Notes under the pieces: generated by a model
Databases searched by the model: none
Told to the model about the DNA's origin: nothing
The model's input: the letters and a program-made list of their open reading frames with translations, nothing else
Position numbers and translations under genes: made by a program
NCBI GenBank assembly: GCA_036172245.1
Contig: JAYWIR010000107.1
Coordinates: forward strand, 62,001-126,000
Source of the DNA: Raillietiella orientalis
Lineage: Eukaryota
Reading direction: 5' to 3'
Length of the DNA stretch: 64,000 nucleotides
Part shown: piece after piece, positions 1 to 64,000 of the stretch
Layout of the letters: every line of letters starts with the position of its first letter
How positions within the stretch are numbered: the first letter of the stretch is position 1

Positions 1-1
1 C

Positions 2-1027
2 GAGTGCCACTTGTGCGGGGAAAAGGGACACGTCCGTCGTGTGTGCCCTAAACGCCCCACCCCGGTGCCACCTGCTGCCAAAAAGGCACAGGCGAAAAAG
101 ATGAATAAGGTCGAAAGACCTCATCGCGAGAATGGCCGGCCCCAGCAGCCTTCTCCTCCTCCTCGAACCCAGGCGGCGGCGGAAAAAACCGCGAAAGACG
201 CGGGCAAGGAAGAAGGATGGACGCTCGTAAAGGCCAGAAAAGAACCCAAAAAGGGTTCGCAAGAGAAGGCGGAGAAAAAGACGGTCGCGAAGGCGAAAAA
301 ACCTGGTCCGCGATCTAAAACTCTCCGCGAGTGCTCGGTAGCACTGGAGCGCATCAGCGTTCCCGAGGCTGCCACCCGGGGCGACGAGCCTCTTCTCGCC
401 GTTTCCGCCGCGCCCGACGTTCGCGACGGCGAACCCTCTGTTTGCACAGAGGGTGAAACGCGCGACGCGCTCGCCACCGGCGAGGACGCCGCCTTCGCGA
501 AGGCGGCGGAGGAGCTCGCGGCCACGCTGGCTGAGCGTGAGAACCCCTCGCGCAAGGCCGTGCGAAGGCCGGCTCCAGTAAAGAATGCCCCCGCAGGTGA
601 GTTAGAACTGGGGGCCGGAAGTACATCCTCCTCCTCGGAAGCACCCCCCCGGAAGACGGGACGCAAGTCCCAAAAGCCGAGGAAGCGCCTCCCCTCCACG
701 AACGAGGAGGAGAAGCAGGAAGTCGCCGGCAGCGAGGGAATCCCGGAGGGAGAGCTCCCTCGCGCGGAAGCGGTCGAGCAGGACACCCCCATGGAGGAGG
801 GTGAGCAGGGGGGCGAAATCCCCCCTGCCGTCGCGGACCCTGAGGAGCCCACCCCTATGGAGGAGGGCCAGCAGGTAGGCGCGACCCCACCTGAGGGTGA
901 ACCGCCCGACGCGCCGTCACCGATGGAAGAGGGTGACCAGGTGCTAGAGGCACCTGTCCCTCCTCCTCCACCTAGCGTCCCGCCCCAACAGGTGGCGGAC
1001 GCCGCACAGCCGATTTTCCAGGAATAA
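2..1027 (+). CDS. A1 ORF1 (gag-like nucleic-acid-binding protein), C-terminal part
   Basis: Open frame starting CHLCGEKGHVRRVC (CX2CX4HX4C), followed by a Lys-rich then acidic/Pro-rich low-complexity tail with three PMEEG repeats. Confidence 0.85.
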   Translation, partial: ECHLCGEKGHVRRVCPKRPTPVPPAAKKAQAKKMNKVERPHRENGRPQQPSPPPRTQAAAEKTAKDAGKEEGWTLVKARKEPKKGSQEKAEKKTVAKAKKPGPRSKTLRECSVALERISVPEAATRGDEPLLAVSAAPDVRDGEPSVCTEGETRDALATGEDAAFAKAAEELAATLAERENPSRKAVRRPAPVKNAPAGELELGAGSTSSSSEAPPRKTGRKSQKPRKRLPSTNEEEKQEVAGSEGIPEGELPRAEAVEQDTPMEEGEQGGEIPPAVADPEEPTPMEEGQQVGATPPEGEPPDAPSPMEEGDQVLEAPVPPPPPSVPPQQVADAAQPIFQE

Positions 1028-4000
1028 CACCTGGGCTCGCCTGTCGCCATCGAAACCGCGTGGTTAGTTGGAACGTCAACGGGCTGCGCGACGACGGCAA
1101 CAGACGAGATACGGCCGACACCCTGCGTGACTTCGACCTGGCCCTGCTGCAGGAGATCCACGTGATCACCTCGGCAGACGTCCAGGAGATCGAGGCGATC
1201 GCGGGGGGTCGACTGTATTGGCGATGCGGCGCCCGCAACACCTGCGGGGTCGCGTTCTTCGTCAAGCCGGCCATCGACGCTGCCGTGAAGGGCGTACGCT
1301 TTGATGACGACGGTCGGGTCGGTCAGCTGATTCTCAGCTGCTCCGACTCGATCGAATTGATCGTCACGAACGTGTACGCCCCGAGCGGAAAAGGGGGATA
1401 CAGCGACCGTACCAGGCTGCTGGAAACCCTGAAACGCGATTGGCTGGCAGACACGAATGTGCGGAAGGCACACCTGATAGCTGGAGTCTTCAATCTCCGT
1501 CTGCTGTCAGGTGAGCCCGAAGCACCAGAACGCACGGCCAACGAGTTGTGCGCTGCCATGCGCACGCGCAACTTGTTGGCAGACGCGGAGGGAATGGACC
1601 GCAGCATCGACCACTTCTTCCTGGATGTCGACCTGTGCTCGCGGGTCGGCAAACGGGGAAAAGTTGCGTCGACGCTGTCGGACCATTCCAGGATCATCGC
1701 CGAGGTTTGCCCGCGCGACAAAGGACCCCCGTCCAGGGCGTGGCGGCTGCCTGGGGACTGGACGCGGCTCTCAGGTGCGAAAGAACGCCTTCGCGAATTC
1801 CTGAGAGGCGTCACCCTCCGCAGTCTCCAAGACTGGGACCTCTTCAAGGCCTCGGTCCGCGAGTTCTGCGAGGAGTTTCCCCTGCAGCGCCTGCCCCCCG
1901 GATTCGGGGAGGGGGCTCGGAACCAGCGGGCTTATCTACAGGCCCGCCGGTACGAGAGGACCCCGAATGTCCGTCGCCTCGCGGAATATCGAGCCGGGGC
2001 TTAACGCCAAGCCTGGCAATCCGGGTCGGCCAGCTTGCTGGACGACCAGGGCCGGGAGCGATCCGCCCCACCCGCGATCAGGCACCTCGTGCGACGTTAT
2101 TACTCCTCCCTCTACGCTAGGGCACCCCCAGAGCGGAACGCCTCGCGGCTCCTGCTCCCGGATGGAGCCCCGGCAATAGGGGAGGAGGAGAAGATCAGCC
2201 TCGACAAGCCTTTTTCTACCGGTGAAATTCTTGCCGGTATTAAAAGGCTCAGGAGGCGAAAGGCGCCAGGGGAGGACGGCCTGCCTGCGGAATTCTTTGA
2301 ATGTTTCGCGGCAGAGCTAGCACTCCTGGTGCTTCAGTTGACCGGGCTGATCCCCGACGAAGGCGACGTTCCCGCCTCGTTTCGGTCAGCCCGTGTGAGG
2401 CTCCTCCCGGAGGGAGGAGACCTGAGATCCTTGGGCAATTGGCGTCCGATCACAATCGTGAATACGGATGCCAAACTGATCGCTGGACTGTGGGCTTCGC
2501 GTCTAGGACAGGTGGCAGACTCCATAATTAGCCCGGAGCAGACGTACGCTGTTCCCGGGCGAAGTATGGATGCCAACCTGTTCTTCGCGAGCACATGGTT
2601 CCATGTGCAGCGCTGCCTGAACGACACAGGGGGAAAGATTGGCAACCCCACTTTGGGACCGCCAGCTGGGCTGGGAATGGATACCCGGGCTGGGAAGGGA
2701 GCCCTAGCGATCGCGGTCGATCTCCACAAGGCGTTCGACTGCGTAGACCAGGAGCTACTGTTGGAGCTCCTGGGTCGCATGGGCTTCCCACCCTCCCTTC
2801 TCTCCTACCTGCGCTCATGCTGGCGCAATGCCATTGTCAACATCGTCTTTTCCAGCCAACAGGTGTACGGCGTGCCGGTGCGGCGGGGCATACGGCAGGG
2901 CGATAGCCTTCGTCCCCTTCTCTTCAGCACCTACTTTGAGTTGGTGCTGAGAGCGTACAGGGTGACTTTGGCTGCCCTGCCCAGCTCGTGCCCCGGCACG
3001 CCCGCCGTTGCAGCATACGCCGACGATCTTCAGCTCATGTTGCCCATGTCCGCCCGGCAGCCGCAGTCGAGGATTTCTTCGACCTGCTAAGTCGTGGGAC
3101 TGGACTGCGGGTAAACAAGGCGAAGTCGTCGGTCGTACCGGTGGGTGCGACGTGGGTCGGACGGCCTTACTGGATCCGCTTGGGGATCCCCACGGCCAGG
3201 TACCTGAAGTACCTGGGTTTCCCGTTGGGGGACTTCTGCCTCGCAGAAGCCTGGTCAGGTCGTCTCCAGAAGGTAGAGTTGGCAATCGGCCCGTTCCTGG
3301 AAGGCAAGTTCCTTCTGCCGGAACGGGCCGCGGTGTGGAACGCCTTCGCGGCTCCCATCCTCCGCCCCTGCTTTTTGTGTGCCCCGTCCCCCGTGACATT
3401 AAAAAGAGGACAAAAGACCTACTCCGCATCGCCCTCTGGGGCAGCCTGGATGATTTATGTGCTCCTCGTCGGGACGGCGGTCTCGGCCTCCTGACGCTGG
3501 AGCGCCTGGAAATACAGCTGCGATGGCGCACCCTCGCCATCGCAGCAAAGTCATGGAGCACCCCTTGGTGCGTTCCGGCCCGAATCCTCGCCAGCCGTGT
3601 GTCCAGGACGCAAGGACTCGCGTCGTACCTTCTGTTCTCCGGCAGGAAGATGAGAAGATGCGGCCTTCTTCTTGGGCGCATGGAAGCCCTGGTCAGAGAC
3701 AACGGCTGGACGGTATGCAGCCCCACCAACTCCTCCGCCTGGCTGGAGGAATCCGTTGCGACGTAGGCGAAGCTGAACCTCGAGACTTCCCCTGACTGGA
3801 ACCGCCGGCGATTCGGCCCCAACGCCTGCTGCACACTGCGGACTATTCTGGAGTGTCCCGCCAGGAGCACGTGGGCGGAGACTACCCCCCTAGCTTCGAC
3901 CCTGCCCTTCCTACGAAGGGCTTTCACGAGCGGCCGCAAGCCAAAGTGGCAAGTCTCCTGCCGAATCGCAGGCAAGGAAAAGAAGATGAGCGGTTGGACC

Positions 4001-4603
4001 ATGGGAGAACTGGCAGATGCCACGACCCCGAGTGCCCTCCCGCGTGGACTTCGTCGATGGGGCGAGCTGCTCGGCATCCCGACGGATGACCTGAAGTGGC
4101 CCCCAATATTAATAGGATCCAGGCTTCTCCCCCTGAAGTGGCAAGAGTCGGCGCTGCTGCTGTTGCACTGGGGTGTACCCTGCAACGCGCGCCGCTTCCA
4201 CTGGACGCGGGGGAGTGTAAGGCCTGAGTGTGCCAGGTGTGGGAAGCGGGAATCGCTCCCCCACCTACTAGTTGACTGTGCTGCCCTCCGACCCCTGTGG
4301 GAACGGTTCGCGACGACCTTCGGGCTCCCAATGGGCAGCGCGCCCAGAGACGTTCTTCGGCCCCTCTTCGTGCGGGACGCCCTGCAGCCCGCCGCAGCCC
4401 TCGCAGCCCTCTGCTGCATCCAAGGCATCGCGGCGGCATGGAGCGACATTCGCGACGAAGGAGTGGATGCCAACGTGAGGGATGTCATCCCGTATGCGGT
4501 CTGCTTCATGCGGAGAGCAGCGAGATGGCCCCATCTGGGAAACATGAAGATGGACCTAGAGGGCATCCTGCGAAGGATGGACCCTCCTCTAAGTAGAACG
4601 TGA
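1027..4603 (+). pseudogene. A1 ORF2 (APE endonuclease-reverse transcriptase-zinc finger), disrupted
   Basis: APE motifs SWNVNG, LLQE, NVYAP, AG[V]FN, IDH, SDH; RT motifs WRPIT, DLHKAFD, GIRQGD, AYADD; ZnF CARC..HLLVDC. Stops at 2002 and 3764 plus frameshifts. Confidence 0.93.
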
Positions 4604-4837
4604 TACCTTCCCCTCCCACCAAACTCTTTTTGTTTTCCTTGATTTTTATTTTTAATTTTGTTTTGATCCCCATCCCCCTCCACTGCCTAGGAGCGTCACG
4701 CTGGGCTGCGTCCCGGCGTCCCTGCAGGTCCGGTGTTGTGTGGCCGTTAGTGGGGCCTTGTACCACGTTTTCTTCTGGAGTTTTATACAATAAACGCCCC
4801 GGGCGTACCCGGGTGGAAACCTCAACTCCCGCAAGTC

Positions 4838-5230
4838 GGCGACGCAGGGGGAACTGGTCGCAGAACTCCTGGACCGAGCGCTAGGTCCCAATCCTTGAGA
4901 TTACAAAAGGTGACACCTCTCAAGAATTCGCGAAGGTGTCCCCTCGCACGTGAGAGTCGCCTTCAGTGCCCAAGCAGTCGCCACGCCCTGGATGAAGGGC
5001 CCTTGTCGCGCAGGCACACCTCGAATATCAACCGGAAATGGTAAGACAGATCCTAAGAAACTTTCCTCCGTCTGAACAACCGTGAGCACAGGTAAACGAC
5101 CAAGAAGACGTCGATGCAGCAGACCATTTCCGAGAGATCTTCTAACAAGTTACGCGTACGCAAGGCAGCGCCCAACTCGTTAGCCGTCAGTTTCAATGCG
5201 TGTGGTTCACCTGATAGGCGGAGATTGAAG
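4838..5230 (-). mobile_element. Family A copy A2, distal part of the inverted 5' segment (C-half of APE to FPLRR)
   Basis: Minus strand reads FNLRLSGEP..ANEL..RTRNLL..EFCDQFPLRR, homologous to A1 1490-1890. Continues the A2 APE that is broken at 17837. Confidence 0.8.
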
Positions 5231-7431
5231 TTCATCACCCGGTCACGCCGGGGCGTTTATTAATAATAATAAACTGGTCAGGAACAATGTCCCTAACCAA
5301 CAGAACAACAAGGAACATAAAAAAATCACCGGCACGCAGGCCTGATAAACAAACCGCTCGCAGCGTGGGAGGAATGAGGGGAAACAAACAAAAATCAAAA
5401 ACTGTAGGGAAGGGGAACGGGTTTTTGGTTAGGCTCCGTACTCACGGGGATTATAACGACGAGCACCTGAAATGTTCCGGAGCCTATGGGGACGCGGGTA
5501 TAAAAAGAAAATACAAAATTAGTTTATGGAGGGTAGGGCAATGATCACCGGGCTGGCCGCTGCTGAGCGTGTGTAAATCGGCGGTGTATTGCGGCGAGAT
5601 TCCTTTTTGTCTCCTCTGTCAAATGAGGCCAACTAGCGGATGCTCCCATGTGGAAGGATGCTTTGCTGATTACCTCTTGATGCTGTCCGTTGATTACCAA
5701 CGCCTGGCGGACGGGAACTATCGCGCGTATTCAAGCGATGGTTGCAATCCTTGCGCTTAGGGACAGCCCGCTGGGCGTGCAGGATTGTCGCAGCAAGTCT
5801 CTTGCAGTGCCCAAGGGATGCACTAGTGCTGTTGCCAGCAAACGCTACAATCCATGTAGGATACCGCAGTCTAGAAGTAGGTGCAGGATCGACTCCGTCG
5901 ACCCGCAGCGAACCCAGTTCGCAGATGGAACTCCCCCGGAGTCTTGATGCCAACGCTCGTTACACCGAAAACCACAGTGAACTAAAAGCAGCACAAATTT
6001 TTGCCAAGCAAAAGGGAGCAGCGAACTGTCTACACACTGTAAAGAAACTACAGGTTCTTCTGGGGTGACAGCAAATTCTTGTGCCTACCTGAGGAGTCCC
6101 TTTGAAGTACAACGAGGAGTGGCGCGTCCGCCAAATCAATAGTCCTCCAGGCTCCGAGAAGTTTTCTTTTCGCCGCTATCGTGCAGGAAACCTACAACCT
6201 TGTTGGTTGGCAACTCTCGTTTCTTCCCCTAAAGGCAGACAGCGCTGCGGCGAGAGTCGAGGAAGCTAAGGTAGAAAAGTTCACCTCGTCCTGCACCAAT
6301 TCTTGCAAAGATCGCGGATGAAGACGGCGCAGTGCGCGAAGATCTTCAGAGCGCTTTCCTTGGAACACTGCATAGGATTCAACAAGCTCCTGCCGCCAAG
6401 CTTTGAAGTTCATTGGGCGGCAGGAGATCCACGAGTGAACTTCCAGAAGTGCGGTCAACTGCCGCAATGGAAACCCGAAATCCCGCTTTCTGTATTGGGT
6501 GCCCGGCAAAAGTGAGAGAAATCCTCCGCTGCCGGCGCATCTCGGAAGAAGAATGCGTGCTGGCACACACAGGGGGGATGTCCATAGCTGGGCACACAGT
6601 GCCAGCATTCGGAAGTGCACCTGCAGTCCGATTTGCTCCATTGTCAGGATACCCAAACCAGCATCCCGACGTGGAGAAACCAAATCTTTAAGGCGGATCC
6701 TGGATCTCGCCGGACAACAGAGAGAGTTCCTTAGCAGGCGTTTAGCCCGCTGTTTGGCCGCATAGGGTGGGTCCAAAACAAGAAACAGGGGACGGAGGAG
6801 GGTGGCAGCAAAAGTGTTCCAAATAGTCGCCCGTTCCTGCAAGGTAAACTTGCCGTTGAAGAACGGGCTGATCGCCAACACTGCTTCCTGAAGACAGTCC
6901 GCCTACGCTTCGGCTGCGCCGAAAGCGCTCAACCGAACGCCAAGGTACGTGAAGTACCCGCTTGTGAGGATCCCCAGGCAGAAACAGTCGGACTGCCCCT
7001 CCCACGACGTACCCACAGGGACGATCACGCTCTTCTCTCTGTTCACGCTCATGCCTGCTCCCCGACGAATCAGGTCGAGGAAATCCTCGACACTGGACGC
7101 CGGGGTGGACATGGGGAGCAGAAGAAGCAGGTCAGCAGCGTAGTCGGCCACGGCAGGCGTACCCGGGTAGGAGCTTCGCAAGTAAGAGAGCGTCAGCCTG
7201 TATGCTCCAAGCACCAACACAAAAAAGGTGCTGAAGAGTAAGGGTCTTAAGGTTTCACCTTGTCGAATGCCTATGCCCACGGGAACACCGTAGACGCGGC
7301 ATCCGCTGAAAGAAATACAGGTAAGCGCGTGGCGTCCGCTAGCGCGCAAGTAAAGCAGGAGATGCGCCGGAAATCCAATTGGTTCCAGAAGCTACAAGAA
7401 AAGCTTCTGGTTTACGCAGTCGACCGCCTTG
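5231..7431 (-). mobile_element. Family C copy C1, 3' segment (RT C-half to 3' end)
   Basis: GIRQGE, YAAD and post-RT homology; 3' signal AATAAA-CGC-CCCGG-CGTGA-CCGGG-TGA on minus strand at 5261-5235. Confidence 0.88.
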
Positions 7432-7444
7432 CGTGCTCCAGGGT

Positions 7445-7455
7445 GGACGTGTTTT
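7445..7455 (+). promoter_or_regulatory. Conserved 5'-terminal motif GGACGTGTTTT (candidate internal promoter element)
   Basis: Recurs within ~15 nt of the 5' end in families A, B, C and D, whose UTRs are otherwise dissimilar. Confidence 0.55.
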
Positions 7456-7527
7456 CTCGGTGCTCCTCGTGCCAGGAAGTCTCCCCCAGTGCAAGCGTCG
7501 TTTGGTTCGGCGGTCGATCAGGCAGCG

Positions 7528-9203
7528 ATGCCTGACGCGACCTCCAGAGATGGCCAGGGGGCAGCGGCAACGCCTCGCCCAGAGGCGATAAAGAGGCAAA
7601 GGGCGGCGGCAACGTCGCCCCCAGACGCGATGGAGGTGGGGGCATCCGCCCCTACAGAATCGGTCCCCGCTGCAGCGCGGGCGTGGAGCGCCGTTGTGTC
7701 GACGCCATCGCCTGCAGCCGCGATGGAATTGTCGGCCTATGAAGAGGAGGGGTACAACCCCTCATTGTTCTACAAGGTAGGCAATTTATATTCTTTGGAG
7801 AACGCGCGCAACTTCTCGGAGGGCATGCGCGCTCTCGATGTTAAAGAGGAGGAGCTGAGCGCTATGACCACCCGCAGCGAGGATCAGTACGTTGAGGTCA
7901 TCTGAAACAAGCAGAGCTGGCCCAACCACTGCTAAAAACCCCCGTGGTGATAAGGACGCGCAGGCTCCTCCCTATTACGGCGGACCGCAGCATGGTGGTT
8001 CACCTGTTGGGTGTCACCGCTCGGATGCGCAAGGAACAGGTTCGCGCCGCGTTGGAGGAATACGGAACGGTCAACGCGCAGTGCAAAAAAGGTAGTACTT
8101 TCAAGGACTACACGGAGCTGCAACACGGTTTCACTGCTGCGCGCGTGACCGTTCGCGAGGGCTGCACTCTTCCCCACAAACTGGTGGTCGAAGGCGAAAA
8201 CGTCGACCTCTGGTATGTGGGGAAGCCGAAATACTGTGGCTTCTGCAATACGTCGGGCCACCTCAAAAAGAGGTGTCCCAATGTGCAGTGCCAAGTATGC
8301 GGCACAATGGGCCACACGAGGGAGGTGTGCCCAAAAGCAGCAGTGCGGGTGGTTTCCAAGAGAAACCTTAAAAAACGCGCCCGGCTTCTGCAGAAAAGGC
8401 TAGCGGCGAAAGCTGCCGCGAAGGCTGTGCAACCCGCGTTCAAGACCCAGGCCGCACCCGAGATCCCGGTGACCGACGCCGAAAAAGTTGAGGGAGCCGG
8501 CCAAGAGACTGGGTGGCAAGTGGCAACGGCCAAAAAATCAAAGAACGAGAGGAGGATGGAAAAGAAAATCGCCTACCAACAGAAGAAGAAAGAGCAGGGT
8601 AGCGATATAATTAAAGAGTGCAACGTCGTTGTCGAACGCGTTCTCGATGTTGCCGAACGCTGCCGGAAAGAACTCGCCGCTACCGACGACCTCCCCTCTG
8701 TTGACACTGTCAACAGCGAGGGGAGCGAGCCGGCGGCGGCGTCCGTCATCGACACCACTATCGATGACGTAGCCTTCGCGCGAGCCGCGGAAGAGCTGGC
8801 AGCCTCGTTGCAGCCAGAACCCTCCAAGGCTGGCAAGAAGGCCGTATGGCGTCCGGCCTCCCCTCAGGAGTCCTCATCTTCCGACCCCGAGGTGGAGGCC
8901 GGAAGCGCAGCCTCCGTTTCCACGGCACCGCGCAAGAAGGCCGGACGTAAGTCCACAAAGTCAAGGAAGCTCGTCTCCCCCGTCGAAGGGGAAGAGTTGG
9001 CTTCCGAAAGCGAGGGTGCCATGAGCGTGGGAAACTCTCGGGACACGTCGCCCGAGAGACTCCCACGCGCGGACACGGAGGGGATGAAGGGTGTGGAGGC
9101 CGAACAGGTTCCTCAGGTGCCTGAGAAGGCCTTAACACCCATGGACATCCCACCCGCCTCGCAAGAGGAGGGCTCCCCCACACCTTAATCTTCCGAGCAG
9201 TAA
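7528..9203 (+). pseudogene. B1 ORF1 (two zinc knuckles), frameshifted
   Basis: AYEEEGYNPSLFYKV motif; CGFCNTSGHLKKRC and CQVCGTMGHTREVC; frameshift near 7905. Confidence 0.88.
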
Positions 9204-12200
9204 TGCCGGGAATCTCCTCCCGCCGTCGTCTGCGCATCGCCGTTTGGAACGTGAACGGCATGACAGACGCCGGCAGGAGACGAGACATGGCCGCCCTTCT
9301 GGAGTCCTACGACCTTGCGCTGCTGCAGGAGATCCACGTGATCTCTGCAGAACAAGCGCAAGAGATCGAACGGATCTCCGGAGGGGGGTATGGTACAGGT
9401 GTGGGAGAGCGAAAAGTTGCGGTGACGCCTACATGCTTCAGCCAGCCGTCGAGGCCGCGGCTCGGGGCGTGCGCTTCGACGATCACGGTCGTGTCGGTCA
9501 GCTGACTCTCAGGTGGTCCGACTCGACCGAACTGATCGTCACGTAGGTGTGCGCACCGAGAGGCGCGGACCTGATGACCAGGAGAGCGAGGAAAGAGTTT
9601 TTCCTTGCCCTGCATCGCGACTGGTTGACCGAGGCAGGCGTGCGAAATGCCCATCTGGTTGCAGGCGATTTCAAGGTTCGTCTGAAACCGGATGGGCCGA
9701 ATCACGAGCGTGACCTGGTCAACGAGGTGTGCGCGGCGGCGCACACTTGTAATTTGTTGGCAGGTGTACCAGGGATGGAGGACAACATCGATCACGTGTT
9801 CCTTGACGAGCATCTATGCACTCGTGTGGGCAGGCGCTCCATGTTGACGTGCGAGTTGTCCGACCATCGACCAATCGTGATTGAAATCCATCCGCGCAAC
9901 AGGGGCCTTTCCTCGACACCGTGGCGTTTGCCAGGGGACTGGCTGAAGCTCCCGGACTCGGCGGAACATCTCAGCACGTTCATACGGAGCTTCAGGCTGC
10001 GGAGACTCCACGATTGGGACCGCTTCAAGCGGTCGGTCCAGGAGTTCTGCGACCAGTTCCCTCTGCACCGCCTACCTACGGGTTTTGGGATCGGGTTCCT
10101 TAACGAACAAGCCTACTTGCAGGCTTGTCGTTACGCCAGTACCCGCGAAATCTGCAGGCTGGCGGAATACAAAGCGGGAGCCGAGAGGCAAGCCTGGCAG
10201 TGCGGATCGGCCAGCTTATTGGACGATCAAAGCCAGGAGCACTCGGCACCTCCCCAAATCCACTGCCTGCTGCGGAGTTACTACTCCTCTCTGCATGCCA
10301 GGGCACCTTTGGAGAGGAACGTCTAACGTGTTTTCCTTCCGGAAGGCACTCCAGCGTTCGGGGAGGAGCAGAGAAAGACCCTCGACGAGCCTTTCACGAT
10401 GGAGGAGATCCTCTCGGCCATCGGAAAGCTCAAGAGGCGAAATGCTCCAGGAGAGGAAGGCCTGCCCACGGAGTTTTATCAAACTTTCGCGGCTGAGCTT
10501 ACCCCCCTGGTACAGCAACTAACCTTGCTGATACGCGAAACAGGTGACGTTCCCTCCTCGTTTCGTTCGGCAAAGGTGCGGCTCCTCCCTAAGGGAGGAG
10601 TTCTGAGGAGCATGAACAACTGGCGTCCCATCACAATAGTGAATGCTGATGCCAAGTTGATAGATAAGGTTTAAGTTGAGCGTTTCGGACGGGTTCGCTA
10701 ACGCCTTCATCAGCCAGGAACAGAAGTATGCTGTTCCGGGGCGAAGCATAGGGGCGAACCTGTTCCACGCATCCACCTGGCTAGAGCTCCAAGATGAAAG
10801 GAGCTTCGTGCGCAGCCGGAATTTGGTGCGTGCGCCGGAAAGGGGTTGGATGATCGGGATAGGGGAGGGAGCCCTTTCGGTCGCAATCGACTTGCGAAAA
10901 GCATTCGATTGCGTCGACAAGAATCTCCTTCTGCAGCTTGTGGAATGCTTGGGCTTCATAGTCTCATTAGTGGCCTATCTGCGCTCCAGCTGGCGCGACG
11001 CGCTCATCAATGTTGCCTTCAGCGGGCAGACCGTGCACGGCGTGCCGGTTCGCCGTGGGATCCGGCAGGGAGACAGCCTCAGCCCCTTGTTCTTCAGTAC
11101 CTACCTTGAGTTGGTACTGAGAGCGTACAGGGGAACTCTGGCGCACCTGCCGCCCGAGTGTGCCGGTACGCCGGCCGTTTCAGCATACGCGGACGACCTT
11201 CTGCTGCTGCTCCCTATGTCCACCCCGGCTGCGGCGGTCAAGGAGTTCTTCGACCTGCTGCATCGGGGAACCGGACTTACGGTGAACAGGGCGAAGTCGT
11301 CCGTGATGCCAGTTGGTGCGGCGTGGGCAGGGCAGCAGGACTGGGTCCGTTTGGGGATCCCTACGGTGAGGTACTTCCAGTACCTTGATGTGCCGTTGGG
11401 GGACTACTCCCCTGCGGAAGCGTGGTCCGGCTGCCTTCAAAAAGTCGAGACGGCTATCGGTTCGTTCCGAGGCGGCAGGTTTTTCCTGCCTGAACGGGCC
11501 GAGGTTTGGAACACTTTCGCGGCTCCTCTCCTCCGTCCCCTGCTTTTTGTTTGCCCCCCCACAGAGAGAATTAAAAAGTGGACAAAGGACCTCCTCCGTA
11601 TCGACCTTTGGGGCAACGGGAGGGCCTGAGTCCGCTTAAAGGACTTTTGCGCTCCTCGTCGGGATGGTGATCTTGGCCTCCTGACGCTGGAGCGGCTGGA
11701 GCTTCAGCTCCAGTTCCGATTGTCGGCACACGTTCCAGAGTTTTGGTGCACCTGTTGGTGCATCCCTGCACGTCTCCTTCTCCAGCAAGCCACCGGCAAG
11801 TCGGGACTGACGTCGTTTCTTGCACTCCATCGAACCCGCATCAAGCGATGTGAGCTTCAGCTACGGAGGGTGGCTGCGCTGGCAAGGAAAAATTAAGAAT
11901 TGCACACCTCTCGCCCTTTGAACGTTAGTGCCTGGTTGCAGGAAACCGTTCGAACGTGGCGACAGTTCAGCATGCAACGCTCCCAACAGGAAGGAATGTT
12001 CGTGTTTGGAGGTTACAGAACTTGCACGCTACGCGAGATCCTGGATTATCCAAGGAAGAGAGCGTGGGCAGGAAGAACCCCCTTCGCTACTGCGCTGCCC
12101 TTCCTGATGGAAGATCTCGACAGCGATGTTGCGGCGAAGTGGGTGGTTACAGTAACCATCTCCGGAAAGGAGAAGAATGTAGAAGAGTGGACGACGGGTT

Positions 12201-12786
12201 AGTTAACAGACGCTGCGTCTACGAGTACGCCTCCCAATGGACTTCTGCGCTGGAGCGCGCTGCTCGATGTTCCCATTGAACATCTGAAGTGGCCCCCGGT
12301 GCTCATTAACTCTACCGCCCTCCGCTTAAAATGGCAGGAGTCGGCTCTCCAGTTGCAGCACTGGAAACTCCCCTGCAACGCCCGCCGGCATCACTGAACC
12401 TGGGGAGCGGTGGACCCAAATTGCGTCAGGTGTGGGGAACGGGATTCCCCCTCCTCCTGCTAGTAGAGTGTGTTGCCCTTCTGCCCCTTCGGTTCCGCTT
12501 TGCCGCGGCCATCGGAATCCCCTGCGGCAACCTCAGGGACGCACTAAAAGGCCTCTTCGTTGCCGACGCCCTTCGGCCAGCGGCCTCGTTAGCAGCTTTG
12601 TGCTGCCTACGCGGGATCGTCACCGCTTGCAGCAAGGCTACGGGAGGACAACGTGACCAGGGTGCCTTCCAGCCAGCCTTCCAGTTCCTGAGAAGGTCGT
12701 CCCGATGGCCCCACCTGGATCCAGGAATACAGAAGAAGCTTGCTGGCATTTTGCAAAGGATGCAACGGGTCCACCAGCAACTGTGA
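9203..12786 (+). pseudogene. B1 ORF2 (APE-RT-ZnF), multiple stops and frameshifts
   Basis: MPGISSRRRLRIAVWNVNG, LLQE, AGDF, IDH, SDH, WRPIT, DLRKAFD, GIRQGDSLSP, AYADD. Confidence 0.92.
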
Positions 12787-12973
12787 TCCCTTCCCTTATC
12801 CTCCCAACTTTTCTTTTCTTTTTTGTTTTGTTTTTTGTTTTTCCCCTTTCCCCCTGCTGCCTTGGTGGACCGTACCGGTCTGCGAACCGGTGAATCGGCA
12901 GACACTGTGTTTCTTCGTGCGTAACTGGAGCAATGGTCCAGCCACCGCACATCTTTGTAAAAGTTTATTTTAC

Positions 12974-13004
12974 AATAAACGCCCCGGCGAAATCCGGGTG
13001 AAAA
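12974..13004 (+). terminator. Representative 3' signal: AATAAA + 5-bp stem-loop + short A tail
   Basis: AATAAA CGC CCCGG CGAAAT CCGGG TGAAAA; 13 other copies or variants mark every LINE 3' end in the window. Confidence 0.85.
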
Positions 13005-14060
13005 TCGAACGCCTTGTGGAGATCGACCGCGATCGCAAAGGCATTTGCCGTATCCTCCTGCCGTCGGCGCCTCTCCTTCTTGCCTGCGGCAGTGACTTGC
13101 TCAGCAGCCTGGCTTTGCTGCGCCACAACTTCCTGCAGCTGCATCCATGTACGCACGAAAAGGATGTTCGTCTCCATGGATCGTCCCGGACCCGCGTAGG
13201 TTTGTTCCGGGCTCACCACAGATACCGCGATACTTCCTAACAGCGCGACCCACAGCTTGGAAAACACCTTGACGTCCGAGTTCACCAGGGTGATCGGACG
13301 CCAGTTGTTAAGTTGACGCAAGTCTCCGCCTTTCGGCAGGAGACGCACCTTCGCTGAATGGAAGGAATCCGGGACATTCCCAGATTCACTCATCAGCGTC
13401 GCGAGTTTCAGCATCAACGCAATGAGCTCCACTTCAAAGCACTGATAAAAGTCTTTAGGGAGCTCATCCTCGCCTGGCGCCTTTTGTCTTTTCAGCTCAG
13501 CGATGGCGAACGAAAATTCATCCGCCGTGAAGGGCTCGTTCAGACGTTCGCGTTCCTCCTCGCCGACAACACGAGCATCCTGAGACAGGAGTATCTCAGA
13601 GAGGATATCCTATGTCGGGGATACCGCGTACAGCGAGGAGTAGTAGCGTCTCCCGATGCGGCGTACTTCGGCTGGGGCCGAACATTCCTGGCCCTTGTCG
13701 TCCAACAGGCATGCTACTGCGGACTTCCAGACCTAACGCTCGGCCCTCGCCTTGTACTCTGCGAGACGCCCGACATCCGCGCGTCGCGAATATGTGCGGG
13801 CCTGCAGAAAGTCTCTACTGTTGGCCACGCCCTCTCCGTAACCGCGTGGAAGCCGGTGCAAGGGGAATTGGCAGCAGAACTCGCGGACAGATCTTTTGAG
13901 ATCGTCCCAGTCCGCAAGTTCTTGAATGGCAAAGCCTTGAAGGTATCCATATAGATGGTCCTCAGCCTCCGGTTGGCTAAGCCAATCCGCCTGCATCCTC
14001 CAGTTTTGCAACGGAGGCCCCCTGCCTGGCGGAAGGATCTCAAACTCCAACCTGTGGTGA
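13005..14060 (-). mobile_element. C1 middle segment (end of APE to RT AVDLHKAF)
   Basis: Collinear with 5231-7431 across the B1 TSD; motifs WRMQADW, WRPITLVNSDVK, AVDLHKAFD. Confidence 0.88.
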
Positions 14061-15972
14061 GACTTTGGCAACCCTGCCATGCTCGTGTCCCGGCACGCCC
14101 GCCGTGTCGGCCTATGCCGACGATCTTCTGCTCCTGCTTCCTGGGTCCACCCCGTCATCGGCGCTCGAGGTTTTTTTCGAGTTGCTATACCGTGGGACAG
14201 GCCTCCAGGTAAACAGGACGAAGTCGTCGTTGCTTCTCACCGATTCTACGAGTCCCGGACGGTCGGACTGGATCCGCTTGGGGATCCTCACGGGCAGGTA
14301 CATCAAGTACCTCCGCGTTCCGTTGGGGGACTTCTGCTCCGCAGAAGCCTGGTCCGACCGTCTACAAAAAGTGGAGCTGGCGATCGGCCCGTTCCGGGAC
14401 GGCAAGTTTCACTTGCAGGAACGGGCCACGGTATGAAACGCTCTCGCGGCCCCCCTTCTTCGCCCCCTACTTTTTGTGTGCCCTATCCCGTACCAAATCA
14501 GGACACGGACTAGGGGCCTTATACGGAAAGCCCTCTGGGGCAACCGGAGGCCTCCCGTCAGGCTCACAGACTTGTGCGCTCCACGCAGGGACGGTGGACT
14601 TGGTCTCCTGACGTTGGAGCGCATGGAGCGACAGCTCTAATTCAGAAAACTTGCCCTTGTGGCAAAGTTTTGGACAGCACCCTGGTGTGCACCAGCAAGA
14701 CTCCTTGCTCACAGGGCAACCGGCTGCTTCGGATTGACTCCAATCCTGGTGGCCAACGAACGCAGCCTGAACCATTGTGGTTATCAGCTGCCGGATTTGG
14801 TTGCTCTGATGAGAGACAACCCTTGGATCTCCTGCATCCCAGCGGACTGGACTACTTGGCTTCAGGAGTCCGTATCCGCATGGGCGGAGATCAATGGCAC
14901 CAGCGATGAGGACTTCTCCTGCCTCCGCAGAGGAAGGCACGCTGGTCAGCCACTCCAGAAGATCGTTTCCAACCCACGGAAACTTCTGTGTGCTTCTTTC
15001 CCTTCCTTGCCCCAGTGCTGCCCTCCCTCAGGGAAGTTCGTGACAGCCACCAACAGGCATCGTGGGAAGTGTCCTGTCTCATCGGAGGCAGGAAAAAATC
15101 ACTGAAGGCGTGGACGCCGAGGGAACTAGCGGACGCTAGTACCCCGAGTGTCCCGCCGAACGGACTTTTATGCTGGGGCGCGCTACAAGGTATACCTCCG
15201 GAGGAGGTGAAGTGGCCCCCAGCGTCATGGGACAACGGCACCCTTCCCCTGCAGTGGCAGGAGACGGCGTTGCTTCTGCTTCACTGGGGACTTTTAAGCA
15301 GAGCACGCCTGTCTCGCTGGACATCGGGGAATGTGGATGCTAGTTGTGCAGAGTGCGGCGAAAGGGAGACCTTCCCCCACTTGATTCTGGAGTGTGTTGC
15401 CCTCCACGAAATGTGGGACAGACTCTCGTCGATCCTCAACATTCCGGAGGGTGACCCGAAAAATATATCCAGACGCCTTCTAACGCGAGACGGCTTGCCA
15501 GCCTCCGGGAGCGTAGCAGTGCTCTGCTGCATACGCGGTATCCTGGAGAAGTGGACCGCGTCTAGGAGAGGAAGGACAGCCGGAATGCCATCTACTGGGC
15601 AGCGATCTCCTTGGAGAAAGCGTGCCGTTGGCGCCGACTTCAAAAACATTTACCGGCACTTGTCCGCATTCGAAACCGGATGCAAAGGCCTGCTCACGGC
15701 GCACCGTGATCCCCTCCCTCCCTCTCGCTACCCAAAAACATTGCCCTCCAGACGTTTTTCTTTTTTTGTTTTGTTTTCTGTTTATTTTCCCCGTCCCGGC
15801 GCCAATGAAGGACTTTATCGGCCTCCGGGTCGATAAGGACAAGTGCTATTTAACTTCAATGAACGTCTGACGTCCGAAAAAGAGAATTTTTTTTAACAAC
15901 AAAGACCTTATTACAAAATTTTGTAATGTCAGAATTTTAGTAATAAAAGCCCCGGCTTACCCGGGTGTAAAA
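14061..15972 (+). mobile_element. Family E copy E1, 5'-truncated (RT C-half to 3' end)
   Basis: AYADD, ZnF CAEC..HLILEC, terminus AATAAA-AGC-CCCGG-CTTAC-CCGGG-TGTAAAA; closely similar to the minus-strand copy at 59988-61910. Confidence 0.9.
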
Positions 15973-17836
15973 CCCCGTCGGGTTTCGTGGAGACTTCGCG
16001 TTGCTTCGCGGCGAGCGTTGCCTGGCTGCCTACTTTTGATCGGCGCGCACACGCTTTCGAACGAGTTGTCCTCGTCTCGGTGATCGGAACAGCATCCACT
16101 TCAGAGTCCGACCGGCGCATGTTCGATCGGGTTTCGGCCTTCCGCGAAGAAGTCACAGGTTCCACTGGATTGACAGCTATCCTGTTGTCGTTATCCGTCA
16201 CCAGAGCATCGCTTTTAAAGACGGCTGCTTTCCCGGCGCGTGCGTTTTCAGCGTGCTCAGGCGCATTTGCACGAGGGACCTTTGCTGAAGTCTTCTTTAC
16301 TTCATTACGGTTCCTCACTTCGCGTGGTGCCGTAAATGGAGATTGTGCTCCATTGCCATGTTTGAAGCCATCCGCGTCTTTGGACGGGAGCACTTTTGAT
16401 GGCTCCGACACGCTCGTCATGGACGCTGCCTTCGGAAGGGATTTTAATCCTTTCGTTGGCATGGCATCCGCGTCAGTCGAGAGCTTGCTCTCCGACTGCA
16501 ACGGCGTGAGATTTTTCTCCGCTTACGCGGTGTTGGATCGCGACGCGGATTTTTTTTTGCCGACTTTCAAAGTCGACACGGCACAACCCTTCTTACCCAA
16601 TTTAGGCTTCTCAGCCACTGCAGAAGGTGAAGGAATGGATCTGACGGTACTGGAAGTGTCCTTACCGCCGTTGTCCATTGGCGTCCCCGTCTGTTGCTCG
16701 AACTCCGATAGAGCCGGTCGTGCTTGGGAAAGACAGCTTTTGCGCCTAGGGGGACTTACCATTGCCCCGGATTCCCCGCACCCTTTCTTTTGCGGCTCCC
16801 CTGCCGCGAGAGGAAGCGCGCAGAACTTCGCGTGCGAGGTTTTCTGCTGCTTTGGGGCGACATTCCACCTCGCGTTTTTACGGAATTTCTGCCGTGAGGT
16901 CTCCAGATTTTTAGCAGATTTTTTCTTTTTACCCGCGCTTTGTTTTTTCAGATGGAGCTCCGCAGCTGCCTTTTTTTGCAAGGGAACCGGGGAATTTTTC
17001 AATTGGTGCCCGGATAGTTTGCAATAACGGCATTTTCCAGAGGAACATTTATCCAAACAATGCCCCTCCTTCCCGCATTGCTCGCACTTTCTTACTTTGC
17101 CCACGAACCACAGGTGAACGACCGTGTCTTGCACCTGTAGTTTGGTGGGCAGCAGACGGCGGTCCGGCATTGTAAGCCGGACTTCAGCGACTCCGCTGTG
17201 TATGGACGGGAAGTCCTTGAGGTTGCTACGCACCCTCCACAGCGCATGGACCGTGGCGAATTTCGCCAACGCGTTCCGAGTTTCAATATCGGAGATTTCC
17301 GACTCGATGTCGAAAATCTCCGCCACAAATGAGTCGTCCATGGCGGCCGGGAAGACCTTCTGGCCACGGATCGCCAACGGGGTGCGCAGCAAGCGTTGCA
17401 CAAGTGCAGCGTCTTTGCTACGCACCTTGAAATAGTCCATATCCTTTACTTGCAACATGGCGAGGAGGTCCTCCTCCCGCACGCCAACACGGGTCAGTTC
17501 ATCGTTGAACTGATTCCCGTCGCGCGCAGAAAGAAAGCCACTCACCTTATATCGGAGAGCAGGTCTATAGCCTTGAGCTACGTATGCCCGCAACTTCGAC
17601 TCGTCGAGTGGTTTCCCTTTTACGGCTGATGTGGCAGCAACGTCAGCAAAACTGCTCTCCATTGGCGAGAACGTCGAAGTGGAGGCGGCGGTCGGTTCCG
17701 CGATTGCGGATCCGGATTCTGTTCCTCCAACTTCAGTAGCTTCGTGTTGGGTCGACATCGTCGTCAAAATGTACGACGCCAAGATGGAGCGGATGAAAGC
17801 ACGGTGACCAGAGCGAAGAAAAACACGTCCGCACTT
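15973..17836 (-). mobile_element. C1 5' segment with ORF1 (ATG 17782)
   Basis: AYVAQGYRPALRYKV, CEQCGKEGHCLDKC, CRYCKLSGH; 5' motif GGACGTGTTTTT; flank GATTGAA(A/G)T matches 5223-5231. Confidence 0.85.
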
Positions 17837-18706
17837 GATTGAAATCTCCCGCTATCAGGTGAGCCTTCCGCACGCTCGTGTCCGTCAGCCAAGTCGCGAT
17901 TCAGGGATTGGAGCAACCTGGTGCGGTCGCTGTATCCCTGTTTACCGCTCGGGACGTACACATTTGTGATGATCAGTTCGATCGAGTTGGACCAGCTGAG
18001 AATCAGCTGAACGTTTCGATCGTCGTCATTGATGCGAACGACCGGCCGGCTCCACGAAGAAACCGACCCCGCAGGTGTTACGGCAGCCGCTTTGCAAGTA
18101 CAGCCGACCTCCCGCGATGGTCTCGATTTCCTGGACTTCCGTCGCAGAGATCCCGTGGATCTCCTGCAGCAGCGCCAGGTCGTGCTCACGCAGGGTGTCG
18201 GCCGTATATCGTCTGTTGCCGTCGTCGTGCAGCACGTTGACATTCCAACAGGCGGCGCGAATCCGACAGCGACTGGCGAGCCCAGGTGTTAGTCCTGGGA
18301 AAACGGCAATGCGGCGTCCGCCACCTGCTAGGGCGGGTCGCTAGGTGGAGGTGAAGGGGAGACAGGTACTGAAGGCACCTTTTCCTCCTCCTCCATCCGT
18401 GCTGGCGCGCCGGCCGGATCACCCGCAGGTTGAGTGGCGCCTACCTGTGCGCCCTTCAACATGGATTCGGGCTGTTCAGGTTCCGGGACTGCAGGGAGGA
18501 CTTCACCCCCCTGCTCACCCTCCTCCATGGTGGTGACCGACTCGATGGCTTCAAGAGTGGGTGTTCCCTCTCCGGGATTCCCACGCTGCCGGTTCCTTTC
18601 GGCTTCTCCTCCTCGGGAAAAGTAAAGGCGCCTCCTGGGTTTCTGGGACTTGCGTCCCCACTTACTGGGGATCGCCTCCGAGGAGGAGGATGTGCTTACG
18701 GCCCTT

Positions 18707-18708
<2 letters not shown>

Positions 18709-18741
<33 letters not shown>

Positions 18742-19389
18742 GGGATTCCCCCGGACGGGGGGGATCGCACCTCCCACCCTGGTTGTCTCCGAAGGGGAAC
18801 CCCGAAGGGAATCTCCTTCCTCATTCTCTCCGGAGGGACACCCCCCACCAATGGGGAGGGGCTGTCCTCTCCACTTCAACTTCATTTCAACTTCTCCGAA
18901 GGGAACCCGGAAAGGATCCGCTTGTAGGAATTTCTTCTCCTGAGGGGACCCGCAAGGGAACCGCTCCTTTATTCACTCCTCTGAAGAGAACCCCGAAGGG
19001 ACGCTTCCGAAACTCAGAAGGGGCGCTGCAGCTTCCCGCAGGAAATCGCTCTCGCTTCCTTGTGCACTCTGTGAAGAGGCGACGACTCGGAGGGTCCCCC
19101 GGTGGGGGGGGTCCGCTCTCCGTTGCAGGACAGGAGGGGGGGACTCCCCACTCCTTGATTCCTGGGAGGACCCAAAGGTCGACTCCCATTGTTCCGGCCT
19201 TCATCGGGGGCCTCCGGCTTAATCCACCTCCGGTGCCACGCCCGAATGTCTCGGCCAACTAGCGCCATTGCAGGAGAAACTCGGAACTCAACAACGCAGT
19301 GGCGTCAGAGTTTCTGCCGAAGTATTCGAACCCGCGACGCATGGTGCCACACGCGGAAGCCTTAACCACAAGGCCTCCGACGCGGGCAA
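18709..19389 (-). mobile_element. tRNA-derived SINE (~680 bp) with 29-nt poly(A) and 13-bp TSD
   Basis: Perfect TSD ACGGCCCTTAGTT at 18698-18710 and 19398-19410; T29 on the plus strand; tRNA-like head; the segment is absent from the homologous A1 ORF1 (~600-630). Confidence 0.9.
19316..19387 (-). promoter_or_regulatory. tRNA-like SINE head with Pol III A and B boxes
   Basis: Minus strand has AGGCCTTGTGGTTAAGGC (A box/D-arm, GCCTT/AAGGC stem) and GGTTCGAATAC (B box) at tRNA-like spacing; the acceptor stem is degenerate. Confidence 0.8.
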
Positions 19390-19489
19390 TAGTTCGCACG
19401 GCCCTTAGTTCGCACTCACCTGCGGGGGCCTTCTTCGTCGGAGCCGACCTGCGTACGCCCTTGCGCGACGGGGTTTTGCGCTCGGAGAG

Positions 19490-19650
19490 CGTTACTGCGA
19501 GCTCCTCCGCCGCTTTCTCGAAGGCCGCGTCTTCGCCAGCGGCGACCGTTGCCGCGGGCTGCTCCGCGACCTTATCGAGCGCGGAGTCATCGCTGACGGT
19601 GATCGTTGCCGCGGGCTCCTCCGCGACTTTATCGAGCGCGCCGTCCTGGC
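19490..19650 (-). repeat. 57-bp (19-aa) tandem repeat, ~3 copies, in the A2 ORF1 tail
   Basis: Units begin at 19490, 19547 and 19604; encode DGALDKVAEEPAAT / DSALDKVAEQPAAT / DAAFEKAAEELAVT. Confidence 0.85.
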
Positions 19651-20952
19651 TGTCGGCTCGCGAGTCTAGCGTATCACCCTCTAAACGTAGAATGGGCTCG
19701 TCCAGGCGAGTATTCATAGCGTCCGCATCAGCTGTTCCGCTAACATTGCCGAGGGCGGCCTCGGCAGGAACGGCTAAGGGTTCTAGTGCCACCGAGCATT
19801 TGCGGAGTTGTTTCTTTCAAAGTGGCGCGGCTTTTTTCTTTTTGCCGGCAGTTTTCTTCTCCGACTTTTCTGATGCCATCAGTTTCTTTTTTTTTCTTTC
19901 CTCGCCTGAACCAGCTGCCAACCCTCCTGCATTTCCGCGTCCACGGTAGCTCTTTCCTCCGACGCCTGTACGGCAGCAAGGGAGGCTGACAGTTGGGAAC
20001 GGCCATTCTCGCGAGCTGGCCTTTCTACCAGCTTTCCACGTTTTCCCTGCTCCTTTCTGGCGGCAGGAGGCACCGGGGTGGGACGCTTGGGGCAAACGCA
20101 CCGAACGTGACCCTTTCCACCGCATAGGTGGCATACAATATTCGGGCACCTTTTTCGTAGATGCCCTACTGCATTGCAGTAGCCACAAAATTGGGGTTTT
20201 TCCGCGTACCAGAGGTCCACCGCTTCTTGGCAGACCTCCAGCTTGTGGTGAAGCGCACCACCCTCTTTTACTGTGATACGCGCCGCAGCTTGACCTCCGA
20301 AAAGGCTATTGTAGCCTTGGAAAATCATATGCTTCGGCCACAACGCGTGCACTTCTGCGTGCTTTTGCAACTGATCACGAACCTCTGACCTAGTCATGCG
20401 ATTGGAGATCCCAGTGAGATGAACCACTACCGAGCGGTCCATCGTCACCGGCAAGATCTTTCGACCATCAACGATCAGCGGGTCGATGATCAGGCGTTGG
20501 GCCAAGGTGATATCTTTGCATACCACCTCGACCCGCTGCCCGCCGCTGAGGACGGAGAGGCCGTCAAGATGTTTTTCGAAGATATTGGCGTTCTGCAGCG
20601 CCTTCGTAAAGGCGCGTGCAGTTCGCCCATCAACAAGGTTGCCTACCTTATAAACTAGCGAGGGTTTATATCCCGCTTTCTTGTAGGCTTCCATCTCGGC
20701 CATGGCTTCCACGCTAGGCGCGGCCACCATGGCTCTCCAGGACCTCGGCTTCGCCGGGGACGATTCCGGGGCGGATGCCCCTGATCCAGTAGGCTGTGGG
20801 GACGAACAAGCCTCCATCACGCCTACTTCCATCGCGGTGTCCTCTGGCAACGCTGCCATCGGACACCGACGATGTGCTCGCACAAACCCTTTAAGAAAAA
20901 ACCACTCGCCTTGCCACGCAGGCGGAGCGCAGGAAAAGCACGTCCTCTCTCC

Positions 20953-23888
20953 ATAGAGGAAATTTGGATGAAGGGCCCGCAACGAAAGGGCGTATTTGCA
21001 CGCCCATCGTTTCGCAAGGACCCCTGATCTCCGTCGCTTGACGGAATACAAAGCCGGGGCTGTGCGTCAGACATGGCAAACCGGACCGCTTAGCGTGCTG
21101 GAGGATTTGGACCAGGAACAGTCGGAGCCAGCTTCGATCCGTCGCCTCTTGCGCGGATTTTTCTCCTCTCTTTGCGGGAGGGCTCCTGCCGAGTGGGACG
21201 CTTCGCGGCGTTTGCTTCCAGATGGAGCCCCGACCATAGATGAGGAAGAGAAAGAAAGTCTATATGAGCCTTTTACAATCGGGAAAATCATCAGGTAGAT
21301 TAAAAGCCTCAAAAAACGTAAGGCGCCAGGGGAGGACGGCCTGCCGGCGGAGTTCTTTCAGTGCTTCGTCGCAGAGCTGACCCCCATGGTGCTCAAATTG
21401 ACATCGCTGATCCGAGACGAAGGCGATGTTCCTTCCTCGTTTCGGTCAGGCAGGGTGAGGCTGCTCCCTATGGGAAGGGACCTTAGGAAATAAAGCAACT
21501 GGCTTCTGATCACGATAGTGAACACGGACGCCAAGCTGCTGACCGGACTGTGGGCAGCGCGACTGGGACAGGTAGCTGACAGCTTCGTCAGCTCGGAACA
21601 GACGGACGCTGTTCCCGGGAGAAGCATGGAAGCGAACCTGTTCTTCGCCAGCACATGGTTAAATCTACAATACGGAGAAAAAGAGGAGAAAAAAGAACAA
21701 AATGACGACAAACCTGATTTGGGAACGCCAGCGCGGCAAACAAAGGACTGCAGGGAGGGAAGGGGGCTTTGACGGTCGCAGTCGATTTACACAGAGCGTT
21801 CGATTGCGTGGACCAGGAACTCCTTCTGAGGCTCCTGGTTCGCATGGGCTTCCCGGACACTTCACTGGCTTACCTGCGCGCCTGCTGGCGCAATGCGTTC
21901 AATAACTTGTTTTTCAGAGGACAGCACGTGTTCGGCATGCTGGTGAGGCGTAACATCTGGCAGAGCGACAGCCTGATTTCCCTGCTCTTTAGCAGCTATT
22001 TCAAACTGGTGCTGAGAGCATACAGGGTGACATTGGATGCCCTGCCAAGCTCGTGTCCAGGTACGCCGGCCGTAGCGGCTTACGCCGATTGTCTTTTGCT
22101 CCTTTTGCCCATGTCCGCCCCGGCAGACGCAGTCGAGGATTTCTTCGATCTGCTAAGTCGCGGGACTGGACTACGGGTAAATAAGGCGACGTCATCGGTG
22201 GTAGCCGCTGGTGCGACGTGGGTTGGACGGCCTGACAGGATTCGCTTGGGGTTCCCCACGGAGAGGTACTTGAAGTACCTCGAAGTTCCATTGGGGGACT
22301 ACTGCTAGTCGAAAGCCTGGTCAGGTTGTCTCCAAAAAGTGGAGTCAGCGATCGGCCCGTTCCTGGAAGGCAAGCTTCACTTGCCGGAACGGACCGCGGT
22401 GTGGAACGCGTTCGCGGCTCCCCTTCTTCGCCCTCTGCTTTTTGTTTGCACCGTTACCGTGAACTGAAAAAAAGAACAAAGGACCTCCTACGCATCGCCC
22501 TGAGATGCGGCGAAAGGCCTCGTGTGCCTTTAAAGTATTTGTGCGCTCCACATCGGGACGGAGGTCTTAGCGTCCTGACGATGTAGCGAATGGAAACACA
22601 GCTGCGGTGGGGCACTCTAGCCATCGCAGCGAAAATGTGGAACACCCCTTGGTGCGTTCCAGCCCACCTTCTTGCCAGACGTGTGTCCGGGACTGAAGGA
22701 CTCGCGTCTTTTCATCTGTGCCCCTGCCGGAAAATAAGAAGGTGCGTAGTTCTCCTGGGACGCATGGCCACTCTGGCAAAGGAGAAAGCGTGGATGACCT
22801 GCAGCCCCGCCAACTCTAGCGCATGGCTGGAAAAAACAGTTGGAACGTGGGCAAAGATAAACAATATCAGTGAAGAATCCTGCAACGGCCTGCGTACCGG
22901 CATCTACACCCGCTGCACGCTGCGGAACATGAACGTGTGTCCCGCCAGAAGAACTTGGGCGGAGACGACCCCACTGGCCACGGCGTTACCCTTCCTACGG
23001 AGGGCGCTCCAAAATATCCGGAATCCTAGATGGCAAGTCTCCTGCGGATAGCGGGCAAAGAGAAGGATCTGACTGGGTGGACCATGAAAGATCTGGTTGA
23101 AACCTCGACCCCAAGAGTTAACCCGCATACACTACGGAGATGGGGCGAGCTGCTTGGCATCCCGATGTATGACCTAGAGTCGCCCCCGACGTTCATTGAT
23201 TCATTTATCCTCCCCCTAAAGTGGCAGGAAACGGCGCTGTTGTTGTTGCACTGAAGTCTTCCTTGCAACGGGCGCCGCCAACACTGGACGTGGGGGTATG
23301 TTCATCCGATCTGTGCAGTGTACAGGGAGAAGGAATCACTCCCCCATCTGTTAGTGGACTGCGCTGCCCTCCGGCCCTTGTGGGAACGTCTTTCAACGAA
23401 CCTTTCAGTGCCCGTAGGCAGCACCATCAGAGACGTTATGAGGCTCCTCTTCCTGCGACACGCCCTGACACCAGCCTCAGCCCTGGCAGCACTTTGCTGC
23501 CTCCGAGGGATTGTGACCGCGTGGAGCGCAGCCAACAGAGGAAGCAGCGACAGGGATCTCATCGTACACGGTAGTCGATGCCTGCGAATCGCGATCGGCT
23601 GGTCCCATCTGAGAACAATGAAGAGGGATCTCGAGGGCATCCTCGAAAGGATGGTCTCTTCCTCCAGCGGGCTTTGATCCCTTCCCGGCCCTCCAAATAA
23701 TTTCTTTTCGTTTATTTCTTTTATTTTTCTTTTCGTTTTTACCCTCTACCCTCTTCTCTGCCGAGGAGAGTCAAGACGGCCTGCGAGCCGGCTTTCCGGC
23801 AGGTCCAAAGGACTATTGGCCGTAGCGGAACCTCGTTATGCGAAAACAAAGTGTTTAGGAATAAACGCTTCGGCGTGACCGGGGAAAA
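20953..23888 (+). mobile_element. Family A segment A3 (APE-RT linker to 3' end); probably the 3' half of A2
   Basis: Starts at degenerate LPxGFGEGARNE; RT motifs DLHRAFD and AYAD; terminus AATAAA-CGC-TTCGG-CGTGA-CCGGG-GAAAA. Confidence 0.88.
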
Positions 23889-25395
23889 CTTACCCGTGTC
23901 CAGTGATGACGGCGTGAATTGCAGGGCAGTCCATAGTGCAACAGCAGCAGCGCCTAATCCTGCCATTTTAGGGGGAGGATTCTGGTTTCTGTTATTACTG
24001 GGGGCCACTTGAGCTCATCAGTCATGATGCCGAGCAGCTCGCCCCATTTTTTGAGTCCTTGCGGAAGGACGCTATGTTGAGGCGTCCACAAGCTGTCGCA
24101 CTGTCCAACCGCTCTTTAGGTTTTCGCTGCCTACGATACGATAAGAGACTTGCCACCTCGGCGTCCGGCTGCTCACGATTGTCCTACGTAGGAAGGGTAG
24201 CACCGTCGCCAGGCAAGTCGCCTCTTCCCACGTGCTTCTGGCGGGACACTTCACGATCTCGCGTAGAGTGCAGCGGGCGTATCGGCCGCGTCGCAGGCTA
24301 GTCCATGTCACGTAACTCATCTTATTCACTACAGCCCACGTGCCAACTGTTTCATTCAGCCATGCGCTGGAGTTGACGGGGCGGCAGATCATCCAAGCAT
24401 TCTCCCTCGCCATGGTGGCTACTCGTCCCAGCAGATGTCCGAATCTTCTTGTCTTCCTTCCACGACATTAAAGAAGCGATGCGAGTCCTTCCGTTCCGGA
24501 TACACGTGTGGCGAGTGAGGGACAGGGAGCACACCAGGGAGTGCTCCACATCTTGGCTGCGATCGCCAAGGATCGCAATCGCAGCTGAATTTCCATGCGC
24601 TCCAGCATCAGGAGGCCTAGTTCACCATCACGACGCGAAGAGCACAAGTATATCAAAGGGACTCGGGGCCTCCCCTTGCCCTAAAGGTCGATGCGCAGGA
24701 GGTCGTTGGTCCTCTTTTTTGATTCTTCGAGGACGGGGCAAACAAAAAGTAGGGGGCGAAGGATGGGAGCCCCTAAAGCGTTCCATACTGCGGCCCGTTC
24801 CGGCAAGTAAAACTTGCCGTTTAGGAACGGGCGAATCGCCAAATCCACCTTCTGAAGATCGCCTGACCATGCTTCTGACGGGCAGTAGTCCTCTAGAGGA
24901 ACGCCAAGGTACTTCAGATGTGTGTCAGTCGGGATCCCCAGGCGGATCCAGTCAGGCCGTCCTACCCACGTCGCTCCAGCTGTCAACATCGACGAAATTG
25001 CTCTGTTGACCCGTAGCCCTGTCCCAAGGCTTAGCAAGTCGGAGAAATATTCGACTGCGGTTGCAGGGGAGGAAATTGGGAGCAGTAGCAGGAGATCGTC
25101 GGCATATGCAGCCACGGCAGGCGTACCGGGACATGAGCTTGGCAAGGCAGCCAAAGTCATCCTGTATGCTCTCAGCACCAACTTCAAATAGGTGATAAAG
25201 TGGAGGGGACTGAGGCTATCGCCCTTTTGAATCCCGCGGCGCACCGGCACGCAGTACACGCTCTGCCCTCTCAAAGATATGTTTGTTAACGCGGCTCATC
25301 AGCAGGAGCGCAGGTACGCCGTTAATGTAGGAGGGAAGCCCATACGATGCAGAAGCTCCAGCAGGAGCTCCTGGTCCACGCAGTCGAACTCCTTT
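23889..25395 (-). mobile_element. A-related LINE fragment A4 (RT KEFD to HWTR)
   Basis: GIQKGDSLSP, AYADD and post-RT homology to A1; both ends are cut by other insertions. Confidence 0.85.
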
Positions 25396-26570
25396 TGTGC
25401 TCCAGGGTGGATGTGTTTTCTCGGTGCTCCTCGTGCCAGGAAGTCTCCCCCAGTGCAAGCGTCGTGTGGTTCGGTGGTTGCTCAGGCAGCGATGGCTGAC
25501 GCGACCATTAGGGATGGCCAGTGTGCAGCGGCAACGCCGCCCCCAGAGGCGATGGACAGCCAGGGGGCGGCGGCAACGTCGCTCCCAGAGGCGATGAAGA
25601 TCGGTCCCCGCTGCAGCGCGGGCGTGAAGCGCCGTTGTGTCGGCGACATCGCCTGCAGCCGCGGCAGAATTGTCGGCCTATGTAGAGGAGGGGTACAACC
25701 TTTCATTGTTCTACAAGGTAGGCAATCTATATTCTTTAAAGAGCGCGCTCGCCTTCTCGAAGAGCATGCGCGCTTTCGATGTGAAGGAGGAGGAGCTCAG
25801 CGCTATGACCATCCGCAGCAGGGGTCAGTACGTTGAGGTCATCTGCAAACAAGCAGAGCTGGCCCAACGACTGCTTAAAACCCCCGTGGTGATCGAAACG
25901 CGCAGGCTCCTCCCTATTACGACGGACCGCAGCATCGTGGTCCACCTGTTAGGTGTTACCGCGCGGATGCGCAAGGAACAGGTTCGCGCCGCGTTGGAGC
26001 AATACGGAACGGTCCACGAGCAGTGGACGAAAGTTAGTCCTTGCGAGAACTACACGGAACTGCAACACGGCCTCACGGCTGCGCGCGTGACCGTTCGGGA
26101 GGGCTGCACTCTTCCCCACAAACTGGTGGTCTTAGGCGAAACCGTCGACCTCTGGTATGTGGGGAAGACGAAATACTGCGGCTTCTGCAATACGTCAGGC
26201 CACCTCAAAAAGAGGTGTCCCAACGTGCAGTGCCAAATATGCGGCACAATGGGTCACACGAGGGAGGTGTGCCAAAAAGCAGCAGTGTGGGTGGTTTTCA
26301 AGAGAAGCCTTAAAAAACGCGTCAGGCTGCTGCAAAAGAAGCTGGCGGCGAAAGCTGCCTAGAAGGCTGTTCCACCCGCACCCAAGGCCCAGGCCGCACC
26401 CGCGACTTCGGCGAACAACGCCTAACAGGTCGAGGGAACTAGCCAGGAGCCTAAGTGGCAGGTATCAACAGCCAAGAAAACAAAAAAAGAACGAAGATTA
26501 AAAAAAAAGCTCGCGTACCGCCAGAAAAAACAGCAGACAAGATAGCAAATGAAAGAATGCAGCGTTATCG
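25396..26570 (+). mobile_element. Family B copy B2, 5' part (5' UTR and most of ORF1)
   Basis: Closely similar to 7432-8630 from the first bases (GTGCTCCAGGGTGGAyGTGTTTTCTCGG); two zinc knuckles. Confidence 0.92.
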
Positions 26571-29020
26571 TTTATTACCCGGTTGCGCCGGGACGTTTAT
26601 TCATAATATCAACTGGGAACTGTGTTCCCAGGCAAGGGAAACAGAAAATGTGGAGTAGATTTGTTGAAACGCAGGACGGGTACATTGAGATTTCGGAACG
26701 GGAGGGGGTGGGATAGGAAATAAAGTAATTGGGTGGGAGGGCGGGGATAGTGATATACAGTGTAGCCTTTCCTATTCTCAAAACCAACAATGAATGCCGC
26801 CGATCTCCGCCCTCACTTCTGCTCCCAAAAGTGGCCACCCGGCAGCCATTTGCAGGTTGCAGGCTGCAATGTCGGGGACCGATGTTGCGACGGCTCGCAT
26901 CTGCGATACGTGGCAAGCCCTGACAATGGCGCGGACGCAGCAGATGATTGCGACGACCGCTCCAAGAGAAAGACCGCCACGCGTGTAGAAGTGTCGCATC
27001 CAATCGAGTGCGGTGTATCCGGGTTGCAAGAGCGCTAAAGACAGCCGCCGCCACAGATCCTGGAGGGCACCGCACTCAAACAGCAAATACGGAAGCGATT
27101 CCACCGCTCCGCATTTGGCACAGTTCGGAGACGCAACTCTTCCGGAAATCAAGTGCACCCGCTGGTTGCAGTACAAACCCCAATGCAGCAGTAGAAAAGC
27201 GTCCTGCTTTCACCGAAGGGGGAAAAGAGTCATGTGCAAACACGCAGAAAGAACCACAAGTTCATCGGTGGGCACCCCGAGAAGCTCACTCCACCGAAGT
27301 AGTCCCTTGGCACGAAGGCGAGCTGTGGCAGCGTCTGCAACTTCGCAAGTCCGCCAGCCGCCCAGCAGTCGGGTTTCGCCTGCGATTTCGCAAGTGATCT
27401 CCCAGCTCGCCGGGAGGTCCCTGTCATCTCGCACCATCAGTGCACACAGTGCTTCGGCGAGTGGCGTAGCGGCTAGGCGTGTCCACTGGTCCTGGTCTTC
27501 CAGCACCTTTCCCACTGGACAGTATGGGGAAAGTTTCACGCAACGGGGTTCCAAACGGGACACATCATGTTGCGCTGCACAGGACGATAAGGCTTCCTGC
27601 CTTAGGCGTTGAAGTTCGTCGGCCGGCAGGAGATCCACTCGTGCTTTCCCAGGAGCGTGGCGAGCTGCTTCAAAGAGAAGCCGAATCGTCTATGGGCGCG
27701 CTCCGTGCGGAGATGCAACGAACGTAGTCCGTCGCCACCCGTGCAGCGCCGCAGCAGCAGCCGCGCTGGAGCACACCAGGGAGTAGTCCAGAGCTGCGCA
27801 CAAAGTGCCAGCATGCGGAACTGCACTAGCAGTCCGATCCGCTTCAGCGTCAGGATGCCCAATCCTGCATGCCGCCGAGGAGCCGCCAAGTCCTTCAGGC
27901 GTATCCTGGACCTCGGCGGTCCCCACAAGGCGTTACGCAACAAGCGTTCCGCCCGGCGCTTAGCCGAGTAGGAAGGGGGACAAACAAAAAAGAGGAAACG
28001 GAGGAGGGGGGCATCGAAAATGTTCCTCACGAAAGCCCGTTCCGACAGGAGAAACCTGCAGCCTTGGAACGAACCCAGAGCAGCCTCGGCCTTGTGAATG
28101 CAGTCCGAACACGCTTCTGCTAGACAGAAGGAGCCCAAGGGAACGCCGAGGTACTTCAAGCACCTGCCCGTGGTGATCCCAGGGCGGTTCCAGTCGGACT
28201 GCCCCTTCCACGAAAAGCCAACCGGTACAACGGTTGATTTCGTCCTGTTGACGCTCAGGCCCGCTCCTCGACGAATGAGCTCGAAGAAGTCCTCGAGCTT
28301 GGACGCCGGGGTGGACATGGGCAGCAGCAGGAGAAGGTCGTCAGCATAGGCGGCCACGGCTGGTGTTCCCGGGCAGGAGCTCGGCAGGTTGGCCAGCGTC
28401 AGCCTGTACGCAATCAGCACCAACTCAAAGAAGATGCTGAAGAGCAGGGGGCTTAAGCTGTCTCCCGGCCTGATACCCCGCCGTATAGGTATGCCGTACA
28501 CGTGGCACCCGCTGAAATTGATATAGCATAACGCGTGGCGCCAGCAGGAGCACAAGTAGGCGATGAGGTGCGTCGGGAGGCCTAGGCGTCCCAGAAGCTC
28601 CATAAGGAGGTCCTGGTTTACGCTGTCGAACGCTTTGCAGAGATCGACGGAGACCGCTAAGGCTCCCGGCGTTCCATCGTGACTTGAACAGCGCCGCTAA
28701 CCTTTGGCAGCGGCAATTTCGGCTACCTGGCTCTGCTGCGCCACGCGCAGCTGCAACTCGAACCATGTTTGCGCGAAGAAGAGAATCGCGTCAATGGACC
28801 GCCCCGGAACAGCATACGTTTGCTCCGAACTTACCAAGGACTCCGCGATTCTCCGCAGGCGCGCGACCCATAGCTTGGAGTACAACTTCACGTCCGAACT
28901 CATCATGGTGATCCGACGCCAGTTGCTGAGGTGGCGCAAATCACCGCCTTTCGGCAGGTTCTGCACCTTTGCTGAGCGGAAAGAAGCGGAAACATCTCCC
29001 GTCTCACGCATCCGCGACGG
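26571..29020 (-). mobile_element. Family H LINE, 3' part (RT to 3' end)
   Basis: DLCKAFD, GIRPGDSLSP, AYADD, ZnF CAKC..LLFEC; terminus AATAAA-CGT-CCCGG-CGCAA-CCGGG-TAATAAA. Confidence 0.9.
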
Positions 29021-29752
29021 TCGCGTACGGACAAGCTTTTTCGTCGCTCCGAGGTAGATTGGCTCTTGTGTGTTTTTGTTCTGCTGTGCTTCTGTGCTGC
29101 AATGGGAGCAAAGAAGAACATCAGACGCAAGAAGGGAACGCCACCTGCTCCTGAGATGGCTGCTTCGGCTGCTAGCAGGGAGCCTCTGTCCTTGCCGACG
29201 GCGAGGACATTCGCCCAGGTCGCTGCCCTCGCGGCTACGATGGGACCTTCGCCCGACATCTCTGAGCTTCAGACGTATGTAGCAAATGGCTACACGCCTG
29301 CACTCTAGTATAAGGTGAGCGTCCTTATGCCTGAGCGGCTTGGGCGCGAGTTTGGCCAGGAACTTCAAAAGATTGGAGTTCAAAAAGGCCAACTAAGGTC
29401 CATCATGCCCATGAGTGGGTGCGGCTACTGAGAGGTGTCCAGTAAGGACGCTCTCCTCACGCAGTGTTTTCGGCACACGCCGCTGCTTATTTGTGGGCAG
29501 GAAATACTCCCTGTCACAACGGACCAATCGTTCGTTGTCCGGCTCAGTGGAGTGTGTGAGGGCATTTCCGACCGCAAGGTCTTAGAGGCCCTTGAAAAAT
29601 TCGCAATTGTCCACGTGCTTTGGAGGCTGTCAAACCCTGCTGAAGGGATCGAAGACCACCACAGCGGGCCCGCTTAAGTGCGAGTGACCATGACGGATCG
29701 CCGTGCTATGCCCACGCGACTGCAGGTGGATGGAATGACCGTCCGCCTGTAA
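29021..29752 (+). mobile_element. D-like LINE 5' part (D'), ORF1 N-half, degraded
   Basis: QTYVANGYTPAL*YKV ... VHVLWR ... LQVDG homologous to the ORF1s at 39373 and 17782. Confidence 0.8.
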
Positions 29753-29900
29753 TTTGCCACCTGGATATGCCGGGGCATTTGTTATTCTAAGTTTTTACAA
29801 AAGGTAGATAATAAAGTCTTTAAAAAGATGTTTTCTGTGGGAAAACACTGTGTTCTCCTACTTTGCTCGACGTGTCAGTTGCCGGTGCATAGACCGGTTA
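29753..29900 (-). mobile_element. Short LINE 3'-UTR remnant
   Basis: Minus strand AACAAA-TGC-CCCGG-CATAT-CCAGG-TGGCAAA terminus preceded by an AT-rich UTR. Confidence 0.65.
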
Positions 29901-31284
29901 GGCCGTCACGGCCTCCACCATCGTGAACGGTTCTGCCAACCTGAAACGATCCTCCTCCTTGAGCGCGGGGAGACCATCCTGCAGCAGGCGCTGCGCGAAA
30001 TGGCGCTCTGGTGTTAGTGGCGCGTACAAGGAGGAATAGAACTCCCGCACGATGCGGTTTAAATGAGCTGGGCTGGCGCGTTCTTGGCCCTGATGGTCCA
30101 GCAAGCAGGCCGAGCCTGACTGCCAGGCCTGCCTCTCCGCCTCAGCTTTGAATTCTGCCAAGCGACGGACGTCGGGACATTTGAAATACCGGCGGGCCTG
30201 AAGGTAGGCCCGCTCGTTCCTGACCCCATCGCCGAAGCCCGGCGGAAGACGTTCCAGGGGAAACTGGTCGCAAAACTCGCGGACTGAGCACTTCATTTCG
30301 TCCCAGTCCGCGAGCGTCTCAAGATGGAATCCTCGCAGGAAGGCGCGTAGATGTTCCGCCGCTCTTGCGAGGCGCATCCAGTTTCCAGGCAGGCGCCACG
30401 TTTTCAAGGGAGGTCACTTATTCCGAGGATGCAACTCGAGCACGAGCCGTGCATGGTCGGACAGCTCTGCCGGGAGCGTTCCTCGAGTTCCCACCCGCGT
30501 GCACAGGTGGTTGTCAAGGAACATGTGGTCGATGTTCCGATCTGTCCCGGCATCACTGGCCAACAAGTTGCGCGCATTCATTGCTGCGCACAGCTCGTTG
30601 ACCAGTTGTGCTCGACTGCTGGACGCACCTGCAAGCAGGCGGAGATTGAAGTCGCCCGCGATGAGGTGCGCCCGCCGTATGCTTGCTTCAGCCAAGCAGA
30701 CTCGTCGCAGGGATTCGAAGAACGCAGTGCGTTCCTCGGCCATGTGGAGCGTACAGGTTCGTCACCACGAAATCGATCGAGTCGAACCACTTGAAAGCAA
30801 ACTGCCCAACTCGACCGTCCTCGTCGAACCTGACGGTGCGCGGTGCGTTGTCGACGGCTGGCTTAAGCATAAAGGCCACTCCGCAGGAGCAGTCGTTTCC
30901 ATTCCTCCACAGTAGCACCCCTCCCGCGATTCTTTCGATTCCCTCGACTTCTTCTGCTTTGAGAACGTGCGTCTCTTGCAGGAGCACCAGGTCGAAGTCT
31001 CGCAGTATGTCGGCTACGTCTCGCCTCTTACCGTTGTCGCGCAACCCGTTGACTTTCAAACAGGTGATTCGCAAGCAGCTGCAGGAGGCGAGCCCACGCA
31101 ATGATGCGTTTATTGTGGGGTGGAGGCGGCCTCCTCCCTTGCGGGAGATGGCTTGTTGGCGGCCGTGACGACGGTCGGCTGCTCACACGGGAGCACGTCG
31201 TCCACAGCGACTTCCATGGGGCTGGCTTCCGAGACACGAATCGGAGAGGGGTCGCGTGGCGCGACGCACATTGTCTCTTCCTCC
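29901..31284 (-). mobile_element. Family F copy F1, inverted 5' segment (ORF1 tail, APE, linker)
   Basis: Homologous to 34180-35560; LLQETH, NLYAP, AGDFN, IDH, SDH. Confidence 0.88.
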
Positions 31285-33702
31285 TCCGCAACATTGGCAA
31301 CTGGCGTCCCATCACAGTAGTGAATGCGTACGCAAAGTTGTATGCCAAGTTGTGGGCAGAGCGTTTGGAGCGGGTGGCCGCTTCCGTGGTGAGTCCCGAG
31401 CAGACCTATGCTGTTCCCGGACGAACCATGGAGGCCAAGCTGCTCCTCGCCAGCTCATGGTGGCAGTTGCGACAACGCGTTGCACAGGACGGTCAACGGA
31501 GCCTCGCGCCCCCCTCTGACCAAGAAGATCGAACAGAGGGTGAAATGGACTCGGCGGGAGCCTTTGCCGTCGCGGTCGATTTGCACGAAGCATTCGACTG
31601 CGTCAACCAGGATCTCCTTCTGGAGCTCCTGGAACGCATGGGTTTCCCTGCCGTGCTTCAATCTTACCTGCGCTCCTACTGGCGCAACGCGTCAATGAAT
31701 ATTGGTTTCAGCGGCCGGCAAGTGTACGGCGTGCCCGTACGCCGCGGCATCCGGCAGAGTGACAGCCTGAGCCCCTTGCTCTTCAGCATCTACTTCGAGT
31801 CGGTGCTGAGGGCATACAGGGTAACTCTGGCAACCCTGCCGAGCTCGTGTGCCGACACGCCTGCCGTGTCGGCCTATGCAGACGATCTTCTGCTGCTGCT
31901 TCCCGGGTGCACCCCGGCGAGTGCGCTCGAGGATTTCTTCGAGATGCTGCGCCGGGGGACGGGCCTGGAGGTGAACAGAGCGAAGTCGTCTATGATGTAC
32001 GTCGGCTCGGCGTGAGCTGGACGGTCGGACTGGATCCGCTTGGGGATCCCCACGGACAGGTGCTTCAAGTACCTAGGCGTTCCGATGGGGGACTTCTGCG
32101 AAGCAGAAGCCTGGTTCGACCGTCTCCAAAAGGCAGCGCTGGCGATCGGTCCGTTCCATGAAGGCAGGGTCTACTTGCAGGAAAGGGCCGTCGTGTGGAA
32201 CGCGTTTGCGGCCTCCCTCCTTCGCCCCCTACTTTTTGTTTGCCCCGCCTCTTCTGTTATTCAAAAACGCGCAGCGGGCCTCCTGAGGACAGTCGTTTGG
32301 GGCAAATAGAGGTCCCGTGTGAGGCTTAAAGACTTGTGCGCTCTACGTAAGGACGGTGGACTTGGCGTACTTACGCTGAAGTGCATGGAACTGCAACTTG
32401 GATTCAGGACTCTCGCCCTCGCGGCCGATTTGTGTGGCTCGCCTTGGTGCGTTCCAGCACGCCTCCTGGCCCAACGAGCCTGAGGAATCGGCGGACTTTT
32501 GTCGTTTCTGTCTTCGCGCGTCTGCAGAAGACCATACTGTGGCTGTATGCTGCGACGCGTCTTCGTTGCGGTTCGGGAGAACGCCTGGATCTCCTGCCTC
32601 CCAGGGCACTACTCCGCCTGGCTGCACGAGTCAGTTTCCACCTGGGAAAAGATCCACGTTCCGGCGAGCACAAGGAACACTTGCCTGCAAAGGCACGCCC
32701 GCTGGAAACTGCAGGAGATCGTGCAGTCCCACGAAAAGCGCATGTGGGCTTTGATTACCCCCCTTGCCCCAGTGCTGCCCTTCCTCATCGACGCCAGGGA
32801 CAGTAGGGAGCTTGGGAAATGGAACGTGTCCTGCACTATTGGAGGCAGGACACAAACGATTATGGCGTGGACATCTCGGCAGCTAGCGGACGCTGCGACA
32901 CCGAGAGTCCCGCCTAACGGAATTCGACGCTGGGGCGAGCTACTCGGACTATCTCCGGAGGAGATGAAGTGGCCCCCGGCGTCCTGGAACAGTGGATCCC
33001 TCCCCCTGAAATGGCAGGATGTGGCGTTGCTTGTGGTCCTCTGGGGACTTCCATTCAAAGCACGCCTTCATCACACAACCCGGGGGGCTGTGGATCCTTA
33101 TTGTGACCGGTGCGGGGAAAAAGAGACCTTCCCCCACCTTCTCATCGAGTGCAGTGCCATCCGCCCTTTATGGGATCGCCTTACGGCGATCCTGGACTTG
33201 CGCGGATGCGGCCCTAAGGACGTTTTTAGGCTCCTCTTCCGTAGTGACGCCTTGTCCCCCCCCTCTTCTGTAGCAGTCCTCTGCTGCATTCGAGGGATCG
33301 TGGCGGCTTGGAACGCCACCAGAAGAAGACGTCAGCCAACTGGCAACGCCTTACGGTTCACCCGCCTATTCGTCCGAGACGTCTGCAAGTGGCGCCACTT
33401 GGGCGCAGAGAGGACTCAGCTTGTACGGATCCTAAATAGGATCTAGAGGACCTATCCGCCCGCACGGTGATCCCCTCCCTGCCCTCCCATTCCCGAAACA
33501 TTTGCTCCCTCCCATACTTCAACTATTTGTTTGTTTTTTTGTTTTGTTCTTTCCCAACCCCCGCGGATCGGATGGACCTCTACGGCATAACGCCCGTAAA
33601 TACCAAGCTGTTTTGTAGTGGTGGACCTTTGGGTTCACCACGCGACAATCCATTGTGATTTTATTCTTTTGAATAAATGCCCCGGCATATCCGGGTGAAA
33701 AA
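31284..33702 (+). mobile_element. F1 3' segment (RT to 3' end)
   Basis: NWRPIT, DLHEAFD, AYADD, ZnF CDRC..HLLIEC; terminus AATAAA-TGC-CCCGG-CATAT-CCGGG-TGAAAAA. Confidence 0.9.
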
Positions 33703-36069
33703 GCGGTTCCGGCTTCGTGCGGCGAAATCGCTACGGTCGCGATCGATAGCGCGGCACACGTTGCCGCGATCGAAATTGTTGTTCCAGTCCAGTCCACTGG
33801 AAGCGTTGTAGCGGCGAGCGAAAGCACAGCCGCTGCGGTTCCGAACGATAGCGCGCCAGTTGCCGCTATCGAATCGGTTGTTACGTCACCCGACTCGCCA
33901 ACAGACGGCGAAATCCTTGATGACGTAGAACGCATCTCTGATGCAAACTTCGCGCAAGCCGCGGAAGAGTTGGCTGCCTTCCTGAGGCAGCCCGTCAAGG
34001 CCGAGAAGGAGGCCGTTCGACGCCCGGCTACGGCAAAAGACCCGGAAACCTCCGAGTCTGACGCCGAAAGCGGGAACTCGCCCTCCGTTGGCTTGCCGAA
34101 AAGAAAACATAAAAATGCAACAGGAGCTCGTAGACGTGCTGTCACCTCTCAGGAAGAGGTCGAAATGGCATCTGACAGCGAGGAAGAGTCCATGTGCGTT
34201 GCACAATGCGACTCCGTGACTGTGAGCATCCTTTACTAACTGTTAACACAGTCCACGGCCGACGGAGTGAGCGATGCTCCTGACCACTCCAACGACATGG
34301 ACCCGGACCACCCGTCTTCTGAACAGGAGGCGGTTACTTCCACCTCACCATAACAACACCATTGCGTGGACTCGCCTCCTCTCACCGCTTGCGAATAACC
34401 TGTTGGAACGTCCACGGGTTAAGCAGCGACGGGAAGAGGCGAGACGTAGCCACCATTCTGCGAGACTTCGACCTGGCCCTACTGCAAGAGACTCACGTGC
34501 TCACAACAGAAGCAGGCCAGGATTTCGAAAGAATCACAGAAGGGCGGCTACTGTGGAGGAACGGAACAGATTACTCCTGCGGAGTGGCCTTTCTGCTGAA
34601 GCCGGCAGTCGAAAACTCTCTGCATAGCGTTCGCTTCGACGGGGACGGTCGAGTTGGACAGCTTGTTCACAAGTGGTCCGAATCGATCGACCTCGTTGTG
34701 ACGAACATATACGCGCCAGTGAGCAACCACGGGGCCGAGGAACGCACTGCGTTTTTCGAATCCCTACGGCGAGACTGGCTGGCTGAAGCAGGCGTACGGA
34801 AGGCGCACCTCATTGCAGGCGACTTCAATCTTTGCCTGCTGGCAGGTGCGCGGTGCATTCGAGCACGACTGTTCAACGAGTTGTACGCAGCCATCAATGC
34901 GCGCAACTTGTTGGCCGGTGATGCCGGGAGAGATCGGAACATCGACCACCTGTTCCTCGACAACCACCTGTGCACGCGGGTGGGAACTCGAGGAACGCTC
35001 CCGGCACAGCTGTCTGACCATCCACAGCTCGTGCTCGAGATACATCCACGCGACAAGGGCCCTCCCCTGAAAACGTGGCGCCTGCCGGGGGACTGGTTGC
35101 GCCTCGCAGGAGCGGCGGAATATCTGCGCGCCTTCCTGCAAGGATTCCATCTTGAGACGCTCGCGGACTGGTACGAAATGAAGTGCTCAGTCCGCGAGTT
35201 TAGCGACCAGTTTCCCCTGGAACGTCTTCCGCTGGGTTTCGGCGATGGGGTCAGGAACGAGCGGGCCTACCTTCAGGCCTGCCGGTATTCCAGGCGTCCC
35301 AACGTCCGTCGCTTGGCGGAGTTCAAAGCTGAGGCGGAGAGGCAGGCCTGGCAGTCAGGCTCGGCCTGCTTGCTGGACCATCAGGGCCAAGAACGCTCCA
35401 GCCCAGCTCAGGTTAGCCGCATCGTGCGGGAGTTCTATTCCTCCTTGTACGCGTCACTAACACCTGAGCGCTATTTCGCACAGCGCCTCCTGCAGGATGG
35501 TGCTCCTGCGCTCAAGTTGGAGGTTCCTTTCAGGTTGGTCGAAGCGTTCACGATGGTGGAGATCATCTCCGCCCTAGCAAAGTTAAAGAAAAGGAAGGCA
35601 CCAGGAGAGGACGGCCTGCCCGCGGAGTTTAAACATCGCTTCGCGCCAGAGCTGCCCCCCTGCTGCTCAGGTTATGTACGCTGATCCGCGAACACGGCGA
35701 AGTTCCCGCCTCGTTCCGGTCTGCAAAAGTACGTCTCCTGCCGAAATCAAGAGACTCACGCAACATTAGCATCTGGCGTTCCATCACAGTAGTGAATGCG
35801 GACGCATAGTTGTATGTCAAGTTGTGAACTGAGCGTTTGGGGCGCGTGGCCGCTTTCGTGTTGAGTCACGAGGAGACCTACGCTGTTCCCGGACGAACCA
35901 TGGAGGCCAACCTGCTCCTCGACAGCTCATGGTGGCAGTTGCGACAACGCGTTGCTCAGGATGGTCAAGGGAGCCTTGCGCTCCGCTCTGACCAAGGAGA
36001 TCATTCAGAGGATAGGACGGACTCGGCTTGAGCCTTTGTCGTCGCGATCGATTTGCACAAACCATTCGA
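33703..36069 (+). mobile_element. Family F copy F2 (ORF1 tail, open APE, RT N-half)
   Basis: ORF 34362-35684 has TCWNVHG, LLQETH, NIYAP, AGDFN, IDH, SDH; ends at DLHKPFD where B3 is inserted. Confidence 0.9.
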
Positions 36070-39000
36070 TTTTCACCCGGAATTCTTCGGGTGGTTTATT
36101 AAAAAATAAACTTTATAAAGAAATTATTTATGGCTGTGGCAATGCTCCATCCAGAAGCGAAGAACCACGGAGCCTACCAATTCACCGGTTCCTAGACCGG
36201 TACGGTCCACCAAGGCAGCATAGTAAAGGAGAAAAACAAAAAACTGAACAAAAAGAAGCAAAAGGTGGGAGGGAACGGGAAGGGATCATCGATGCTGCTG
36301 GGGCCGCATCATCCCTCTCAGGATCCTGGGAAGCACTTGTTTGTTGTATACATCCAGGTAAGGCCATCGCGACTCCCTCCTCAAAAATTGAGAGCCGCAC
36401 TGGATGGCGTCCTGATCGCTAGGTTTTCCCGTCACCGTGCTCCATGCGGCGACCATCCCACGAAGGCAGCACAAGGCTGCTATCGAGGACGCTGGCCGGA
36501 GGGCGTCGGCAACGAAGAAGGCTTTTAGTGCGTCCCTGGGGTTGCCGCAAAGAATACCGATGGACGCGGCAAAGCGGAAACAAAGGGGCCGAAGGGCAAC
36601 ACAATCCACTAGAAGGTGGGGGAGGGACTCTTGTTCCCCGCACCTTACACAACTGAAATCCACCGCTTCTCAGGTCCGGTGGTATGCTCGGGCGTTTCAG
36701 GGGAGTCCCCAGTGCTGCAACAGGAATGCCGACTCTTGCCATTTTAGGAAGAAGATGAAAGAGTTCATAAAAACCGTGGGCCACTTCAGATGTTCAATCG
36801 GAACATGCAGCAGCGCTCACCAGCGCAGAAGTCCATTTGGAGGCTTACTCCGGATCGCAGCGTCAGTTAGCTGGCCCGCCTTCCACTCTCTCTGCTTCTT
36901 CTCTTTCCCGGAGATTTTTATTGTAACCTCCCACTTCGCCGCAACATCGCTGAACTTATGTTCCACCAGGGAGTTAAGCTAGGCAGCGAATGGGGTTCTT
37001 CCTTACCACGCTCTCTTCTTAGGATCCTCCAGGATCTCACGAAGCGTGCAACTTCTGTAACACCCAAACAGGAACCTTCGTTCCTTTTGGGAGGGTTGCA
37101 TGCCCAACTGTCCCCATGTGCGAATGCTTTTCTTTAACCAGGCACTACCGTTCGCGGGGAGACAGGTGATCCATCCTTGATTTTTCCTTGCCAGGGCAGC
37201 CACCCTCCGTAGCTGAAGCCCACATCGGTTGATGCGGCTTCGATGGAGTGCAAGAAGCGACGTCAGTCCCGTCTTGCCGGTGGCTTGCTGAAGGAGGAGA
37301 CGTGCAGGGACGCAACAACAGGTGCACCACGACTCCGGCAAAAGTGCCAGAATCCGGAACTGGTGCTGCAGCTCCAGCCGCTCCAATTTCAGGAGGCCGA
37401 GACCACCGTCGCGACGCGAAGCGCGCAAGTTCTTTAAGCGGACTCGGGCCCTCCCGTCGCCCCAAAGGGCGATACGGAGGATGTCCTTCGTTTGATTTTT
37501 GATCCTCTCTTTGGGGGGGCAAACAAGATGCAGGGAACGGAGGAGAGGAGCCGCGAACATGTTCCAAACCGCAGCCCCTTCAGGCAGGAAAAACCTGCCG
37601 CCTGGGAACGGGCCGATAGCCGTCTCTACTTTTTAAAGGCAACCGAACCACGCTTCCGCAGGGGAGTAGTCTTCCAACGGCACATCAAGGTACTTGAAGT
37701 ACCTCACCGTTGGGATCCCCAAACAGACCCAGTCCTGCTGCCCTGCCCGCGACGCACCAACTGGCATCACGGACGACTTCGCCCTGTTTACCGTAAGCCC
37801 GGTTCCTCGATTCAGCAGGTCGAAGAACTTCTCGACCGCCGAAGCCGGAATGGACATGGGGAACAGTAGCAAGAGGTCGTCCGCATATGCTGAAACCGCA
37901 GGCGTTCCGGCGCATTCATGCGGCAGGTGCACCAGACTTTTCCTGTACGCTCTCAGTACCAACTAAAGTAGGCACTGAAGAGCAAGGGGCTCAGGCTGTC
38001 TCCCTGCCGGATCACACGTCGAACCGGCACGCCGTGAACCATGTGCCCGCTGAAAGTGACATTGATTTGCGAGTCGCGCCAGCTAGAGAGCAGATAGGCC
38101 AATAATGAGGCTGGGAAGCCCAAGCGTTCCAAAAGCTCCAGCAGGAGATTCTGGTTGACGCTGTCGAATGCTTTACGCAAGTCGACAGCGACCGCAAGTG
38201 CTCCCTCCCCCATCCGCCATCCGTCGCATGGCTGACGGACTCACCGGAATTCCCGGTGCGCATCAAGCCCCTTTCGTGTTGGAGCTCTAGCCAGGTGGAA
38301 GCGTGGAACAGGTTCGCTTACATGCTTCGCCCCGGAACAGCATACGTCCGTTCCGGGCTGATGAAGGCGTTTGCAGCCCGTCCCAAGCGCTCAGCCCAAA
38401 CCTTAGCTATCTACTTGGCATCCGCATTCACTATTGTGATGGGACGCCAGTTGTTCATGCTCCTCAGATCTCCTCCCTTAGGGAGAAGCCGCATCTTTGC
38501 CGAACGAAACAAGGCGGGAACGTCACCTGTCTCGCGTATCAGCAAGGTGAGTTTATGTACCAGGGGGGTTAGCTCAGCCGCGAAAGTTTGATAAAACTCC
38601 GCGGACAGGCCGTCCTCCCCTGGAGCCTTGCGCCTCTTGAGCTTTCCGATGGCCGAGATGATCTTGCTCATCGTGAAAGGCTCGCCACGCTGACGAGGTG
38701 GAGCCCTTGTCGCACGGAAGGATTTCAATCACGATTGGTCGATGGTCGGACAACTCGCACGGTAACTTGCAGCGCCTGCCCACACGAGTGCACAGGTGCT
38801 CGTCAAGGAACACCTGATCGAAGTTGTCCTTAATCCCTGGTTCACTGGCCAACAAATTACAAGTGTGCACTGCTGCGCACACCTCGTTGACCAGGTCCCG
38901 CACGTAATTCGGCCCATCCGGTTTCAGACGAACGTTAAAATCGCCTGCAACCGGATGAGCATTCCGCACGCCTGTCTCGGTCAACCAGTCGCGATGGAGG

Positions 39001-39256
39001 GCAAGGAAAATTTTTTTCCTGGCCCTCCTGTTCGTCAGGTCCGCTCCGCTCGGAGCGTAAACGTTCGTGACGATCAGGTCGATCGAGTCGGACCAACTGA
39101 GAGTCAGCTGGCCGACACGACCGTGATTGTCGAACCGCACTCCACGGGCGGCGGCCTCGATGGCGGGCCGAAGCAGGTAGGCGACACCACAACTTCTCGA
39201 TGTTCTACACCGATACCACAGCCGCCCTCCGGATTTGCGTTCGATCTCCTGCGCTC
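36070..39256 (-). mobile_element. Family B copy B3 (APE to 3' end, internal deletion)
   Basis: Homologous to B1 9350-13004; linker deleted at ~38685; terminus AATAAA-CCA-CCCGA-AGAATT-CCGGG-TGAAAA. Confidence 0.9.
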
Positions 39257-40615
39257 GTACAGTGCAGACGTGTTTGCGCGTCTATCCGCGCCAACGATCG
39301 GGCAACTTTGTGCCTGCGTTTTTGCTCGCACTTGTGTGTTCCTGTGCAATCTGCCAAGTAGCATAGTGCAACATGGCCAGTACACAGGATAGTGTGGAGG
39401 AGCAAGCCACTGGATGCACTTCAGCTGCACTTGAAGTGGCCGCATCCTCCGTAATGGTTTCCTCGCCCCCGGTGAGGAGTTACGCCGTTGTTACCTCCCA
39501 AAGACCAGGACCCTGCGATGCGGAGTTCCAGGCATATGTGTCATCAGGATACATGCCTGCACTCCGTTATAAGGTCAGTGGGCCACTTAACGGGAGAATC
39601 GTTCGTGAGCTCAATGATGAGCTCGTCCGGATAGGCGTTCGCGAGGAGGAACTCCTTGCCATAATGCCTGCTGGCAGGATGGAATATACGAAGATTCGGT
39701 GCAAGAACGCAGCACTTGTGCAGCGCCTTCTCCGTACGCCGTTGACCTTCAATGGCAAGGAAGTCCTACCTACCGCGATGGACGACTCTTTTGTCGTTCA
39801 ATTGTGCGACATCGAACCGGAAATCTCCGACCGCGATGTCGTAAGTGTGCTGGCGATGTTCGCCGCCGTGCACGCTCTGTGGAGGAGGCCAAATCCTCTA
39901 AAGGATTTCCCCTCTGTCCACATTGGACAAGCCTCCGCAAGGATCACCGTCGCGAACAGGCGTGTTGTGCCTGAGCAGCTGCAGGTGAACGGCACGGTCG
40001 TTCACCTGTGGTTCATAGGCCAGACTCGCGCGTGCGAGCAGTGCGGCAAGGATGGGCACCGGCGAATCGAAAGAAAGAAACATCAAAGCTTTTAAAAGCG
40101 TTGCGAAAACCGCGACCACGCACGTGCAGAAAACTGTTTTTCGGCCCCACAAAGAAGGGGTGAAAAACAAAAAAACTTGTTGCGGCAAAGCCTCCGGCTA
40201 TCGACTCGAACGAAGCTTGCGAAGAATGCGACCTTTCTACGAGACCTCCAGCCAATTGTTGAATGCAGGAGACATTGTGCTGAAGGTCAAAGAGCCTCCT
40301 ACTGTCGGCATCACTACTGGGAAGCCTCGTATCAAGGCGTCGACGAGCGACGCGGAATGCGGTCCTTCGCTCGATACGGGAAAAACGCGCCCGCGGGCAA
40401 AGAACACCGAGCCGTCTGAAGCTACCGCGGACAAGGTGCCCCAAGCGCCGAGTTCCCGGCAAATCCGTAGTTCTCGCGCGCGGACGCAGCGCCTAGTGCG
40501 GCCAAGGAAGAAACTGCGAGGGCGAGCACAACCGCTACAGCAGTGCCCCGTACGGTCGCAAAGGCAACGCGCGAACCCTCCGATCTGGAAGAGGCAGCGG
40601 CTCTCGCGATCGCTA
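39257..40615 (+). mobile_element. Family D LINE, 5' segment (ORF1 from ATG 39373)
   Basis: 5' motif AGACGTGTTT; AYVSSGYMPALRYKV; CEQCGKDGH; interrupted by G1. Confidence 0.87.
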
Positions 40616-40751
40616 AGTTTCCCTAAGTCCCACAAGGGGTGGGGTAAGTTTATTTTTCTATAAAAATACAATATTTACATTCGCACTCTCATTAACTCAA
40701 TACAAACCTTTTGCACTTGGGGGTCCTTGGGTTGCACTAGAGTTCTGCTTT

Positions 40752-43700
40752 TCAGGGGGGAATTCCAGCTGGATGGTCCCAGGCGTCGTCCTGGATCCTC
40801 TTCAGAATGCATCGGTACGTCCAGGAGTGGATCTGCCCGCAGTTCCTGATGCCGATTTCCCTCTTCAAGAGCCCTTGTAGGATCTCCATCGGTGGTGCGG
40901 CTCTCCTGGCCTTCCTCATTTTCCACCACCGCACAAGTATGGCGGTGATGAAGAGGGCTATGGTCGTCCTCACCATGGAATTGTAACAGGAAACATTACC
41001 ATCCCCATGAAACATTTTGGCGAGGATCTCCATAACTAACTTGTTGGTAAGTCCTATGATCCTTTTCAGGATCAGCCAGTCATGCAGCAGTGTGGGACAC
41101 GTCAAGACGTGGAGTCTCGTGTCGTCGTCTCCACATGCTGCGCATTCTCGGTCTTCCCTTCTTCCAGTGTAGTGCTGCAATCGGGACCCACTCTGGATTC
41201 CTCCGTAATAAAACATCAGGAGGTCATCCTGGGTGCCCGGCGGAAGGTCACTCCTCCAGAGCGTCGTGCCGATCGCTAACAGGTTGAACCGTTCACTCCC
41301 GGAGCGTACGGTGGCTTCCTGGAGGGCACTATTGTCACGGTGGTTTTCTTGGATAAGCCTTCGGAGGTTTGTTCTGGTTACCCTCGACCATGCGAAGTCG
41401 TTGTGGTTGAACCACACTTCGCGGGTCCTGTGGGTAAACCTTCCTAACATCATCTCTGTATACCGAAGTATACGAGTTTGATGTAGGTAGCCTCCTCGCC
41501 TCCACTCCTGGATTTACAGTAGGGTAAATCTGGACCGCTGGTAGATCCAGCTTCTCGTGTCCGGCGGGACAGGAAGCATCCAAGGGATCACCAGGATGGA
41601 CTCGTCCGGCCAGAGTTCCCTGCTTCGCGGCACGATCTTGATTTGGTGCTTTCGCACCAGCCGCTGCTTCCTCCTCCAGGTCGGGTCGATCGTTATCCAT
41701 TCCCCTACTTTGCCTAGCAGCGCAGTCATCAGGCCTTTCGAGTTGTTAAGCAACAACGCGTAGGCCCTGTGCGCCGCATACGGCCAGTCATCCCAGTAAG
41801 TGGCAATGTCCAGGATGTGTCGCGTATCCATGATTTCCATGGAATGTGCAAGCGACTTCATCCCGGAACCGCCTTCTTCCCTGGGACGACGCAGGGGTTT
41901 CAGTCTTACTCTTGGGCGATAGTGGCCCCAGAGTGTTTTTCTTTGCAGCTTGTCGAACTCCCTAGTAGTGTCCTTGTTCATCCTCGCGAAAACCGCCCCG
42001 AAGAGCACTTTCGGAAGGAGTACTCCGTTCCATATGTTGGCCATTCGCTTCATCCCAAGGTCCGTTCGGGTGCACTTGGCTGCTTCCTTGGCCGTTGTCC
42101 CCAGGATTTCTTTCCACAGCAGCTTCGACGCAGAGCCGTCGCCGATGTAGACTCCCAGGTACTTGGCCGTGTCCACCGTACGGAATCCACTACTTGTTAG
42201 AGTGGAGAGATCCAGGATTCCGACGGGCAAAAGCTGGTTCTTCTGGGAATTGATTTTCAAGCCCAAGCCCTGTTCCATCAGGTCCACCACATCCAGAAAC
42301 GCACGTTGATTTTTCTCTCCCCTGATGAAGAAGAGTAGATCATCGGCGTATGCCAGATAATTAAGACGCTGGCTATCGATGGTAATCCCGCTTAGTCGTC
42401 CGCTCTTCTCGATAAAGGACGACAACGCCTCCATATAGATGACGAACAGCATCGGACTTAGAGAGTCGCCCTGTCGGACTCCTCGTTCCATCCTGATTGC
42501 TGCCGTCTCCTGGCCGTTGATCTTGATCCGGCAGTACTGGTTCTGGAGTACCGCCCTCACGAAGCTGCTGAAGTGTTCCGGAAGTCCTAGCTTCTCCACA
42601 ACATTCAGCAGCATCCCGTGGTCGCTGGAGTCGAAGGCATTCTCGATGTCAGTGAACACCAGCACCAGGTTCTCGCCGACGTATCGACTGAGTACAACAG
42701 TTGCCTGGTCACACTTGACATTGTCCGACATGTGTCGTCCTGGGACTGCACATGTCTGGACCGGAGAGATCAGCCTCGACATGACCTTGCCTAAGCGGTT
42801 GGACCAGATCTTCGACAACCACTTGGCATCGGAGTTTAGGATCTAGATTGGCATCCATTGGGCGATCTGGGTAGAGTCGCCTCCTTTCTGCAGCAATCTC
42901 ATCCGACTCTCGTGCAAGGAATGAGGTAGTCTCTCTTCTTCCCGGATGCAGAAGGTCAACTGGTGGAACAAGCGCAGGTAGGTGTGCAGGTACCGTTGAT
43001 AGTGCGTGATGGGTACACTGTCAGGGCGCTCTGCCACGTCCTTACGAAGTTGCCCAAACGCAGTCTTCACCTCTTTTTCGGAGAACTGCTCCTCCATTCT
43101 CTTCCGCTGGTGGTCGTCGGTCCTCTTCTCGAGATAGCTCTAGAATGCCGGTTGACTAGAGCGACAGAGATGTTGTCGCCTGAAGTGTTTCGTGTAATGC
43201 CTGTGAAAGGCATACACGATGTCCTCAGACGACTGTCGCTTTTGGCCGTCCTACTGAGTGCAGAAGATATCAGTTGCCAGATTTCTCTTCTCCAGCACGT
43301 TGACTTCCTCTATTATGTTATTGAGGACGTACCGACTCTCGTACTGATCGAAGTACTTTGAGAGGAAGCGATCTTGGATGTTCAGCTCCAGGTACGCCTC
43401 TTGCCTCAAGCGCCTATCCCCGAACTACATGTTCGCAAACAGGTGTATCCTGTGTTTCAGGCTGTCCCAGTCGGCGACTCTTCGGATTGTTGTTGCCCTC
43501 AGAATTGCCTCCAGGACAGCCTGATGTCAGAAATGGGTTTCGAACCAGGCAGGCATGCTGATAAGCGCCGCCCTGGTGCCTTGTCTCCGCCGAGGATTCT
43601 CCGTTCTTAGGAGAAACCGCACCAGGGGGTGATCCGACACCGTAGTCATAGTGTCGCGAAACCCCTGGATGCGGTTTCCAAGTTCGGTGCTGTGCAGGAC

Positions 43701-44270
43701 GTGATCGATCGGCTTGTGGCTTGCTGTTCGCCAGACCAGTCCGAACTCGTAGGATAGCCGTCGATACGCCGTCCTTCCTCTGGCGTCTTCTGAATGAATG
43801 ATTTCATCCAAGATGTTGAGATCGCCAGCAACAATAACGACGTCCTTAGGAACGACCTTTTGCCGGAGTGCTGCATGCAGCGCCTCCGCACAACGATGTT
43901 TTAGCCTGTGCAAACCGTACACGTTCACCAGGATAAGGTGAACAGTTGCGTACCAGGCCAGTCGCACGTCGATGGTTCGTCCGGGTTGGGGACAGAACAC
44001 TTCCAGAATAGTGGGGAATAAGTGGTTCTTCATTAGCACCGCCACACCCTTCGTGTTCCGTTCTCCTTCTCTGACGAACATCTGCCCGTTGAATCGCCGT
44101 TCCATTCGCTGGCTGATCTCGAGACCCATCCTGTGGGTCTCCTGCAGGCACACAATGTCTTGTTGTGCGACGGTCCGCACAATCCTTCTTCTTTTTCCCT
44201 GGTCGACCACACCGTTTACGTTCCAGGAGGCGACGTTCATCCTCCTGGCAATCGATAGGGAAGAGGCCAT
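40752..44270 (-). pseudogene. G1 ORF2 (APE-RT-ZnF), disrupted
   Basis: ASWNVNG, CLQETH, NVYG, AGDLN, IDH, SDH; DIENAFD, GVRQGDSLSP, AYADD; CAAC..HVLTC. Confidence 0.9.
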
Positions 44271-44283
44271 AAAAGGGGAAGAC

Positions 44284-46010
44284 CTATTTTTTGGCCTTCC
44301 TGAGCTTCTTCTGTCTGAGACAGCGTGCTCTTCCAGACAATGAAGAAGCAGCGGGCTTCTCGCTGCCGGCGTCACTCTCCGTACCTGTGAGGTCGGTAAT
44401 TTCCGCCTCCTCCGTAGAGTGTTCCGCCTGCGCGATCAATTTTCGAGATAGCGCCTCTATCTCGACCTTGGCGCAGAAGTTCGCCTTCACGTCGAGAAGC
44501 TGTTCCTCTAACTTCTCGCGTTCAGCGACCTCCACAACCTGGTTGATGTTCTCTTGTACAGTGCAGATCTTCTGCAAGATTTTCTCTTGCTGAGGACCGC
44601 TCTACACCTCTATGATCTCCTCCGCCAGTGTTGCCAACTCCTCCGTGGTCTGCAGAGCCTCCTGCGACACTTGAGTGACTTCGTGTCTCTCTTCCTTCGC
44701 GCCTTCCTGCGTTACCTCCATCTTCTCGCCTTGCTGCTCTGCTGCTTCCAGGATTTGAGGAGTTCCTTGCTCCTTGACGAGCATCGTGCTCTTCCCCTTC
44801 TTTTCCACTTCTATGTAGCCGTCCGCCGACACCGGGACTTCTTCTTTCACCTTCTTCGGTCTTCCTGCCTTCTGAGGCTGTTCGGCCTCCTTGATGTTTC
44901 TCTCTCTCACGGGAGGGAGACCTCGAATCCTTCTGTAGTTTTCAAACTCAGGACAGCTCCATTTCGCATGTCCGTGTTCCTTGCAGAAGGAGCACACCTC
45001 CGGCTGCGGGCAGTTTCGGACTTGATGTCCAACTTTGCCGACAAGCGCCGGCCCTGTGGGCGAACTGCTTTCACCCGGTGCAGAAAACCGGTTGTTGCCG
45101 GTAACGCACATTCACTCCCTGGGATTGTTCGTCAATAACGGCCAATCCAAGGATCACCGCTCCCTCCCTCAACTTCATCTTGGCGATCATGTCGCCAGAA
45201 AATATGTTTCCAGAGAAGTTCTGGAAATCAAGGTCCAGAACTTCCCTAAACTGCTCCAAGTAATTCCAGACCGCTAGTTGCGGTGTGAGGATGGAGATGC
45301 CGTTTAAAAAGACGGTTGTGTATGGCATCTCGCCAATACCACAAACCATCCGTCCTTGTATATTGATCCCCTTCTGGATCAATCGCTCTCTAATGTTTTC
45401 ACAGTCTGTAAGGACTGTGAACCCGTTGTTCGATGGAATTATCGCCTGAATGCGATCAAAGTCTATGTCCGTCTTGTCGAGGGACAAATAGACCTCCCTG
45501 ATGTTAGGAAATTTTATTAGCCCGGTCTTGAAGATAATGGGCTCCACGTTGAAGCCTATTTCGACTATTGGTCGGTCCACTTTTAGAACTTTTCAGCTAA
45601 GCTGCTTACCAAATTTCCTAGGTGGGTGGACACTCGCCTGTCCAGCCGCCACCGACGCATAAGAAAAGGGCTGCGACGCCGCAGCCGAGCAAGATGGCGT
45701 CGCTCCCTGCACCGCGTGGACGCCCGCGGGTCCCGCCGGGGACGCCGCCGCCGCGGGCGCAAACCTCGATGTTGCCGCCGTTACCGCCGCGGGCGGCACC
45801 CTCGGCATCGCCGCCGCAGACGCGACCTTCCCCGCCACAAGCACGATCCTCGGCGTCGCCGCCGCGGGCACGACCTCCGCCGTCGTCGCCGCGGGCACGA
45901 CTCTTGGCATCGCCGCTGCCGGCGCAATAAAGCCAACTGCGGGCGCGATCCTCGGCATGCCTGCCGCCACCTCGCCGTTGCCTCACGTTACCTCCATGGC
46001 TTCCATGGGG
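44284..46010 (-). pseudogene. G1 ORF1, disrupted
   Basis: Ala-rich N-terminus, SYASVAA motif, GKVGHQVRNC and CSFCKEHGHAKWSC knuckles, Glu/Gln-rich coiled-coil-like tail. Start position uncertain. Confidence 0.75.
45700..45975 (-). repeat. Degenerate GC-rich repeats encoding Ala/Pro-rich units (AAAMPRV) in G1 ORF1
   Basis: Recurrent CTCGGC(A/G)TCGCCGCCGC and GCCGCGGGC units. Confidence 0.7.
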
Positions 46011-46330
46011 GACGATGGCCTTACTACTCCACCAACTCCAGATGCCTGCATCCTGGCAGCTGTTCCGAATGCTCAGGACGACTGCAGAACTTCCACCGTG
46101 GACTTCTCGGCGCTGCTGCTGATGATGATGTTGGTCCCCTGTTGCACTCTTTCCACACTGGCGTTCACTCAAACACTTGCCCTCTCAGGGCACTCAAAAA
46201 TTGCCTTGGCAGTGGTTTTAAACACTGCCTTGGCGGGGTATTGGGTATAGTTTCAAACTAGCAATAACCACGCTTCCCTTTCGTTCATCGGTTCCGATAC
46301 CGCCCGTGCGCAAGGCTCTCGCGATTGCTA

Positions 46331-49300
46331 GAGGAGTCTCTTACTCCTGCGTGGAGGCAGCACTCCAAGAGGCAGCCAAGGCAACGCCTCTTACATCCGT
46401 GGAAGCAGCGCCATCTCAGGATGGCTAAGATAACTGCGACACGAAGGAAGACGGCTGGATGCAGGTGAGAAAGATCATTAGAAAGAAACCATCAAGGTCT
46501 TCGCAGCTCTGTGTGAAGGTGAGTGGGCGAAAGAAACCCGCGATACCTTCCCAGAAAAAGATTCCGATTCTTTCCTCCTGCGCAGTCGTCCTCTCGTGGT
46601 TGGAGCGGAAAGCTGCTGCTGCGGCTAAAAAGACGAAAGTCTCAGCCGCAGTTGCAGAAAGCGCTAGGAAACAGGCAGCGAACGATTTCTCTAATTCCGG
46701 GAAACAGCAGCAGCGCCTGGCAAGCCCTCGATTGTCGGATTCTGATCGAGAGTCCGACAGAAAGAGCACACAGCGCGATAACCGCCCGAAACCGCGCAAT
46801 CGCCTCCCGAAGACCCGCAAGCGCGTGGTTGCCGACGAGGATCTGTTGCCGAGGAGCAAAGAGGAGGGGATGGACCTGACCTCAGAGCTACCGACAACAA
46901 GCAGGGCGGCTTCGAATGGAGATACCCCCTTTCCAAAATCTGCTGTTCTGTCTCGTGACCACTTACCGGACAAGGCGAGAAACCTGTGCTCACCTTCCCA
47001 GCCTTAATGCAGGAAGTCGCCTCTTTTTGTCGATTCAGCGTAGCCTGTTGGAACGTCAATGGGCTGCGTAAGGACGGAAAGAGGCGTGACGTGTCAGACA
47101 CCCTGCAACATTTTGATTTGCTGATCCTCCAGGAGATGCATTACATCTCCGATGCAGAGGTTGCGTAAATCGAACAGCGCGCGGGTGGCACCCTGTACTG
47201 GCGAGAACGTTCTGCACAATCGTGCGGCGTCGGTTTTCTCGTAAATAGTAGGATGGCGGAAGCGGTGTGCAGCGTTCGATTCGACCAGGAAGGGCGAATG
47301 GGCCAACTTGTACTCAAGTGGTCAGATTCAATCGACCTCGTCGTAACGAACGTCTACGCGCAGAGCGGCTTTCATCGGCGTGTCGAAAGAACCGAGTTCT
47401 TCGACGTGCTAGAGAGCCAATGGCTCAGAAACTTCGGAGCCAGAGTGGCGCATCTCGTAGCAGGAGACTTCAACGTCCACCTGCTTTCCAACGAGACGCG
47501 GTCCCTGGCGGAACGGTCGCGGGTGGAAGAGGCATGCGCGTCTGTGCACGCGCGTAACTTGGAAGCCGGCGAGCCTGGACTGGAAAGGTGCGTGGATCAC
47601 CTCTACCTCGCTGAACACCTACTCTCGCGAGTGGGAAGGAGAGGCAGGGTGCCGTCCACGTTATCGGACCATGATATGCTGGAGTTCGAGGGGCTCCCGC
47701 CGGGCAAGAGACCTCTAAACAATGTTTGGAGGATGCCGACGGATTGGCTGAGTCACCCGGAAACGGCGAAGCATCTTCGCCAGTTCCTTTGCGGCTTTGC
47801 CATCCGGGAACTCGCAGACTGGGACCATCTTAAAAGATCGGTTCCCGAGTTTTGCGACCGGTTCCCCCTTCACCTGCTACCACGTAGCTCCGGGGAAGGC
47901 GTGGCCAATAGCAGAGCATTTCTGCAGGCGCGCACCTTCTCGAGACGTGCGGAATTCCGGCAACTCGCAGAGTACAAGGCGAGGGCCGAGCGCCAGGTCT
48001 GGCAGTCTGGAGAGGCTATTCTGCTCGACGACGAAGGCCGGGAATGCGCGGCTCCTGCCGAAGTGCGGCGAGCACCAAAGCGTCACTTCTCCTTGCTCTA
48101 CGCTAATTCCCCGACGGAAAGAGTCCTCTCCGAACAACTTTTGCCGCGGGCTGCACATGGCATCGGCGAGGAGGAACGCGATCGTCTGGACGAGCCCTAC
48201 ACGTTGGAGGAAGTTTCTTCCGCCATCGCAGGACTCAAGAGACGGGAGACGGCAGGTGACGACGGACTGCATGCGGAGTTCTAGCAGAGCTTCGCGGCGG
48301 AAATCGCCCCACTGGTTCTTAGAATCTCGACGCTGATCAGAGTGACGGGCGATGTCCTTTCTTCCTTCCGCTCAGCAAGGGTGCGTCTCCTTCCGAAAGG
48401 AGGGGATCTGCGCCAACTCAACAACTGGCGTCCGATCACATTAGTAAATACGGACGTCAAGTTGTTTTCGAAGCTGTGGGTCACGCGTTTAGGGAAAGTC
48501 GCGGAGTCCGTGGTAAGCCCGGAGCAGTCTTACGCTGTACCGGGTAGATCCATGGTTGCGAACCTTCTTTTCGCGCGCACCTGGTGGCAGCTTCAAGAGC
48601 GCGTTGCAGCGGATAGCCGAACAGCGTGCCAGTGCGGACGGACGACTGAAAGGCCGGAAGCCTTGGCACTAGCAGTAGATTTGCACAAAGCATTGGAATG
48701 CGTAAAGCAGGAACTCCTCTTGGAGCTGCTGGAGCGTATTGGGCTTCCGAATCATCTTCTCCTATATTTGCGCTCCTGCTGGCGCCACGCGATTATCAAC
48801 TTGTATTTCAGTGGCTCCCGTGCTTACGGAGTGGCCGTGCGCAGAGGCATCAGACAGGGCGACAGCTTAAGCACGTTGCTCTTCAGCATCTACTTTGAGT
48901 TGGTGCTAAAAGCGTACAGGCTAACGCTGGCCGTCCTTCCCAGCGCCTTTCCGTGCACTCGGTCCACGGCAGCATACGCCGACGACCTTCTGCTTCTGTT
49001 GCCTATGTCTACTCTGCCTGACTCGGTCCAAGACTTCTTCGAGTTGATCCGTCGTGGAGCGGGCATGAGCGTTAACAGAGCGAAGTGCTCCGTCGTGCCG
49101 GTGGGTGCGTCGTGGGAGGGACAGGCCGACTGGATCCGCCTGGGGATCCCCACGGTCAGGTACTTCAAATAAATTGGCGTACCGTTGGGCGACTTCTGCT
49201 CGTATGAATCGTGGTCGGCCTGTCTTCAAAAAACAGAGATGGCTATAGGCCCTTTTTTGGAAGGCAAGTTCGTCTTGCGGGAAAGGGCGTGCTTATCGGA

Positions 49301-50803
49301 TACTTTCGTTGCCCTCCTTCTCCGCCCCTTATTTTTTGTTTGCTAGCCTCCCTATGTGGTTAAACTCCGGGCGCAGCGTCTCTCACGTAAGGTCTTGTAA
49401 GGCTCTGCGCGATCCAGGGTTCGCCTCAAAGATTTGGTCGCGCCATGCCAGGACGCAGGCCTGATCATCCTGACCATCCAGAAGATTGGACTGCAAGTGC
49501 AGTTCCGGCTTCTATCCCTATGTGGAAAATTGTGGTCTAGTCACTGGTGTGCTCAGGCTCGCCATATTCTCCAGCGATGTGTCGGCAGTGCAGGATTGCT
49601 TTCGTTGCTGCCGCGCAACCTTCGCCGGAGAACTGGATTTGGCTACCCACTGAGGCACTTGTCCTCGTTGCTGTTAGCCCATTCCTGGATTTCGTGCCGC
49701 CCCTCCAATTGGAATGCTTGGCAGCAGAAAGCTCTGGAGCACTGGACTTCAACTTTGGATGTGCGCGCAGAGCAACTGCGACCCTTACAGGGCCTCTTAC
49801 TCAAACCGCTAGGAATGATCCTACAGGACTGGTCGCTTTGGTCCCGGATAGTCGTCTCACCCATCGCCGCAGCGCTGTCTTCTTTCAGGGCAAACAACGA
49901 CAGTAGCCAACCGGTAAGGTGGGAGTTCTTCTGCAGCATTGCAGGAGTGAGAAGACTGCTGAGCGTCTGCAGAACGAGCGTGTTGGTAGACGCTGCCACT
50001 CCTCGTTACCCGGCAAAGGGACTTCTTCGTTGGAGTGAGGTTCTTGGATCACTCCTCGAAGATCTCGTGGTCCCTTCCTTGTGTGTGGACAGCTCCGTGT
50101 TCCCGCTTCGATGGAAGCAGGATGTTCTTCTTTTTCTGCAATGGGGATTCCAGTGCAATAAGCGCAGAAACTTGGTTACAGGGGGAGTCGTCTCCCCGAA
50201 CTGCCTCAGGTGCGAGGCGATAGAATCGCTTACGCACCTGCTCCTTGAGTGTAGTGACTTGCGGGAGTTATAACGGAGACTTGCTTCGGCACTTCGTCGT
50301 CCTCAGGACACTGTCACAGACCTGCTTTGACGCTTCTTCAGAAAAGACGGACTGGATAGAGGTGCTGTTATCGCAACAATCTCTTGCATCCGCGCCATCG
50401 TGATGGCCCGCCGTAAACTAGAAGGAAGCTCGCAGCGAACGGAGGCCGCCAGAATCGCTGCGAACCTTATGAAAGCAGCTGTCAGGTGGCCTCATCTGCC
50501 CAGAAAAGTCTCCAGGGAAGTCGCCATTGTCAAACAGCGCTTCTAGAAAGATTCGGAATGTTTACTACGAAAGATCCTTGACCCCACCCTCCACTGTTTT
50601 TTTTTTGTTTGTTTCCTTATGTTTTGTTTATTCTGCAGACCTCTCCCTCCGTCCCTTTCTTTTGGAAGGCACCCTGCGTGCCGGTGATATTTCTGAACTG
50701 AACTTACTGTATGGGCGTTTCTTGTTTCTCGAAAGGATGAATTTGCCTTGAAGATTGTGGTTCGTTTTTACAAATAAACGTCCCGGCGCAACCGGGTTCA
50801 AAA
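46331..50803 (+). mobile_element. Family D LINE, 3' segment (ORF1 tail, ORF2, 3' end)
   Basis: TAATG overlap at 47005; ACWNVNG, AGDFN, SDH, WRPIT, AYADD, CLRC..HLLLEC; terminus AATAAA-CGT-CCCGG-CGCAA-CCGGG-TTCAAAA. Confidence 0.92.
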
Positions 50804-51823
50804 CGCATTAGCGAGGAAAGGCTTAGCACCAGGAAGACGAGCTCCGCCGCCAAGCACTGAAAGAACTCCTCGGGCAGGCCATCCTCCCCAGGCGCCTTAT
50901 GCCTCTTGAGGCCTGCTATGTCGGAAGATACTTCTTCCGCCGTGGAGGGCCAATCCAATCTGGCGCGTTCCTTCTCGTCGATAGCAGGGTTGCCCGTCGG
51001 AAGAAGCAGCTCGGAGAGACTGCGTTCCGTGGGCTCCTCCACGTACAACGAGGAGTAGTAGCGCTTGACTACGCGGTGAACTTCGGCTGCAGTCGAGCAT
51101 TCCTGGCCAGCGTCATCGAGCAGACAAGCCGCTCCAGACTGCCAATCCTGGCGCTCGGCCCTGGCCTCATACTCCGCCAGACGCCGGACGTCCGGGCATC
51201 GTGAAAAGGTACGCGCCTGCAGATAGGATCTGCTGTTCGCGACACCCTCCCCGAAGCCGCGGGAAAGCAGGTGCAAGGGGAACCGGCAGCAGAACTCGCG
51301 GACCGATCTTTTCAGATCGTCCCAGTCCTCGAGTTCATAGATGGCGAAGCCCCGGAGGTGTTGGCGGAGATGCTCCGCCGCCTCCGAATTGCTAAGCCAG
51401 TCGGCCGGCAACCTCCAGGCATTCATCGGAGGCCCTTTTCCAGGCGGGAGGAGCTCGAACTCCAGTCTAGGGTGATCCGAAATTTAGGGCAGCAGGCGCC
51501 CTCTCCGACCTACTCGTGAGAGCAGGTGTTCATCGAGGAACGCATGGTCCGGCGATCTCTCCATCCCGGGCTCACCAGCAAGCAAGTTTTGCACGCGCAC
51601 GGACGCGCATACCTCGCTCAGCAGTTGCTTCTCCCTCAAGCGGCATCTCTCCTCTGTTAGCAGGTGGACGTTGAAGTCTCCTGCAAGGAGGTGCGCCACG
51701 TTAGGGCCAGAGTCAGCGAGCCAGCGGCTGCGCTGGCCACCCAGGAATGCAAGTCGCTGGGCGTAATGCCGGCCGCCGCTCTGCGCGTAGATGTTCGTAA
51801 CGAACAGGTCGATCGATTTGGAC
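50804..51823 (-). mobile_element. LINE fragment (APE C-half to RT start), probably the 5' part of H
   Basis: NIYAQ, AGDFN, WRLPADW, KAPGEDGLP; ends LSLSSLMR, which abuts ETGDV at 29005. Confidence 0.8.
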
Positions 51824-52095
51824 ACTCTCGTAGAGACACTGTGGAAGTCTTCCTTCTTTGCGGATGCAGAGGGTAAACTAGTGGAACAAACGCAGGAAGG
51901 CATGCAGGTACCGCTGATAGTGAGTGATGGGTATGCTGTCAGGGCCCGATGCCACGTCCTTGCGTAGTTGACCAAACGCAGTCTTCACCTCGTCTTCGGA
52001 GAATTCCTCCTCCAGTCTGTTCCGCTGGAGATCGTCGGTCGTCTTCTCGAGGTAGCTCAGAAAGGCCTGTTGACTAGAGTGACAGAGATGTGCAT
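51824..52095 (-). mobile_element. Internal fragment of a second family G copy (G2)
   Basis: FSEDEVKTAFGQLRKDVASGPDSIPITHYQRYLH matches G1 42905-43170. Confidence 0.88.
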
Positions 52096-52097
52096 CT

Positions 52098-54989
52098 TCC
52101 CTGCTCGATGAAAAAGGCCTGGAATGCGCGGCACCAGTCAGTATTCGCCGCATAATAAAAACTTATTACTCCTCGCTATACGCGGAAGCACCAACGGCAA
52201 TTATCTTTTCGGAGATACTGCTTTCCCAGGTTGCTGCCGTAGTTAGCGAAGAGTAACGCTCACGTCTCGACGAGTCCTTCACGGAGGAGGAAATTTCCTC
52301 CGCAATAGCGAAGCTCAAGAGACGAAAAGCGCCTGGCGAGGATGTGCTGCCTGCGTAGTTTGATCAGTGCTTCCCAAGGGAGCTCGTCCCCCTGGTGCAT
52401 CGTCTCTCGTCGCTGATGAGGGTTCCGGGGAATGTCCCCAACTCCTTCCGTTCCGCGAGGGTGCGTCTCCTTCCGAAAGGTAAAGACGCACGCCATTTAA
52501 ACAACTGGCGTCCGGTCACTTTGGTGAACTCGGACGTCAAGTTGTTCTCCAAGATGTGGGTTGCGCGCCTAGGTAGAATCGCGCCGTCCTTGGTGAGCCT
52601 GGAGCAGACTTACGCTGCTCCCGGGTGATCCATTGACGCGAACCTCCTGTTTGCACGCACCTGGATGCAGCTGCAGGAGCGCGTAGCGCAGCAAAGTCGA
52701 TCCGTGACAAATGCCACTGCTAAAGGCACACGTTATCGACAGAAGCGGCAAGAGGGTACGCCGGGTGCCTTGGCGGTAGCTGTCGACCTCCACAAAACGT
52801 TCGATTGCGTGTACCAAGCGCTCCTATTGGAGCTTTTGGAACGCCTGTGTCTCCCGGCTCAACTCCTCAAGTACGTGCGTGCATGCTGGCGCCACGCGCT
52901 AACTTGCATTTGTTTTAGTGGCTGCCACGTGCACGGTATTCCCGTGCGCATGGGCATCAGGCAGGGTGACAGCTTAATCCCGTTGCTCTTCATCATCTTC
53001 TTTGAGTTGGTGCTGAAAGCGTACAGGCTGACGCTGGAATACCTGCCTAGCTCTTGCCTGGGAACGCCTGTTGTGACTGCCTATGCAGATGACCTGCTTC
53101 TTCTGCTCCCCATGTCCACCCCGGCGTCCAGTGTCGAAGATTTCTTCGATCTGATTCGTCGGGGAGCGGGCGTGGGCGTGAACAGAGAGAAGAGCGTGGT
53201 CGTTCCTGTGGGTGCGTGGTGGGAGGGGCAGTACGACTGGATCCGCCTGGGGATCCCCACGGCGGGGTACTTCAAGTACCTTTGCGTTCCGTTGGGCGAC
53301 CTCGGCGCTGCCGAGGCGTGGTCGGACTGCCTTCATGAGGCCGAGTTGGCCGCCAGCCCGTTCATGAACGGCAAGTTCACCTTGCCGGAACGGGAGGCTA
53401 TTTGGAACACCTTCGTGGCCCCCCTCCTCCGGCCGCTCTTTTTTGTCTTGAACATCCCCTATGCGGCCAAAGAGCGGGTAAAACGCCGGCTAAGGAACAC
53501 TGTCTGGGGTCCGGCGCGATCCAGGATCCGCCTGAAAGACCTCATTGCTTTACGTCGTGATGCTGGGCTTGGCATCTTGATGGAGAGTATCGGACTGGAA
53601 GTGCAGTTCAGGATGCTCGCACTTTGTGCCCAGCTATGTACTTCCCTCCTATGTGCGCCTGCGCGCATCCTCCTGAGGAGGTGTGCAGGCAGTGAAGGAT
53701 TACTTTCTTTAGTGCCTGGCTTGCGTCACAGGAAACAGAAATTTGGCTATCCTTTGAGATAAATCGCCACCCTATTGGAAGAAAGTACGTGGATTACCTG
53801 CCGCCCAATGAACTATAATGCTTGGAAGCAGGAATCCATTGATTCGCGGGCTGCATTCTTAGGAATGAGCCGTGAAGATCTTTACCCCCTGCGTCGATTT
53901 CAGCCTTGGTCACTCCAAGATGTCATGCAGGACGAGGTGAAGCTTTCCTTCTTGTCCGCCACCCCCCTTGACGAAGCACTGTCTGCCCTCGAGGCTCGAG
54001 ATGACAGTAGCCAGCCGGCAAGGTGGAAGTTCTCCAGCACCATTGCAGGAAGAACAAAACCAGTTGGCGAATGGACCACGAGCGAGCTTGCGGATGCCGC
54101 CACTCCTCGTGCTACACCAAAGGGGTTTCTTTGGTAAGGAGAAGCTCTTGGTGTTGTTCCCGAAGAAGTTATAGTCCCTCCCTGGTGTTTGGACGGTTCG
54201 GTGTTTCCCCTTGCATGGAAGCAAGGCGTTTTGCTTTTCTTGCACTAAGGATTGCGCTACAACGAGCGGCGTTATTGAGTTTCCGGTGGGGGGACTTCTC
54301 CCTACTGTGACCGGTGCGGAGCGACGGAGTCGTTCCAGCACCTTCTTATGGACTGCGGTGCCCTCCAGGAACTGTGGAGGAGGCTAGCAGCAGCTCTCCC
54401 GTCACCAGGAAACACCGCTCGAGAAGTGTTGCGACGGTTTTTCTAGACACAAGGACTTTCGATGGCTGCGACGATTTCCACTGTTGGTTGCATCCGCGCC
54501 ATCGTCACGGTCCGAAACGTGCTGGAGAATACTGGACAGCAATGTTGTGTCACCAGGAAGACAGCTGACTTCATCAGGTCGGCAGCTGCGTGGCGAGACT
54601 TATATGAAGACACAACGGAGGAGCTAACCGGTATCCATCGCCGGATCAGCAAGGGCTTAGAAAGACGAAATCGGTGATGCGCCCTCATTGTATTTTTGAT
54701 TGGTTTTTTTGTTCTCGCGTCCTTTTCCCTGTACGCTCCGCAGTCCTTTTGGTGCTAGAACTTCTGAGTTTCCCGGTAAGTGCGGAGCAACACCAATGTT
54801 CCCTGGGCCCACTCCTCTCATTTACAGTTTTTTTTTTTTTTGGCTCCCTCAGTCGTCAATGTTCTTCCGTTTTCCTAGCCTGCGTGCCAGGGGTGAAACT
54901 CCGCTGCATGTTTTCATAGTCGAGAGCTGGAAACAATTGTTTCCAGCTCGTTTATATCAATAAACGTCCCAACGTGATCGGGTGAAAAA
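52098..54989 (+). mobile_element. Family C-like copy C3 (linker to 3' end)
   Basis: DLHKTFD, GIRQGD, AYADD; protein similar to C1; terminus AATAAA-CGT-CCCAA-CGTGA-TCGGG-TGAAAAA. Confidence 0.9.
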
Positions 54990-57900
54990 TTTCAACGTTC
55001 GCCTGAAACCAGATGGGCAGAATCCCGAGCGTGACCTGGTCAACGAGGTGTGCATGCCGGTGCACACCTGTAATTTGTTGGCCAGTGCACCGTGGATGGA
55101 AGACAGCATTGACCACGTGTTTGTTGACGAGCACCTGTGCCCTCGCGTGGGCAGGTGCGGCAAGTTATTGTGCGAGCTGTCCGACCATCGCAGGATAGTC
55201 CTCCAGATCCATCCGCGCGACAGGGGCCTCCTTTCGTCAGCGTGGCGTCTCCCAGGGGACTGACTAAAGCTTTCGGACGCGGCGGAACATCTCCGCACGT
55301 TAGTACGGAGCTTCAGGCTGCGGACACTCCAGGATTGGGACCGCTTCAAGCGTTCGGTACAGGAGTTCTGCGACCAATTTCCTCTGCACTGCCTAACTAC
55401 GGGTTTTAGGACCGAAGTCCGTAACGAACTAGCCTATCTGCAGGCCCGTCATTACGCCACAACCCCCGGCATCCGCAGGCTGGCGGAATACAGAGCGAGA
55501 GCCGATAGGCAAGCCTGGCAGTCCGGAACGGCCAGTGTGCTGGACGATCAGGGCCAGGAGCACTCGGCACCCGCCCAAATTTGCAACCTGCTGCGGAGTT
55601 ACTACTACTCCCTATATGCCAAAGCACCTCCAAAGAGGAACGTCTTACGACTCCTACTTCCGGAAGGCGCTTCAGCGATCGAAGAGGAGGAGAGAAAGAC
55701 CCTCGACGAGCCTTTCACAATGGACGAGATCCTCTCGGCCATCGGAAAGCTCAAGAGGCGCAAGGCTCCAGCGGAGGACAACCTGCCCACGGAGTTTTAC
55801 CAAACTTTCGCGGCTGAGCTTACCCTCCTGGTACAGCAACTCACCTTGCTGATACGCGAGACAGGTGACGTTCCCGCCTCGTTTCGTTCGGCATAGGTAC
55901 GGCTCCTCCCTAAGGGAGGAGATCTGAGGAGCATGAACAGCTGGCGTCCCATCACAATAGTGAATGCGGACGCCAAGTTGCTGGCTAAGGTTTGGGCAGA
56001 GCGTCAGGGACGGGTTGCCAACATCTTCATAAGCACGGGACAGACATATGCTGTTCCCGGGCGAAGCATGGAGGCGAACCTGTTCCACGCTTTTACTTGG
56101 CTAGAGCTCCAACAAGAAAGGAGCTTGGTGCGCAGCCAGAATTCTGGTGCGTGCGCCGGCAAGCGGTCGGATGGTCGGGTGAAGGAGGGAGCCCTTGCAG
56201 TCGCAGTCGACTTGCGGAAAGCATTCGATTGCGTCGACGAGAATCTTCTTCTGGAGCTTCTGGAAAGCTTGGGCTTCCCGGCCTCATTAGTAGCATATCT
56301 GCGCTCCTGCTGGCGCGACGCGCTAATCAACGTTACTTTCAGCATGCAGACCGTGCACGGCATGCCAGTGCGACTTGTGATCGGGCAGGGAGACAGCCTG
56401 AGCCCCTTGCTCTTCAGTACCTACTTTGAGTTGGTACTGAGAGCGTACAGGGGAACTCTGGCGCACCTGTTGCACGACTGTGCCGGTGCGCCGGCCGTTT
56501 CAGCGCACGCGGACGACCTTCTGCTTCTGCTCCCTATGTCCACCCCGGCTTTGGTGGTCGAGGAGTTCTTCGATCTGCTGCATCCGGGAACCGGACTTAC
56601 GGTGAACACGGCGAAGGCGTCCGTGTTGCCATTTGGTGCGGCGTGGGCAGGGCAGCAGTACTGGTTCCGTTTGGGGATCACCACGGTGAGGTACTTCAAG
56701 TACCTTGGTGTGCCGTTCCGGGACTGCTCCCCTGCGGAAGCGTGGTTCTGCTGCCTCCAAGAAGTAGAGACGGCGATCGGTCCGTTCCGAGGCGGCAGGT
56801 ATTTCCTGCCTAAACGGGCCGCGGTGTGGAACACGTTCGAGGCTGGTCTCCTCCGCCCCTGCTTTTTGTTTGCCTACGCGCAGAGTGATTTAAAAAGTGT
56901 ACAAAGGACCTCCTTCGTATCGCCCTTTGGGGTAACGGGAGGGTCCGAGTCTGCTGAGAGGACTTGTGCGCTCCTCGTCTGGACGGTGGTGTGGGCCTCC
57001 TGACGCTGGAGCGGCTTTAGCTTCAGCTTCAGTTCCGAATTTCGGCACTTGTTCCAGAGTTGTGGTGTACCTGTTGGTGCGTCCCTGCACGTCTCCTCCA
57101 GCAAGCGACCGGCAAGACGGGACTGACGTCGTTTCTTGCACTCCGTCGCCGCGTCCACCGATGCGGACTCCAGCTACAAAGGGTGGCTGCTCTGTACCGG
57201 AAAAACCCAGGATTGGTCACCTGTCGCCCTTTGGACGGTAGTGCCTGGTTGCAAGGAACCGTTCGAACGTGGGGACAGTTCGGCATGCAACGCTCCCAAC
57301 AGGAACGAAGGTTCCTGTTTGGGGGTTACAGAAGTTGCACGCTCCGTGAGATCCTGGAGAATCCAAAGAAGAGAGCGCTGGCAGGAAGAACACCCTTCGC
57401 TGCTGCGCTGCTCTCCCTGGTGGAATATCTGGACAGCGATGTTGCAGCAAAGTGGGAGGTTACAGTAACAATCTCCGGGAAGGACAAGAAGATAGGAGAG
57501 TGGAAGACGGGTCAGCTAACTGACGCTGCCACCCCGAGTACGTCTTCCCATGGACTTCTTTGCTGGGGCGCGCTGCTCGACGTTCCCATTGAACGTCGAG
57601 CAACGTTCATTAGTATCCTCCGGTACTAATGAACACCTCCACTCTCCCCTTAAAATGGCAGGAGTCGACTCTCCTGTTGCAGCACTGGGGACTCCCCTGC
57701 AACGCATGCCGACACCCCTGGACCTGGGAAGCGGTGGACCCCAACTGCGTCAGGTGTGGGGAACGGGAGTCCCTCCCTCACATGCTAGTGTATTGTGTTG
57801 CCCTTCGGCCCCTTTGGTTTCGCTCCGCCGCGGCCATAGGCATCCCCTGTGGCAACCCTAGGGACGTCCCTAAAGCCCTCTTCGTTGCCGACGCCCTTCG

Positions 57901-58328
57901 GCCAGCGCCCTCGTTAGCAGCTCTGTGCTGCCTTCGCTGGATCGTCTCCGCCTGGAGCAAGGCTACGGGAGGACCACACGAGCAGGGTGCCATCCAGGCA
58001 GCCTCCCAGTTGCTGAGGAGGGCGTCGCGATGGCCCTACCTGGATTCAAACATGCAGCAAGAGCTTGCCGGCATCCTGCAAAGGATGCAACGGCCCCACC
58101 AGCAACTGTGATCCCTTTCTTTACCCTCCCAACTTTTCTTTTCTTTTTTGTTTTGTTTTTTGTTTTTCCTCCTTGCCCCTGCTGCTGTGGTGGACCGTAG
58201 CGGTCTGCGAACCGGTGACCCGGCAGGCTCTGTGTTTCCACGTCCGTGGCTGGAGCAATGGTCCAGCCACTGCACGTCTTTGTAAATGTTTATTAAACAA
58301 TAAACTCCCGGCAAAATCCGGGTGAAAA
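54990..58328 (+). mobile_element. Family B copy B4 (from APE FNVRL to 3' end)
   Basis: Homologous to B1 9669-13004; terminus AATAAA-CT-CCCGG-CAAAAT-CCGGG-TGAAAA. Confidence 0.92.
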
Positions 58329-59240
58329 TCGAACGCTTTGTGGAAGTCGACTGCGACCGCCAAGGCACCTGACGTTCCCTCCTGCCTTCTGCGCCTGTTC
58401 TTTTGGCCTGCGGCTGCGACTTTCGCCTCAGCCAGGCTTTGCTGCGCCACGACTTATTAAAGCTGCATTCAGGTGCGCGCGAAAAGGATGTTCGCCTCCA
58501 TGTATCGTCCGGAAACCGTGTAGGTTTGTTCCAGGCTTACCACAGATTCCGCGATACTTCCTTACCGCGAGACCCATGGCTTGAAAAACAACTTGACGTC
58601 TGAGTTCACCAAGGTGATCGGACGCCAGTTGTTAAGTTGGCGGTTGTCTCCGCCTTTCGGCAGGACACACACCTTCGCTGAGCGGAAGGAATCCGAGTCG
58701 TTCTCGAATTCCCTGTTCAGTGTCGCGAGTCTCAGCATCAAGGGGATGAGCTCCACTGCAAAGCACTGATAAAACTCTGCGGGGAGTCCATCCTCGCCCG
58801 CGCCTTTGGTCTCTTCAGCCCAGCAATGGCGGACGAGAACTCATCTGCCGTGAAGGGCTCGTTTAGACGTTCGCGTTCCTCCTTGCCGACGACAGGAGCA
58901 TCCTTTGACAGGAGTATCTCAGGGAAAATGTCCTCCGTCGGGGATTCCGAGTACTGCAACAAGTAGTAGCGTCTCACAATGTGGCTTTCTCTGTCTGGGT
59001 CCGGACATTTCTGGCCCTTGTCGTCCAACAGGCATGCTGTTCCGGACTGCAAGACCTGACACTGGGCCCTAGCCTTGTACTCCGCGATACTCCTGACATC
59101 CGTGCGTCTAGAAAACGTGCGAGACTGCAGAAACTCTCTGCTGTTGGCTACGCCTTCTCCAAAACCGCGTGGAAGCCATTGCAAGAAGAATTCGCAGCAG
59201 AATTTGCGCACAGATCTTCTGAGATCGTCCCAGTCCGCGA
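58329..59240 (-). mobile_element. Family C fragment C4 (linker to RT AVDFHKAF)
   Basis: Homologous to 13005-13915. Confidence 0.88.
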
Positions 59241-59987
59241 GGGAGAGCACACGGGTGTATGTTTTGCTTCCGAGCGTTAGTGGTTTCATTTTTCATATTT
59301 TTTTTGGTGTTCTAGTGGATTTGTTGGTGGCTAGGCAGCAATGGCTGAGACCATAACCAGTGATAAGAAGCAGGCGACGTCTATTTCGTCTCCTGAATCA
59401 ATGGATGTGGAGGCAACCGCCCCAACAAAAGCGTCTTTTTCGTTAGGGAGAAGCTGGCGTTCCGAGGCTGCGGCGCCATCGCCGGTAGCTGCGGCCAAGT
59501 TAAAGGCCTACCTGGAGGAGGGGTACAATCCCTCGTTTCTCTATAAGGTAGACAATTTCTACTCCTTTAAGAGTGCACGCGCTTTCTCGAAAGCGATGCA
59601 CTCTCTCGAAATTCCACAGGAGCAGCTCTTGGCGATGACCATCAGGAGCGGTGGACAGTACGTGGAAGTGATTTGCAAAAAAGCAATTCTTGCCCAACGT
59701 CTGCTCCGTACACCTGCTTCTTTGGGGAAACGCCGGCTCCTCCCCATCACGGAGGATGGATCCATCGTGATCCACCTCCTCGGAATCAACTTTCGGATGG
59801 CCAAAGAGGCTGTCCGAAATAAATTATCAAAATTTGACACGCTGCACGCGCTGTGCAAAAAGCCAACTTTGTTTTGGGAATATGATCTTCTCATATTGGC
59901 TTCCGCGCGAATCACGGTCCGCGAGGGTTGCTCCTTAACAAACAAGCTAGAGGTCAACGGAGAGCCCGTTTACATTTGGTATGTTGG
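59241..59987 (+). mobile_element. LINE 5' part (I), B-related ORF1 N-half from ATG 59341
   Basis: AYLEEGYNPSFLYKV ... ARITVREG ... IWYVG, cut by E2. Confidence 0.85.
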
Positions 59988-62793
59988 TTTTTCACCCGAA
60001 TAAGCCAGGGCTTTTATTATAAAATTTTGACATTACAAAATTTTGTAATAAAGTCTATGTTGTTAAAATTTTTCTTTATACGACGTCGAAAGTTCAGTTC
60101 AGAAGTTCAGTAGCACTTGTCCTTACCGACCCGGAGGCCGATAAGGTCCTTCACTGGCGCCGGGACGGGAAAAAAAAAAGAAAACAAAAACAAAAAAAGA
60201 AAAACGTCTGGAAGGCAATGTTTTTGGGGAGGAAGAGAGAGGGAGGGGATCACGGTGCGCCGTGAGCAGGCCTTTGCATCCGGTTTCGGATGCGAACAAG
60301 TTCTGGCAAATGTTTTTGAAGTCGGCGCCAACGGCACGCTTTCTCCAAGGAGATCGCTGCCCAGTGAATGGCATTCCGGCTGCTCCTTACTCTCCTAGAC
60401 GCGCTTTACTTCTCCAGGATACCGCGTATGCAGCACAGCACTGCTACGCTTCCGGAGGCTGGCAAGCCGTTTCGCGTTAGAAGGCGTCTGAATATATTTT
60501 TCAGGTCACCCTCCGGAATGTTGAGGATCGACGAGAGTCTGTCCCACATTTCGTGGAGGGCAACACACTCCAGAATCAAGTAAGGGAAGGTCTCCCTTTC
60601 GCCGCACTCTGCACAACTAGCATCCACATTCCCCGATGTCCAGCGAGACAGGCGTGCTCTGCTTAAAAGTCCCCAGTGGAGCAGAAGCAACGCCGTCTCC
60701 TGCCACTGCAGGGGAAGGGTGCCGTTGTCCCATCACGCTGGGGGCCACTTCACCTCCTCCGGAGGTATACCTTGTAGCGCGCCCCAGTGTAAAAGTCCGT
60801 TCGGCGGGACACTCGGGGTACTAGCGTCCGCTAGTTCCCTCGGCGTCCACGCCTTCAGTGATTTTTTCATGCATCCGATGAGACAGGACACTTCCCACGA
60901 TGCCTGTTGGTGGCTGTCACGAACTTCTCTGAGGGAGGGCAGCACTGGGGCAAGGGAAGCAAGGAAGCACACAGAAGTTTCCGTGGGTTGGAAACGATCT
61001 CCTAGAGTAGCTGACCAGCGTGCCTCCCTCTGCGGAGGCAGCAGAAGTCCTCATCGCTGGTGCCATTGATCTTCGCCCATGCGGAAGCGGACTCCTGAAG
61101 CCAGGTAGTCCAGTCCGCTGGGATGCAGGAGATCCAAACGTTGTCTCTCATCAGGGCAACCAAGTCCCGCAGCTGATAACCACAATGGTTCAGGCTGCGT
61201 TCGTTGACTACAAGGATTGAAGTCAATCCGAAGCAGCCGGTTGCCCTGTAAGCAAGAAGTCTTGCCGGTGCACACCAGGGTGCTGTCCAAAACTTTGCCA
61301 CAAGAGCAAGTTTTCTGAATTGGGGCTGTCGCTCCATGCGCTCCAACGTCAGGAGACCAAGTCCACCGTCCCAGCGTGGAGCGCACAAGTCTTTGAGCCG
61401 GAAGCGGGCCTCCGGTTGCCACAGAGGGCTTTCCGTATAAGGCCCCTATTCCGTGTCCTAATTTGGTGAGGGGTAGGGCACACAAAAAGTAGAAGGCGAA
61501 GGAGGGGGCCAGCGAAAGCGTTCCATACCGTGGCACGATCCTGCAAGTGAAACTTGCCGTCTCGGAACGGGCCGATCGCCAGCTCCACTTTTCGTAGACG
61601 GTCGGACCAGGCTTCTGTAGAGCAGAAGTCCCCCAACGGAACGCCAAGGTACTTGATGTACCTTCCCGTGGGGATCCCCAAGCGGATCCAGTCCGACCGT
61701 CCGGCCCTCGTCGAGTCGGTGAGAAGCAACGACGACTTCGTCCTGTTAACCTGGAGGCCTGTCCCACGGTATAGCAACTCGAAGAAATCCTCGAGCGACG
61801 ATGCCGGGGTGGATTCGAGAAGCAGGAGCAGAAGATCGTCGGCATAGGCCGACACGGCAGGCGTGCCGGGACACGAGCTCGGCAGAGTTGCCAAAGTCTC
61901 CCTGTATGCTCTCAGCACCCACTAAAAGTAGATGCTGAAGAGCAGGGGGTTGAGGCTGTCTCACTGCCGGATGCCAAGACGAAGCGCCACGCCGAACACG
62001 TGCCAGCTGTTGAAATTAATATTGATAAACGCGAAGCGCCAGCAGGAGCGCAGGTAGGCAAGGAAGACGGCCGGAAATTCCAAGCGTTCCAGGAGCTCTA
62101 GAAGGAGCTCCTGGTCGACGCAGTCGAAAGCTTTACGCAAATCGACTGCGATCGCAAGGGCTCCAGGCGCCGCATCTTCTTCCCGGCTTCCCTCCCCCCT
62201 GTCAATTAAGAGTCCAGGACTTTCCCGACGTAGCTGCGCCTCGCGTTATTGCAACTGTTAGATTGTGCTGGCGAGGAACAGGTTGGTCTCCATGGTTCGT
62301 CCGGGAACAGCGTATGTCTGTTCCGGACTGACCACGGAGTCCGCTACCCGTCCCAGGCGCTCAGTCAACAGTTTGGCGAGCAACTTTGCGTCCGCATTCA
62401 CTACAGTGAAGAGACGCCAGTTGCCAACGTTGCGCAAGTCTCCTTTCTTAGGAAGGAGACGTACTCTAGCTGAACGGAACGAGTTGGGGACATCCCCACG
62501 TTCACGGATAAGCATACATAGTTTTAGCACCAGGGGGGCCAGCTCTGCCGCGAAGTGTTGGTAGAAGTCAGCTGGCAGACCGTCTTCCCCTGGTGCTTTG
62601 TTTTATCCAATTTAGTAATGGCGGAGATTATCTCCGCCATCGTGAATTCTTGGAGGAAGATGTTTATTTCTTCCTCCCTCAACGCAGGAGCACCCTCTGG
62701 CAGCAGGCACTGCGCAGAGGAGCGCTCTGGTGGCCTCAGCGCGTAAAGGGAGGAATAAAAATCCCGCAGAATGCGGCAAACCTGCGCCGGTGC
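59988..62793 (-). mobile_element. Family E copy E2 (linker to 3' end)
   Basis: DLRKAFD, AYADD, ZnF; terminus AATAAA-AGC-CCTGG-CTTAT-TCGGG-TGAAAAA. Confidence 0.92.
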
Positions 62794-64000
62794 CGCACGC
62801 GTTTTTGGTCAGCACCCGTGAGCGAAGCCAAAACTAGGTCTTGTGTGGATTGGAAGTGCGGCCGTTGGAAGGCAGAAATGCCTAAAGACGCCGCAGTACC
62901 TGCGACGGGAGACGTGAGGCCCACGTCTCCCCAGCCTATGGAGGTGGGGTCATGCCCCACCAGAAAATCAGCCCCCGCCACCCCGGAGAGGGCGTGGAAC
63001 AAGGTGGCCGCGGCGGCTCCGCCGGACGTGGTCACCGAAGTGCAGGCCTACATAAAGGAGGGCTACAAACCAGCCCTCCTTTACAAGGTAGGAAATCTTT
63101 ATTCACCGCTTACAACGCGGAAATTTGGAAACGCCATCCGTAGGATGGGAATCTCTGACGAGGAGATTCTTTGCTTCTCGATTCGGAGCGGCAGGCAGTT
63201 CGCGGAGCTGATCTGCAAAGATGCAGCGCTCACACACAAACTGCTCTACACGCCCGTTTCGTTCGAAGGGCGGAATCTCCTCCCACACACGGTGGATCAC
63301 TCTATGGTGATCCACGTCACGGATACAACGGTGCGGATGACCGATGAAGCCATCCGCACTGAAATCAACAATTTCGCGGAGATATACGCGATGTGGTCAA
63401 AGCCCAACGCCTTTACTTATTGAGGCGCATTCAGTGGGCGAGTTGCCGCGCGCGTAACTCTCCGCGAAAACAAAGTACTTCCCCACGAGCTTAAAGTCAA
63501 CGACGAGCTCGTCGACGTCTGGTACGTGAAGAAGAAAAAATACTGTGGGCTGTGCAACACATTCGGGCATCTTAAAAAAAGATGCCCGGATGCCACATGC
63601 GCAACCTGCGGTGCGAAGGGCCACACTAGTGCTGTGTGCCCGAAAAACGCCGCGACAACGCCTTCAGCCCCTTCGAGAAATAAGGGGAAGAAGGCAGAAT
63701 TTACAGCAAAGAGCGATGGAAAGCCGACTTCAGAAGAAGTCGTGCACAAGGAGCAGGAGCCTCAAAAGGAGACTTCTGATCCAAATGCCGACGAGGAAGG
63801 CTGGAAAATCGCTTCTGGCAAAAAACCCAAACAAATTGAAAACAAAACAAAAAAAATCCCCAGAAAAAACTCAAAAAATCAGAACGCGAGCGTTCCGAAA
63901 TAGCCCGCGGTCGGCAAACCAAAAATTCCGCCGCGCGACTTCATAAAGGAATGCCGCGTTACAATCGAGCGCGTTTCGTCGATCGAGCGTCGATCGGCGA
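62794..64000 (+). mobile_element. LINE 5' part (J), ORF1 with two zinc knuckles, runs off the window
   Basis: AYIKEGYKPALLYKV; CGLCNTFGHLKKRC; CATCGAKGHTSAVC. Confidence 0.88.

Follow-up and report, generated by a model that had tools for sequence, protein, structure and literature searches.

The 64-kb stretch of Raillietiella orientalis DNA analysed here (the window) consists almost entirely of LINEs that lie inside other LINEs. This raises the question of how such an island arises: by insertion at preferred sequences, by duplication of a few nested units, or by passive accumulation in a permissive chromosomal region.

Composition of the window

By annotation, LINEs account for 98.5% of the window. 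They are present as about 25 dead copies and fragments of L1-group elements with an APE endonuclease, an RT, and a C-terminal zinc domain, nested up to five levels deep (Table 1), which confirms the overall observation of the original prediction that the window is built of self-nesting LINEs. A tblastn search that used the el1 ORFs (copy at 1-4819) as queries recovered about 22 ORF1 and ORF2 fragments on both strands and throughout the window, and the remaining stretches are mostly covered by ORF1 and 5'UTR homology (tblastx). We then compared all 280 stop-to-stop ORFs of at least 100 amino acids with Pfam. Besides sub-threshold matches to zinc fingers (CCHC knuckle families and one C2H2 family), only Exo_endo_phos, RVT_1, and zf-RVT were found, with matches for 16 of 51 ORFs in one batch and 1 of 216 in a later one. 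Hence, host genes, LTR elements, DNA transposons, and LINEs of any other superfamily were all absent from these 280 ORFs. TRF returned eight rows for the whole window, the longest of 83 bases and none a satellite; no tRNA genes were found in the window, and the single Rfam match is a U4 snRNA on the minus strand at 46180-46317. The predicted purity therefore holds for host genes, satellites, and LTR elements, but has to be qualified for one tRNA-type SINE (697 bases), the U4 copy (138 bases), and 146 unassigned bases.

Every LINE copy in the window is dead: an intact copy is absent and the longest piece of ORF2 spans 453 codons. A recognisable 5' end is nevertheless kept by nine elements. The nearest solved structures to the window proteins are human LINE-1 ORF2p and the L1 endonuclease, and no structure match to the R1Bm or TRAS endonuclease was obtained at E ≤0.01. 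The observed/expected ratio of CpG is 0.97 over the window and thus gives no sign of methylation-type CpG decay. Both strands bear LINE sequence, and there are long inverted copies, for example el11 and N' (85.6% identity).

Table 1. Order and junctions of the elements in the window. Positions of insertion sites are given in el1 coordinates, which are identical to window coordinates.
Element	Positions	Strand	Extent and identity	Junctions
el1	1..4819	+	Window begins within its ORF1; ORF1 to 1024, ORF2 976 to 4600; 3' end at 4819	3' junction antisense at G-F-G codons of G
G part c	4820..5230	-	Homologous to el1 1909 down to 1488 (GFG-to-GDFN interval)	
H 3' part	5231..7430	-	RT KAFD site to 3' end at 5231	3' junction sense at G-D-F-N codons of G
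el4	7431..13004	+	Lineage E, full-length, 5574 bases	Antisense in H at D-L-H-K-A-F-D; 12-base TSD CAAGGCG(T/G)TCGA
H middle part	13005..14060	-	Homologous to el1 about 1663-2738	
el6	14061..15974	+	Lineage D, 5'-truncated	Antisense in H, where ~0.8 kb of H is missing
H 5' part	15975..17837	-	5'UTR and ORF1 with two CCHC knuckles	5' end (17837) adjoins GDFN codons of G; 8-base TSD (C/T)TTCAATC
G part b	17838..18708	-	Endonuclease start and ORF1 end	
SINE	18709..19405	-	tRNA-like, non-LINE; 697 bases, A29 tail	Sense in ORF1 of G; 11-base TSD CTAAGGGCCGT
G 5' part	19406..20962	-	ORF1 and 5'UTR	5' end (20962) adjoins el8, antisense, at G-F-G codons
el8	20963..23888	+	Host of G; GFG site to own 3' end	3' junction antisense in el9, ~el1 position 4211
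el9	23889..25397	-	Outermost host of left nest; el1 4211 down to 2725	Ends at KAFD site
J	25398..26570	+	Lineage E, 5' part; 84.8% identity with el4	5' end antisense at KAFD site of el9
el10	26571..29019	-	Interrupted by X at ~el1 position 2354	3' end (26571) antisense in ORF1 tail of J
X	29020..29900	+	5'UTR and N-terminal portion of ORF1; clusters with H and K	5' end antisense at 2342-2354 site of el10
el11 (M-inv)	29901..31137	-	Inverted 5' segment, el1 2238 down to 991; probably the twin-priming half of M	
Unassigned	31138..31283		146 bases, no element assigned	
el12 (M)	31284..33702	+	Direct part, el1 position 2422 to 3' end at 33702	Adjoins N' in sense orientation
N'	33703..36069	+	ORF1 tail, endonuclease, RT as far as KAFD site; 85-87% identical to el11 and el12	
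el14	36070..39255	-	Lineage E	3' junction antisense at KAFD site of N'; right end (~el1 position 1176) meets 5' end of K
K 5' part	39256..40617	+	5'UTR and ORF1	
el15	40618..46179	-	Divergent lineage	Antisense in ORF1 of K; TSD of 13-16 bases, GCTCTCGCGAT(C/T)GCTA
U4 snRNA copy	46180..46317	-	Full-length, 76 bits, model positions 1-138	Joined to 5' end of el15, within same TSD as el15
K remainder	46318..50803	+	ORF1 end, ORF2, 3' end at 50803	3' junction antisense at 2342-2354 site of el17
el17	50804..51822	-	Host fragment, el1 2354 down to 1342	
S	51823..52091	-	~268-base fragment, 83% identical to el15 at 42906-43173	
el18	52092..54989	+	Lineage H	3' junction sense at GDFN codons of el19; 5' flank is S, mismatched with 3' flank
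el19	54990..58328	+	Lineage E, GDFN site to own 3' end	3' junction antisense at KAFD site of el20
el20	58329..59244	-	Host fragment, el1 2738 down to about 1831; 82.8% identity with H	
P	59245..59985	+	5' end and ORF1 N-terminal part	5' end antisense in el20
el21	59986..62805	-	Lineage D	3' end antisense in ORF1 of P, immediately ahead of its first zinc knuckle
Q	62806..64000	+	5' part with ORF1, continues beyond window	Antisense in el21 at ~el1 position 2047

Reuse of insertion sites

We parsed 18 insertions of a LINE into a LINE. As had been predicted, every insertion, including that of the SINE, lies within another LINE, and most (15 of the 18) are antisense to their host. The two-sided binomial test for this excess gives p = 0.0075, for events that are not independent, given that each lineage and site has its fixed orientation. 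Four exact sites in host ORF2 account for 10 of the 18 events. The first, at the RT codons D-L-H-K-A-F-D (KAFD; TSD 2727-2738), received four antisense insertions, all of lineage E (el4, el14, el19, J). The endonuclease codons G-D-F-N (TSD 1488-1495) were hit twice in sense orientation, both times by lineage H (H, el18). Two antisense events each were found at the codons of a G-F-G linker (1903-1909; el1 and G) and at 2342-2354 (K and X). Altogether, 9 coincident pairs were counted among the 18 events, compared to 0.43 expected by chance, and none of 200,000 simulations reached this number.

The junctions agree from both sides. At the KAFD site, three 3' ends of lineage E lie at the identical nucleotide in three hosts, and two 5' ends of the same lineage lie on the opposite side. 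Two 3' ends and one 5' end of lineage H define the GDFN junctions. The GFG site is represented by the 3' end of el1 and the 5' end of G, and the site at 2342-2354 by the 3' end of K and the 5' end of X. Both ends together with a TSD were seen in four cases, namely el4 in H (12 bases), H in G (8), el15 with its U4 copy in K (13-16), and the SINE in G (11). Furthermore, a 3755-base contig from an independent DNA run (X1), about 5% divergent, carries an H-type copy, with ends at a GDFN-type flank and at the KAFD site. The mutually targeting community of the original prediction is thus borne out in the form of fixed nucleotides and fixed orientations in each other's ORF2, with the site following the lineage.

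The remaining 8 of the 18 events occurred at sites used only once in the window. In lineage D, el6 and el21 are 93% identical yet inserted at different places in ORF1, so that no fixed nucleotide is shown for this lineage. K and el18 have canonical 3' junctions and 5' flanks derived from other elements; to explain this mismatch, a further event has to be assumed, for example a deletion that accompanied insertion. Among the copies in the window, the nucleotide conservation of the sites does not stand out, with percentiles of 0.92 (KAFD), 0.68 (GDFN), 0.54 (GFG), and 0.51 (2342-2354). X and N' may represent a single element. If so, the site at 2342-2354 would be common to two different endonuclease lineages.

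Lineages and alternative explanations

The elements also proved to be multi-family as predicted, since trees resolve at least six well-supported lineages in the window. In one tree, el4, el14, and el19 group together (100/100), as do H and el18 (100/100). A second tree unites el4 with J (100/100), el1 with G (100/99), and H with K and X (100/100).

Alternatively, a small number of ancestral nested units could have undergone segmental duplication, unequal crossing-over, or gene conversion and so produced the repeated junctions; we regard this as very unlikely. One 4264-base alignment (84.9%; 9668-13918 versus 54989-59241) does cross an insert-host junction, and in this pair, el4 in H and el19 in el20, the host identity (82.8%) is near the insert identity (85.7%). 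These two could therefore be one event that was duplicated later, and the mismatched flanks at several junctions indicate that rearrangements did occur. For other pairs, however, closely related inserts are found in hosts of different lineages. While el4 matches J as listed in Table 1, their hosts H and el9 align over just 658 bases (66.7%); el4 and el14 are 81.9% identical and their hosts H and N' only 66%; and the GDFN hosts G and el19 are alignable over 61 bases only. The lineages of the hosts differ, so that three or more of the RT-site events are independent. Duplication also does not account for the two roles of G (inserted at one GFG junction, host at the second), for K and X being distinct elements, or for the varying extents of the inserts (el4 is complete, and the cut lies at the ORF1 tail in J and elsewhere in el14 and el19). 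Finally, insert and host trees are incongruent for three of the four KAFD events, which refutes duplication as the main cause.

Untargeted insertion, merely tolerated in a gene-poor region of low recombination such as pericentric heterochromatin or a piRNA-cluster-like trap, would fit the single-use sites of 8 of the 18 events, the spread of insertions over ORF1, ORF2, and the vicinity of 3' ends, and the arrival of a poly(A)-tailed SINE that presumably used other machinery. But it predicts neither the exact reuse of nucleotides nor the association of site and lineage, the shared antisense orientation, or the near-total purity seen among the 280 ORFs, and we hold it to be highly improbable. 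The island might instead be a functional centromere or a dual-strand small-RNA locus, to which LINEs are drawn by chromatin (CenH3, heterochromatin marks) and not by DNA sequence. This we consider rather unlikely. According to excerpts of PMC8226300 and PMC3446292, LINE-only nested clusters are located at green-algal centromeres, and Drosophila centromeres are formed by retroelement islands according to an excerpt of PMC6516634; LINE sequence on both strands and long inverted copies would suit such a locus as well. Chromatin tethering, however, does not predict the identical nucleotide and orientation across hosts of different lineages. A centromeric or small-RNA role would also be compatible with sequence-specific targeting.

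Known systems and proposed mechanism

Among known systems, the target-specific LINEs of the Tx1 clade and the Zepp clusters come closest. As described in excerpts of PMC4494074, Tx1-clade LINEs occupy fixed positions and orientations in other transposons, and some carry snRNA heads. Targets given there and in an excerpt of PMC4640811 are Tx1D for Tx1, Mariner-N4_AMi for Tx1-Mar, LTR retrotransposons for Tx1-8_Crp and Tx1-4_AMi, and U2 genes for Keno. Judged by these excerpts, the Tx1 clade resembles the window LINEs in four respects: both are APE-type L1-group elements with a fixed position and orientation within other transposable elements, sister families differ in site, some copies bear a 5' snRNA (here U4 on el15), and specificity is credited to the endonuclease (by inference in our case). 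The excerpts describe Tx1 targets in DNA transposons, LTR elements, small RNA genes, and microsatellites. In the window, by contrast, the targets are codons in the coding sequence of sibling LINEs from the same superfamily, some of them in catalytic motifs. The lineages are thereby mutually host and guest and build LINE-only islands.

The Zepp analogy drawn in the original prediction applies in part. Excerpts of PMC8226300, PMC3446292, and the v6 genome preprint describe Zepp (Coccomyxa/Chlorella) and ZeppL-1 (Chlamydomonas) as L1-type elements whose insertion into copies already present builds nested and nearly pure clusters of tens of kilobases, as in the window. In the same excerpts, Zepp clusters consist of a single family, one cluster per chromosome, tied to centromeres, and no fixed nucleotide target is named; the arrays hold mostly 3' ends, resulting from 5' truncation (PMC8226300). 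The window differs in its at least six lineages with different sites, its nine retained 5' ends, and its fixed nucleotide sites in coding motifs. R1/R2 rDNA elements and the telomere and microsatellite specialists of the R1 clade likewise rely on a single exact position within a multicopy sequence that is conserved, and their 3' junctions are precise (excerpts of PMC1919474 and PMC7265360). Unlike these, the window elements have an endonuclease and RT that match human L1 ORF2p best, and their target is no host gene. The islands at Drosophila centromeres are mixed assemblages of transposable elements with flanking satellites. They are, like the window, islands of arthropod type and rich in non-LTR elements (G2/Jockey-3 in Drosophila), and an excerpt of PMC6516634 mentions no fixed coding-site targeting.

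Taken together, the window is most probably an accretion island of target-specific L1-group LINEs, which insert into short target sequences of sibling LINEs, located in ORF2 and, with less precision, in ORF1. The APE-type endonuclease of each lineage would nick one particular sequence in one orientation and thereby set the site specificity. A new copy would then be placed at the nick via target-primed reverse transcription, with a TSD of 7-16 bases, and every arriving copy would supply fresh targets to other lineages. With fresh targets in each copy, the island would grow by nesting and stay nearly free of anything else, and the strands would alternate because each site has a fixed, mostly antisense orientation. 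For the LINEs themselves, targeting their siblings may represent a safe haven, and site-fixed targeting would explain the growth of LINE-only islands.

Composition of the window and structure of its elements

The 64,000 bases contain no N and have a G+C content of 53-64%. Among the 51 longest stop-to-stop ORFs, Pfam matches were limited to Exo_endo_phos (4/51), RVT_1 (10/51) and zf-RVT (2/51, below the curated cut-off), and a Pfam scan of all 280 ORFs of at least 100 aa found no family foreign to LINEs. The ORF products of el1, a LINE copy that is nearly complete, then served as tblastn queries against the window. They matched about 22 ORF1/ORF2 fragments, spread over both strands from one end to the other, and the leftover stretches proved by tblastx to be mostly the 5'UTR and ORF1 of additional copies. 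LINE sequence accounts for 98.5% of the window. The original prediction had described a pure array of nested LINEs; the nesting and the LINE content held, with small corrections for a SINE, a U4 snRNA and 146 bases without any match.

The U4 snRNA is the sole Rfam match in the window, ARAGORN found no tRNA genes in it, and TRF reported eight short tandem rows, the longest of 83 bases. Every LINE copy is broken, and the longest ORF2 piece covers 453 of about 1200 codons. Over the whole window the observed/expected ratio is 0.97 for CpG and 1.05 for GpC, though the copies differ by 7-35%; at this CpG ratio the window gives no sign of methylation-driven CpG loss. Transposable element fragments are present on both strands, which is only a trivial precondition of a dual-strand small-RNA (piRNA-type) cluster. 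Antisense to el1 lie two long ORFs, one of 623 and one of 461 codons. Neither has a Pfam match or a counterpart in the other copies, and they are therefore probably due to chance in DNA of 62-64% G+C.

In ORF2, an N-terminal APE endonuclease is followed by the reverse transcriptase (RT), an order seen along each copy. Among solved structures, human LINE-1 ORF2p was the best match for both the endonuclease and the RT query (E about 1e-12), the L1 endonuclease structure matched at E about 1e-5, R2 proteins scored weaker, and no chain of R1Bm or TRAS1 appeared at E <=0.01. The zf-RVT match after the RT is sub-threshold (25-27 bits against a Pfam cut-off of 27.5). According to the translations, ORF1 combines an N-terminal domain with two CX2CX4HX4C knuckles and a long tail rich in K, S and E; its Pfam zf-CCHC matches are likewise sub-threshold. 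A phmmer search of 1.84 billion representative proteins returned 6599 relatives, only three of them at E <=1e-30. The best, on a JGI contig, is 67% identical, and others from turtle and fish reach 37-42%. In a word-based protein search, the RT of the divergent copy el15 found only relatives of about 28% identity, and the endonuclease ORF of the copy N' had no match among longer proteins.

Twelve ends (4819, 5231, 13004, 15974, 23888, 26571, 33702, 36070, 50803, 54989, 58328 and 59986) have a common 3' terminus consisting of an invariant AATAAA, then CCCGG(N5-7)CCGGG, then TGAAAA. It spans lineages differing by up to 35% and may be an RT recognition element. A conserved hairpin at this end was set aside: just four pairs are predicted, with a weak energy and one compensatory pair, so that covariation support is weak. 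Full-length 5' ends have in common a motif of the GGACGTGTTTT type. Because of the common 3' terminus and this 5' motif, junctions can be read to the single base.

Architecture of the nest

The insertions parsed are listed in the table. Four sites recur in it: KAFD (RT codons D-L-H-K-A-F-D), GDFN (endonuclease codons G-D-F-N), GFG (linker codons G-F-G) and the stretch 2342-2354.

Insertions and other features parsed in the window; site positions are el1 coordinates, and el1 begins at window base 1
Feature	Window position	Strand	Host or context	Junction or detail
el1	1-4819	+	G	3' end at the GFG codons that G itself used in el8
Antisense ORF, 461 codons	121-1506	-	el1	
Antisense ORF, 623 codons	2815-4686	-	el1	
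el8		+	el9 (-)	3' junction antisense at about position 4211
G		-	el8	5' end at GFG
H		-	G	both ends at GDFN; 8-base TSD (C/T)TTCAATC
el4		+	H	full length, 5574 bases; both ends at KAFD; 12-base TSD CAAGGCG(T/G)TCGA
el6	14059-15971	+	H	
ORF1 tail	15975-16522			low complexity
tRNA-like SINE	18709-19405	-	G	A29 tail; 11-base TSD
J			el9	5' end at KAFD
el10			J	
X			el10	5' end at 2342-2354
M (el11 inverted, el12 direct)	29901-33702		beside N'	el11 from 2238 down to 991; el12 from 2422 to end
Unmatched bases	31138-31283		between el11 and el12	146 bases
el14			N'	3' end at KAFD
K	39256 (5' end), 50803 (3' end)		el17	3' end at 2342-2354 (position 2354)
el15	40618-46179		K	13-16-base TSD
Tandem repeats	45748-45923		ORF1 region of el15	periods 36 and 27
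U4 snRNA	46180-46317	-	K	model positions 1-138
el18	52092 (5' end), 54989 (3' end)		el19	3' end at GDFN
el19			el20	3' end at KAFD
P			el20	
el21			P	
Q			el21	

In the left half the nest is five levels deep. H lacks the N-terminal part of its endonuclease where el6 sits, and the ORF1 tail next to el6 has no endonuclease homology; we therefore interpret el6 as having taken the place of about 0.8 kb of H. This is supported by a 3755-base contig from an independent DNA run: it carries a copy of the H type, differing by about 5%, in which 797 other bases occupy the position of el6, and it ends in a GDFN-type flank on one side and a KAFD site on the other. From this run we used only the single long clean contig and discarded the numerous short joints (23-41 bases per side, 90% likeness) as unreliable. 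The SINE in G measures about 690 bases and has a tRNA-like box B, GGTTCGAAT, and an 11-base TSD, CTAAGGGCCGT. Its tail of 29 A is unlike the tails of the LINEs around it, which combine a hairpin with a short run of A, and it was therefore probably mobilised by another type of LINE.

In the right half, el15 carries a full-length U4 snRNA (Rfam, 76 bits) attached head-to-tail at its 5' end, and one TSD in the ORF1 of K encloses both. The U4 head could have arisen by a template switch to U4 RNA, or else the lineage may be linked to U4 genes. Two short GC-rich tandem repeats of about 2-3 copies each also lie within the ORF1 region of el15. Between its inverted and direct parts, M has lost about 184 bases; its layout is the one expected of a 5' inversion under the twin-priming model. 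The 5' end of K adjoins el14 at about position 1176, and that of el18 adjoins a 268-base el15-like fragment, although the 3' junctions of both elements are canonical and site-specific. These mismatched 5' flanks suggest insertion-associated deletions, which are known for L1, or later rearrangements. We also considered el9 and el20 as halves of one host split by the block from J to el19. We dropped this reading, since el20 and H share 82.8% identity and el9 falls into a group with el1 and el8.

Reuse of insertion sites within LINE coding sequence

We counted 18 LINE-in-LINE events. In 15 the insert lies antisense to its host; the three sense cases are H in G, M beside N' and el18 in el19 (two-sided binomial p = 0.0075, with the caveat that orientation is tied to lineage). 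The mostly antisense orientation noted in the original prediction was confirmed. Ten of the 18 events fall on the four recurrent sites (four at KAFD and two at each of the others), with identical nucleotides and identical orientation at each reused site. The mutual targeting that had been proposed is borne out, in a much more specific form. Five insertions into ORF1 (el6, el21, M, el10 and el15) lie at five different positions, and el6 and el21 sit at different places there even though they are 93% identical.

To judge chance coincidence, we placed events at random positions in a 5.57-kb element with two orientations and a tolerance of 15 bases. Nine coincident pairs were observed against 0.43 expected; none of 200,000 simulations reached nine, and the maximum was seven. 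The four sites might simply be the most conserved stretches of ORF2. But the percentile of nucleotide conservation among the copies is high only for KAFD (0.92) and lies at 0.68 for GDFN, 0.54 for GFG and 0.51 for 2342-2354, and this explanation was rejected. Duplication of an existing insertion is another way to obtain the same junction twice. One pair, el4 in H and el19 in el20, could be a single event that was later duplicated: its inserts are 85.7% and its hosts 82.8% identical, and one 4264-base alignment crosses the junction. It is the sole such pair. With el19/el20 left out, six coincident pairs remain, and only 0.17% of draws in the same simulation reach even four.

In the other comparisons, inserts and hosts are related to different degrees. 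For el4 and el14 the inserts are 81.9% identical and the hosts, H and N', 66%. For el4 and J the inserts are 84.8% identical over 1195 bases, compared to 66.7% over 658 bases and nothing beyond for the hosts H and el9. The GDFN inserts H and el18 are 72.8% identical, and only 61 bases of their hosts G and el19 can be aligned. At GFG, the copy G inserted into el8 in one event and received el1 in the other, and at 2342-2354 the guests K and X are different elements.

Site use also follows phylogeny. In a maximum likelihood tree of the DNA from the RT to the C-terminus of 14 copies, el4, el14 and el19, all users of KAFD, form one group (100/100), and so do the GDFN users H and el18 (100/100), which lie within a further group with K and el10 (100/100). 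The tree also groups el6 with el21 (100/100) and el1 with el8 and el9 (95/100), and places el15 on a long branch. Additional trees, built from the 5'UTR/ORF1 and from the beginning of the endonuclease, grouped el4 with J (100/100), el1 with G (100/99), H with K and X (100/100), and N' with the inverted part of M (100/99). X and N' fall into different groups and therefore represent two elements, or one with a swapped ORF1 module.

In el4 (about 10897-10908), el14 and el19, all of the KAFD-using lineage, the KAFD codons read CGN-AAA (R-K). CAC-AA(A/G) stands in the three hosts of this lineage that retain these codons, and CAA-AAG at the junction in the fourth host, el9. This could reflect self-immunity of the attacker, but at such small numbers (0/3 vs 4/12) the contrast is not significant.

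Mutual targeting among related LINE lineages

Nested clusters built by targeting existing copies have been described for Zepp and ZeppL, one per chromosome at putative centromeres (PMC8226300, PMC3446292, 10.1101/2022.06.16.496473). The elements of the window likewise inserted into existing copies and gave a near-pure cluster. The passages describing the clusters in these three papers do not name a fixed coding-site target. Zepp arrays are described as mostly 3' ends left by 5' truncation (PMC8226300), whereas nine elements of the window (el4, H, G, J, X, K, el15, P and Q) keep their 5' end, and 5'-truncated ends occur only in el6, el18 and probably M.

Target-specific LINEs of the APE type are assigned to the Tx1 and R1 clades, with rRNA genes, small RNA genes, microsatellites, telomeres and transposons given as targets (PMC4640811). 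Crocodilian Tx1 families are described at fixed positions and orientations in a Mariner, in LTR elements and in Harbinger elements, and some carry U1 or U2 heads (PMC4494074). The LINEs of the window resemble the Tx1 clade in their target-sequence-specific insertion, a likeness of insertion behaviour. Our searches of the literature listed no description of LINEs aimed at coding motifs of other LINEs.

As far as can be read from their sequences, these are target-specific L1/Tx1-like LINEs with each other's genes as targets. It is quite possible, if a little short of probable, that an animal genome here harbors a guild of sibling L1/Tx1-like lineages, in which the endonuclease of each lineage has come to recognise its own short segment within the ORF2 of the others, with codons of catalytic motifs of RT and endonuclease among these segments. 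The LINEs would thus use and disable one another as landing sites, and mutual hyperparasitism alone would build and maintain LINE-only domains, and might also supply the sequence that underlies centromeres or small-RNA clusters in this species.

A set of related lineages that insert into one another's coding sequences would represent a new ecological relationship among mobile elements. Their pool of targets would be made by the elements themselves and conserved through their own need for working enzymes, and every hit would disable a competitor. This would offer a concrete and testable mechanism for near-pure LINE islands like those associated with centromeres in green algae and flies, which would not require chromatin tethering to be explained. 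The cluster would also provide a naturally occurring series of APE endonucleases, closely related but differing in DNA specificity, which may inform how L1-type specificity changes.

Follow-up and report, generated by a model that had tools for sequence, protein, structure and literature searches.

Two sister copies of an L1-like LINE lineage, C1 and C3, share an insertion point, to within 1-2 nt, in the Asp-Phe-Asn codons of the endonuclease motif GDFN of other LINEs, and both are in sense with the host. Both 3' junctions of this lineage in the analysed window, i.e., the whole stretch of 64 kb, were found at GAT|TTCAA in sense orientation, one in an A-family host and one in a B-family host (2/2; n = 2). 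The motif was aligned to G144-N147 of human L1 ORF2p. The shared site suggests that sequence directs the homing of this LINE into others, which two cases cannot prove.

Composition of the window

The entire 64 kb is a nest of LINEs inserted into LINEs. The APE-type architecture, with Exo_endo_phos followed by RVT_1 on one strand, was supported by Pfam matches on A1, B1, D, X, G and others, and C3 carries an RVT_1 match. The elements have no LTRs, TSDs accompany C1 (7-9 bp) and B1 (8-10 bp), and 5' truncation is frequent (C3, E1, A3 and C2). The ORF1 translations of B1 and C1 show the motif CX2CX4HX4C, and this CCHC region gave no Pfam match at E ≤ 0.001.

C1 insertion in the A2 endonuclease

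The endonuclease gene of A2 is interrupted by C1 (minus strand, 5232-17836) at GGAGAT|TTCAATC. Read on the minus strand, A2 runs to ...CTGATAGCGGGAGATTTCAATC and is followed by the C1 5' end AAGTGCGGACGTGTTT..., and beyond the C1 tail ...CCGGGTGATGA comes ACTTCAATCTCCGCC. The two TSD copies, GATTGAAGT (5223-5231) and GATTGAAAT (17837-17845), match over 9 bp with one mismatch or over 7 bp perfectly. In the A2/C1 sense, the upstream copy (17837-17845, minus strand) reads ATTTCAATC; it comprises the last A2 bases before the C1 5' end and overlaps the Asp-Phe-Asn codons. The downstream copy (5223-5231, minus strand) reads ACTTCAATC and lies immediately past the C1 tail ...GGGTGATGA.

A tblastn search with the intact A1 endonuclease as the query placed the split at residue 172/173, with residues 1-173 aligned to 18340-17838 and residues 172-289 to 5229-4882. 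In the self-BLAST, A1 606-1495 corresponded to 18710-17837 and A1 1488-1891 to 5230-4838, with an overlap of 8 bases. Both C1/A2 junctions are independently present in contigs of a relative (record 1 from 5216; record 4 to 17866). These comparison contigs (run X1) come from a roughly 5-10% diverged relative, share 11% of the sampled words and were compared for window positions 1-20000. The letters, tblastn, self-BLAST and the relative's contigs agree with the sequence-only reading of this DNA, which had claimed that C1 splits the A2 endonuclease at the GDFN codons with a TSD.

The 5' part of A2 (17837-20952, minus strand) contains the 5' terminus motif near 20950, ORF1 at about 20910-19891 and endonuclease residues 1-173, and its 3' fragment (4820-5231, minus strand) contains endonuclease residues 172-289 and beyond. 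The far side of this fragment is cut by an antisense insertion of A1, whose tail ends at 4819. C1 itself was later interrupted by B1 and by E1 (14061-15972, plus strand), a 5'-truncated E-family copy lying antisense in C1. The minus-strand segments of C1 are consequently a 3' segment (5232-7426) with the terminal hairpin tail, the 3' UTR and the RT down to the KAFD codons, a middle segment (13005-14060) with the RT N-terminus and the endonuclease C-terminus from residue ~230, and a 5' segment (15973-17836) with the 5' terminus, a 5' UTR of ~78 nt and ORF1 (ATG near 17758, open to 16526). The C-terminus of the C1 endonuclease was matched by tblastn, and its N-terminus is absent from the window. 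The relative's contig carries 797 other letters in place of E1, presumably the missing N-terminus.

C3-B4 junction

C3 (52099-54989, plus strand) is a 5'-truncated sister copy of C1 that includes the RT, the 3' UTR and a complete tail. The tail, AATAAACGTCCCAACGTGATCGGGTGAAAAA, ends at 54989 and is joined to B4 at (A)TTTCAACG. B4 (54990-58328, plus strand), a B-family copy that lacks everything before the Phe-Asn codons of GDFN, begins with TTTCAACGTTCGCC (FNVRL) and is 85.8% identical to B1 over the following 3.3 kb; the intact B1 reads GGCGATTTCAAGGTTCG at 9664. With the A1 endonuclease as the tblastn query, the first matched residue of B4 was 172. The claim that the C3 3' tail joins FNVRL of B4 at 54990 was thus confirmed by the letters and by the tblastn start. 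The tail of B4 lies antisense at the KAFD codons of its host H (58329-59244, minus strand), a C1-like fragment 83.3% identical to C1.

As C3 retains its entire tail to the point of joining, the joint has the form expected of target-primed insertion. The left flank of C3 is an unrelated minus-strand element, Y, in which neither a TSD nor the 5' half of B4 was found, and the evidence at this locus is that of the 3' junction alone. We also considered B4 as a mere 5'-truncated copy beside a pre-existing C3; this is unlikely, since the target half of H would need to have been deleted exactly to the last base of the C3 tail.

Independence of the two insertions

In the RT tree, C1 and C3 are sisters (100/99) inside the C clade (100/100), and their hosts belong to different clades, A2 to the A clade and B4 to the B clade. 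The identity between C1 and C3 is 71.6-72.8%, and only 59.5% in the 3' UTRs, so neither was copied from the other. As the copies are only about 72% identical and the hosts belong to different families, the insertions represent two separate events. C1 is older than B1, and C3 is younger than B4. Segmental duplication as the origin of both C junctions was rejected, since the two hosts differ too much from each other, as do the two C copies. The earlier statement that the same codon is used in the same orientation in two host families was therefore borne out, with the independence of the events resting on host clades, divergence and relative ages.

Nine of the 11 3' flanks could be mapped. The flanks of C1 and C3 are both in sense at B1 coordinate 2243-2248, and the other seven are antisense and elsewhere. 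By our own arithmetic, a uniform model assigns the C1/C3 pair a probability of about 5/(2 x 5578) = 4.5e-4; for any of the 55 tail pairs it is about 0.02. Given the sister relationship in the RT tree and this small chance (about 5e-4 for the pair), a lineage-specific target is a reasonable reading.

Occupancy of GDFN sites

Eight of the 10 GDFN sites in the window are empty, including those of B1 and B3 (GAT-TT(C/T)-AA). Both occupied sites read GAT-TTC-AA, and all five sites with GAC or GTC are empty, those of the C clade's own X and Y among them. The heptamer ATTTCAA occurs 10 times in the window, three times at GDFN, and a preference for a 7-8-mer is for this reason nearly as good an explanation as dedicated GDFN targeting. 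The pattern GGNGAYTTCAA (≤ 1 mismatch) was not significantly enriched in the window, with 14 occurrences found against 9.1 expected and 14 reached in 6 of 100 shuffles.

Other C-clade tails

C2 (26571-29019, minus strand), which belongs to the C clade but falls outside the C1/C3 sister pair, has its tail antisense in ORF1 of B2, not at GDFN. It was considered as a third GDFN case and rejected, as its flank aligns to B-type ORF1. The full-length C-clade element X is present in a 5' part (39259-40615, plus strand) with the terminus ACAGTGCAGACGTGTTT, joined antisense to the N-terminus of the B3 endonuclease, and a 3' part (46332-50803, plus strand), whose tail lies antisense in the post-endonuclease linker of Y and whose own GDFN, GGAGACTTCAA, is unoccupied. 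Among the joints listed for the relative's contigs, and with the strand assumed, a tail with the C1-type ending (GATGA) lies antisense beside an A-like endonuclease near residue 80, and a second C-like tail lies at the B-type 'QEIER' codons. In a further joint among those listed, a B-like endonuclease breaks off precisely behind GGCGAT, and a C-like tail lies 16 letters away.

The proposal that family C has a target of its own is accordingly a reasonable one for the C1/C3 lineage (sense, GDFN) and has to be narrowed beyond it: C2 and X lie antisense elsewhere, C3 is without the B4 upstream half or a TSD, and two C-like tails in the relative's contigs are at non-GDFN endonuclease positions.

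Searches with C-tail patterns in public metagenome contigs gave 0 and 0 matches, and a search in public genome contigs gave one match, in a bacterial MAG, which was taken as chance.

Recurrent insertion of family B

Family B recurs at the RT KAFD codons with four junctions, all antisense and at least three of them independent. Three B tails (B1, B3 and B4) and two full-length 5' ends (B1 and B2) lie at these codons, in hosts from three families. B1 (7427-13004, plus strand), a full-length B element with 5' UTR, CCHC ORF1, APE, RT and tail, is inserted antisense in the KAFD codons of the C1 RT, and its own GDFN (9664-9674) is intact. The recurrence of family B at KAFD indicates that site-directed nesting is real in this array. 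Among the mapped flanks of this window, no recurrent site was found for A, E, F, X and C2, and the suggestion of the sequence-only reading that families partition target sites is therefore retained only for B (RT KAFD, antisense) and C1/C3.

Proposed mechanism and alternative explanations

C1 and C3 probably represent, as far as the sequence allows us to judge, one L1-like APE-type lineage whose integration is directed to GG(A/C)GAT|TTCAA, which codes for GDFN in sibling LINEs. The junctions of the two sisters beside GDFN are observed in two hosts, in sense and independently; the source of the specificity, we infer, may be the endonuclease or pairing between the target and the 3' end of the RNA, and the preference would be genome-wide. 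The C-lineage endonuclease would nick the strand opposite the host coding strand, at the boundary of the Asp and Phe codons or beside it, and the freed 3'-OH would prime reverse transcription of the element RNA, whose terminal part has a conserved AATAAA, a GC hairpin and a short run rich in A. On the coding strand, a second nick 7-9 bp downstream would create the TSD (A)TTCAATC, and the predicted outcome is a sense-oriented insertion with the host endonuclease gene destroyed. A candidate substrate of the C-lineage endonuclease is GGNGATTTCAA, and GGNGATTTCAAYS gives the letters expected before full-length 5' ends.

A looser, L1-like nick preference (T-rich or a TTCAA-like few-mer), or landing anywhere in the array, could by coincidence have produced the same picture, given the abundance of LINE endonuclease genes. 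The four other places of C-clade tails (C2, X and the two joints in the relative's contigs), the counts of ATTTCAA and GGNGAYTTCAA and the eight empty GDFN sites all fit such a preference. However, two diverged hosts share both the nucleotide and the orientation of the insertion, with the chance values given above for the pair and for any of the 55 pairs, and C1 and C3 are the only two sense insertions among the nine mapped flanks as well as each other's closest relatives; we regard this explanation as rather unlikely. Deletion or ectopic recombination in the array, which would make the C3-B4 joint a rearrangement and C1 in A2 the single true case, would agree with the unrelated left flank of C3 and its lack of a TSD, with other non-collinear flanks (X, for example, has B3 as its left and Y as its right neighbour) and with the uniform 83-86% identity between B1 plus part of C1 and B4 plus H, which suggests segmental duplication in the array. 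A random break would nevertheless need to coincide exactly with the end of a complete C tail and also with the codon used by C1 in A2, and 5'-truncated LINE insertions with target deletion are common in L1 biology, which also counts against a rearrangement. It appears very improbable.

Daughter copies may also inherit the site of their mother without a very specific endonuclease, if read-through RNA carries the TTCAA... flank and pairs with the next nicked GDFN. Site inheritance of this kind has been described for co-transcribed rDNA-specific elements. It would account for the sharing of a site by the sisters and its absence in their cousins, and for the ambiguity of the tail/target boundary by 1-2 nt in both C1 and C3; passages of PMC4494074 add that target-specific integration can be reinforced where element and target are co-transcribed. 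The TSD of C1, however, cleanly duplicates host bases, with no extra flank-derived bases beyond it, and we consider this course of events distinctly unlikely. Direction of the C1/C3 lineage to the GDFN-coding sequence remains our preferred reading.

Relation to known systems

To our knowledge, the targets of site-specific LINEs are rDNA, telomeres, snRNA genes, microsatellites and one DNA transposon. On our own reading of two cases, a novel type of target for site-specific non-LTR elements would be the codons that specify the endonuclease active site in other LINEs. Homing endonuclease genes, inteins and group I/II introns home to the most constrained codons, which stay invariant. The C1/C3 insertions may be regarded as analogous in their selfish homing to invariant active-site codons, but they differ entirely in mechanism, which for a LINE is target-primed reverse transcription, and their target is a gene of another mobile element. 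With R1/R2, TRAS/SART and other rDNA- or telomere-specific elements, they share the repeated use of a single nucleotide in a conserved multicopy sequence, a fixed orientation and a short TSD, the conserved target serving as a safe haven; the targets of those elements are host RNA genes or telomeric repeats, whereas here it is the gene of another parasite, at two junctions. Specificity has been shown biochemically in such systems, e.g., for the R1Bm EN (PMC1919474).

Among the L1-like LINEs of the Tx1 group, Tx1 targets the DNA transposon Tx1D, Keno the U2 snRNA genes, and Kibi and Koshi microsatellites. The Tx1L/Tx1 group is similar to the present lineage in being APE-type, L1-related and sequence-specific, with the Tx1 target lying inside another transposable element (PMC4494074), a likeness of insertion behaviour. 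It differs in that the target here is the coding sequence (endonuclease active-site codons) of sibling autonomous LINEs of the same superfamily. In passages of PMC3446292, PMC8226300 and PMC9940879, the Zepp/ZeppL clusters of green algae are described as dense, almost exclusively nested L1-like LINEs and as putative centromeres, and those passages give no sequence-level target or targeting mechanism for the nesting. The window resembles them in its cluster architecture, being also a LINE-only nest, but contains several co-resident families in place of one.

Tentatively, and with more doubt than for the C1/C3 target itself, the array might have been built by sibling LINE lineages that act as a guild, every one of them homing to different invariant codons of the others (C1/C3 in sense to GDFN, B in antisense to RT KAFD). 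Each insertion would disable a competitor and add targets, so that the LINE-only island would perpetuate itself like a centromere-like Zepp-type cluster, and GAC in the C clade's own GDFN versus GAT in the occupied hosts may give partial self-immunity. If true, homing of a LINE to the active-site codons of other LINEs would represent a new target class, in which one parasite plainly competes with another. The accumulation of some L1-like elements solely in nested LINE-only islands, among them the Zepp-type clusters put forward as algal centromeres, would then have a simple mechanism at the sequence level, and natural endonucleases with 8-11 bp specificity would become available.

Database searches

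A scan at the Rfam gathering thresholds for a ribozyme or other RNA family at the 5' ends of the elements, made as a test of co-transcription and processing, yielded only a U4 snRNA. The full HMMER search gave 888 matches, none at ≤ 1e-30; among the six top clusters inspected, a single one bore a name, from a turtle assembly. Protein searches returned only distant matches, the best with 52% identity over 106 aa (E 9e-26), and searches for homologous proteins gave weak matches only, to 5 and 1 proteins, with best E values of 1.6e-5 and 1.5e-8. The Atlas matches were to generic eukaryotic RT clusters.

LINE nest and shared element architecture

The 64-kb window, with a GC content of approximately 57%, is an unbroken nest of degenerate non-LTR retrotransposons. 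Among the 146 ORFs scanned, each 133 aa or longer, Pfam detected Exo_endo_phos (APE) and RVT_1 on both strands and little else, and self-BLAST of the window showed many copies that are 65–93% alike. All families except G share the 5′ terminus A(G/C)(T/G)G..GACGTGTTT, a CCHC ORF1 and a 3′ end consisting of AATAAA, a GC hairpin (CCCCGG-loop-CCGGG), a T and a short A-rich run. The regular expression for this 3′ end gave 19 rows, of which the 11 with the hairpin form were retained (A1, B1, B3, B4, C1, C2, C3, E1, E2, F and X; examples with the common module, ..GGGT and an A-rich run, lie at 4790–4819, 33673–33702 and 50774–50803) and the eight without it were discarded. Seven of the nine mapped 3′ flanks are antisense to the host.

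Family C insertions at the GDFN codons

Junction letters, tblastn, BLASTN overlap and contigs of a diverged relative agree that the family C copy C1 splits the endonuclease of A2, a family A copy, with a flanking TSD, as the sequence-only reading had claimed. On the minus strand, A2 ...CACCTGATAGCGGGAGATTTCAATC is followed by the C1 5′ terminus AAGTGCGGACGTGTTT, and ACTTCAATCTCCGCCTATCAGG lies downstream of the C1 tail ...AATAAACGCCCCGGCGTGACCGGGTGATGA; the uninterrupted A1 has GCTGGAGTCTTCAATCTCCGTCTG at the equivalent place. The A1 endonuclease used as a tblastn query located residues 1–173 at 18340–17838 and residues 172–289 at 5229–4882, and in BLASTN the two A2 halves overlap by 8 bases on A1. 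This overlap and the junction letters give a TSD of A(T/C)TTCAATC (9 bp, one mismatch), or alternatively a perfect 7-bp TTCAATC if AC is counted as tail.

C1 is a single insertion, as its minus-strand pieces are collinear: the 5′ UTR and ORF1 (17836–15973), the endonuclease C-terminus and RT N-terminus (14060–13005) and the RT to the tail (7426–5232), with B1 (7427–13004) and E1 (14061–15972) inserted later. Both C1/A2 junctions are present in an independent data set, the relative's contigs (run X1). One contig of 3755 nt, about 5% diverged, runs from 17866 to 15971, including 30 nt of A2 flank, then has 797 other letters where the window has E1, and continues with 14059–13005; a second contig spans 5216–6251, i.e., the C1 tail and 16 nt of A2 flank. 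The 797 letters identify E1 as a younger insertion, accompanied by the loss of the C1 endonuclease N-terminus; E1 is 5′-truncated and stands in place of approximately 797 nt of C1 found in the relative's contig, an insertion with target deletion. Between its ORF1 and its endonuclease, A2 is longer by about 750 nt (18677–19343); X1 contig depth in this stretch is high, 33 versus 1.3 in the adjacent bin, and it may be a short repeat insertion.

The plus-strand copy C3 (52099–54989) ends with ...AATAAACGTCCCAACGTGATCGGGTGAAAAA at 54989, where B4 starts with TTTCAACGTTCGCCTGAAACC; the unbroken B1 reads GCAGGCGATTTCAAGGTTCGTCTGAAACC at that place. B4 tracks B1 over 3.3 kb at 85.8% identity. The junction letters and the tblastn start of B4 at endonuclease residue 172 confirm that the C3 tail joins B4 at the FN codons. 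C3 has element Y on its left, where the 5′ half of B4 would be expected, and no TSD was found. Both C1 and C3 are in sense to the host and their junctions map to B1 coordinate 2243–2248, which upholds the proposal of one codon and one orientation in two host families. The GDFN motif region aligns with LIMGDFNT of human L1 ORF2p (G144–N147), of which D145 and N147 are active-site residues.

Independence of the two events

The RT-core tree of 12 copies, midpoint-rooted for drawing only, recovered the C clade (C1, C3, C2 and X; 100/100) with C1 and C3 as sisters (100/99), the B clade (B1, B3 and B4; 100/100) and the A group (A1, A3 and the B2 host H25; 93/97). Identity between C1 and C3 is 71.6–72.8% over the coding sequence and drops to 59.5% over the final 220 nt. 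C1 predates B1, which lies within it, and C3 postdates B4, which it interrupts. This divergence, the relative ages and the hosts of different clades (A-clade A2 for C1, B-clade B4 for C3) exclude that duplication of a single ancestral junction produced both. Assuming uniform insertion over the ~5.6-kb element in either orientation, our own arithmetic gives a probability of ~4.5 × 10⁻⁴ that C1 and C3 would match in orientation and to within ±2 nt; the probability that any one of the 55 pairings of tails would do so is ~0.02. The common site is correctly observed, and chance is rejected as its explanation.

Probable target preference of the C1/C3 lineage

The best explanation, and on balance a probable one, is that the GDFN-coding sequence is the preferred target of the C1/C3 lineage; it rests on two junctions. 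In the simplest reading, the element would insert by target-primed reverse transcription of the usual kind: the first nick, which is selective for sequence, would be made opposite G(G/C)GATTTCAA, between GAT and TTC, and the second 7–9 bp downstream. The junctions of C1 and C3 and the C1 TSD are direct observations; the endonuclease selectivity we infer. Alternatively, guidance by read-through RNA bearing a few flank bases would yield the same pattern. Under endonuclease or RNA guidance, the insertion would inactivate the host endonuclease and add new LINE sequence, so that such lineages would build LINE-only islands.

The claim that family C targets GDFN is probable for C1 and C3 but does not extend to C2 and X, C-clade members inserted elsewhere in antisense. 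C2, whose tail differs from the tail pattern by three mismatches, abuts B2 ORF1 antisense at ...AACGCGTT followed by CGACAACG. X forms the 3′ portion of a full-length C-clade element; the 5′ portion (39259–40615) is parted from it by the U4-G insertion with its 13-bp TSD. The X tail lies within the post-endonuclease linker of Y and the 5′ end of the element within the B3 endonuclease N-terminus, both in antisense. The flanks of this element (39259–40615 and 46332–50803, plus strand) are non-collinear, with B3 on the left, Y on the right and no TSD, a pattern that points to ectopic recombination involving two C-clade copies, or to an insertion accompanied by rearrangement.

GDFN is occupied in two of the ten endonuclease copies retaining the motif region: 2/4 with GAT-TT(C/T)-AA (A2, B1, B3 and B4) and 0/6 with GAC, GTC or GAT-CTC (A1, D, D′, X, Y and G). 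Of the 10 ATTTCAA sites in the window, three fall at GDFN, and an 8-mer preference is therefore indistinguishable from a longer recognition site.

Among the X1 joints listed, at least three enter the C1 tail position, the strand being assumed the same. The first connects A-like 1208 to 5230 through six letters; compared with A1 on that strand, it reads as an antisense GGGTGATGA tail close to endonuclease residue 80. In the second, TTC separates B-like 9366 from 5235; on the assumed strand this joint falls at the QEIER codons in antisense, and it is consistent with the 5′ junction at window 39259, with which it implies a TSD of ~15 bp. The third connects B-like 9669 to 5237 across 16 letters, of which the initial eight match TTTTAACG in reverse complement; the host is interrupted precisely behind GGCGAT, and the joint resembles a GDFN junction that has been rearranged.

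Family B and the other families

Site-directed nesting is supported by family B, which occupies the RT codons ...HK(A/P)FD at five junctions, always antisense, across three host families. Three of these are tails, of B1 in C1 (12975–13004, plus), B3 in D (36099–36070, minus) and B4 in the C1-like fragment H (58300–58328, plus), and two are full-length 5′ ends, of B1 (7427) and of B2 in A-clade H25 (25389). Every one of the B tails runs into TCGAACGCC or TCGAATGG. Identity is 83.3% between H and C1 and 85.8% between B4 and B1, and B1 with the adjoining C1 part (9668–13918) compared with B4 and H (54989–59241) is uniformly 83–86% identical across the B/host boundary. B4-in-H may therefore be a segmental duplicate of the B1-in-C1 composite, and on that count the independent B events number at least three. 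The case for site specificity is stronger for B than for C.

Among the window tails, no recurrent site was found for A1, E1, E2, F, X and C2, the flanks of E1 and F being unmappable. The proposed partition of catalytic-motif targets among families holds for B only (five KAFD junctions) and is suggested for C1 and C3. The E2 tail (59988–60017, minus) is antisense at the conserved ORF1 motif WYVG.

Nested LINE clusters are known (Zepp/ZeppL; PMC3446292, PMC8226300, PMC9940879, bioRxiv 10.1101/2025.03.28.645958, PMC9977147), as are site-specific LINEs and Tx1-group specificity (PMC3747384, PMC4494074), including Tx1 insertion into the Tx1D transposon (PMC4494074). The available parts of this literature on Zepp/ZeppL and the Tx1 group describe no LINE whose targets are catalytic-motif codons in other LINEs, which is not proof that none is published, the original Zepp papers lying outside the comparison.

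U4-LINE unit

The G LINE, which belongs to a different clade, has a full-length U4 snRNA match (46180–46317, 76 bits) fused to its 5′ end. The minus-strand unit (40616–46317; G APE 43530–44435, G RT 41517–42842) lies inside a C-clade ORF1 between 13-bp TSD copies (40603–40615 and 46318–46330; CTCGCGAT(C/T)GCTA) and looks like an snRNA–LINE chimera from template switching.

What the first reader, a model, noticed from the sequence alone, without database searches (positions are those of the whole stretch)
7420..58340. Family B LINE repeatedly inserts antisense at one nucleotide of the RT 'AVDLxKAFD' motif of sibling LINEs
Seen: every visible end of family B lies in the same host site, always opposite to the host strand. 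B1 has TSD TCGAmCGCCTTG (7420/13005; host C1). The B2 5' flank is GCAG-TCGAACTCCTTT (25384; host A4). The B3 3' flank is TCGAATGGTTTG (36069; host F2). The B4 3' flank is TCGAACGCTTTG (58329; host C4). Consensus target: CGCAG^TCGAAyGCyTT, the antisense of K-A-F-D-C. Three different host families imply at least three independent events; B1/C1 and B4/C4 could be a single old duplication. Established: Tx1-clade APE LINEs can be sequence-specific (Tx1L into Tx1D, Keno into U2 snRNA, Dewa, Mutsu). Inference: B targets the most conserved stretch of its relatives' RT, giving it a multicopy safe-haven site while destroying competitors.
Basis: partly seen in the sequence, partly recalled or inferred. 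Interest (0 to 1): 0.92.

Follow-up and report, generated by a model that had tools for sequence, protein, structure and literature searches.

The report
LINE that inserts into sibling LINEs' RT motif
One family of jumping genes (a LINE retrotransposon) has landed at least three separate times, backwards, at exactly the same nucleotide inside the reverse-transcriptase gene of three different related LINE families, which points to a sequence-specific element that uses, and breaks, its own relatives as landing sites.

Summary
The window is a LINE-only nest (APE + RT elements, GC about 57%). Family B has four copies. All 5 natural ends still visible (B1 5' and 3', B2 5', B3 3', B4 3') lie at one nucleotide of the RT motif-A codons (K-A-F-D^C; sense strand TTCGA^CTGCG), always antisense to the host. 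B1 has a 12-bp target-site duplication.

Identity steps sharply at the junctions: 63-74% on the host side against 85-97% inside B for B1/B2, and about 67% against about 80-83% for B1/B3. ML trees place the occupied hosts in three well-supported clades (C, A, F). That gives at least three independent insertions. B1/C1 and B4/C4 are equally diverged inside and outside B, so they may be one event that was later duplicated.

None of 6 non-B 3' ends lies at this site, although every family shares the same 3' terminal hairpin ending in ...GGGTGAAAA.

One public run adds a contig with an empty C-type site, and one contig that looks like a 5'-truncated B at the same host position.

Best reading: a site-specific APE-type LINE of the L1 superfamily that targets a conserved coding motif of sibling LINEs. 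This is a new variant of TE-targeting LINEs such as Tx1 or Zepp. No genome was held, so a genome-wide junction census was not possible.

The parts
7432..13004 (+). B1, a full-length but frameshifted family-B LINE. It has an ORF1 with weak CCHC hits, then APE, then RT, and a 3' hairpin ending ...TCCGGGTGAAAA.
   Evidence: Pfam RVT_1 at 10664-11626; weak Exo_endo_phos hit at 9125-9502.
7420..7431 (.). Left copy of the 12-bp target-site duplication of B1 (tcgaccgccttg).
13005..13016 (.). Right copy of the 12-bp target-site duplication of B1 (tcgaacgccttg).
5825..7431 (-). Host C1, the part of its RT/ORF2 downstream of the site. It is antisense to B1.
   Evidence: aligned to 54397-52798 at 72.8%; clade with c52800.
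13005..14060 (-). Host C1, the RT part upstream of the site, ending ...AVDLHKAFD at the junction.
25397..26565 (+). B2, the 5' 1.2 kb of a B copy (B1 positions 2-1195). It is cut at about 26566 by the 3' end of a later (-) C-type LINE.
23893..25396 (-). Host A4 (A family), the RT part downstream of the site. It ends TCGAACTCCTTT(T) at the B2 5' junction.
   Evidence: clade with A1 and c21798, support 95/97.
36070..39268 (-). B3, a B copy covering B1 positions 1913-5573 with an internal 459-bp deletion at 38684. Its 3' end is at 36070. Its 5' side is cut by another LINE's 5' end at about 39269.
34323..36069 (+). Host F2 (F family), from APE to RT motif A, ending ...IDLHKPFD at the B3 3' junction.
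   Evidence: clade with F1, support 100/99.
54989..58328 (+). B4, a B copy covering B1 positions 2237-5573. Its 5' side is cut by the 3' end of a C-type LINE (C3) at 54988.
   Evidence: RVT_1 at 55897-57000.
58329..59241 (-). Host C4, the RT part upstream of the site. It is 83% identical to C1.
2728..2744 (+). An unoccupied perfect target (AAGGCGTTCGA^CTGCGT) in copy A1. Other empty sites lie at 21803, 28626(-), 31597, 48697, 52804 and 62124(-), and in B's own RT at 10908, 38164(-) and 56228.

Best explanation
Family B is an APE-type non-LTR retrotransposon of the L1 superfamily. It integrates by target-primed reverse transcription at one defined sequence: the sense strand of the RT motif-A codons (K-A-F-D-C) of related LINE families.

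Shown:
- The primer strand is the host sense strand, ending ...TTCGA-3'. It is joined directly to the cDNA of B's 3' end (...CCGGGTGAAAA).
- The second-strand break lies 12 bp upstream and produces a 12-bp target-site duplication.
- Full-length copies start at one nucleotide (GTGCTCCAGGG...).
- The element is always antisense to the host.
- At least three hosts from three families were hit.

Inferred:
- The site is chosen by the element's own protein, most probably the APE nuclease, as in the R1, TRAS and Tx1 lineages. It would have to read at least about 8 nt around TTCGA^CTGCG.
- Read-through B transcripts that carry the antisense motif downstream of their 3' end may help to position the primer.
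- The outcome is a multicopy landing site whose disruption costs the cell nothing but inactivates the host LINE copy.
For: - 5 of 5 natural B ends lie at the same nucleotide and strand.
- B1 has a 12-bp TSD, and its flanks are contiguous in an intact relative. A contig of run X1 bridges 7272 to 13133 with 272 letters between, where 275 are expected for an empty site.
- Identity steps at the junctions. B1/B2: host 63-74%, first 60 nt of B 97%. B1/B3: B 82.9% over 2630 bp, host 60-72%.
- The hosts sit in three supported clades: C1 with c52800 100/98, A4 with A1 and c21798 95/97, F2 with F1 100/99. The B copies are monophyletic, 100/100.
- 0 of 6 non-B 3' ends are at the site (4819, 15971, about 26566, 33701, 54988, 59989), although all families share the 3' hairpin and GAAAA end.
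- Short-core counts show that a 5-6 nt preference cannot explain 3 of 3 hits: (13/141)^3 = 8e-4 and (6/46)^3 = 2e-3.
- B has an APE. B3's APE ORF is 52% identical to A1's APE (E 6e-66), and A1's APE hits Pfam Exo_endo_phos. Human L1 ORF2p is the best solved relative for APE and RT.
- Run X1 has one contig that joins host position 7432 to B position 12509 with 4 extra letters, as a 5'-truncated B at the same host site would. This is weak: one contig, 32 letters on the short side.
Against: - There are only three (at most four) independent events, all from one 64-kb window, and no genome-wide census.
- All B copies are old (81-90% identical to each other) and frameshifted, so activity and nuclease specificity cannot be read from an intact gene.
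- B has no extra DNA-binding domain relative to its non-specific siblings. Its APE is no more diverged than the siblings' APEs are from each other: 52% against 48-58%. Nothing in the protein sequence points to the specificity determinant.
- At least 3 sites matching TTCGA^CTGCGT are empty (A1, F1, c62134), and one non-RT TTCGACTGCG at 25054 is empty.
- B1/B4 may be one event.
Confidence: 0.78

Rival explanations
1. A single ancient B insertion was spread to other LINE copies by segmental duplication, ectopic recombination or gene conversion that used the conserved motif as homology. Under this reading there were no repeated retrotranspositions.
For: B1/C1 and B4/C4 are equally diverged inside B (84-92%) and outside it (76-88%) through 13918/59241, as expected for a duplication. 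The region is a heavily rearranged repeat nest.
Against: Against B1, the host flanks of B2 and B3 are only 60-74% identical right up to the junction, with no rise near it, so there is no co-converted tract. The hosts belong to three well-supported clades. Recombination between sequences about 70% identical is inefficient (established knowledge). The TSD-side 12-mers of B2 and B3 differ at 5 of 12 positions, and A4 is not of F2's family. The B copies differ in age, at 81-90% pairwise.
Confidence: 0.06
2. B has only a short nick-site preference (for example TTCGA) plus a regional preference for the LINE cluster, of the chromatin or centromere type seen with Zepp. The three coincident hits are then an accident of a small sample.
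For: The whole window is LINE DNA, so any insertion lands in a LINE. Perfect sites remain empty. Zepp and ZeppL elements are described as targeting existing copies or centromeric clusters (passages read in PMC8226300 and PMC3446292).
Against: TTCGA occurs 141 times and TTCGAC 46 times in the window, with only 13 and 6 of these at RT sites. Three of three hits therefore has p of about 8e-4 to 2e-3, before requiring the same orientation and the same 12-bp second nick. Other families in the same nest insert at unrelated sequences: 0 of 6 at the site.
Confidence: 0.07
3. Specificity is mainly RNA-guided. B copies sitting in a KAFD site produce read-through transcripts whose 3' extension (UCGAACGCCUUG...) is complementary to the sense-strand primer ...CAAGGCGTTCGA-3' at any other KAFD site. 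Annealing, rather than the nuclease, would then fix the exact start, as proposed for co-transcribed R1 and R2 elements.
For: The flank directly behind every B 3' end is the reverse complement of the primer strand of the target. The passage read in PMC4494074 states that co-transcription with the target can strengthen target-specific integration. B's APE shows no unusual divergence and no extra domain.
Against: A nick at that position is still needed. The 5' junction, which reflects the second nick 12 bp away, is also exact in B1 and B2, and RNA annealing does not explain that. No transcript data are available. Sibling families with the same 3' end are not site-specific.
Confidence: 0.09

Closest known systems
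Tx1-clade sequence-specific APE LINEs: Tx1L into the Tx1D piggyBac element, Tx1-Mar into Mariner-N4_AMi, Tx1-8_Crp and Tx1-4_AMi into LTR retrotransposons, Keno into U2 snRNA genes (passages read in PMC4494074 and PMC4640811)
   Same: These are APE-type LINEs. They insert at a defined sequence of a multicopy target, in one orientation, with precise 3' junctions. The target can be another transposable element.
   Different: Here the target is a protein-coding catalytic motif (RT motif A) of sibling LINEs that share B's architecture and 3' end, and the hit spans several families. Clade membership was not tested. The nearest named relatives are plant-type and human L1 at 26-30% identity. The Tx1 clade is described in PMC4494074 as found in animals, and the organism here is unknown.
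Zepp / ZeppL L1-type LINEs of green algae, which form nested clusters at putative centromeres (passages read in PMC8226300 and PMC3446292; Higashiyama 1997 is not held)
   Same: They form LINE-only nests built by insertion of LINE copies into existing LINE copies. The clusters are GC-rich and the architecture is L1-like APE, RT and zf-RVT.
   Different: The passages I read give no nucleotide-exact target in the RT motif for Zepp. Zepp arrays are described as tandem 3' ends. Here the elements end in a hairpin plus GAAAA rather than a long poly(A), and only one of several co-resident families is site-specific. Only one weak hit to a Chlorella vulgaris protein was found (E 6.9e-7 over 21% of the query).
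R1 / TRAS / SART (R1-clade APE LINEs with sequence-specific endonucleases), recalled; R1Bm abstract seen in the search listing for PMC1919474
   Same: An APE nuclease is taken to determine a precise target. Both strands are cut at fixed positions, giving a constant TSD.
   Different: Their targets are rDNA or telomeric repeats, not transposon genes. R1Bm and TRAS1 endonuclease structures did not appear among the PDB matches at E <= 0.01, whereas L1 endonuclease did.

Membership tests
APE-type non-LTR retrotransposon (LINE), L1 superfamily | An apurinic-like endonuclease domain N-terminal to the RT in ORF2. | tested here: met
   B1 9125-9502 hits Exo_endo_phos at 1.1e-4, which is below Pfam's cut-off. 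B3's APE ORF is 52% identical (E 6e-66) to A1's APE, which passes Pfam at 2e-9. RVT_1 hits in B1 (1.7e-12) and B4 (2e-15).
APE-type non-LTR retrotransposon (LINE), L1 superfamily | Target-site duplication and 5' truncation, as expected of TPRT. | tested here: met
   B1 has a 12-bp TSD. A 5'-truncated sibling D1 starts at 14060. A possible 5'-truncated B appears in run X1.
APE-type non-LTR retrotransposon (LINE), L1 superfamily | Closest solved or named relatives are L1 ORF2 proteins, with a C-terminal zf-RVT. | tested here: met
   Human L1 ORF2p is the best PDB match for both the APE/linker region and the RT. zf-RVT hits in siblings D1 and F1, and a weak one in B4 (E 0.0099, below cut-off).
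APE-type non-LTR retrotransposon (LINE), L1 superfamily | 3' poly(A) tail (typical of L1; recalled). | tested here: not met
   All 8 aligned 3' ends finish with a 5-bp hairpin plus GTG(A/G/T)AAA(A), with no long A run.
Tx1 clade | The RT groups with Tx1 reference elements in a phylogeny. | not testable with these tools
   No Repbase or Tx1 reference sequences were available. One distant hit of the unrelated G-family RT carries a source name 'Transposon TX1...' at 32% identity, which says nothing about B.
Tx1 clade | Sequence-specific insertion into a repeated target. | tested here: met
   5 of 5 natural ends are at one site, and at least 3 events are independent.
Zepp / ZeppL | Phylogenetic affinity to Zepp elements. 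| not tested
   No Zepp sequence was at hand. The only hit from that group of organisms is a weak match to a Chlorella vulgaris protein.
Zepp / ZeppL | Nested LINE-in-LINE clusters free of genes. | tested here: met
   Among 222 ORFs of 110 aa or more, the only Pfam hits at E <= 0.001 are Exo_endo_phos, RVT_1 and zf-RVT. Multiple nested insertions were mapped.
R2-type (restriction-like endonuclease) site-specific LINE | A PD-(D/E)xK restriction-like endonuclease C-terminal to the RT, and no APE. | tested here: not met
   The APE lies N-terminal to the RT. The R2 proteins in the PDB match only through the RT domain.

The most novel reading that the evidence does not exclude
B is a dedicated 'hyperparasite' LINE. 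Its only landing site is the catalytic-motif codons (K-A-F-D) of competing LINE lineages. The hosts cannot change that sequence without losing RT activity, so B both gains an inexhaustible, harmless target and knocks out rivals. Its precision may be reinforced by read-through RNA that base-pairs with the nicked motif, a homing-like RNA guide. Such an element would help build and police LINE-only (possibly centromeric) clusters.
Probability: 0.2. Interest if true: 0.85.

Novelty: new variant of a known kind. Interest (0 to 1): 0.62.

Why it matters
Sequence-specific LINEs are known for rDNA, snRNA and tRNA genes, telomeres, microsatellites and a few DNA or LTR transposons. A LINE whose target is the active-site coding motif of its own relatives would be a clear case of transposon-on-transposon parasitism and competition. 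It would also suggest how LINE-only nests of the Zepp type could grow. It would add an L1-like nuclease (or nuclease plus RNA) that reads a target of roughly 8-17 nt, which is of interest for programmable TPRT insertion tools. The claim is directly testable by a junction census in the source genome and by a nicking assay.

Tried and rejected
- Whole genome: none is held for this window, so no genome-wide census was possible.
- Metagenome contig scans. The B-specific 3'-end pattern gave 0 matches. The generic 3'-hairpin pattern gave 19 loci, none with tblastn similarity to the window's ORF1, APE or RT (0 of 19). They are chance matches.
- Protein searches. The B1 RT, A1 RT and G-family RT returned only distant relatives (at most 37% identity over part of the query) and did not identify the organism or clade.
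- Earlier findings of this scan: nothing by place, sequence or words.
- Sequencing runs: only one run, with a share of 0.13. Its contig starting exactly at 13005 (record 5) could not be interpreted, because the orientation of the remaining 2693 letters is not given.
- B2 and B3 as two halves of one rearranged insertion: rejected. A4 is 71% identical to F1 while F2 is 87% identical to F1, and the two TSD 12-mers differ at 5 of 12 positions.
- Self-immunity of B. Its own site reads TTCGA^TTGCG or TTCGA^CAGCG. Occupied versus empty by the +1 to +3 sequence is 2 of 5 against 0 of 6, Fisher p about 0.18 by my own count. This is not significant.
- A B-specific extra domain or accelerated APE divergence: none seen.
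- Papers: Higashiyama 1997 (PMC1169995) and Yamamoto 2003 (PMC169880) are not held. Four searches found no paper describing a LINE that targets a LINE RT motif. Supplements of the Chlamydomonas papers were not read and may hold target-site data for ZeppL.
Full report
**What the window is.** The 64-kb window (GC 53-64% in 2-kb bins) consists of LINE copies nested in one another. I scanned 222 stop-to-stop ORFs of 110 aa or more against Pfam. The only families found at E <= 0.001 were Exo_endo_phos (APE), RVT_1 and zf-RVT. Self-comparison shows many copies that are 65-73% identical between families and 80-93% within families. Among solved structures, human L1 ORF2p is the best match for both the APE/linker part and the RT. 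The nearest database proteins are plant-type or environmental APE-RT-zf-RVT proteins at 26-30% identity. The elements therefore belong to the L1 superfamily in the broad sense. The organism is unknown, and no genome is held for the window.

**The B copies.** With B1 (7432-13004) as query, blastn finds only three other pieces of more than 100 bp at 80% identity or better:
- B2: 25397-26565 (+), B1 positions 2-1195
- B3: 36070-39268 (-), positions 1913-5573, with an internal 459-bp deletion
- B4: 54989-58328 (+), positions 2237-5573

B1 is flanked by tcgaCcgccttg and tcgaAcgccttg. Its left and right flanks align to one uninterrupted relative (52100-54397) with overlapping ends, which makes it a clean insertion with a 12-bp TSD.

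The B2 5' junction, the B3 3' junction and the B4 3' junction fall on the same nucleotide of the host RT. The host is on the opposite strand each time. Read on the host sense strand, the site is AA(R)GCGTTCGA^CTGCGT, which encodes K-A-F-D^C of RT motif A. The three B breaks that are not at this site are later insertions of other LINEs:
- the reverse-complemented 3' hairpin of a C-type copy at about 26566
- a LINE 5' end followed by an ORF1 start at about 39269
- the 3' end of copy C3 at 54988

So 5 of 5 natural B ends are at the site.

**Independence of the events.**
- Across the B1/B2 5' junction, identity is 63-74% on the host side in all six bins of the last 500 nt. It jumps to 97% in the first 60 nt of B and stays at 85-91% further in.
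- Across the B1/B3 3' junction, B is 82.9% identical over 2630 bp. The host side is 60-72%, again with no rise next to the junction.
- Pairwise matrices and ML trees of the 450 bp upstream and 600 bp downstream of the site place C1/C4 with c52800 (100/98; C1+C4 100/99), A4 with A1 and c21798 (95/97), and F2 with F1 (100/99). The three B RTs form their own clade (100/100).
- B2 shows only a 5' junction and B3 only a 3' junction, so I asked whether they could be halves of one rearranged insertion. They are not. A4 is 71% identical to F1, whereas F2 is 87% identical to F1. The two 12-mers that would be the TSD differ at 5 of 12 positions.
- B1/C1 and B4/C4 are equally diverged inside B (84-92%) and outside it (76-88%) through 13918/59241. 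I count them conservatively as one event.

This leaves three independent events in three host families.

**Chance and controls.** The window offers about 128,000 position-and-strand choices and about 14 homologous RT sites. Two further hits on the same nucleotide and strand are expected with a probability near 1e-8.

A weaker null is that B only needs a short nick motif. TTCGA occurs 141 times (13 at RT sites) and TTCGAC 46 times (6 at RT sites), so three of three hits has p of about 8e-4 to 2e-3. From 8 nt on (TTCGACTG: 6 occurrences, 4 at RT sites) the motif becomes nearly diagnostic of the RT site.

As an internal control, the other families end with the same 3' structure: a 5-bp hairpin with all 5 pairs kept in at least 6 of 8 sequences, then GTG(A/G/T)AAA. 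Yet 0 of 6 non-B 3' ends abut the motif. Seven non-B RT sites and B's three own sites are unoccupied, including three perfect TTCGA^CTGCGT sites.

**Outside evidence.** Only one public run (coded X1, share 0.13) holds related sequence. Laying its contigs at 80% likeness or more gave 319 pieces.
- One contig bridges 7272 to 13133 with 272 letters between. A C-type copy with an empty site would give 275.
- One contig joins host position 7432 to B position 12509 with four extra letters, as expected for a 5'-truncated B at the same host position. This rests on one contig with 32 letters on the short side, so it is weak.
- Two metagenome scans found nothing related.

**Mechanism.** The junction geometry fixes the strand that primed cDNA synthesis. 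It is the host sense strand ending ...TTCGA-3', joined to the complement of B's ...CCGGGTGAAAA end. The second break is 12 bp upstream on the other strand. Both nicks are exact in independent copies, and full-length copies start at one nucleotide. This is the signature of the sequence-specific APE LINEs of the R1 and Tx1 lineages, where the nuclease is held to choose the target (passages in PMC4494074 and PMC4640811).

I therefore favour nuclease-determined recognition of at least about 8 nt. B shows no extra domain relative to its siblings. Its APE is not unusually diverged: 52% amino-acid identity to A1 and F2, against 48-58% among non-B families. The determinant is therefore not visible in sequence.

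A contributing or alternative mechanism is RNA guidance. The DNA directly behind every resident B copy is the exact complement of the primer strand at any other KAFD site. Read-through transcripts could therefore anneal there, as has been argued for co-transcribed R1 and R2 (statement read in PMC4494074). No RNA data were available to test this.

**What is not supported.**
- The target 17-mer is highly conserved (0.90) but ranks 65th of 1209 windows in the RT core of 7 non-B copies. Several stretches are more conserved.
- 'Tx1 clade' is an analogy, not a tested membership.
- 'Destroying competitors' and 'safe haven' are reasonable but untested.
- A possible self-immunity of B (own site TTCGA^TTGCG or TTCGA^CAGCG) is not significant with these numbers.

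**Comparison and novelty.** LINEs that target other transposons are known: Tx1L into Tx1D, Tx1-Mar into Mariner-N4_AMi, and two crocodilian Tx1 families into LTR retrotransposons (PMC4494074, passages). Zepp and ZeppL LINEs are described as nesting into existing copies at green-algal centromeres (PMC8226300 and PMC3446292, passages). The original Zepp papers are not held.

In four full-text searches I found no description of a LINE whose target is a coding motif of the RT of sibling LINEs. I rate it a new variant of a known kind.

**Verdict.** At least three independent events are well supported. Genome-wide specificity and the mechanism remain to be shown.

Noticed in passing
window 4780-4819, 12965-13004, 15933-15972, 33662-33701, 36070-36109(-), 54949-54988, 58289-58328, 59989-60028(-); variant at about 26566-26600(-): All LINE families in the nest share a 3' terminus: AATAAA, a 5-bp CCCGG/CCGGG hairpin, then GTG(A/G/T)AAA(A), with no poly(A) tail. 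This suggests a common 3'-end recognition signal and possible cross-mobilisation between families.
   Followed up: partly
window 40755-44435 (-): A much more divergent LINE (family 'G'). It has an open 442-aa RT ORF (RVT_1 5.9e-27) and a 302-aa APE ORF (2.5e-16), only 27-30% amino-acid identity to the other families, and motif A reading ENAFD. It is probably the least decayed element in the window.
   Followed up: partly
window 14059-15974 (+) and 59986-61900 (-): These are the two most similar copies in the window (92.9% identity). D1 is a 5'-truncated copy inserted antisense into host C1 at 14060. D2 is the 3' part of the longer copy that carries the intact site at 62124. Their 3' flanks are unrelated, so this family is not site-specific.
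   Followed up: partly
window about 26566 and 54988: C-type LINEs inserted into B copies. One is in B2 at B position 1195, antisense. The other is in B4 at B position 2237, same strand. The nesting therefore goes both ways, and B is not the youngest family.
   Followed up: partly
window 38683-38684: B3 lacks 459 bp (B1 positions 2496-2954) between its APE and RT parts. This is an internal deletion.
   Followed up: no
window 16526-17851 (-) and 39269-40092 (+): ORF1-type proteins with CCHC zinc knuckles (P0027), and a LINE 5' end whose first bases (GACGTGTTTGCG) resemble B's 5' region (GGACGTGTTTTCTCG). This hints at a conserved 5' promoter element across families.
   Followed up: no
window 33701/33702-34322: F1's 3' end abuts, head to tail, the ORF1-like 5' region that leads into F2's APE ORF. 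This is a tandem arrangement reminiscent of the arrays described for Zepp.
   Followed up: no
whole window: There is no non-LINE protein domain in 64 kb. This is a LINE-only, GC-rich nest that could be a centromere-type cluster, but its chromosomal position is unknown.
   Followed up: no
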